NCBI GenBank assembly: GCA_964651585.1
Contig: CAZYWI010000001.1
Location: 1 to 34,097, forward strand
Source: an uncultured Candidatus Saccharibacteria bacterium
GTDB lineage: Bacteria > Patescibacteriota > Minisyncoccia > UBA6257 > JAKLIH01
Reading direction: 5' to 3'
Length of the DNA stretch: 34,097 nucleotides
The position numbers and the translations under genes were made by a program. The first letter of the stretch is position 1. Each line of letters opens with the position of its first letter. The notes under the pieces were generated by a model. It saw nothing but the letters and a program-made list of their open reading frames with translations. It had not been told where the DNA came from and searched no databases. Shown here one piece after another: positions 1 through 34,097 of this stretch.

Positions 1-832
1 ACACAAATGGTATTTTTTCACCTTGAACATTAAACTCATAAATTAAAAGCAAACATTCCCCAGCACCACTTGTATATCCGGTTTTACCTCCTCAAATCTC
101 ATCAATTTGCCCCAATAACTCATTCGTGGTGACAATAAGATGAGTTTCTCCAGTAAGCGATTTAAAACTGGCGGATTTTGTCCTAGTGATTTCTCCTATA
201 ATGGGATAGTTATAATAAATATAACGCGATAATTTAAATAAGTCAAGCGCGGTAGTAAAATTTCCTTTATCATCAAAGCAAAGAGGATCAAAAAAAACAG
301 TATCTTCCATTCCTATTTCTTTTATTTTTTCGTTCATTAAAGCAGCAAATTTTTCTCTGCCATAATAAGAGGCTAAAATCATAGAAGAATCGTTGGCTGA
401 CATAATAAGCGTCATATTTAATAAATCTCTTACTTTGACTTTTTCGCCTTTTTCAAAATGAATTGTACCTCAATTTTTATTCAACATACTTTCGTCTATA
501 GTAATAACGCCGTCTAAGTCCATTTTATCTAAAACAACTAAGGCGGCGATTAATTTACCAATAGAAGCTGGAAAAGTATGTAAAGTGGCATTTTTGCTAT
601 AAATAATTTGATTAGTTTTTAAATTACCTATTAAAACAATAGGGGCTTCTATTTTTTCCGAGAACGTATATTTATTAACATTTTGATAAGATAAATCGAA
701 AAGGCTATGATTATCTTTTAATAAAACACCACCCTGATAATGAAAAAAAGATAAAAACAAAACTATTAAAATAACAGTAAGAAAAAATAATATCCACAAG
801 AATTTCTTTTTTATATATCTAACCTTTTCCAT
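1..832 (-). CDS. D-alanyl-D-alanine carboxypeptidase (peptidase S11, low-MW PBP); 3' end runs off the window
   Basis: Joins ORFs 470..832 and 92..415 plus 2..91 through in-frame TGA at 470 and 92. Has an N-terminal TM/signal segment, then SxxK (ASIGK), SxN (SAND) and KTG (GGKTGYT) motifs in canonical order. Confidence 0.85.
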
Positions 833-844
833 ACTGGTTATAAT

Positions 845-1426
845 TTAATAAATTTCTTTGTCACCTTCTTGATCAATGTTTTGGGTATTTTCTGATGCTT
901 GAAGTTGTGAGTTCTTCAATTTTTCATATTCTGGTAATTCAGAAATTTTTGTTAGACCTAAGAATTTCAATAAATTAAATGAAATTTCATATAAATAGGT
1001 ATTTCTGCGTTGAGGATGTGGATAGCGATCAATTAAGCCACGAATAAGCAGAGTTTTCAAGGGGTAAGAAGAATTTGCCCCCCTAATTTCTTCTATACCG
1101 CGATGAGAAATCGGGCCTCGGTAAGCAACAATAGACAAAACTTCTAAAGCAGTAGGTGTTAAATCGCCTTCTAAAACTAACTTGTTTAGCTTTTTAACAA
1201 AGTTACTTGCTTTTTCGTTAGTAACAAGCTGTACCATTCTTTTGCCACTGCTTTCTTTTTCTAAAATTGTTAGACCTCTGTCTTCTTCCTGATATTCATG
1301 AATTAATTCAGTAATTGCCTCCTGAACTTCTTCGTTATTTATTTCGCAAATTTTTGATAAATCTTCAAGAGACAATGGCTCTCCAGATGCAAATAATACC
1401 GCTTCAATTTTATATTTATTTTTCAT
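845..1426 (-). CDS. scpB: segregation and condensation protein B
   Basis: 193 aa intact ORF with the ScpB-type N-terminus (EAVLFASGEPLSLEDL) and tandem winged-helix layout. scpA lies two genes upstream. TAA stop. Confidence 0.85.
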   Translation of the reverse strand: MKNKYKIEAVLFASGEPLSLEDLSKICEINNEEVQEAITELIHEYQEEDRGLTILEKESSGKRMVQLVTNEKASNFVKKLNKLVLEGDLTPTALEVLSIVAYRGPISHRGIEEIRGANSSYPLKTLLIRGLIDRYPHPQRRNTYLYEISFNLLKFLGLTKISELPEYEKLKNSQLQASENTQNIDQEGDKEIY

Positions 1427-1435
1427 AATTTAAAA

Positions 1436-1924
1436 TTATTTATGCCATTCGTTATAAATGCCACTTTTAAAATAAGAATCTAACATTTTTAATTCCTCAT
1501 AAATGCCTTCAATCAAATCATAATTTTTACTCTCTTCAAAGCTAACCCAAGCAAAATCAGACATAGAATTTTGAAGATTAATTTCGCCGCTATCATAGTC
1601 AGCATATAAACTAACTATTATAGAAGGAATGCCATCAGATCTCACAAAAGCCATGCTCGTTAGATATCTCACGTTTTTAATATTAATACCCACCTCTTCT
1701 TGAATTTCTCTTTTTGCAACTCTTTCAAAAATATTATATCAATGATCCTTAGTATCTTTGGGCGTATTAATATAATCGCTCATCTCTAATTTACCACCCG
1801 GCACAGTCCATTTTCCAGGAAAATTTTTTTCTCAATCGGCCCTTTTTGTAATCAAATATTTATCTTCTTTCTTAACAATCACCGTTACTGATATATAGTG
1901 GGCTTTGTTTAGATTATATTCCAT
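1436..1924 (-). CDS. NUDIX hydrolase
   Basis: 162 aa after reading TGA at 1832 and 1739 as Trp. Starts MEYNLNKAHY at 1924. Nudix box core REIQEEVGI follows GKWTVPGGKLE, with an insertion inside the box. Confidence 0.7.
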
Positions 1925-1954
1925 AAGTTTGTATAATACTTATTAAAATAATAT

Positions 1955-2656
1955 TTAATTTACTTTAACATTAATGTCGGCAAAATTTTTATCTTGCTCC
2001 AGCCCTATGACTCCTTCTTTAGCTAAATGAAGTATTGCCAAGAAACTAACAATCATATCAATTTTATCGTTTTGATTAATCAACTCTTTAAATTTATAAG
2101 TTTTTCCTTTAGTTAATAATCGCAAAATTTGTTGAATTCTTTCTTTCAAGTTTACCAAAACTTTGATTTTTTTAGAAGGATGAGAAACGTTTTCTTTTTG
2201 ATAAATCTCCAAGATTTTAATAAAAGCATTAGCAATATCATCTGAGGATAAAGCTGAGGGCGGTGAAAATTGAATGATATTCTGCAAAAAAGGTTCGCGA
2301 CTATAAAAATAGTTTTGCTGGTTAAATAATTCTCTAAACAATAAAGATTTTTCTTTAAATAATTTATAAATAGCGAGCCTATCTTTAAGACTGAAAATCT
2401 CTTCATTCTCTTCCGGGGTCAATTGTAAAGTAGGTAGAATAGCTTTTGACTTAATAAGAAGCAAGGTTGAAGCAATCACTAAAAAATCCGCCAAATCATT
2501 AGGAGAAATTTCTTCTGATTCTAAATATCTTAAATAATCACTAGTAATTTCAGAGAGATTAATCTCGGTAATTTCTAAATGTTTTTCCTCAATTAATTTC
2601 AGAAGCAAATCTAAAGGTCCTGAAAATTTTTCTGTTGTAATAGTAAACTCAGTCAT
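1955..2656 (-). CDS. scpA: segregation and condensation protein A
   Basis: 233 aa intact ORF with the kleisin ScpA N-terminus (FSGPLDLLLKLIEEKHLEITEINLSEIT). Confidence 0.85.
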   Translation of the reverse strand: MTEFTITTEKFSGPLDLLLKLIEEKHLEITEINLSEITSDYLRYLESEEISPNDLADFLVIASTLLLIKSKAILPTLQLTPEENEEIFSLKDRLAIYKLFKEKSLLFRELFNQQNYFYSREPFLQNIIQFSPPSALSSDDIANAFIKILEIYQKENVSHPSKKIKVLVNLKERIQQILRLLTKGKTYKFKELINQNDKIDMIVSFLAILHLAKEGVIGLEQDKNFADINVKVN

Positions 2657-2682
2657 ATTAACTGGCTAAAAATATCAACTTT

Positions 2683-5286
2683 TTATAAATTTTTCCCACA
2701 ACAATGCTTGTATTTTTTGCCACTACCACAAGGACAAGGATCATTACGACCTACTTTTTTCTTTTCTCCAGAAATAATAATGCTTGGCTTAGCTTCTACT
2801 TTTACTTCTTTCTTTTCTACTTTCATTATAAAATCTAAAACATAATCATTAAATTTTGATAACAATTCTTCGTAAGATTCGTAAGAAAGCCGTTTATATT
2901 CTACTAAAGGATCTTTTTGAGCATAAGATTGCAAACTAGCTGAATCTCTAAGAGCTTCCATTTTCTCTAAATGAATCGTTCACAAAAAATCAATAGCTTG
3001 CAAAGAAATCTGTTTAATAATTTCCATAAATTGTATTTCACCAAATTTTACTTTCTTCTCGCGATAAACTGTTTCCATTTTTTGCTCTAAAATATTTTGT
3101 ATCCTCTCTTTTTTATTAAAATTTCTCTGAATTTCTGCTGTTTCATCTTCGGAAAAATGTAAAGTAAGATCAGCCAAATAAGTTTGGGCCTTTTCAAAAT
3201 CTAACCTATTAGTATAAACAAAATCGAGAAAGTTGTTAATTCTATCTTGATAAATTCCTCTCACATATTGATCTAAATCCCCCACTGAAGAAATTTTCAA
3301 AATATTATTTCTTTTACTATAAATTGCCCCGCGTTGCTTATTTAATACATCATCGTATTCTAAAATATGACGCCTTAAATCCAAATTAATACCTTCAATT
3401 TTTGTCTGGGCAGATTCAATGGCCCTCGTAATCATTGGATGCTCAATTGGCTCCTCTTCCGAAAATCCAAAACGTTTCATCAAAACACCAATAGTTTTTG
3501 GTGCAAAAATTTTAATTAATTCGTCTTCTAAAGAAACAAAAAATTGAGTTTCTCCTGGATCACCCTGTCTCCCCGCCCTTCCACGTAATTGATTATCAAT
3601 TCTTCTGGCTTCATGCCTTTCTGTACCTAAAACAAATAAGCCTCCTAGTTTTAATACCTCATCCCTTTCCTCAACATCTAAGGGATTACCACCTAAAATA
3701 ATATCAACGCCACGGCCAGCCATATTAGTGGCTACCGTGACAGCACCCTTTCTGCCGGCTTGAGCAATAATTTGACCTTCTTGCTCATGCTGTTTGGCAT
3801 TTAAAACATTGCAAGGAATGCCCTCGTGCTTTAACATTTGAGCAATTATTTCATTAATTTCTACTGAGCGAGTACCTAATAAAATTGGCTGACCTTTTTC
3901 GTGACGCTGTTTAATTTCTCGAACAATAGCCTTATATTTACCATTGAGAGTCTGATAAATTCTATCGGGTAAATCTTTTCTAATCATCGGTTTATTAGTA
4001 GGAATTACGACAGTCTCTAAACTATAAACCTTTAAAAATTCTTCTGCAGAAGTAGCGGCAGTTCCGGTCATTCCGGCCAAATATTTATACATACGAAAAT
4101 AATTTTGAATAGTAATAGTTGCTATAGTTCTACTTTCGGGATTCACATAAACTCCTTCTTTTGCTTCTAAAGCTTGATGAAGTCCACCAGAATAACGCCT
4201 ATCGGGTAAAACTCTGCCAGTAAATTCATCAACAATCAAAATTTTCCCATCTTTAACAATATAATCTTTATCTTTTTGAAAAAGTACATAAGCTTTCAAA
4301 GCTTCTTCTAAATGATGGACATAATTGATTCCTTCTAAATCAAAAATATTTTTTCCTAAAATTGCTTCTAATTTATTTAACCCAGGTTCAAGCAAAGAAA
4401 TAGTTTTGTTTTTGTAATCAACTAAAAAATCATCATTTTCTTTTAATTTCGGCACAATTAAAGCAAATTGCTTATATAAAACAGATGATTCTTCGTCAGG
4501 CTGTGAAATAATTAAAGGCGTACGAGCTTCATCAATTAAAATACTGTCAACCTCATCAATAATAGCGAAATAATGACCTCGCTGAACAACATCCTCGGCC
4601 CTCGTCACTAAATTATCACGTAAATAATCGAAACCGAATTCCGAACTCGTGCCGTAAGTAATATCAGCGTCGTAAGCTTCTTTTTTTGTACAAGGACGTA
4701 AATACTCTTCAAACACTTTAAAACTTGCTAAAAGATCTCTTTGCTCATCCAATTGTTGTTGATCAATGTTAACTTTTTCCTGGGTATAAGAGGGGTCATA
4801 AAGATAAGACGCGCTTTGAGTAATGCAGCCAACGCTTAATCCCAAACTATAATAAATCTGCCCCATCCAAACAGCATCACGGCGAGCCAAATAATCATTA
4901 ACCGTAATAATATGAACTCCTTTACCAACTAAAGCATTAAGATAAGCTGGCAAGGTGGCCGCCAAAGTTTTACCCTCGCCTGTTTTCATTTCGGTGATTT
5001 TATGTTGGTGAAGAGCTATTCCTCCTAAAAGCTGCACATCAAAATGACGCTGCCCTAAAGTACGCCTCGATGTCTCTCTCACTAATGCAAAAGCCTCGGG
5101 TAAAATATCATCCAATTTTGCTTGGTTTGCTCTAATAAGAGTTTTGAGATTCGTTGATCGAGCTAATAATTCTTCAGTTGATAAATCTAATAAAGTTGGC
5201 TCTAAATCATTAATGTTTTTTATTAAAGCTGTGTTTTTCTGAACAAATTTTTTATTGGTATCTAATAAATTACTAAAAATTGACAT
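2683..5286 (-). CDS. secA: preprotein translocase ATPase SecA
   Basis: 867 aa. ORFs 2980..5286 and 2683..2961 join through TGA at 2980, which aligns with the conserved D.LW.EHL Trp. DEAD-like motor motifs are present ([12 protein letters not shown]). The C-terminal Zn finger is [14 protein letters not shown]. Confidence 0.97.
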
Positions 5287-5325
5287 AAATAATCTTATAA
5301 CTTTTTAATTAAAATAACACTATTA

Positions 5326-5354
5326 AGTATAGCAAAATTAATATAAAAATACAA
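5326..5354 (-). promoter_or_regulatory. candidate sigma70-type promoter for the secA operon
   Basis: Minus strand reads TTGTAT, 17 nt, TGcTATACT (extended -10). The -10 ends about 40 nt upstream of the secA ATG. Confidence 0.45.
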
Positions 5355-5426
5355 CTGAATATTCTTAGCTTATCATCATTGCTAAAAATATAAATTTTAT
5401 GAAAGTATTAAGATAGAAATTTCAAA

Positions 5427-5459
5427 ATGTACGTACGCTTGTACATACAACATACGACT
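5427..5459. repeat. GTAC-rich palindromic motif, copy A (upstream of the secA promoter)
   Basis: Plus strand is ATGTACgtacgcttGTACAT (6-bp inverted arms) followed by ACAACATACGACT. Shares TGTACGT with copy C and TACGACT with copy B. Confidence 0.5.
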
Positions 5460-5547
5460 TCAAAAATAATTTTAATTATAAACTTCAGCCAATTTTAATC
5501 TTTCTTTTGATTCTCTTAGTAAGCTAAAACTACCGGGTTTAATAAAA

Positions 5548-5572
5548 CCTCCTCCTTAAAATAAGGAGGAGG
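5548..5572 (-). terminator. intrinsic terminator
   Basis: Perfect 11-bp GC-rich stem CCTCCTCCTTA/TAAGGAGGAGG with a 3-nt loop. On the minus strand it is followed directly by TTTTATT. It sits 49 nt downstream of the micro-ORF stop. Confidence 0.7.
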
Positions 5573-5620
5573 AGAAAGCTTTCCTAAAATAACTAATTAG
5601 GTAAGTAATTTTTGGAAAAA

Positions 5621-5674
5621 TTACTTCTTCTTATTCTTTGCTTTTTTTGCTTTTTTTGCTTTCTTAGTAGCCAT
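5621..5674 (-). CDS. hypothetical 17-aa polybasic micro-protein (MATKKAKKAKKAKNKKK)
   Basis: ATG..TAA micro-ORF built on about 3 tandem copies of a 9-nt unit (GCAAAAAAA on the coding strand). It lies between a TTGCAT-17-TATAAT promoter and a strong terminator. No homology evidence is available, and it could be non-coding. Confidence 0.3.
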   Translation of the reverse strand: MATKKAKKAKKAKNKKK

Positions 5675-5830
5675 AATTATAATTTAATTTTTTATTATCT
5701 CCATCGACCAACTTTATGGAGCGATTTCATTTTATAATGTTATTAAACATCTCTTTTTCGTTTGTTAAAACATTTTTATAAAACGTAAAAACTATTATTA
5801 ATAATTTTTGTAATTTTATATTTCATTATA

Positions 5831-5859
5831 ATTATAAACACTTTTTTGAAAAAATGCAA
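5831..5859 (-). promoter_or_regulatory. candidate sigma70-type promoter in the murB-secA spacer
   Basis: Minus strand reads TTGCAT, 17 nt, TATAAT (consensus -10, immediately repeated). It lies about 150 nt upstream of the micro-ORF. Confidence 0.4.
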
Positions 5860-6028
5860 GTATTTTTTCCACTTTTTTATTTTTACATCCAAATATATTC
5901 AAATAAATTATTTTTAAAATTGTCTAAAAAATAATTTTTTAAAATAAATCTAAAGTTTACAAAAATTATCACACCAAACTATCAAATTGACTTAATAATT
6001 TTTCAGAAAACACGAATGATTAATGAAT

Positions 6029-7009
6029 TTATTGTTTAAAACCCACTAATTCTATCTCTTCTTCAAGCTTCACGCCAAATCTTTTAAAGACAACTTGCTT
6101 AATATGCTGAATTAGCTTGTAAATATCGGCACTTTTGGCATTATTGCTATTGACAATAAAATTAGCATGAAGATTAGAAACCTGAGCGCCCCCTATTTGA
6201 TAACCCTTAAGACCACTCTGTTCGATTAAATATCCAGCGGGCACTTGATAAGTTTTCCCTTTTTTAATTACAACTAAAGATGTCTGATTTTGAAATTTTT
6301 TAGGAAATCGATTCAGGGGTATGTTTTTAAAAACACAACCTGCACTAGGTAATGAGTAGGGTTGAGATTTGTGACGCTTCATTAAAATTTCTTGTATTTT
6401 ATTTTTAATTTCTTGATTAGTAATTTTTGCTGGCTGATCAATAAGTTGAACTTCCCAAATAATATAAGGCTGATGTTTAAAAATGCTATCGCGATAGTGA
6501 AACGAACATTTATTTTTTGATAAAGTAACAGATTTCGTTTTACTATTAAACTTGCTAAGATGAGAATATTTAATTGCTGTAACTTTCAAAATGCCATTAC
6601 TAATTTCTTTATTACTCACACCCGCATTACCACGAACAGCTCCACCAATACTGCCGGGAATACCTACTAAATCTATAAGATTAACTAATTTATAATCAAA
6701 CATATAATTTAAGGCAGTCATTAAAGTTACACCCGCACCAAAAGTACTGATATATTTATTCTGCTTTTTAAGTATCTCCTGTTTATTATTTTGAATTTTT
6801 AGCACTAAACCATCAAAACCGTCATCACTTATTAAAAGATTACTACCTCCACCTAAAATAAAAACGTTGAGCTTGTTTTGATTGGCTCAAGCTAAAGATT
6901 TTATTAATTGGTCTTCATTTTCTATGGTGGCAAAATATTTCGCCTCTCCCCCAGTTCTATAAGTAGTATATTTAGCTAAAAGAACATGCTTTTGAATAAA
7001 AATATCCAT
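6029..7009 (-). CDS. murB: UDP-N-acetylenolpyruvoylglucosamine reductase
   Basis: 326 aa. ORF 6029..6805 extends upstream through TGA at 6887 to ATG at 7009. The N-terminus is MDIFIQKHVLLAKYTTYRTGGEAKYF..ILGGGSNLL (FAD-binding domain). The C-terminus carries MurB SAGCVFKN and GGAQVS motifs. Confidence 0.9.
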
Positions 7010-7013
7010 ATGA

Positions 7014-7415
7014 TTATTTTGACGAGTTTAATTTATCTAAAAAAGATTGAAGAATTAGAGAAGCAGCAACATCATCAACTCTTTTTGTTTTGTTATTTCA
7101 GTTATAAGCTTCTTTAGTTGATAAAATTTCATTCTCCTCATAAACATTAACTCCAGTTATTTTATTTTTAACAAAATTAAAAAAAGATTTGGTAATTTTT
7201 GTTTGGTCAGTATCAGTAAAATTAAAACTTAAAGGTATACCTATAACGATATCGGTGATGTTCTCACCTTTAATGATCTCAAGCAAAGATTTCAAAATAA
7301 AAGCTTTATTTTTATTATCAATAATTTTATAAGGAAATGCTACTTTTCTATCTTCGTCACTTATAGATAGGCCTATTCTTTTCTCGCCATAATCAATTCC
7401 TAACACTTTACCCAT
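7014..7415 (-). CDS. ruvX: YqgF/RuvX-family putative pre-16S rRNA nuclease (Holliday junction resolvase-like)
   Basis: 133 aa. ORF 7098..7415 continues through TGA at 7098 to TAA at 7014. The N-terminus is GIDYGEKRIGLSISD, and the C-terminal VDDVAASLILQSFL is typical of YqgF. Confidence 0.85.
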
Positions 7416-7453
7416 TTTAAAACTTTATTTTGATTTTTTATAAGAGTGGTTTC

Positions 7454-8215
7454 TTAGAGAGTTAAAATAAGCGATTTTTGAGGCATCACTGCTATTGAAT
7501 GTTCAAAATGGCAAGCTGGCTCTCCATTTAAAGTAGAAAAAGAGCCGTCAGGATTCTCAATAATTTCTCCGCTCTCATAAGTGAGCATTGGTTCTAAAGC
7601 CAAAACATTACCTTTATTTAAAACAATGCCTTTATGAGGCCTGCCAAAGTTAAAAACTTCCGGACTTTCATGAAGCTCATATCCCACACCATGACCGACT
7701 AAATTTTTAATTACCACTAAACCATTTTTCTCAGCACAACTCTGAATGGCATAGCCAACATCACCAAGAGTATGGCCAGCAATAGCCGCCTTAATTCCCT
7801 CTAATAAAGCGCGCTTTGTTACAGTTAAAAGCTTTTTCTTTTTGTCGGAAATTTTGCCTATACCAATACTAATGGCACTGTCCACAAATAAATTTTTATA
7901 AATCAACCCCAGATCCAGTGATACTAAATCTCCTACAGCTAAAATTAAATCTTTGGTTGGTACTCCGTGAACGATTACTTCATTTTTGGAAACGCATAAA
8001 GAATGAGTGAAAGGAATATCCATAAAATTAGCTTGATAATTTAAAAATGCTGGTTTTGCACCAGCCTGAGTAATTAAATCATAAGCCATTTTATCTAACA
8101 TATCGCCAGATACCCCCGGCTTAGCAGCTTGAGCAAGCTGCTTTAGAATACGGGATAAAAGCTTTCCTCCTTCCCTTAATGTTTTAATTTCTTGCTGAGT
8201 TTTGGTTGTAATCAT
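7454..8215 (-). CDS. map: methionine aminopeptidase type I
   Basis: 253 aa from the internal ATG at 8215 (MITTKTQQEIKTLREGGKLL). Metal-ligand context is present (D..D, HGVGYELHE, LEPM, FEH). The longer track ORF starting at 8341 would overlap adk. Confidence 0.9.
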   Translation of the reverse strand: MITTKTQQEIKTLREGGKLLSRILKQLAQAAKPGVSGDMLDKMAYDLITQAGAKPAFLNYQANFMDIPFTHSLCVSKNEVIVHGVPTKDLILAVGDLVSLDLGLIYKNLFVDSAISIGIGKISDKKKKLLTVTKRALLEGIKAAIAGHTLGDVGYAIQSCAEKNGLVVIKNLVGHGVGYELHESPEVFNFGRPHKGIVLNKGNVLALEPMLTYESGEIIENPDGSFSTLNGEPACHFEHSIAVMPQKSLILTL

Positions 8216-8270
8216 AATAAAATAATTTATAGCTCCTCTAGTGTTTCCAACCCCAATAATCAATTCGAAA

Positions 8271-8924
8271 TTATTTGGAAAGAATATTGTCGATAATTTG
8301 AGTAATGTTTTGATGAATTTCCTCAATTGAACCAATGGCATTTACAGAATAGAGAATTTGTTTCTCCTTTAAAAAGTTGATAGCTGGAATAATGTCCCGA
8401 TAAAAAACTTCTAAGCGAGTTTTAATTACTTCCGGATTGTCGTCATTTCTTTGAATTAAATCACCGCCACAATTAGGACATTTTTCAAGACCCGGATTAA
8501 GAGCTAAAGAAAGGGATTCTCCACACTGATCGCAATAGCGTCTCGTTGTTGACCTCTTATAAACCTCTTCGTCGGGCATATCTAAATAAATCGCAATAAG
8601 AGGTTTCGCTTCTAATCAATTGAAAAATTCAACTAAAGACTCTGCCTCTATAAGATAGCGTGGGTTGCCTTCAAAAATCACACCCTGTCCTTCTGGCAAT
8701 TCTATAATTCTTTTAACCCAAACAAAAGTAGTAAGAGCCACTGGCACTAAATATCCTTTTTGAATGGTCTCATTAATTTTAGCCGCAATATCATTTTTGC
8801 CATTTTTAGCTCATTCACGTAAAAGATGACCTGTTTGTACTATCTCTAAATTATACTTTTGCGCCAATAACTTTGCCTGAGTATCTTTGCCACAATTTGG
8901 CTTTCCCGTTATAAAAATAATCAT
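8271..8924 (-). CDS. adk: adenylate kinase with Zn-binding lid
   Basis: 217 aa. ORF 8271..8579 extends upstream through TGA at 8616 and 8811 to ATG at 8924. The P-loop is MIIFITGKPNCGKDT, and the lid is CDQCG..CPNCGG. Confidence 0.9.
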
Positions 8925-9061
8925 AAAAATAAATTACTTTATAATAGTTCGTTAAAATGCCCACTTTTGCTACTATCTTTAATTCGCCTGCCATAAAGAT
9001 GATTAAAATTCTAAAACAATAGGTAAATTAATTAGGTCAAGAAAAATAATATTTTCTCTAA

Positions 9062-10330
9062 TTAATAATCATACTTCCTCATTGTAATCTGGGCTTCGAT
9101 TTCTCTTTTAATTTCAATAGCCACGGCGACTAAAATGAGAATCGAAGTACCACCTAAATTAAAGGTATTTACTTTGGTCACCCCCTCTAAAATCATCGGT
9201 AAAATTGCTATCAAAGCAAGAAATAAAGCGCCAAACAAGGTGATCCGACTGGAAATTTGAGATAAATATTCCGCTGTTTTTTCTCCTGGTCTATATCCCG
9301 GAATAAAACCACCCATTTTCTGCAAATTTTCAGAAATTTCTTTCGGCTCAAAAGTAATACTGGTATAAAAGAAAGTGAAGAAAAATACCAATAAAAAGTA
9401 GACGGCAGAATAAACGATCTGGTTTTGAAATAGGTTAACAAGAAAAGTACCGATTTGAAGTGCGGCAGCATATTTGGTTGCAACTAAAAGCTGCCCAATA
9501 AAACTCGGGAGCATTAAAACAGAAATAGCAAAAATAATTGGAATAACACCTGCTTGGTTCACTTTTAAAGGTAATTGAGTGGTGACTCCTCCATACATTT
9601 TGTTACCCCTGACATGTTTTGCATAAGACACTGGGATTCTTCTTTCCCCTTCGGTCACAAAAACAACAGCTACAATCATAAGCAACGCTAATACCAAGAA
9701 AGAAATAATATTGAAAATTTGGTTAGATTTGTAAGTAAAAAAAGTTGTTACAAAACTTCTAGGTAAATCAGCAACAATACCTGCAAAAATTATTAAAGAA
9801 ATGCCATTGCCCATTTTTTGTTCTGTAATTAAATCACCTATTCAAACGAGAATCATAGAAACAGCTGTTAGTACAACTATATCTCGCAACAAAACAAAAT
9901 TAGAAGAAACTTGGATAATTTTTTGAAATTCAAACAAGCGAATCATAGCAAATCCCTGAAGTGCTGCCAAAGGTATTGTTAATCATCTTGAGTAATTTCC
10001 GAATTTTCTTCTTCCTTCAGCGCCTTCTTCGTGAAACATTTCTTTAAGGCTTGGAATCACCATTGCTAAAAGCTGAAGAATAATTGAGCTCGTGATATAT
10101 GGACCAATACCTAAAAGTGCTATAGATAAATTTTTAAAAGCACCGCCAGTAAAAATATTAAATAAACCAAGAATCTGATTAGCCTCTAAAAAACTTTTAA
10201 GTTTATCTGGGCTTACGTCGGATAAAGGAATTATAGTAAGTAAACGAAAAACTAAAAGTAATCCAAAAATATTAAGAATCTTTTTCCTTAAATCTTTTGT
10301 TTTAAAAATTGTAATAAGATTTTTAAACAT
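9062..10330 (-). CDS. secY: preprotein translocase subunit SecY
   Basis: 422 aa. ORFs 9983..10330 and 9062..9814 join through TGA at 9983 and 9842. The second aligns with the Trp of the conserved M.W.GE.ITE segment (MILV-W-IGDLITEQKMGNGISLIIFAGI). Confidence 0.95.
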
Positions 10331-10339
10331 AAGCTAATT

Positions 10340-10768
10340 TTATTCTATCTTTCCGCCAGCTTGCTCTATTTCGGAAGCTGCACCTTTAGAAACCTTGATA
10401 GCGGACGAAATGACATATTTTTTATTAATTGGCTTTTTAGAAGCAATAATTTTAAATTGCGTTTTTAATGAAGGGATAAAATGATACTGCTTTAAAATTT
10501 CTGGAGTAATTTTGGTACTCTCAGGAATAATTTTGCTTAGTTCATCTAAACGAATCTCGATCTTATGACGAGAAACAGAGGTATTTTTAGCACCTCGCCA
10601 TTTTGGTAGCCTTAAAAACGCCTCTTTTATTTGAGGCTTGATTTTTCTACCAGCCCGGGCCTTTTGACCTTTTTGGCCTTTTCCCGAATATGTTCCTTTT
10701 TTGCCTCCTCTACCTATATTTTTTGCCTTTTTATTTTTATGAAGAGGCTTCAGATTGTGTATTTGCAT
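10340..10768 (-). CDS. rplO: 50S ribosomal protein L15
   Basis: 142 aa, MQIHNLKP..GRGGKKGTYSGKGQKGQKARAG. Its start overlaps the rpsE 3' end by 32 nt. Confidence 0.93.
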   Translation of the reverse strand: MQIHNLKPLHKNKKAKNIGRGGKKGTYSGKGQKGQKARAGRKIKPQIKEAFLRLPKWRGAKNTSVSRHKIEIRLDELSKIIPESTKITPEILKQYHFIPSLKTQFKIIASKKPINKKYVISSAIKVSKGAASEIEQAGGKIE

Positions 10769-11354
10769 TTTCTATTTTTTGATTTATTTTATTAGAGTCT
10801 TTAAAATTTTTATATTTATTACTTAATAATATGAAAGCTTTATTTAAAGATTTCGCATTATTTATTACATTATGTGAGTTACCTAAAACCTTAGTAGTAA
10901 TATTTTTAATACCTGTTAAATTAAGAATTTCTCTAATAACACCGCCCGCGATAATGCCTTTGCCTTCTTTAGCTGGTTTCAAAATAATTTCGCTGGCCGA
11001 ATATTTAGCGGCTATTTCAAAGGGAATGGTGTCATTTTTAACAAGAGGAATGGTAATTAAATGCTTAAGAGCATCCTTTTTTGCCTTATCAATAGATTGC
11101 GATACATCTGCGCCTTTCGCCATACCTAATCCTATTTTATCGCGATGATTGCCAACTGCCATAGTGGTTCTGAACGATAATTTTTTACCACCGCCAGTAA
11201 CTCTTGCTACCCTTTTAATTTCTAAAATCACTTCGTCAAAGTCAGATTCAACAGAATGTTTTAGATCCCGACTTTTATCTAAACCTTTAGGTCTTTTAAA
11301 ATTTTTTTCCTCTTTATCATTAGAATGATTGTTTGTTGTATTTCTTGCTTTCAT
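10737..11354 (-). CDS. rpsE: 30S ribosomal protein S5 (N- and C-terminally extended)
   Basis: 205 aa with S5 core VARVTGGGKKLSFRTTMAVGN..GKGIIAGG. It is followed directly by rplO with no L30 gene between them. Confidence 0.93.
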   Translation of the reverse strand: MKARNTTNNHSNDKEEKNFKRPKGLDKSRDLKHSVESDFDEVILEIKRVARVTGGGKKLSFRTTMAVGNHRDKIGLGMAKGADVSQSIDKAKKDALKHLITIPLVKNDTIPFEIAAKYSASEIILKPAKEGKGIIAGGVIREILNLTGIKNITTKVLGNSHNVINNAKSLNKAFILLSNKYKNFKDSNKINQKIENANTQSEASS

Positions 11355-11356
11355 AT

Positions 11357-11716
11357 TTAAAATTTTATTCCTCCTTCTCTTAAACCCTCGGCTAATGCCT
11401 TTACTCGGCCTTGATATTTATAACCGCCCCTATCAAAAACAATAGTTGTAATATTGCTCTCTTTCATTCTTTGAGCCAATAGCTTTCCCAACTCTTTAGC
11501 TTTTTGTGTTTTTGTTTGCTTATTATTTTTTAATTCTTTTTCAAAAGCAGAGGCCAATGTCTGCTGACCGATATCATCAATTACTTGAGCATAAATATAT
11601 TTATTGGAACGAAATACAGAAAGTCGGGGTTTTTCTTTTGTCCCTTTAATTTTTGTTCTAATTTTTTTATGAATCCTTTCGCGTCGTTTTCGCTTAATTT
11701 GTTGAATATTAGTCAT
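11357..11716 (-). CDS. rplR: 50S ribosomal protein L18
   Basis: 119 aa, RLSVFRSNKYIYAQVIDD..FDRGGYKYQGRVKALAEGLREGG. Confidence 0.95.
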   Translation of the reverse strand: MTNIQQIKRKRRERIHKKIRTKIKGTKEKPRLSVFRSNKYIYAQVIDDIGQQTLASAFEKELKNNKQTKTQKAKELGKLLAQRMKESNITTIVFDRGGYKYQGRVKALAEGLREGGIKF

Positions 11717-11749
11717 ACAGTAAGCAGTTTAAATTATAAAATTTAAAAA

Positions 11750-12298
11750 TTATGTTGATGAGGCACCACCTACTTTCTTTCCGACCTTATGAATTACTTT
11801 TTCATCGCTATAGCGAATACCCTTACCTGAATAAGGATTGATCTTCCTCTGGTGTCTTACTAAGGCGCTAAAATCCCCAACCGCTTGTTTAGAAATACCA
11901 GAAATACTTATAGTATTTTTTTCTACTTTTACTTCTAAACCCTCTGGTATCTCTAGAGAAACCGGATTACAAAAACCAATATTTAGAATAATCTGGTTTC
12001 CTTTCACTTCGGCTTTGTACCCTATTCCTTGAATTTCTAATTTTTTTTCAAAGCCCTGAGAAACACCAATAATAATATTATTCAGTAGGGCTCTTAAAGT
12101 ACCTCAAGAGGCTTTATCAACGTCATCAGCCTTTATAGGGGTTACCAATAATTCGTTATTTTTCTGGTTAACAACAAAACCGCGAGGAATTGATAAAGAT
12201 AAAGTTCCCTTTGGCCCTGTGGTAATTACTTGATTATTTTCTATTTGTACTACTACATTTTCTGGAATAGTAATGGCTTTTTTCCCAATTTTAGACAT
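11750..12298 (-). CDS. rplF: 50S ribosomal protein L6
   Basis: 182 aa. ORFs 12104..12298 and 11750..12007 join through TGA at 12104 (..DKAS-W-GTLRALLNNIIIGVSQGF..). Confidence 0.93.
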
Positions 12299-12318
12299 AA
12301 ACGATTATTTAATAAATA

Positions 12319-12711
12319 TTAATAGATTTCAAATAAAACCTCTCCTCCTAAATGCATCTTTTTGGCCTGTTTATTGGTCATAATACCTTGAGGGGTGGAA
12401 ATAATAATACTACCAAAACCCTTTTTATAAGGGTGAATTTCTGTATTTTTGATATAAATTCTTCGCGAGGGTTTAGAAATACGTTTAACATCACTAATAA
12501 ATGGCGTTCTATCGGCGTTATATTTCAAAACCACTTCTAAATTGTGCTTTGAACCTTTACCAATTTCTGTAAAATTTTCTATATATCCCTCTTGTTTTAA
12601 AACTTGTAAAATTTCCTTTTTCAATTTTGAATAAGGTATAATGACAACAGTTTTTTCTGATAATCCAGCATTTTTTATTCTAATAAGCATATCAGCTATG
12701 GGATCGGTCAT
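12319..12711 (-). CDS. rpsH: 30S ribosomal protein S8
   Basis: 130 aa, MTDPIADMLIRIKNA..GGEVLFEIY. Confidence 0.96.
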   Translation of the reverse strand: MTDPIADMLIRIKNAGLSEKTVVIIPYSKLKKEILQVLKQEGYIENFTEIGKGSKHNLEVVLKYNADRTPFISDVKRISKPSRRIYIKNTEIHPYKKGFGSIIISTPQGIMTNKQAKKMHLGGEVLFEIY

Positions 12712-12758
12712 AAAAATAATTTAAACAATTTATAATTATTTATGGGTACTTTAAAAAT

Positions 12759-12944
12759 TTATCAGCTTGATTTCTTGACACCGGGAATTTCGCCTTTTGA
12801 AGATAACTCTCGAAAACAAATACGGCAAAGCCCGAAATCTCTCATATAGCCTCTCTTTCGACCACAACGAGAGCAACGTCTTACAATGCGGCTAGAATAT
12901 TTAGGGGTTTTTTTTGCTTTTGCAATAATAGATTTTTTTGCCAT
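12759..12944 (-). CDS. rpsN: 30S ribosomal protein S14, Zn-ribbon (type Z) form
   Basis: 61 aa with CSRCG..CRICFRE. The track ORF ends at TGA 12762, but S14 canonically ends ..KKASW. Read as Trp, the protein ends KKSSW, followed by TAA at 12759. Confidence 0.93.
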
Positions 12945-12993
12945 AAAAATTAATCTTAATTTAAAGCTTTATCATAATTATGAGGGTTTTTAA

Positions 12994-13551
12994 CTATTTT
13001 GCCAAGGGAAAACCTAGGAGTTCAAACAGTTTAATAGCTTCTTCCTGGTTTTTAGTATTAGTTACAAAAGTAACTTCAATACCAAAAGGAATTTTTATTG
13101 TTTCACCAGAAACCTCGGGAAAAGCATTAATATCTTTTAGACCTATGGTAAGATTGCCTCTCTTATCAAAATGTTTTTTAGAAATACCCCAGAAATCACG
13201 AGTTCTCGGCAGAACAATATTAACAAACTTATCGATAAAGTCAACCATTCTTTTATCCCTTAGGGTTACACTAAAGCCAATAATCATACCCTCCCTAATT
13301 TTAAATGAGGCAATTGAATTTTTAGCGGCACATTTTTTTGGCGTTTGTCCTGTAATTTCAGCTAACTTTTCACTAATATTTTTTTCAATCTCTTCACTTT
13401 TAGATCCTTCAGCGGTTACTAATTTACCAATACCGCTATTAATAACTACTTTTACAATGCGAGGCACTGCTAACTTTCCTTTTTTGCCTTGATTTTTCTG
13501 GAAAAAAGGAACAACTAACTTTTCATAATTTTCCTTATAAGAAATTTTCAT
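12994..13551 (-). CDS. rplE: 50S ribosomal protein L5
   Basis: 185 aa intact ORF in the L5 position, with typical core motifs. TAG stop. Confidence 0.95.
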   Translation of the reverse strand: MKISYKENYEKLVVPFFQKNQGKKGKLAVPRIVKVVINSGIGKLVTAEGSKSEEIEKNISEKLAEITGQTPKKCAAKNSIASFKIREGMIIGFSVTLRDKRMVDFIDKFVNIVLPRTRDFWGISKKHFDKRGNLTIGLKDINAFPEVSGETIKIPFGIEVTFVTNTKNQEEAIKLFELLGFPLAK

Positions 13552-13583
13552 AAAACTTATTTAAATAAAAGAGAATATTCTTG

Positions 13584-13904
13584 TTAAATTTTTGCCTGAC
13601 ATTTTTTACAAACTCGCTGTTTAATTTCTTTATTGTTTTTATTTTTTTCGATGATAAAGCCGACGCGCGTAGGTTTACCACACTTAGGACAAAGAAGCAT
13701 TACATTAGAAGCAGCAATTGCTTTTGATAAAACTAAGATCTCCCCTTTTTCTCCTTCTTTTCTTGGTTTTCTGTGCTTTTTATAAGTATTGATACCTTCA
13801 ATTAATACTTTATTTTCTTTGGGAAAAGAACGTGAGACAATCCCAGTTTTACCTCGATCTTTGCCTTTAATAACTTTTACTTTATCACCTTTTTTAATTT
13901 TCAT
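13584..13904 (-). CDS. rplX: 50S ribosomal protein L24 (with C-terminal CxxC..CxxC)
   Basis: 106 aa. The KOW N-terminus is MKIKKGDKVKVIKGKDRGKTG. The C-terminus is CPKCGKPTRVGF..CKKC. Confidence 0.93.
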   Translation of the reverse strand: MKIKKGDKVKVIKGKDRGKTGIVSRSFPKENKVLIEGINTYKKHRKPRKEGEKGEILVLSKAIAASNVMLLCPKCGKPTRVGFIIEKNKNNKEIKQRVCKKCQAKI

Positions 13905-13925
13905 ACCGAATTTTTATTGTTTAGT

Positions 13926-14294
13926 TTATACTAATTCTGGACCCAATTCTATAATTTTATTATAGCCTCTTTCTTTAATTTCGCGAGGGACTGGACCCAA
14001 AATACGCGTACCCACTGGCTCCAATTTATCATTAACAATGACCACTGCATTCTCGTCGAACTTAATATAAGTACCATTTTTTCTTTTAAAATTGCGACGC
14101 TGTCTAATAATAACTGCCTTAACTACATCTTTCTTTTTAACCGCTTTTCTTGGTTTGGCCACTTGTACAGAAGCAATAATAAGATCACCTATTTGACCAT
14201 AACGACGATAAGATCCGGGCTTAATCTGAATGCATCTTACTATTTGGGCCCCACTATTATCGGCGACTTTTAATAAAGAACGTGCTTGAATCAT
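13926..14294 (-). CDS. rplN: 50S ribosomal protein L14
   Basis: 122 aa, MIQARSLLKVADNSGA.. Confidence 0.97.
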   Translation of the reverse strand: MIQARSLLKVADNSGAQIVRCIQIKPGSYRRYGQIGDLIIASVQVAKPRKAVKKKDVVKAVIIRQRRNFKRKNGTYIKFDENAVVIVNDKLEPVGTRILGPVPREIKERGYNKIIELGPELV

Positions 14295-14356
14295 ATTTAT
14301 ATTTATTTATATAATATTACACTAAAATCAAATAAATTTCAAGAGCTAATTTGATT

Positions 14357-14608
14357 TTATATCTTCTTAATAATTATTCATCTTTTTTCCTTAGAAAGAG
14401 GTCTTGTTTCTTCTATAATAACTCTATCGCCTAAATGATATTGATTTTGAGGATTATGAGCTTTAAATGATTTTAGGGTTTTATAATATTTTTTGTAAAG
14501 AGGATGTTTTTTAAGGCGACTTACTTGAACAACACAAGTTTGATTCATCTTATCAGAAATTATTATTCCCTTTAATTGTCTTTTTATTTTTGTCTCGGTA
14601 TTATCCAT
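14357..14608 (-). CDS. rpsQ: 30S ribosomal protein S17
   Basis: 83 aa. The ORF continues through TGA at 14378 (..RPLSKEKR-W-IIIKKI) to TAA at 14357. This Trp is conserved in S17 (E. coli KTKSW). Confidence 0.93.
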
Positions 14609-14669
14609 ATTTTATAAAAATTATATTTTTCTTTATCTTAAAACTAGCTTTATATTAAATTATATTAAA

Positions 14670-14876
14670 TTAGGCTGATTTTTGTTTCATAAATGTTAAA
14701 ATGCGAGCTATATCTTTTTTAAGTTCTTTGATAATGTTGGAGTTTTTAATTTTGCCCATTTTAACGTCAAATTCTGTTTTTAGTAATTGAATTCTTTTTT
14801 CGTTTAGCAATTGAGCTAACTCGTCTTTGCTTTTTGCTTTAAGCTCTTTTATTTCTTTAACTTTCATAATATTCAA
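14670..14876 (-). CDS. rpmC: 50S ribosomal protein L29
   Basis: 68 aa in the position between rplP and rpsQ, with the helical L29 pattern (ELKAKSKDELAQLLNEKRIQL). Confidence 0.9.
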   Translation of the reverse strand: MNIMKVKEIKELKAKSKDELAQLLNEKRIQLLKTEFDVKMGKIKNSNIIKELKKDIARILTFMKQKSA

Positions 14877-14877
14877 A

Positions 14878-15288
14878 TTAAGATTTAACTATTTTTGTTT
14901 TAAAGGGAAGTTTAAAGCTTGCCTGTTTTAAAGCCTCCACAGCTTTTTCTCCTGATATTCCATCAATTTCAAAAATAATTCTTCCGGGTTTTACAGGAAA
15001 AGCATAATGATCAACATCACCTTTGCCGCCACCCATTGTAACTTCAGGGGGTTTTTTAGTGATTGGTTTATCAGGAAAAACTCTAATCCAAATTTTACCT
15101 CCCTTTTGAATATAGCGCAATAGCACTCGCCTGCTCGCTTCCAGTTGACGACTAGTAAGACGTGCGGATTCTAAGGCTTTTAGTCCAAATGATCCATATT
15201 CTAAATTGACGCCCCGGCTTTCAAAAGTGCGACTTCTAGATCTTCCTTTTTGACTCTTTCTATATTTTGTTTTTTTAGGAACTAACAT
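14878..15288 (-). CDS. rplP: 50S ribosomal protein L16
   Basis: 136 aa, [16 protein letters not shown].. Confidence 0.96.
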
Positions 15289-15349
15289 ATTTTCTTATTT
15301 ATTAATGATTTATTTAGTCTGATTCTTAACTTTAACAGCTATTTTTGTG

Positions 15350-16027
15350 CTATTTTGATTTACTTTGACTAAAAACATCGCCTTTATAGATTCAAACTTT
15401 GATACCAACGGTGCCATAGGTGCAATGCGCTGTTGCTGTACCATAATCAATATTACTTCTCAAAGTATTAAGGGGCAATTTTCCGTCTTTAACAAAATCA
15501 TCACGACGATTTTCTGAACCATCCAAACGACCAGAAACTAAAATTTTTGCTCCTTTTACTTCGCGGTTAGCCATAATACGTTCTAAATATTTTTTAATCG
15601 TACTACGATAAGGCATTCTTCTCTCAATATCATCAGCAATTTCAAAAGCAACTATTTGACTATAAGCAAATGGCTTTCTAATCTCCTCAATATTTAAAGA
15701 GATATTGAAAGTATCAGGTAAATGATTCTTTTTGCGATATTTTGCTACGGTATTAGATACTACTCTTTTAATTTCATCCAAACCTTCTCCTCCATGTTTG
15801 ATAATAATGCCGGGTTTAGCGGTATAAATAGTAATATTAATTTTATCACCCTTCCTTTCTATTTCGATGCTTTGATAATGGGCTTTTTGAAGCAATTTAT
15901 CTAAAGTCTTTCTAATCAAAAGATCTTCTTCTAATTTTTGTGGTAAGGCTTTCATATCAAATCAACGCGAACTTCAGGTTTTGTTAATGCCTAATCTTTT
16001 TGCTATGGGATTAATTTTTTGTGCCAT
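15350..16027 (-). CDS. rpsC: 30S ribosomal protein S3
   Basis: 225 aa. Starts [24 protein letters not shown] with TGA at 15974 and 15962, both on conserved S3 Trp positions. TGA at 15392 gives GIKV-W-IYKG. TAG stop at 15350. Confidence 0.95.
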
Positions 16028-16076
16028 AATAATTATTAATTTTATTTATTTTAGAAATGTTTTTGAATATTACTAA

Positions 16077-16589
16077 CTAGCCGATAACTTTTCGTTGAAT
16101 TATTTTCTTTGACTGTGCCTTAGTCGCTTTCACATTAACTCTTTTCGATTGCTGAGACTTTTTATTTACTTTCTGAGTATACACTTTTTGTTTTTTGCGA
16201 CCCTCTTTTTTTATCTGACTTTCTGCTTTCAAAGGCTCTAATTCTTTTTCTTGAGGTTCACGCTCCTCTAAAATTATATCAACATGAGAGAGACGATGTC
16301 TTATAACATTAGCTGATCCTCGAGCTCGGGGAAACATTCTTTTCAACATCGGGCCTTGATTAACAGTAATATTTTTTATATAAAGTTTTGCTGGATCTAT
16401 TTGAAAATTATGAGTTGCATTAGCAGCGGCTGACTTTAATAATTTCAAAAGAGGATCACTGGAACGACGTTTCAAATGTTTTAATTGAGCTTCTGCTCCT
16501 TCCAATGACATTCCTTTGATTAAATCAGCAACTGCCCTTACTTTTCTGGGCGCGATTTTTAAATATTTTATTGATGCCTTGATTTCCAT
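16077..16589 (-). CDS. rplV: 50S ribosomal protein L22 (about 55-aa Lys-rich C-terminal extension)
   Basis: 170 aa. The L22 core is YLKIAPRKVRAVADLIKG..HVDIILEE, followed by a K/Q-rich tail. TAG stop. Confidence 0.93.
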   Translation of the reverse strand: MEIKASIKYLKIAPRKVRAVADLIKGMSLEGAEAQLKHLKRRSSDPLLKLLKSAAANATHNFQIDPAKLYIKNITVNQGPMLKRMFPRARGSANVIRHRLSHVDIILEEREPQEKELEPLKAESQIKKEGRKKQKVYTQKVNKKSQQSKRVNVKATKAQSKKIIQRKVIG

Positions 16590-16615
16590 AATTAATTCAG
16601 TTATTAATTCAGTTA

Positions 16616-16921
16616 TTATTTGCCAGGAGTTGCTCGAGCACCTCCTTTTTCTACTGCTCTCTGCAATTTTCCTCCGTGTTTAATAAATTTTCTTGTTGGA
16701 GCAAATTCACCTAACCTATGCCCTACCATTTCTTCAGTAATTTCCACATTAATAAAATTTTTGCCGTTATAAACACTAAAAACAAATCCGACCATTTCTG
16801 GAGAAATCATACAGGCGCGATTTCATGTTTTAATAGGAGTTTTATCGCCTGGTTTTAATTTACTTATTTTTTTTAATAGTTTTTCATCTATGTAAGGACC
16901 TTTTTTAAGAGAACGAGACAT
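16616..16921 (-). CDS. rpsS: 30S ribosomal protein S19
   Basis: 101 aa. [23 protein letters not shown] with TGA at 16823 on the conserved T-W-SR Trp. Confidence 0.95.
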
Positions 16922-16947
16922 AATATAAAATTAGATATTTAATTATT

Positions 16948-17781
16948 TTATTTCTTTTTATGAGAAGGACGACGCGAAACTATAACTTTATCAGAATATT
17001 TACCTTTTTTTCTTGTCTTATGGCCGCCAGTAATATTACCTCAGATATCTTTAGGCCTTTTGGTGCCCCTGGGTGATTTGCCCCTACCACCTCCATAAGG
17101 ATGATCTGGCGGATTCATAGCCGAACCTCTTACTGTCGGACGAACTCCTAAATGTCGAGTCCTGCCAGCCTTACCCAATTGTATCAAACTATGTTCAGGG
17201 TTGGAAAGATTACCAATGGAAGCGTAACATTCATTTAGTATTTTTCTTATTTCGCCAGAAGGCATTTTTATATAAGTGTATTTTCCTTCCTGGCCTGTAA
17301 CTTCAGCATAAGAACCTGCACTACGAGCAATTTTTCCTCCTTTTAAAGGTGTGATTTCAATATTATAAACCTGGGTAGCATTGGGAATATTTTTTAGTTT
17401 TAATCTATTGCCTATTTTAATAGGAGTTTTTTCATCACAAATAATTTTATCACCTGGTTTTAAACTTTGAGGCATTAAAATATAAGATCTTTTTCCGTTC
17501 TGATAACACACTAAGGCAATAAAGGCACTTCTAAATGGGTCGTATTCAATACGTTCAATCTTTCCTTCGAGACCAAGATTTTCTTCTCCAAAACAAACGT
17601 GGCGATACAATTTTTTGCTACCACCCCCTTTATGACGAACGGTAATTCTTCCCTGAGATCTACCTTTTTGCCTTTTTTTATAAGATACTAAAGACTTTAA
17701 GGGTTTTTCCTTGGATAGATCATCTCTTGAGATATCAATATGGTGTCTTTTACTGGGTGTTATTGGTTTGTTCTTTTTCAT
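16948..17781 (-). CDS. rplB: 50S ribosomal protein L2
   Basis: 277 aa. ORF 17041..17781 continues through TGA at 17041 (..RPKDI-W-GNITGGHKTRKKGKYSDKVIVSRR) to TAA at 16948. Confidence 0.96.
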
Positions 17782-17801
17782 AAATTAAATTAACTTTAAT
17801 T

Positions 17802-18185
17802 CTAAATATTAAACTCTATTTTATGCCCTTCTTTTAAGGTTACCACAGCTTTTTTCATCGGCTTCTTCTGAAAGGTTTTTTGTCTAAATGCTTTTGGCGA
17901 AAAAAATTTTTTACCCATATTAACGTCCTGAACTTTAACATTATAAAAATGCTCAATGAATTTTTTCACTTCTGGTTTATTGGCATTTTGAGAAACTAAA
18001 AAAGTATACTTATTAAAGCCCTGGCTCTGAGTAGCTTTTTCTGAAATTAAAGGCTGGCAAGCAAAAAACTTATTCGTTGATATTTTAATATTTTTGCTTG
18101 CTACCTTATTTTTTGAAACTTCAGTATCCTTTTTCTCAACGGCTTGGTTTTTTTTGTTTGTTTTTTTAGTAAATAAGCTTGGCAT
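17802..18185 (-). CDS. rplW: 50S ribosomal protein L23 (about 45-aa N-terminal extension)
   Basis: 127 aa. The L23 core is PLISEKATQSQGFNKYTFLVSQNANKPEVKKFIEHFYNVKV. There is no internal Met before the core. TAG stop. Confidence 0.9.
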   Translation of the reverse strand: MPSLFTKKTNKKNQAVEKKDTEVSKNKVASKNIKISTNKFFACQPLISEKATQSQGFNKYTFLVSQNANKPEVKKFIEHFYNVKVQDVNMGKKFFSPKAFRQKTFQKKPMKKAVVTLKEGHKIEFNI

Positions 18186-18206
18186 AAAATAAATTTGAAT
18201 AATAAA

Positions 18207-18866
18207 TTAGGATTTGTTGATTGTACTAAATCTTTTTTCTAAATCCTTAAGACAATCTTTAAAGATAACAAAATTTTTGTAATTGAGTAGAGTTAAAATG
18301 TCTAAAGATGAAATTGTAGTCATATAAGCATAAGGTAAATTGCGACTATAGCGAATTAGCTCTTTTTTTTGATTTGGCACTACTATCAACACTTCCTTAT
18401 TGGTTTTCTTAAAGTTTGGTCTCGCAAATAGTTTAACAATTTTTTCCATTTCTTTTGTTTTAGTATTGGCTAGATTAATATCGTCAATAATAAAAAATTC
18501 ATTATCTTTAATTTTCTGGCTTAAAATCATCTCGAGAGCTTTAGTTTTGGCCTTTCTATTAATTTTCTTTTGAAAATTTTCTTCGTTTTGCCTGGGACCA
18601 AATGTGACACCTCCGTGTCGTCAAATCGGAGAACGCGTGGAACCAGCTCTCGCTCTTCCTGTACCTTTTTGGGATCAGGGTTTTCTACCGCCCCCACTAA
18701 CCTCACTCCTGTCTTTAGTATGAGCTAACGGTTGACGTCTATTGCTAAGTAGAGATGTATAAACTTGAAAAACGGTATCATTATTAAAGAGAATATCAAA
18801 ATATTGATCTTTAAGAACAACTTTATCTACAATTTCTTTTTTTTGATTATAAACTGGCAATTCCAT
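18207..18866 (-). CDS. rplD: 50S ribosomal protein L4
   Basis: 219 aa. ORFs 18675..18866 and 18207..18530 join through TGA at 18675 and 18621 ([34 protein letters not shown]). Both are conserved L4 Trp positions. Confidence 0.96.
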
Positions 18867-18919
18867 AAAGTAAATTTAATTTAATTTATTACCATTTAAG
18901 CTCTTCTTATAATTCTTTC

Positions 18920-19579
18920 CTACTTAGTAATTTTTAGTAAATCTCCGGGTTTACCTGGGACAGCGCCCCTCACAAAAAGTAGATTATGCTCTGGATCAAC
19001 ATCAATAACTTCGAGATTTTTAATAGTAATTTTATCTCCGCCAGTACGACCAGCCATTCTTGTTCCTTTAATAACTCTCTGAGGACCTTGAGCACCGATT
19101 GAACCTGGTTCTCGATGAGCGTGCTTTGTACCATGAGTTTTTGAAGCGCCACCAAAATGGTGACGTTTCACTACCCCTTGAAAGCCTTTAGATTTAGAGA
19201 CGCCCTCCACTTTTACCAAATCGCCTATTTTAAATTGAGACACATCTAAAATATCGCCAACTTTAAACTGAGATAAGTCTGTCGTCTCGAACTCTTTGAA
19301 ATACTTGAGCTTTTTTACCTCTTTTTCCTGGTTTTGATCTGAAGATTCCTCCGCTTCGTTTTCCTTAGAAAAAACTTTCTTAAGTAAACCCAAGCGGGGC
19401 TTTTTAATATGCTTTGATTCGTCAAAGCCAACTTGTACTGCATTGTAGCCATCCTTATCTTTTATTTTTATCTGGGTGACAATCACTGGGCCGGCTTCAA
19501 TTACTGTCACAGGAATAAAACCTGATTCCTTATCGGGAAGTTGGGTCATTTTTAATTTTTTTGCTAAAATAAAACTCAT
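18920..19579 (-). CDS. rplC: 50S ribosomal protein L3
   Basis: 219 aa with an L3 core and an acidic insertion (ENEAEESSDQNQEKE). TAG stop. Confidence 0.95.
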   Translation of the reverse strand: MSFILAKKLKMTQLPDKESGFIPVTVIEAGPVIVTQIKIKDKDGYNAVQVGFDESKHIKKPRLGLLKKVFSKENEAEESSDQNQEKEVKKLKYFKEFETTDLSQFKVGDILDVSQFKIGDLVKVEGVSKSKGFQGVVKRHHFGGASKTHGTKHAHREPGSIGAQGPQRVIKGTRMAGRTGGDKITIKNLEVIDVDPEHNLLFVRGAVPGKPGDLLKITK

Positions 19580-19599
19580 ACTTTTATTTATAAACTTTT

Positions 19600-19635
19600 C
19601 AAGAAAAAACTGAGATTTACCTCAGTTTTTTCTTG
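19600..19635 (-). promoter_or_regulatory. intercistronic hairpin between rpsJ and rplC (attenuator, terminator or processing element)
   Basis: Perfect 15-bp inverted repeat CAAGAAAAAACTGAG/CTCAGTTTTTTCTTG with a 6-nt loop. The inner CTGAG stem is followed by U6 on the minus-strand RNA. Confidence 0.45.
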
Positions 19636-19654
19636 AGACAAAACTCTAAATTAA

Positions 19655-19987
19655 TTAGGTCTTAATTTCGACTTCAACACCAGCGGGTAAATTAAGATTG
19701 GTAAGAGCTTCAATAATCTTCTGATTAGGATTTAGAATGTCAATTAAACGTTTGTGAATTCTGATTTCAAACTGTTCCTGAGATGTTTTTTTAACAAAAG
19801 TAGCTCTATTAACGGAATATTTTCTGATTTCTGTTGGCAATAAAATTGGTCCTACAACCTGACTGCCGTTTCTAATAATCAAATCTACTATTTGGCGGCA
19901 ACAATTATCAATAATATGATGGTCGTATGACTTTAATCTAACCCTAATCCTAGTTTTTTCCTTGTTCTCTAAGGTACTCAAAGCCAT
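19655..19987 (-). CDS. rpsJ: 30S ribosomal protein S10
   Basis: 110 aa, RIRVRLKSYDHHIIDN..VEVEIKT. It starts 12 nt after the tuf stop. Confidence 0.96.
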   Translation of the reverse strand: MALSTLENKEKTRIRVRLKSYDHHIIDNCCRQIVDLIIRNGSQVVGPILLPTEIRKYSVNRATFVKKTSQEQFEIRIHKRLIDILNPNQKIIEALTNLNLPAGVEVEIKT

Positions 19988-19999
19988 TATGAAAATTTA

Positions 20000-21199
20000 T
20001 TAGGCAATAATTTTGGTTACCACACCAGCACCGACCGTTTTTCCTCCTTCTCGAATAGCGAATTTTTGCTTTTCTTCAATAGCAACTGGCACTATTAATT
20101 TAACTTTAAAAGTAGCATTATCTCCTGGCATTACCATTTCTACTCCTTCTTTCAAGGCAATTTCACCTGTAACATCAGCAGCTCGAATGAAAAATTGTGG
20201 CTTATAACCACTAAAGAATGGGGTATGGCGTCCTCCTTCATCTTTAGAAAGAACATAAACTTCGGCTTCAAATTCTGTGTGGGGAGTAATGCTACCAGGT
20301 TTAGCTACAACTTGGCCTCTTCGGACTTCTTCTTTTTTGGTACCTCTTAAAAGAATACCAATATTGTCGCCCGCAACACCTTCTTCTAGGGTTTTGTTAA
20401 ACATTTCTACTCCAGTTGCAATAGTTTTAATGGTGGGAGTATAACCAACAATTTCTACTTCATCGTTCACTTTAATAGTACCTCTCTCAACACGTCCGGT
20501 CACTACAGTCCCCCTACCTTCAATGGTGAAAATATCTTCGATTGGCATCAAAAATGGCTTATCTTTATCACGAGTAGGCAAAGGAATATAAGTATCTAAA
20601 GCCTCTAATAATTGGAAAATTGGTTTAACTGCTTCATCGTCAACACTTTGCGCTTCTAAAGCTTTGAGAGCCGAACCTCTAATGACAGGTACTTCATTGC
20701 CAGGAAAACCATATTTAGTTAAAAGTTCTCTTACTTCAGCTTCAACTAAATCAACCAATTCTGGATCAGAAACAGCATCAACTTTATTCAAAAACACAAC
20801 AATTGCCGGCACTCCTACTTGACGAGCAAGTAAAACATGTTCTCTTGTTTGGGGCATTGGACCATCAACAGCAGAAACAACTAAAATAGCACCATCCATT
20901 TGAGAAGATCCGGTAATCATATTTTTAATGTAGTCAACATGTCCCGGACAATCAATATGAGCATAGTGACGATTTTCTGTTTCATATTCCGAGTGGTGAA
21001 CATTAATGGTAATACCACGGGCTTTTTCTTCGGGCGCTTTATCAATGTCATTCACAGTATATGTTTTATCAATTAAACCCTTTAAATGTAAAACATGTAA
21101 AATTGCTGCTGTCAATGTTGTTTTACCATGATCAATGTGCCCAATAGTACCCACGTTTAAGTGAGGTTTATTTCTCACAAATTTTGCTTTCTCAGCCAT
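20000..21199 (-). CDS. tuf: elongation factor Tu
   Basis: 399 aa intact ORF with [14 protein letters not shown] and NKVD GTPase motifs. Confidence 0.98.
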
Positions 21200-21296
21200 A
21201 ATTATTATTTATTTTTAATTTATTAAAATAATTAATATTTTATTTAAGGACCTAATAAAATGCATAAATAAAACATCCTTTTAAGGGAATAAATTA

Positions 21297-21325
21297 ATAT
21301 TAGCGAATTTATTAAAAAAAGTCAA
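21297..21325 (-). promoter_or_regulatory. candidate sigma70-type promoter for tuf-rpsJ
   Basis: Minus strand reads cTTGACTtt, 17 nt, TAATAT. The -35 context is the same as in the rpsL promoter. The -10 ends about 97 nt upstream of the tuf ATG. Confidence 0.6.
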
Positions 21326-21499
21326 GAGTTTAGAAAAAATTCTGAGCCACTTTTGCAAAATAAAAATTTCCAGAAAAATATTAAACTTCACGGTTTCAAG
21401 GACAAAAAGGCAAACTATAAATAAAAAGAAATGTACAAATTTTTAGAATTTTATATTAGAATAAAAATGAAATGCTTATTGTTTGATAATTTTCAGATT

Positions 21500-21526
21500 T
21501 GCTGTACGGATATTAAAAGTACGACT
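21500..21526. repeat. GTAC-rich motif, copy B (between the fusA terminator and the tuf promoter)
   Basis: Plus strand is TGCTGTACGgatattaaaaGTACGACT. The 9-mer TGCTGTACG is identical to 25000..25008, and TACGACT is identical to 5453..5459. Confidence 0.5.
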
Positions 21527-21533
21527 ATCTATA

Positions 21534-21564
21534 AAAATAGAGCTGAATTATTCAGTTCTATTTT
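21534..21564 (-). terminator. weak AT-rich hairpin downstream of fusA (possible terminator)
   Basis: 15-nt inverted arms AAAATAGAGCTGAAT/ATTCAGTTCTATTTT with one mismatch (A.C on the minus RNA). Flanked by T-runs and located about 50 nt after the fusA stop. Confidence 0.35.
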
Positions 21565-21612
21565 TAATCTCTATTTCTGACTTTTATTTTTGATTTTATC
21601 TTTTAAAAAATA

Positions 21613-23712
21613 TTAAGCATCTTTTTTTCCAATAATCGTTTCAGCAATATTTTGAGGTACTTCTTGATAATGATCGAATTCCATAGTAAACGTACCTCTA
21701 CCCTCAGTCATAGAACGCAAGTTTGTCACATAGCCAAACATTTCGGCTAAAGGTACAAAGGCATCTACTACTTTCATATTATATCTGTCTTGCATCCTTT
21801 CGATACGGCCTCGGCGAGCATTTAAATCTCCAATAACATCACCTAAAAATTTTTCTGGTACTACTACTTCCACTTTCATAATCGGCTCTAAAAGTACGGG
21901 CTTAGCCTTTTTAGCTGCGTCTTGAAAAGCCATAGAGCCAGCAATTTTAAAGGCGAAATCAGAAGAATCAACCTCGTGATAAGAGCCATCATATAATGTA
22001 ACCCTAACATCTGACATTGGGTAACCAGCTACAATCCCTTTTTCCATCGCCTCTTTAACACCTTTTTCTACTGCGGGAATAAATTCTTGAGGAATAATAC
22101 CACCTTTGATTTGATTAACAAACTCAAATCCTTTACCTCTCTCCAAGGGCTCGATTTTTAACCAGACATGACCATATTGACCATGACCGCCAGATTGACG
22201 AATATACTTACCCTCAGCTTCTGCAACTTCCTTAATAGTTTCTTTGTAAGCAACTTGGGGTTTACCAACATCAACATTAATATTAAATTCTCGGCGTAAT
22301 CTATCAACTATAATATCCAAATGCAATTCTCCCATACCAGAAATAATTGTATCCATAGTTTCTTCGTCGGTTTTCACTTTAAAAGTCGGATCTTCCTCGG
22401 CTAATTTTTTGAGTGACAAACTAATTTTTTCTTGATCAGCCTTTGTTTTAGGCTCCAATTTTAAAGAAATAACTGGCTCAGGAAAAGAAATTGATTCCAA
22501 AATAATAGGATTTTGCGGATCACATAAAGTATCTCCAGTTAAGGTGTATTTTAAACCTACTGTAGCCACGATGTCTCCAGCACTAACATCATCAATTTCT
22601 TCGCGCTTATTAGAAAACATTCTAATTAAACGAGAGATTCTTTCAGTCTGACCTTTGCTACTATTATATATGTAGCTTCCTTTTGTTAATTTTCCCGAAT
22701 AAACTCTAAAATAAGTTAAAGAACCAACATAAGGATCGGTTGCCAATTTAAAAACCAAGGCGCTAAAGGGTTCGTTCTCATCAGACTTTCTAATAGTAGT
22801 TTCTCCAGTACGAGGATCAATGCCCTCAATTGGGGGTAAATCTAAGGGGGAGGGCAAATATTCAACTACACCATCCAAAACACACTGTACTCCTTTATTT
22901 TTAAAAGCTGAACCGCAAAAAACTGGTACTAATTTATAATTAATAACAGATTTTCTTAGTGAAGCCATAATTTCTTCTTCGCTAATCGGCTCTTCATTTA
23001 AATATTTATGAAGTAAATTATCATCTTGATCAGCAACTTTTTCCACTAAGATGTTGTGATATTCTCAAGCTTTATTTTTTAGATCTTCTGGAATTTCGGT
23101 ATTAATAACTTGCTCGCCATGCTCTCCATGAAATTCAACTTTTTTCATTCGAATTAAATCAACCACACCCTCAAATTTATCTTCTTTACCAATGGGAATA
23201 TTTAAAGCCACAGCGTTAGGTGTAAGTTTTTCTTTAATAGATTGAAAGCTTGCTTCAAAATCAGCACCTAAACGATCCATTTTATTAATGAAACAAATTC
23301 TTGGCACCGAATATTTATCAGCCTGATGTCAAACTGTTTCTGACTGTGGTTCAACACCAGCAACGCCATCAAAAACAACTACAGCACCATCTAAAACCCT
23401 CAAAGATCTTTGCACCTCGGCAGTAAAATCAATATGGCCAGGAGTATCGATGATATTAATTTTGTGTTTAAAGTTGGCGTCGTTATTTCTATAAGTAGGG
23501 GTTCAAAAGCAAGTTGTTGAAGCTGCCGTAATCGTAATACCTCTTTCTCTCTCTTGCGCCATTCAATCCATAATTGCTGCTCCCTCGTGAACTTCTCCAA
23601 TTTTATGAGAAAGACCCGTATAAAACAAAATACGCTCTGTGGTCGTTGTTTTACCAGCATCAATGTGAGCAATAATACCAATATTTCTTAGTTTTTCTAA
23701 AGGATACTCCAT
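21613..23712 (-). CDS. fusA: elongation factor G
   Basis: 699 aa. It runs from ATG at 23712 ([23 protein letters not shown]) through TGA at 23563 (MD-W-M), 23503 (CF-W-TP), 23329 (ETV-W-HQA) and 23065. The first three are conserved EF-G Trp positions. Confidence 0.97.
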
Positions 23713-23782
23713 ATTAATAAAATTAAAATTAAAAATATCTACGTTTATCTGCGTAGAAAATTAAATATCTCAGTATTAAATT

Positions 23783-24253
23783 TTACTGTCGACGAGCAAA
23801 ATGGGCAAAAGCCTTATTGGCCTCAGCCATTCTTTGAACATCATTCTTTTTTTTCATAGCAGTACCTTCGCCTTTATAAGCGGAGATAATTTCTTCAGCA
23901 AGTTTCTCGCTAAATGACTTACCTTTCTTTTGATTAGCAACTTGAATAATTCAACGCATTGCTAAAGTTACTTTTCTTTCTCCAGATACAGGCGTAGGCA
24001 CCTGATAATTAGCTCCTCCAATACGCACACTTCTCACTTCTAAATTAGGAGCCACATTGGCAATCGCTGTTTCCAAGACATTTAACGGCTCTTGTTTCAT
24101 TTGCTTCTCAATGATATCTAAGGCTTTATAAATATTTTTTCTACTAATATTTTTCTTGCCTTTTCGATTTGACATATTTATTAATTTGGAAACAGTATAA
24201 CTTTGATATTTTAAATCCGGTTTATATTTTTTTTGATCAATTACTAAATCCAT
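23783..24253 (-). CDS. rpsG: 30S ribosomal protein S7
   Basis: 156 aa. ORF 23951..24253 continues through TGA at 23951 (LAMR-W-IIQVA, conserved R-W) to TAA at 23783 (..[15 protein letters not shown]). Confidence 0.95.
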
Positions 24254-24309
24254 AAAACAAATTTAATTAGTATATAAGTTTTAAGAATCAATGCTGGTTT
24301 ATAACTAAA

Positions 24310-24326
24310 AGCTATCACCTAGCCCC
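24310..24326 (-). repeat. 17-nt GC-rich element in the rpsL-rpsG intercistronic spacer (copy 1)
   Basis: Plus strand AGCTATCACCTAGCCCC matches 24911..24927 (AGCTTTTACCTAGCCTC) at 14 of 17 positions, including the exact 8-mer ACCTAGCC. Confidence 0.45.
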
Positions 24327-24337
24327 TATAAGCTATT

Positions 24338-24748
24338 TTATTTAGCTCGTTTGGCTCCATATTTGCTTCTTTGTTGCTTGCGACCCTCAACTCCAGAAGC
24401 ATCATATTTACCTCGGACAATATGATATTTTACTCCAGGTAAATCTTTAACTCTGCCACCTCGTACCAAAACAATGGAGTGCTCCTGCAAATTATGGCCA
24501 ATGCCAGGAATATAGGCAGTTACTTCCTGACCATTAGATAATCTTACTCTCGCTACTTTTCTTAAGGCAGAATTTGGCTTTTTGGGTGTAGTAGTAAAAA
24601 CTTTAATACATACTCCTTTTTTATAGGGAGAATCATATTGACTCGGCTTATTTTTCTTAATATTGAAGCCAAAGTTTAAAGCACGAGATTTTGATTTTTT
24701 TTCAATCTCTTTTCTCCCTTTTTTAATGAGTTGATTAATTGTTGGCAT
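24338..24748 (-). CDS. rpsL: 30S ribosomal protein S12
   Basis: 136 aa, [32 protein letters not shown]. Confidence 0.98.
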
Positions 24749-24792
24749 TTTAGTAAATAAAAATTAAATATTATAAGCTAATTAATAAAAAT

Positions 24793-24821
24793 ATTTTACC
24801 AAATAATAATTAGAAAGTCAA
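24793..24821 (-). promoter_or_regulatory. candidate sigma70-type promoter for rpsL-rpsG-fusA
   Basis: Minus strand reads cTTGACTtt, 17 nt, TGgTAAAAT (extended -10). The -10 ends about 45 nt upstream of the rpsL ATG. Confidence 0.6.
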
Positions 24822-24846
24822 GATTTGTAACAATAAAGTAATAAGG

Positions 24847-24870
24847 AGAGCAGCCCCAAAGGGCTGCTCT
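24847..24870 (-). terminator. GC-rich hairpin (probable terminator of the gyrB transcript or of an unannotated RNA)
   Basis: Perfect 10-bp stem AGAGCAGCCC/GGGCTGCTCT with a 4-nt loop. The minus-strand tail is CCUUAUUACUUUAUU. It lies immediately upstream of the rpsL promoter. Confidence 0.5.
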
Positions 24871-24910
24871 TGGGATAAAATCTTGAGGCCTCCACGGTTA
24901 TAGCATTGTG

Positions 24911-24927
24911 AGCTTTTACCTAGCCTC
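24911..24927 (-). repeat. 17-nt GC-rich element (copy 2) inside a GC-rich island upstream of the rpsL promoter
   Basis: See 24310..24326. It is embedded in 24871..24935, which is much more GC-rich than the surrounding spacer and contains the palindrome GAGGCCTC (24885..24892). Confidence 0.45.
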
Positions 24928-24989
24928 GTTTATAAAATATCAAATTTTTCACAATTTTTCAAATTTTATTTTTAAATTTTTAAAATATT

Positions 24990-25013
24990 TTGTACGTGCT
25001 GCTGTACGTACAA
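24990..25013. repeat. GTAC-rich palindromic motif, copy C (downstream of gyrB, upstream of the str promoter)
   Basis: Plus strand is TTGTACGtgctgctgtaCGTACAA, with 7-bp inverted arms and a 10-nt spacer. It contains the palindrome TGTACGTACA and the 9-mer TGCTGTACG shared with copy B. Confidence 0.5.
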
Positions 25014-25199
25014 AAAATTTATGTTTTTTAACTGCTATAAATTATTACTTATCAATTATATTAGTTTTTATATTTGAATCAAATAGTAATTTTTATCAGG
25101 ATAGCAATCGAAATAAATCTTGAAACATATAAATTTTGCCCTTTACTTCTTTTATTTTGAATTTATTCAGTCCGGATAATTGTTCCTCTTATAAATATA

Positions 25200-27308
<2,109 letters not shown>

Positions 27309-27385
27309 TTAAGATCTAAAATTTGTATTACAGTTAATTTATGATAAAAATTAATAAAACATTAAGAAAATCTTTACCCACCATT

Positions 27386-29452
27386 TTATCTAATCTTTCA
27401 GCCTTGCTTTTTTAATTTTTCTATAATTTTATGGAGGTCCTGATTAATTTCATCATCGGTGAGAGTGTGAGTGTCGCTTCGGAAAACCAAATGAAAAGAG
27501 ACGCTCTTTCCCTCTTTTAAGCCTTCATAAATATCAAAAATATCTACATCAGCTAAATTACGACACTTAGCCGCTTTAATAGTTTGCTCAATATCTTGAA
27601 TAAAAGTATTTTCCGGCACCAAAATAGCGATATCCCTGATACTTGATGGATACTTTGGTAAGGGTTGGAATTCAAGCTCACGCTTTACTAATTGATATAG
27701 AGATTCTAAGTTAAATTCAGCTAAAACAACTGCTGGCTCTTGATGCTCTCTAATAAGACTATAAGCTTCTAAAATTTTGCTTTTAGGCACAAATAAAGCA
27801 CCGAGAAATTGATTTTTGCTATTGTAAAATACAATATTATGGCTTTCTAAAATAAATGGGGCATAGCGATTCAAAAAATTTGTTGGTAATTGATTGGAAA
27901 TGAAATAATCTTCGCTACCAATACCAAAAGATTCAAATAATCTCTCGATTATGCCTTTTGCTTCTAAAAGCAAAGTTGAGACCGCAGCCTTGGAATTGCA
28001 TAGACCAAAACTATAGGTATCGACCTCGTTTACTGCTTTACCAACAGCAAAAAAGTTTTTGGCAATTTCAAAAATTCTCGGTTCAAAAAAATATTTATTA
28101 TTAATACTTAGAGATCGTAAACTTGAAACTAAAGAAAAAGGACGAAGATATTTATAAGAAGAAGAAAGGGGGTTTTTAAGTTTAATTAATTGAGAAAGTG
28201 CTGATGGATCAAAAAATTTCTCTTCTTTAGCGCCTATAAAATGATAATCCATCACCTCTGATAACCCAAACCCTAAAGAATAATCTTTTAAAAGTTGCTT
28301 AAAATTATAAAAATCATTTTCTTGAGGGGGAATTAAATCAACTTGAGGCACTTGAGCTTTAATATTATTAAAACCATAAATGCGGCCGATTTCTCCAATT
28401 AAATCATTATCGTCAGAAAGATCTTGCCTTCAATAAGGAATGATTGCGAGATATAAATTCTTGTTTTTTCTTATAAAATTTATTTCTAATTTATGAAATA
28501 CTTGTTCTAAAAATTTTGGCTTGATATCAAATCCCAAAAACTCGCTAGTTTTTTCGATATTTAAAATAATAACCTTAGGCTTTGATTTCATTTTACTGGC
28601 TTCAATAGCTGGCCCACAAATTATGCCATAATGATATTTCTGAATTAACTGAGCAGCTCTTTGTAGGGCTTCTGCCGTTAATTCTTTTGGTAAATTATGA
28701 GAAAATCTTATCGAAGCATCGGTAATTAAATTAAGATTTTTTGAAGTTGTATAAATTAGCGAGGAATCAAAATTAGCGCTTTCTAAAACAATATTTTGAG
28801 TATACTTGGAAATTTCTGCCTCTTTACCTCCCTTAATTCCAGCAATGGCTAAAGGCTTCTCTGAATCGGCAATCACTAAAATATTTTGATTTAAACTTAT
28901 AGACCTGTTATCTAAAGTAGTGATTTTTTCGTCTTGTTGGGCGCGCCTGACAACAATTTTATGAGATGAAATTTTGTCATAGTCAAAAGCATGCATTGGT
29001 TGATTATATTCCAGCATTATAAAATTAGTAAGATCAACGATGTTGTTAATCGGACGCAGGCCACAAGAAATTAACTTTTCCCGAATTTCAAGAGGTGACT
29101 GGCAAATTTTCACATCACTTATGAGCAACCCGCAATACTGTAAACAATCGTTGGTATTTTGGATTTCGATGGCTAAATCATCTGATTGGTTTGTAGTAAT
29201 TTTAATTGGTTGCCTGATTACCGGAGATTTAAAATTCAAGTTTAAAAAAGCAGCAATATCTCTTGCTAAATGCAAGTGGCCACCTAAATCAGCAAAGCGA
29301 TTCACGGCTATATCAATTTCTAAGATAAAGTCTTTGCCTTGTTTGCGTAGCGTTGTTTCCCCAATATAATAATTTAAAATGTCAGCTAGTTCTTTAGCTT
29401 CTGGCAAATTATGAGGAATAAATTCTTTTAACCAATTATATGAATATTTCAT
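27386..29452 (-). CDS. pheT: phenylalanine--tRNA ligase beta subunit (lacks the N-terminal OB/tRNA-binding B2 domain)
   Basis: 688 aa from ATG at 29452 (MKYSYNWLKEF). TGA at 28430 gives IIPY-W-RQDL (E. coli PS-W-RFD). TGA at 27398 is read through to TAA at 27386 (..KKQG-W-KIR). Confidence 0.93.
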
Positions 29453-29610
29453 AATTAAATATTTAATCAAAAACTTCTTGAAAATAAAAGCTCATCTTTG
29501 ACGGAAATATAAAAAACGAAATTATAGCTTTACCCTCCATCTATTTATTTTTTTTATTTTTCATATCAAAGATCTATACAAACGAATGCATCATTAGCGG
29601 GCATATCTCT

Positions 29611-30687
29611 TTATTTTATATCCACTGCCTTTCGAACGGGCTTCGTAATTATTCCTGAATTAAAAACCCTGATATCATCAATACCATATTTTATCATGGT
29701 AAATCTTTCGAGCCCTAAGCCAAAAGCAAACCCTTCGTAATTATAATCGGCTCAATTCGCATAACGATAAAGATTTTTGTGCACCATACCAGCACCTAAT
29801 ACTTCCATTCAGCCGCTACCCCCACAAAGACGACAATTTTTATTTCTGCCTTGACATTTAAAACAAGAAATATCCATCTGCAAACCGGGACTTACAAAAG
29901 GAAAATAACTTGGCAAGAATCTAATTTTAATCTCTTTGCCAAAAATAGTTTTTGCTAATGCTTCCATAATATATTTAAAATTTGCCAAGCTAATTTTTTT
30001 ATCTACCATTAAACCTTCTATTTGCCGAAACTGAAAATCATGACGCGCGTCAGTAGCTTCGTAACGATAACAAACACCGGGCACAATAATTTTGATGGGC
30101 GGATTATTTTTTTCCATATATCTCATTTGCACTGGACTAGTATGAGTACGCAACAATAAATTCGTGGCCTTATATGGATAATCAGCTGAATAATTATTTA
30201 ATTTAAGCCCGTCTTCTAATCAAAAAGTGTCTCACATATCCCTCGCTGGATGATTTTTGGGTATGTTTAAGGCATCAAAATTATAATATTCACTTTCCAC
30301 TTCAGGTCCTTCAATAACCTCAAATCCTAATTTAGAAAAAAATTTTAATATTTCTCTCTCCATTAAGGTCTCAAGATTAAGAGAGCCTAGGTTTTGCTTT
30401 TTACCCGGTTGGGTATAATCAAACAATAAATTAGATTTTTCTTCTGTGTAATTGGCGCGCAATTCTTGATAAGTAGCCTGTAATTTTTGTTTCAGCTGAT
30501 TCAGGGCTGGACCCAACTTTTTTTTCTCCTCAGTGGCTAAATCTTTAAGCTCTTCAAAAAAAGAGACCAATTTTCCTCTCCTTCCTAAATATTTGATGCG
30601 CCACTCTTCTAGAGTGTTGCTATCTTTAATATTTTTGGCTTCTTCAAGAATTTTCGCTTCTCAATTTTTAATATCATCTAAATTCAT
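29611..30687 (-). CDS. pheS: phenylalanine--tRNA ligase alpha subunit
   Basis: 358 aa. In-frame TGA at 30661, 30232 (HPARDM-W-DTF), 30220, 29809 ([15 protein letters not shown], conserved G-W) and 29752. Class II motifs are present. Confidence 0.95.
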
Positions 30688-30720
30688 AAAGATAAACTAA
30701 AACATTATTTTAATATAATA

Positions 30721-30749
30721 ATTTTAGCAAATTTTCAATATTTATGCAA
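30721..30749 (-). promoter_or_regulatory. candidate sigma70-type promoter for pheST
   Basis: Minus strand reads TTGCAT, 17 nt, TGcTAAAAT. The -10 ends 34 nt upstream of the pheS ATG. Confidence 0.6.
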
Positions 30750-30771
30750 GCCCTGAATGACTCTGAATATC

Positions 30772-30804
30772 CCAAAAACAGCCACTTAGAGTGGCTGTTT
30801 TTGG
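30772..30804 (-). terminator. intrinsic (bidirectional-type) terminator
   Basis: Perfect 14-bp stem CCAAAAACAGCCAC/GTGGCTGTTTTTGG with a 5-nt loop. The GC core CAGCCAC is flanked by A5/T5 runs, so a U-tract follows it on either strand. Confidence 0.6.
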
Positions 30805-30945
30805 TTCTTTTCTAAATTAAAGACGGGCCTCATTATAGTTTTTATTCAAAGCTATAATTTATCAATATCTTAAATTCCAGAATCACCTTCATATTTAATC
30901 ATATTGAATAATTTAGATATTAATTATATTAATTAACTGATATAT

Positions 30946-30972
30946 AGTATAGCATATTTTTCAAAAAATCAA
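30946..30972 (-). promoter_or_regulatory. candidate orphan promoter in the radical-SAM/pheS spacer
   Basis: Minus strand reads TTGATT, 15 nt, TGcTATACT. The extended -10 has the same TGcTAtACT form as the secA promoter, but the -35 spacing is sub-optimal. Confidence 0.35.
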
Positions 30973-30987
30973 GGGGTATATCATCCC

Positions 30988-31031
30988 TTACAGATATTTA
31001 CATATTCTTGGGGATATGTAAATATCTGTAA
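30988..31031. repeat. perfect 18-bp inverted repeat abutting the radical-SAM stop codon
   Basis: TTACAGATATTTACATAT, loop tcttgggg, ATATGTAAATATCTGTAA. The arm begins 1 nt after the TAG stop (31032..31034). Confidence 0.6.
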
Positions 31032-31808
31032 CTATGTTCTATTATGAATAACCAAATCCTCATATTTTATCCCCGATTTTTTAATAATCTCTTGACATTC
31101 TTGAATATATTTAGCCATCAATTTTTTATCCTGCAAAATCTTCAAACTGTCTGGATATTCTTTTTTCATCATAGTCACAAATTCTGAACCAGCGCCCCTC
31201 AAATTCATAAATTCAAATCAGTAATAATAAGTATAATTTTTGGTGATATTAATAACTTTTTCTAAGTTAATTAATTTTGGGATAATGGGACTAATAAAAG
31301 CATAAGTCTTAATCCCACTTTGATATAATATTTTTAAGGCTTCAATTCGTAATTTATTCGGGGGAGTAAATGGCTCCATTAAATTTTTTGTTTTTCCGTC
31401 AAAATTATTAATTGTTAATCCAACTTCGATATTGGGAAACTGTTTAAACAAATCTATGTCTCGTAAAACTAAATTTGATTTAGTTAAAATAGACAATCGA
31501 ATATTTCTATCTAAATTTTCTAATATCTTTCTTGTTAATTTTAACTTTTGTTCTATGGGCTGATAGGGATCAGACATAGAGCTCATAAAAACCTCGCCTT
31601 TTACTTTTTTATGTTTTGCTAACTCCGGAGCATTCATTTTGGCTTCAACCCACATTCCCCATTTTCCGTATTGTTTTCAACGACAAATAAATTTAGCATA
31701 ACAATAAGTACAGGCATGTTGACAACCAACATACTGATTTAAAGTATAATCACAACCTAATTTTGTTTTTGTATATATTTCTTTGGCTTGAGTTTTAACA
31801 AGCTCCAT
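31032..31808 (-). CDS. radical SAM protein, SplB/DNA-photolyase-like (COG1533-type)
   Basis: 258 aa from ATG at 31808. The CxxxCxxC cluster sits in the family-typical context YVGCQHACTYCYA. In-frame TGA at 31677 and 31218. TAG stop at 31032. Confidence 0.7.
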
Positions 31809-31850
31809 ATAGTTTTTTCATTTCCGTAATTGCTTTATTTTAACTCTGCT

Positions 31851-34097
31851 TTATTCTAGCTCTTTAATGGTTTTTAAAATAGAATCAGGATTTAAAGAGA
31901 TACTTTCTATACCTTCATCAATTAAAAATTTAGCAAACTCGGGATAATCGCTTGGCGCTTGGCCGCAAATACCAATATATTTGTTTTTAGCTTTGCATTT
32001 TTGAATGATTTCTTTAATAAGTCTTTTCACTGCTTCATTTCTTTCATCAGCAATTGAATGCAATTCGGGACTGTCACGATCAATACCTAAAACTAATTGA
32101 GTTAGGTCGTTGGAACCGATTGACATTCCGTCAAAAATATCCAAAAATTCATCTGCTAAAATAATATTAGAAGGAATTTCACACATTACATACACCTTTA
32201 AAGACGCGGATAAACGCGGATCAAAATACTGATTGACACTGATTCTGGGCGCAGCTTGATGTTTTAGGCCACAAACCTCCATAACGCGAATCACTTTTTT
32301 TCCTTCTTCTGGGGTGCGGCAAAAAGGTATCATGGGAACAACATTAAATAACCCAAATTCATCTCTAACTTTTTTCAGAGCGGCACATTCTAATTTAAAA
32401 GCTGTAATAAATTTCTGATCATAATAACGAGAAGCGCCACGTCAGCCTAACATAGGGTTTTCCTCTTGGGGCTCATAAAGATCACCACCAACTAAGTTAC
32501 GATATTCGTTGGTTTTAAAATCTGAGAAACGAACTATGACTTCTTTTGGATAAAAAGCGGCTCCAATTTTAGCAATGCCCCGGGCTAAATTATCAACAAA
32601 ATATTGCTTTTTATCTCGATAGCCGCTAGTTCACTGATCGATTTGTTTCTTAATTCCTGGAGGTAAATTCCTATAATGAATAAGTGCTAAAGGATGAATT
32701 TTAATATCGTTAGCAATAATAAATTCTTCTCGAGCTAAACCCACGCCATCATTAGGTAGCAGTCGTAAATTAAATGCCTGGTTTGGTTCCCCTAAATTCA
32801 TCATAATTTTCACTTTAGGTTTGGGTAATTTAGAAACATCGGTTTTTTTAATGCTAAAAGGAATGAATCCTCTATAAATTTTTCCTTCTTCTCCTTCAGC
32901 GCAAGAGACTGTAATTTTATCACCCATCTTGAGAATTTTAGTAGCGTCTTTAACTCCGACAATTGTCGGCACTCCCAGTTCTCTACCTACAATAGCTGCA
33001 TGGCAAGTTCGGCTACCACTTTCAGTAATAATAGCATTAGCTAATTTCATTGCCGGTACTCAATTAGGATCAGTTGCATAAGTTACTAAAATTTCTCCCT
33101 TTTGAAAATCTGATAAATGTTTAGCATCTTTGATAATTTTGACTTTCCCAGTAGCAATTTTATTACCAACACTTAGACCTGTCAAAACTGGCTTTTGCTT
33201 CTTTTTATTGTGCAGCTCATAACTTTCTAAAATATCGTATTGTTTAAGACTTTGTACTGTCTCGGGCCGAGCTTGCACAATATAAATTTGTTTATCTAGC
33301 CCATCTTTAGCAAACTCAATATCCATTTCTTTTTGATAGTGAGATTCTACTATCATAGAATAATGCCCCAAAGTCAAGATTTCTTCATCGGTGAGGGCAA
33401 ATTTATCTCTGAGATTTTTCGGAACTTTCACATATTGGGTACTCTTGCTTCCTTTACTATAAATTAACTTAATATCTTTTGTACCCAATCTTTTTTCTAA
33501 TATTGGTTTATATCCTTGAGCTAAAGTTTTTTCATAAACATAATACTGGTCAGCATTAACTCTACCCTTCACAATAGTTTCACCCAAACCATAACTAGCA
33601 TTAATCAGGATAACATCACCAAAATTAGTTTCGGTATCGCAAGAAAAAATGACTCCCGAAACCCCCTTATCACTTCGAATCATTTTTTGCACTCCAACTG
33701 ATAAACCAACTTTAAAATGATCAAAATTTTTTTCTACTCTATAGACTATGGCTCGATCATTAAAAAGCGATATGAAGCATTGCTTAACAGCTCTTAATAA
33801 ATTGTTCTTTCCTCTAATATTTAAGAAAGATTCATGAATGCCAGCAAAAGAAGCTTCGGGTAAATCTTCGGCTGTAGCTGAAGAACGTACTGCTACTGAT
33901 AAATTTTTAGTTTTATACTCCTCGCATAAACTTTCATAATACGCAACAATTTCTTTTTCTAAAAATTTAGGTAAAGGAGTCTTTCAAATGAGGCTTCTAA
34001 CTTGTTTACCTCGCTCTTGTAATTCTTTAAGATTTTTAATATCCAGACCCTCGAGAATGTTTTTGATTTTTTCTTTCAATCCCGTACTCTCTAAATA
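31851..34097 (-). CDS. ppsA: phosphoenolpyruvate synthase (pyruvate, water dikinase); 5' end off-window
   Basis: At least 748 aa. The ATP-grasp region is [30 protein letters not shown]. The phospho-His swivel domain is [17 protein letters not shown]. The PEP-utilizer TIM barrel is [18 protein letters not shown]. In-frame TGA at 33984, 33060 (DPN-W, conserved), 32631 and 32442 (MLG-W-RGASRY). Confidence 0.9.

What the first reader, a model, noticed from the sequence alone, without database searches (positions are those of the whole stretch)
1..34097. UGA is a sense codon read as Trp (translation table 4), not Gly (table 25)
Under the standard code, 22 essential genes look fragmented or truncated, including fusA, gyrB, secA, secY, pheS, pheT, rpsC, rplD, rplB and ppsA. 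Every interruption is an in-frame TGA, with no frameshifts and no internal TAA or TAG. I placed 43 such codons. Many fall on positions that are Trp in essentially all bacteria. In EF-G these are MD-W-M (23563), F-W (23503) and ETV-W (23329). In L4 they are RKP-W-.QKGTGRAR (18675) and SP.-W-R (18621). In S3 they are T-W-SSR-W (15974, 15962) and KV-W-IY (15392). Others are S19 T-W-NR (16823), S7 R-W (23951), the S14 C-terminal W (12762) and S17 KR-W (14378). The rest are SecA L-W-..HL (2980), SecY (9842), GyrB LI-W-EIVDN (27138) and EQL-W-ETT (25362), PheT Y-W-R.D (28430), PheS G-W-.E.LG (29809) and PpsA DPN-W (33060). None falls on a conserved Gly. TGG is also used for Trp, for example in pheT YNWLKE. 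All 40 real stops are TAA or TAG. Any standard-code annotation of this contig will mis-call these genes as pseudogenes.
Basis: partly seen in the sequence, partly recalled or inferred. Interest (0 to 1): 0.85.

Follow-up and report, generated by a model that had tools for sequence, protein, structure and literature searches.

The report
UGA-as-tryptophan code in a Patescibacterium

Summary
All 39 genes lie on the minus strand. They contain 43 in-frame TGA codons in 21 genes, plus 15 TGG. All 38 complete genes stop at TAA or TAG. The TGA codons are unchanged in 2-6 independent metagenome assemblies, so they are not sequencing errors.

At the 15 TGA columns with at least 38 standard-code relatives, 84% of aligned residues are Trp. 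The log-likelihood is -8.9 for Trp, -65.2 for the next best (Tyr) and -68.9 for Gly. Table 4 is supported and table 25 is rejected.

The organism is not a mycoplasma. It is a Patescibacterium (class Minisyncoccia/Paceibacteria) that groups 100/100 with two other TGA-using genomes, one of which names GTDB family JAKLIH01. Sister lineages of similar G+C use only TGG.

UGA-to-Trp in JAKLIH01 was reported in NAR (April 2026) and in the gTranslate preprint (May 2026), with tRNA-Trp(UCA) and no RF2. I could not test the tRNA or RF2 for this genome.

In passing, the 'ppsA' at the window edge is the tail of a conserved 1,754-aa nested fusion, PpsA[permuted enolase[iPGM]]. I found no paper on it, and table-11 gene calling fragments it.

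The parts
31851..34097 (-). C-terminal 748 codons of the 'ppsA' ORF, cut by the contig end. In-frame TGA at 33984, 33060, 32631 and 32442. It is the tail of a 1,754-aa PpsA[Eno[iPGM]] fusion ORF.
   Evidence: Neisseria PpsA and others: W/M, R, W/F
31032..31808 (-). Radical-SAM protein. TGA at 31677 and 31218; TGG at 31659 and 31650.
29611..30687 (-). pheS. TGA at 30661, 30232, 30220, 29809 and 29752; TGG at 30601.
   Evidence: 29809 = W in three solved PheS; 30232 and 30220 = W,W in T. thermophilus
27386..29452 (-). pheT. TGA at 28430 and 27398; TGG at 29432.
   Evidence: 28430 = W in E. coli, R/H in others
25200..27299 (-). gyrB. TGA at 27138, 26709, 25362 and 25326.
   Evidence: E. coli: F, Y, W, L
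23783..24253 (-). rpsG (S7). TGA at 23951.
   Evidence: 65 of 66 relatives have W
21613..23712 (-). fusA (EF-G). TGA at 23563, 23503, 23329 and 23065; TGG at 22162.
   Evidence: W in 77/77, 77/77 and 76/77; 23065 is a variable K/E/Q column. At the TGG column (22162), L007-L009 have TGA.
18207..18866 (-). rplD (L4). TGA at 18675 and 18621.
   Evidence: W in 48/56 and 51/56; L007 has TGG at 18675
16948..17781 (-). rplB (L2). TGA at 17041.
   Evidence: W in 45/53
16616..16921 (-). rpsS (S19). TGA at 16823.
   Evidence: W in 52/53
15350..16027 (-). rpsC (S3). TGA at 15974, 15962 and 15392.
   Evidence: W in 45/51, 37/51 (G in 14) and 50/50
14357..14608 (-). rpsQ (S17). TGA at 14378.
   Evidence: W in 42/44
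12759..12944 (-). rpsN (S14, short zinc type). TGA at 12762 is the last sense codon, directly before TAA.
   Evidence: W in 37/38
11750..12298 (-). rplF (L6). TGA at 12104.
   Evidence: W in 23/39
9062..10330 (-). secY. TGA at 9983 and 9842.
   Evidence: 9842 = W in Thermotoga, Aquifex and E. coli; 9983 = R/Y
8271..8924 (-). adk. TGA at 8811 and 8616; TGG at 8718.
   Evidence: I or L in 4 relatives; variable hydrophobic columns
7014..7415 (-). ruvX/yqgF-like. TGA at 7098.
6029..7009 (-). murB. TGA at 6887; TGG at 6455.
2683..5286 (-). secA. TGA at 2980; TGG at 4867.
   Evidence: W in Thermotoga and Bacillus SecA
1436..1924 (-). Nudix hydrolase. TGA at 1832 and 1739; TGG at 1808, 1547 and 1445.
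2..832 (-). D-Ala-D-Ala carboxypeptidase (Peptidase_S11), cut by the contig end. TGA at 470 and 92; TGG at 794.
10340..21199 (-). tuf plus the S10-spc ribosomal protein operon. Its TGA-free genes (tuf, rpsJ, rplC, rplW, rplV, rplP, rpmC, rplN, rplX, rplE, rpsH, rplR, rpsE, rplO) all stop at TAA or TAG. There is no rpmD (L30) between rpsE and rplO.

Best explanation
The contig belongs to an uncultured Patescibacterium (class Minisyncoccia/Paceibacteria, order UBA6257, in or next to GTDB family JAKLIH01) whose genetic code has UGA reassigned from stop to tryptophan (translation table 4).

Shown here: UGA is translated, it stands where relatives have Trp, it is interchangeable with UGG, and it is now the preferred Trp codon (43 against 15). 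Termination in this window uses only UAA and UAG. The trait is shared by a small clade and absent from its nearest sampled relatives.

Inferred from what is published for the family and from how table 4 works elsewhere: UGA is read by a dedicated tRNA-Trp with anticodon UCA, alongside a normal tRNA-Trp(CCA). Release factor 2 has been lost. RF1 terminates at UAA and UAG. AT mutational pressure (32% G+C) drove UGG to UGA once UGA was free.
For: - Codon inventory and stop usage.
- Independent assemblies carry identical codons.
- Trp at the aligned columns in 38-77 standard-code genomes, with log-likelihood Trp -8.9 against Gly -68.9.
- Alignments to solved structures with masked X at each TGA.
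TGA+TGG here is 0.54% of aligned codons; TGG alone in relatives is 0.56-0.63%.
- Only L007, L008 and L009 (70-74% aa identity over the aligned genes) share in-frame TGA (20, 9 and 7 TGA against 3, 0 and 0 TGG). The next relatives (about 60% identity, G+C 32-34%) have 0 TGA and 23-27 TGG.
- TGA and TGG swap within the clade.
- In a neighbour-joining (NJ) tree with all Trp columns masked, window + L007 + L008 (JAKLIH010000004.1, the genome that names the family) are monophyletic in 100 of 100 bootstraps.
- Literature. UGA-to-Trp in JAKLIH01, with Codetta support of 150-303 Pfam columns, 0% UGA stops, 82-88% UAA, tRNA(UCA) in 2 of 4 genomes and no RF2: PMC13092985. 12 further JAKLIH01 genomes, mostly with tRNA-Trp(UCA) and all lacking prfB: gTranslate preprint 10.64898/2026.05.24.727570. 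The window's stop usage (84% TAA, 16% TAG, 0% TGA) matches those figures.
- A recoded Paceibacterota contig (L180) carries a canonical tRNA-Trp with anticodon UCA, and an RF1 gene with the PVT motif.
Against: - No tRNA-Trp gene and no release-factor gene lies in the roughly 59 kb of this organism that I could read. Only tRNA-Asp, -Met, -Gly and -Thr were found. The decoding mechanism is therefore inferred for this genome.
- L180 belongs to a different lineage. Its group's TyrRS is only about 50% identical to this organism's.
- A few TGA columns are not Trp in relatives: fusA 23065 K/E/Q, adk I/L, ppsA 32631 R, and S3 15962 W with G in 14 of 51. That is expected for variable positions but gives no support on its own.
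- Family membership rests on 19 linked genes and an NJ tree, not on the GTDB 120-marker placement.
Confidence: 0.93

Rival explanations
1. UGA encodes glycine (table 25), as in the other recoded Patescibacteria (Gracilibacteria, Absconditabacteria, class JAEDAM01).
For: The organism is a Patescibacterium, the only bacterial phylum known for table 25. One S3 column (15962) has Gly in 14 of 51 relatives.
Against: Gly is 1.7% of residues at TGA columns, against 84% for Trp. The log-likelihood is -68.9 for Gly and -8.9 for Trp. No PDB-aligned TGA site is Gly. TGA alternates with TGG, not with GGN, within the clade. The clade lies inside Minisyncoccia/Paceibacteria, not in the table-25 classes.
Confidence: 0.01
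2. The genes are pseudogenes, or the TGAs are sequencing or assembly errors in a standard-code genome.
For: NCBI and JGI gene calls made with table 11 show the genes in fragments.
Against: - All 43 interruptions are TGA. There are none by TAA or TAG and no frameshifts across 10,208 codons.
- The codons are identical in 2-6 independent assemblies.
- The positions coincide with conserved Trp.
- The same sites are TGA in species only 70-74% identical.
- The affected genes are essential: EF-G, SecA, SecY, PheST, GyrB and ribosomal proteins.
Confidence: 0.005
3. The contig is from a Mollicute or an insect endosymbiont, the classical table-4 users.
For: Low G+C (32%) and table-4 behaviour.
Against: - The closest genomes are all Patescibacteria (79-60% EF-G identity), and the tree places the window there.
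- Peptidoglycan genes are present in the window or on the same contig: murB, a D-Ala-D-Ala carboxypeptidase, mraY and murJ.
- L30 is absent from the spc operon, which from my own knowledge is a CPR hallmark.
Confidence: 0.005
4. Mechanistic rival. UGA is read as Trp without a dedicated tRNA(UCA), by near-cognate decoding through a tRNA-Trp(CCA) (for example a 4-bp anticodon-stem variant, as proposed for Zinderia), or UGA keeps a dual sense/stop meaning.
For: tRNA(UCA) was found in only 2 of 4 JAKLIH01 genomes in PMC13092985 and in 'most' of those in the preprint. None lies in the roughly 59 kb read here.
Against: - The MAGs are incomplete, which explains the missing tRNAs.
- JAKLIH01 has a normal 5-bp-stem tRNA-Trp(CCA).
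- At 74% of Trp codons, UGA usage is too heavy for leaky decoding.
Confidence: 0.06

Closest known systems
UGA-to-Trp reassignment in Patescibacteriota family JAKLIH01 (order UBA6257, class Minisyncoccia): NAR 2026, PMC13092985; gTranslate preprint 10.64898/2026.05.24.727570
   Same: Same phylum and order-level neighbourhood. The window clusters 100/100 with the genome that names the family (L008). Same codon meaning, same absence of UGA stops, a similar UAA/UAG ratio, and the same low G+C.
   Different: This species is not one of the GTDB representatives I could reach; the best EF-G identity is 79%. Its proteins carry no NCBI protein accession and sit in clusters of 1-5 sequences. It is therefore probably a further, unbinned or undeposited species or genus. 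Its tRNA and RF2 status are unknown.
Second recoded Minisyncoccia lineage, genus GCA-2747955 (gTranslate preprint)
   Same: UGA-to-Trp in Patescibacteria, described with the same kinds of evidence.
   Different: The preprint treats it separately from JAKLIH01 (its own panel and tree in Figure 5), and three of its members still use table 11. I could not place it relative to the window. The L180 group may belong to it or to a distant JAKLIH01 genus.
Translation table 4 in Mycoplasmatales and in reduced endosymbionts (Hodgkinia, Zinderia, Nasuia, Stammera, Pinguicoccus, Fastidiosibacteraceae XS4) and in Eggerthellaceae (PMC13462651)
   Same: Same reassignment. Same expected machinery (tRNA-Trp UCA, loss of RF2). 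Low G+C (32%) as in some of them, and a probably small genome, which I infer from the phylum rather than measured.
   Different: An independent origin in a different phylum. This organism keeps peptidoglycan synthesis genes and is found in many environmental and engineered-system metagenomes rather than in an animal host cell.
Translation table 25 (UGA-to-Gly) in Gracilibacteria, Absconditabacteria and JAEDAM01
   Same: Same phylum and same codon captured.
   Different: A different amino acid (Trp, not Gly), a different class, and an independent event.

Membership tests
Translation table 4 (UGA = Trp) | In-frame UGA inside conserved genes, at columns where homologues have Trp | tested here: met
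   43 TGA in 21 genes. 14 of 15 well-sampled columns have a Trp majority. Log-likelihood Trp -8.9 against at most -65 for every other residue. PDB alignments.
Translation table 4 (UGA = Trp) | UGA synonymous with UGG (interchange between close relatives) | tested here: met
   6 TGA/TGG swaps at aligned Trp sites between the window and L007-L009. The combined Trp codon frequency equals that of relatives.
Translation table 4 (UGA = Trp) | UGA not used as a terminator | tested here: met
   38 of 38 complete genes end in TAA or TAG. Homology continues after the last TGA (S14, S17, S3, L2, GyrB). This covers the window only. PMC13092985 reports 0% UGA stops for the family.
Translation table 4 (UGA = Trp) | tRNA-Trp with anticodon UCA in the genome | not testable with these tools
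   None in the window or in about 25 kb of flanking contig sequence. One was found in a recoded Paceibacterota contig of another lineage (L180 8642-8716). The literature reports it for most JAKLIH01 genomes.
Translation table 4 (UGA = Trp) | Loss of release factor 2 (prfB), with RF1 retained | not testable with these tools
   There is no release-factor gene in the sequence read for this organism. RF1 with a PVT motif is present in L180 and its relatives. Absence of prfB is reported for the family.
Translation table 25 (UGA = Gly) | In-frame UGA at conserved Gly columns | tested here: not met
   Gly is 1.7% of residues at TGA columns, with log-likelihood -68.9.
GTDB family JAKLIH01 (Patescibacteriota; Minisyncoccia; UBA6257) | Phylogenetic placement with the family's reference genome, to the exclusion of other UBA6257/Paceibacteria genomes | tested here: met
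   An NJ tree of 19 concatenated proteins (3,104 columns, Trp columns masked) gives window + L007 + L008 (JAKLIH010000004.1) in 100 of 100 bootstraps. The sister group (L010, L013, L014, L047) uses the standard code.
GTDB family JAKLIH01 (Patescibacteriota; Minisyncoccia; UBA6257) | Formal GTDB-Tk placement (120 markers, relative evolutionary divergence within family range) | not testable with these tools
   Only one contig region is available. Identity to L008 is 72% over 7 genes and to L007 70% over 23 genes, so it could be the same family or a sister family.
Candidate Phyla Radiation / Patescibacteria | Closest relatives are CPR genomes; ribosomal protein L30 is missing from the spc operon | tested here: met
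   The top 60 or so GTDB hits are nearly all labelled Patescibacteria, Parcubacteria or Paceibacterota. rpsE is followed directly by rplO (overlap -32 nt). That L30 absence marks CPR is from my own knowledge.
Mycoplasmatales | Placement in Bacillota/Mollicutes; no cell-wall synthesis genes | tested here: not met
   No Mollicute is among the 80 best EF-G loci. murB and a D-Ala-D-Ala carboxypeptidase are in the window; mraY and murJ are on the same contig.

The most novel reading that the evidence does not exclude
The contig represents an undescribed species or genus of the UGA-to-Trp Patescibacteria, with no deposited annotated genome and at most 79% EF-G identity to any GTDB representative.

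In this clade the recoding has hidden unusual genes from table-11 annotation. The clearest example starts inside the window (31851-34097). It is a conserved single ORF of about 1,720-1,750 aa in which three consecutive lower-glycolysis enzymes are nested like Russian dolls: PEP synthase residues 1-34, then enolase ~216-430, then a complete iPGM, then enolase 1-~215, then PEP synthase 35 to the end.

The enolase is circularly permuted around the iPGM, and the pair is inserted into a loop of PpsA. I found no description of such an architecture.
Probability: 0.6. Interest if true: 0.75.

Novelty: new member of a known kind. Interest (0 to 1): 0.4.

Why it matters
There are practical and evolutionary reasons.

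**Annotation.** Any table-11 annotation of this organism breaks more than half of its genes. NCBI and JGI calls for the same contig show EF-G, GyrB, SecA, SecY, PheST, L4, L2, S3 and PGK in 2-4 pieces. Completeness estimates, metabolic reconstructions and protein databases are corrupted as a result. Only callers that allow table 4 recovered full-length proteins.

**Evolution.** The contig adds an independent, widely distributed member to the recently recognised UGA-to-Trp clade in Patescibacteria. [quoted passage not shown] The contrast with sister lineages of equal G+C that keep UGG only makes the clade a good system for studying how a stop codon is captured.

**Side observation.** If the nested PpsA-enolase-iPGM fusion is confirmed, it would be a rare natural case of double domain insertion with circular permutation joining three consecutive enzymes.

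Tried and rejected
**1. Looking for the tRNA-Trp(UCA) of this genome.**
- ARAGORN on the window and on every contig of the same organism that I could fetch (about 59 kb) found only tRNA-Asp, -Met, -Gly and -Thr, plus RNase P RNA.
- One metagenome-wide pattern scan for a Trp-type tRNA with a CTTCAAA anticodon loop gave 120 loci. The nine other candidates I translated were mitochondrial genomes, and several of the remaining tRNAs look mitochondrial or Mollicute-like by sequence. Only L180 was a recoded Paceibacterota contig.
- I tried to link L180 to the window's genome through shared samples, L31 cluster members and protein accessions. The comparison of TyrRS showed it is a different lineage, at about 50% aa identity.

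**2. Walking along the 57.6-kb JGI contig.** This reached 18.6 kb beyond the window. The last 11 kb were not fetched because each step costs a whole-database search and the chance of hitting the tRNA was small.

**3. RF2 absence.** It cannot be addressed without the whole genome.

**4. Rfam scans of the window.** Both the gathering and E-value thresholds found nothing in the long spacers.

**5. Supplements of the two papers.** They do not list tRNA(UCA) sequences or the accessions of my loci, so I could not check whether this species is among their genomes.

**7. Structure prediction of the fusion.** It was not possible. All full-length members exceed 1,200 aa and sub-sequences are not accepted.

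**8. First attempt at the tree.** It timed out and was redone with faster distances.

Full report
**1. What is in the window**

The window is 34,097 bp with 32% G+C and a uniformly negative GC skew. A protein look-up shows that a contig of exactly this length exists in NCBI, Logan and ENA records, so the window is a whole contig.

All real genes are on the minus strand. With TAA and TAG as the only stops, the strand reads as 39 tightly packed genes:
- a long 'ppsA' ORF cut by the contig end, a radical-SAM gene, pheS, pheT and gyrB;
- rpsL-rpsG-fusA-tuf and the S10-spc ribosomal operon (rpsJ to rplO, without rpmD/L30);
- secY, adk, map, a ruvX-like gene, murB, secA, scpA, a Nudix gene, scpB and a D-Ala-D-Ala carboxypeptidase cut by the other end.

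The window contains no tRNA and no Rfam family.

**2. The observation**

Counting from the start codons gives 43 in-frame TGA codons in 21 genes, 15 TGG codons, and 38 complete genes ending in TAA (32) or TAG (6). Its '22 genes' and '40 stops' are slightly off. Every coordinate it quoted is a TGA in my table, given as the low coordinate of a minus-strand codon.

The same population was assembled independently in many samples at 99.69-99.96% nucleotide identity:
- JGI 3300010338, 3300009658, 3300009714, 3300025613 and 3300025629;
- ENA ERZ772709, ERZ764753, ERZ795047, ERZ795051 and ERZ27257399;
- several Logan runs, and NCBI GCA_020049655.1.

In 183 codon-by-codon comparisons covering 37 of the 43 TGA sites and 13 of the 15 TGG sites, no codon differs. 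Sequencing error and decay into pseudogenes are therefore excluded.

Gene callers that used table 11 (NCBI, JGI and some ENA runs) split EF-G, GyrB, SecA, SecY, PheS, PheT, L4, L2, L6, S3, S7 and S19 into fragments. Callers that allow table 4 gave full-length proteins on identical DNA.

**3. Which amino acid**

I fetched 80 GTDB genomes around their EF-G gene. I aligned all window proteins to them with tblastn, letting the alignment run through TGA, and read the subject codon at every window Trp position.

At the 15 TGA columns with at least 38 standard-code relatives, the residues are as follows.

| Gene | Window coordinate | Relatives at that column |
|---|---|---|
| S7 | 23951 | W 65/66 |
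| EF-G | 23563 | W 77/77 |
| EF-G | 23503 | W 77/77 |
| EF-G | 23329 | W 76/77 |
| EF-G | 23065 | variable K/E/Q |
| L4 | 18675 | W 48/56 |
| L4 | 18621 | W 51/56 |
| L2 | 17041 | W 45/53 |
| S19 | 16823 | W 52/53 |
| S3 | 15974 | W 45/51 |
| S3 | 15962 | W 37/51, G 14/51 |
| S3 | 15392 | W 50/50 |
| S17 | 14378 | W 42/44 |
| S14 | 12762 | W 37/38 |
| L6 | 12104 | W 23/39 |

Pooled, 84% of residues are Trp and 1.7% Gly. A Codetta-style log-likelihood gives Trp -8.9, Tyr -65.2, Ser -66.4 and Gly -68.9.

For genes not covered by those loci, I aligned sequences with X at each TGA to solved structures.

| Gene | Residues aligned to the TGA sites |
|---|---|
| GyrB | F, Y, W, L in E. coli |
| SecA | W in Thermotoga and Bacillus |
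| SecY | W at 9842 in three species; R/Y at 9983 |
| PheS | W at 29809 in three species; W,W at 30232 and 30220 in T. thermophilus, Q/H and Y elsewhere; F/I at 29752 |
| PheT | W in E. coli, R/H elsewhere |
| PpsA | W/M at 33060; W/F at 32442; R at 32631 |

So the claim holds.

Two further quantitative points support it. TGA+TGG is 0.54% of aligned codons, the same as TGG alone in relatives (0.56-0.63%). TGA and TGG also replace each other at aligned Trp sites between the window and its closest relatives, in 6 comparisons.

**4. Who it is**

The best EF-G matches are all Patescibacteria:
- L007, CAYOES01, 79%;
- L008, JAKLIH010000004.1 'RA.bin82', 74%;
- L009, CAZCTX01, 73%;
- then Parcubacteria, Paceibacterota and Minisyncoccia genomes at 72% and below.

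Only L007-L009 also carry in-frame TGA: 20, 9 and 7 TGA against 3, 0 and 0 TGG. The next relatives (L010-L014 and L047; about 60% identity, G+C 32-34%) have 0 TGA and 23-27 TGG.

I built an NJ tree of 19 concatenated proteins, with every Trp column removed to avoid circularity. It places the window with L007 and L008 in 100 of 100 bootstraps, sister to standard-code genomes.

Three features exclude a Mollicute: L30 is missing from the spc operon, the window holds murB and a D-Ala-D-Ala carboxypeptidase, and the same contig holds mraY and murJ.

The window's own proteins have no NCBI protein accession and sit in 90%-identity clusters of 1-5 sequences. The species appears to lack a deposited annotated genome.

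**5. What is known**

Two 2026 papers describe this case.
[quoted passage not shown] Four genomes form a clade, with 150-303 supporting Pfam columns, 0% UGA stops, 82-88% UAA, tRNA(UCA) in two of the four, and no RF2. Sister families keep RF2, and some have only 4-5% UGA stops.
- The gTranslate preprint (10.64898/2026.05.24.727570, 28 May 2026) adds 12 JAKLIH01 genomes and 10 of genus GCA-2747955, mostly with tRNA-Trp(UCA) and all without prfB. [quoted passage not shown]

L008 is the genome that gives JAKLIH01 its name. A third paper, from August 2026, still lists only three earlier phyla for this reassignment (PMC13462651), which shows how recent the knowledge is.

The window's stop usage (84% TAA, 16% TAG, 0% TGA) matches the published family values.

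**6. Mechanism**

Shown here: UGA is a sense codon, it means Trp, it is the majority Trp codon (74%), it does not terminate any gene in the window, and the trait defines a small clade.

Inferred: decoding by a tRNA-Trp(UCA) derived from tRNA-Trp(CCA); loss of RF2, with RF1 reading UAA and UAG; and AT pressure converting UGG to UGA.

I could not test the inferred steps for this genome. In the roughly 59 kb available (the window, 6.5 kb beyond ppsA in L237, and 18.6 kb beyond the other end in L234) there are only tRNA-Asp, -Met, -Gly and -Thr and an RNase P RNA.

A collection-wide pattern scan found one recoded Paceibacterota contig, L180 (ENA ERZ795054 NODE_363). It carries a canonical tRNA-Trp body with anticodon UCA. 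Its acceptor and D arms match typical bacterial tRNA-Trp, and it has a G27-A43 mismatch at the top of the anticodon stem. It sits a few kb from an RF1 gene with the PVT motif. Its L31 is annotated in NCBI as Candidatus Paceibacterota. The TyrRS of that group is only about 50% identical to this organism's, so this is family- or order-level support and not evidence for this genome.

**7. Rivals**

- Table 25 is rejected by the column statistics.
- Pseudogenes and sequencing errors are rejected by the independent assemblies and by conservation across species.
- A Mollicute origin is rejected by phylogeny and gene content.
- Selenocysteine is implausible for 43 sites in housekeeping proteins at Trp columns.
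- Near-cognate decoding without a UCA tRNA, or a dual meaning for UGA, cannot be formally excluded. It is unlikely given the codon's heavy use and the absence of UGA stops.

**8. Noticed in passing: a nested three-enzyme ORF**

The 'ppsA' ORF that runs off the window at 34097 is the last 748 codons of a much longer ORF. It is intact in L238 (JGI 3300010338, 1,757 codons between stops and 1,754 aa from the first ATG) and partly present in L239. L237 has a 1-nt indel in it.

Pfam matches and alignments to solved structures give this order.

| Fusion residues | Corresponds to | Evidence |
|---|---|---|
| 1-35 | PpsA N-terminus (WF..G..D...VGGKNASLGEM) |; read by eye against the canonical PpsA N-terminus (my own knowledge) |
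| ~39-231 aligned, segment to ~250 | Enolase residues ~212-404 of about 430 | E. coli 1e9i: fusion 42-228 = enolase 218-403 |
| ~251-771 | Complete iPGM | Metalloenzyme profile 2-251 of 252, with iPGM_N |
| ~776-986 | Enolase residues ~4-215 | E. coli 1e9i: enolase 6-215 |
| ~987 to end | PpsA from residue 35 of the Neisseria enzyme (2ols) onward | through PEP-utilizers and PEP-utilizers_C |

Nothing is missing from any of the three enzymes. The enolase is cut in the loop after GDEGG(F/Y)AP. Its native C- and N-termini are bridged by the whole iPGM. The package sits in the PpsA loop between '...GEMIxxLS' and 'G(V/L)xxPxGF'.

The architecture is conserved end to end in five protein clusters of 1,719-1,726 aa, at 99, 64, 64, 56 and 56% identity (P0163-P0167). 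All five carry the same set of Pfam families, and the permuted order was confirmed for the two looked up (P0164 and P0166).

The catalytic motifs of all three enzymes are invariant:
- enolase: LD.AAS, IED, GDD, IKPNQIGT, SHRSGET, QEFMI, GDEGG;
- iPGM: ILDGWG, GNSEVGH, ADHGN;
- PpsA: TCHAAI, GICGQ.

The two other members whose DNA I fetched (L240 from MAG CAZFNU01, and L241) also use in-frame TGA. The next-best hits are ordinary or intein-containing PpsA proteins.

Three literature searches found no description. Conservation at 56-64% identity argues for a functional product. Whether it is one polypeptide of about 195 kDa is untested. This lead seems more novel than the codon finding.

**9. Verdict**

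The phenomenon is real, but it was already published for this lineage in 2026. The contig is a new, apparently undeposited member of it.

Noticed in passing
window 31851-34097 (minus strand) and L238 184-5448; also L237, L239, L240 6001-11169, L241 199-5358: The 'ppsA' at the window edge is the tail of a 1,754-aa ORF: PpsA(1-34) :: enolase(~216-430) :: complete iPGM :: enolase(1-~215) :: PpsA(35-end). It is a circularly permuted enolase wrapped around iPGM and inserted into a PpsA loop. It is conserved full-length in 5 clusters at 56-99% identity with invariant catalytic motifs. Every member whose DNA I fetched lies on a contig with in-frame TGA. I found no paper on it.
   Followed up: partly
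L180 8642-8716 (ENA ERZ795054 NODE_363, 62 kb): A recoded Paceibacterota contig carries a canonical tRNA-Trp body with anticodon UCA, which ARAGORN labels 'SeC'. Positions 27-43 form a G-A mismatch, leaving a 4-bp anticodon stem. RF1 (PVT motif), L31, S2 and EF-Ts lie nearby. The TyrRS of its group is about 50% identical to the window organism's, so it is a different lineage.
   Followed up: partly
L180 9909-10970 and 7023-7829: Two oddities in a TGA-recoded contig. One 353-aa ORF has 7 TGG and 0 TGA, a codon-usage outlier that may be recently acquired. A LAGLIDADG-type homing-endonuclease-like ORF sits between tRNA genes.
   Followed up: no
window 10737-11354 / 10340-10768: There is no rpmD (L30) between rpsE and rplO; the two genes overlap by 32 nt. 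After secY-adk-map come ruvX and murB, not infA-rpmJ-rpsM-rpsK-rpsD-rpoA-rplQ. Upstream of rpsL are gyrB and pheST, not rpoBC.
   Followed up: partly
window 5287-6028, 21200-21612, 24749-25199, 30688-31031: These spacers are unusually long for a compact genome (742, 413, 451 and 344 bp), including 413 bp between fusA and tuf. No tRNA and no credible Rfam match was found in them: none at the gathering threshold, and one sub-threshold microRNA-family hit (E = 0.08) at 30988-31031.
   Followed up: partly
L011, L015, L017-L021, L024, L028 and others, about 2 kb upstream of EF-G: Most standard-code Paceibacteria relatives have a tRNA-Pro(GGG) on the opposite strand upstream of rpsL. It is absent at that place in the window and in L007-L009.
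   Followed up: no
one search hit list (e.g. P0168-P0171, P0176, P0192, P0200): Many PpsA homologues, some annotated as Woesearchaeota, Nanoarchaeota, Diapherotrites, Wolfebacteria or Nostocales, are about 1,200-1,340 aa long and carry intein and LAGLIDADG Pfam domains (PF14890, PF14528). Magasanikbacteria PpsA proteins are about 1,000-1,050 aa, with some 250 extra residues and no Pfam hit there.
   Followed up: no
L237 ~7690 compared with L238 and the window (~32960): L237 has a one-base deletion (GAAGAAGG to GAAGAGG) that frameshifts the fusion ORF. It is either an assembly error or a strain variant. P0163 (JGI) has a different N-terminus from L238.
   Followed up: no
L234 13754-14179, 20256-20424; L237 2946-3167: The same organism's contigs hold RNase P RNA (class A, 101 bits, just above the threshold), tRNA-Gly(CCC), tRNA-Thr(CGT), tRNA-Asp(GTC) and tRNA-Met(CAT). 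Further genes there are also fragmented by table 11: PGK, MraY, LepA, MurJ and TyrRS.
   Followed up: partly
window 25450-25620 (gyrB): GyrB carries a low-complexity insertion of about 55 aa, rich in K, N, E and D ([14 protein letters not shown]...[13 protein letters not shown]), before the C-terminal conserved block. E. coli has its own large insertion at that place.
   Followed up: no
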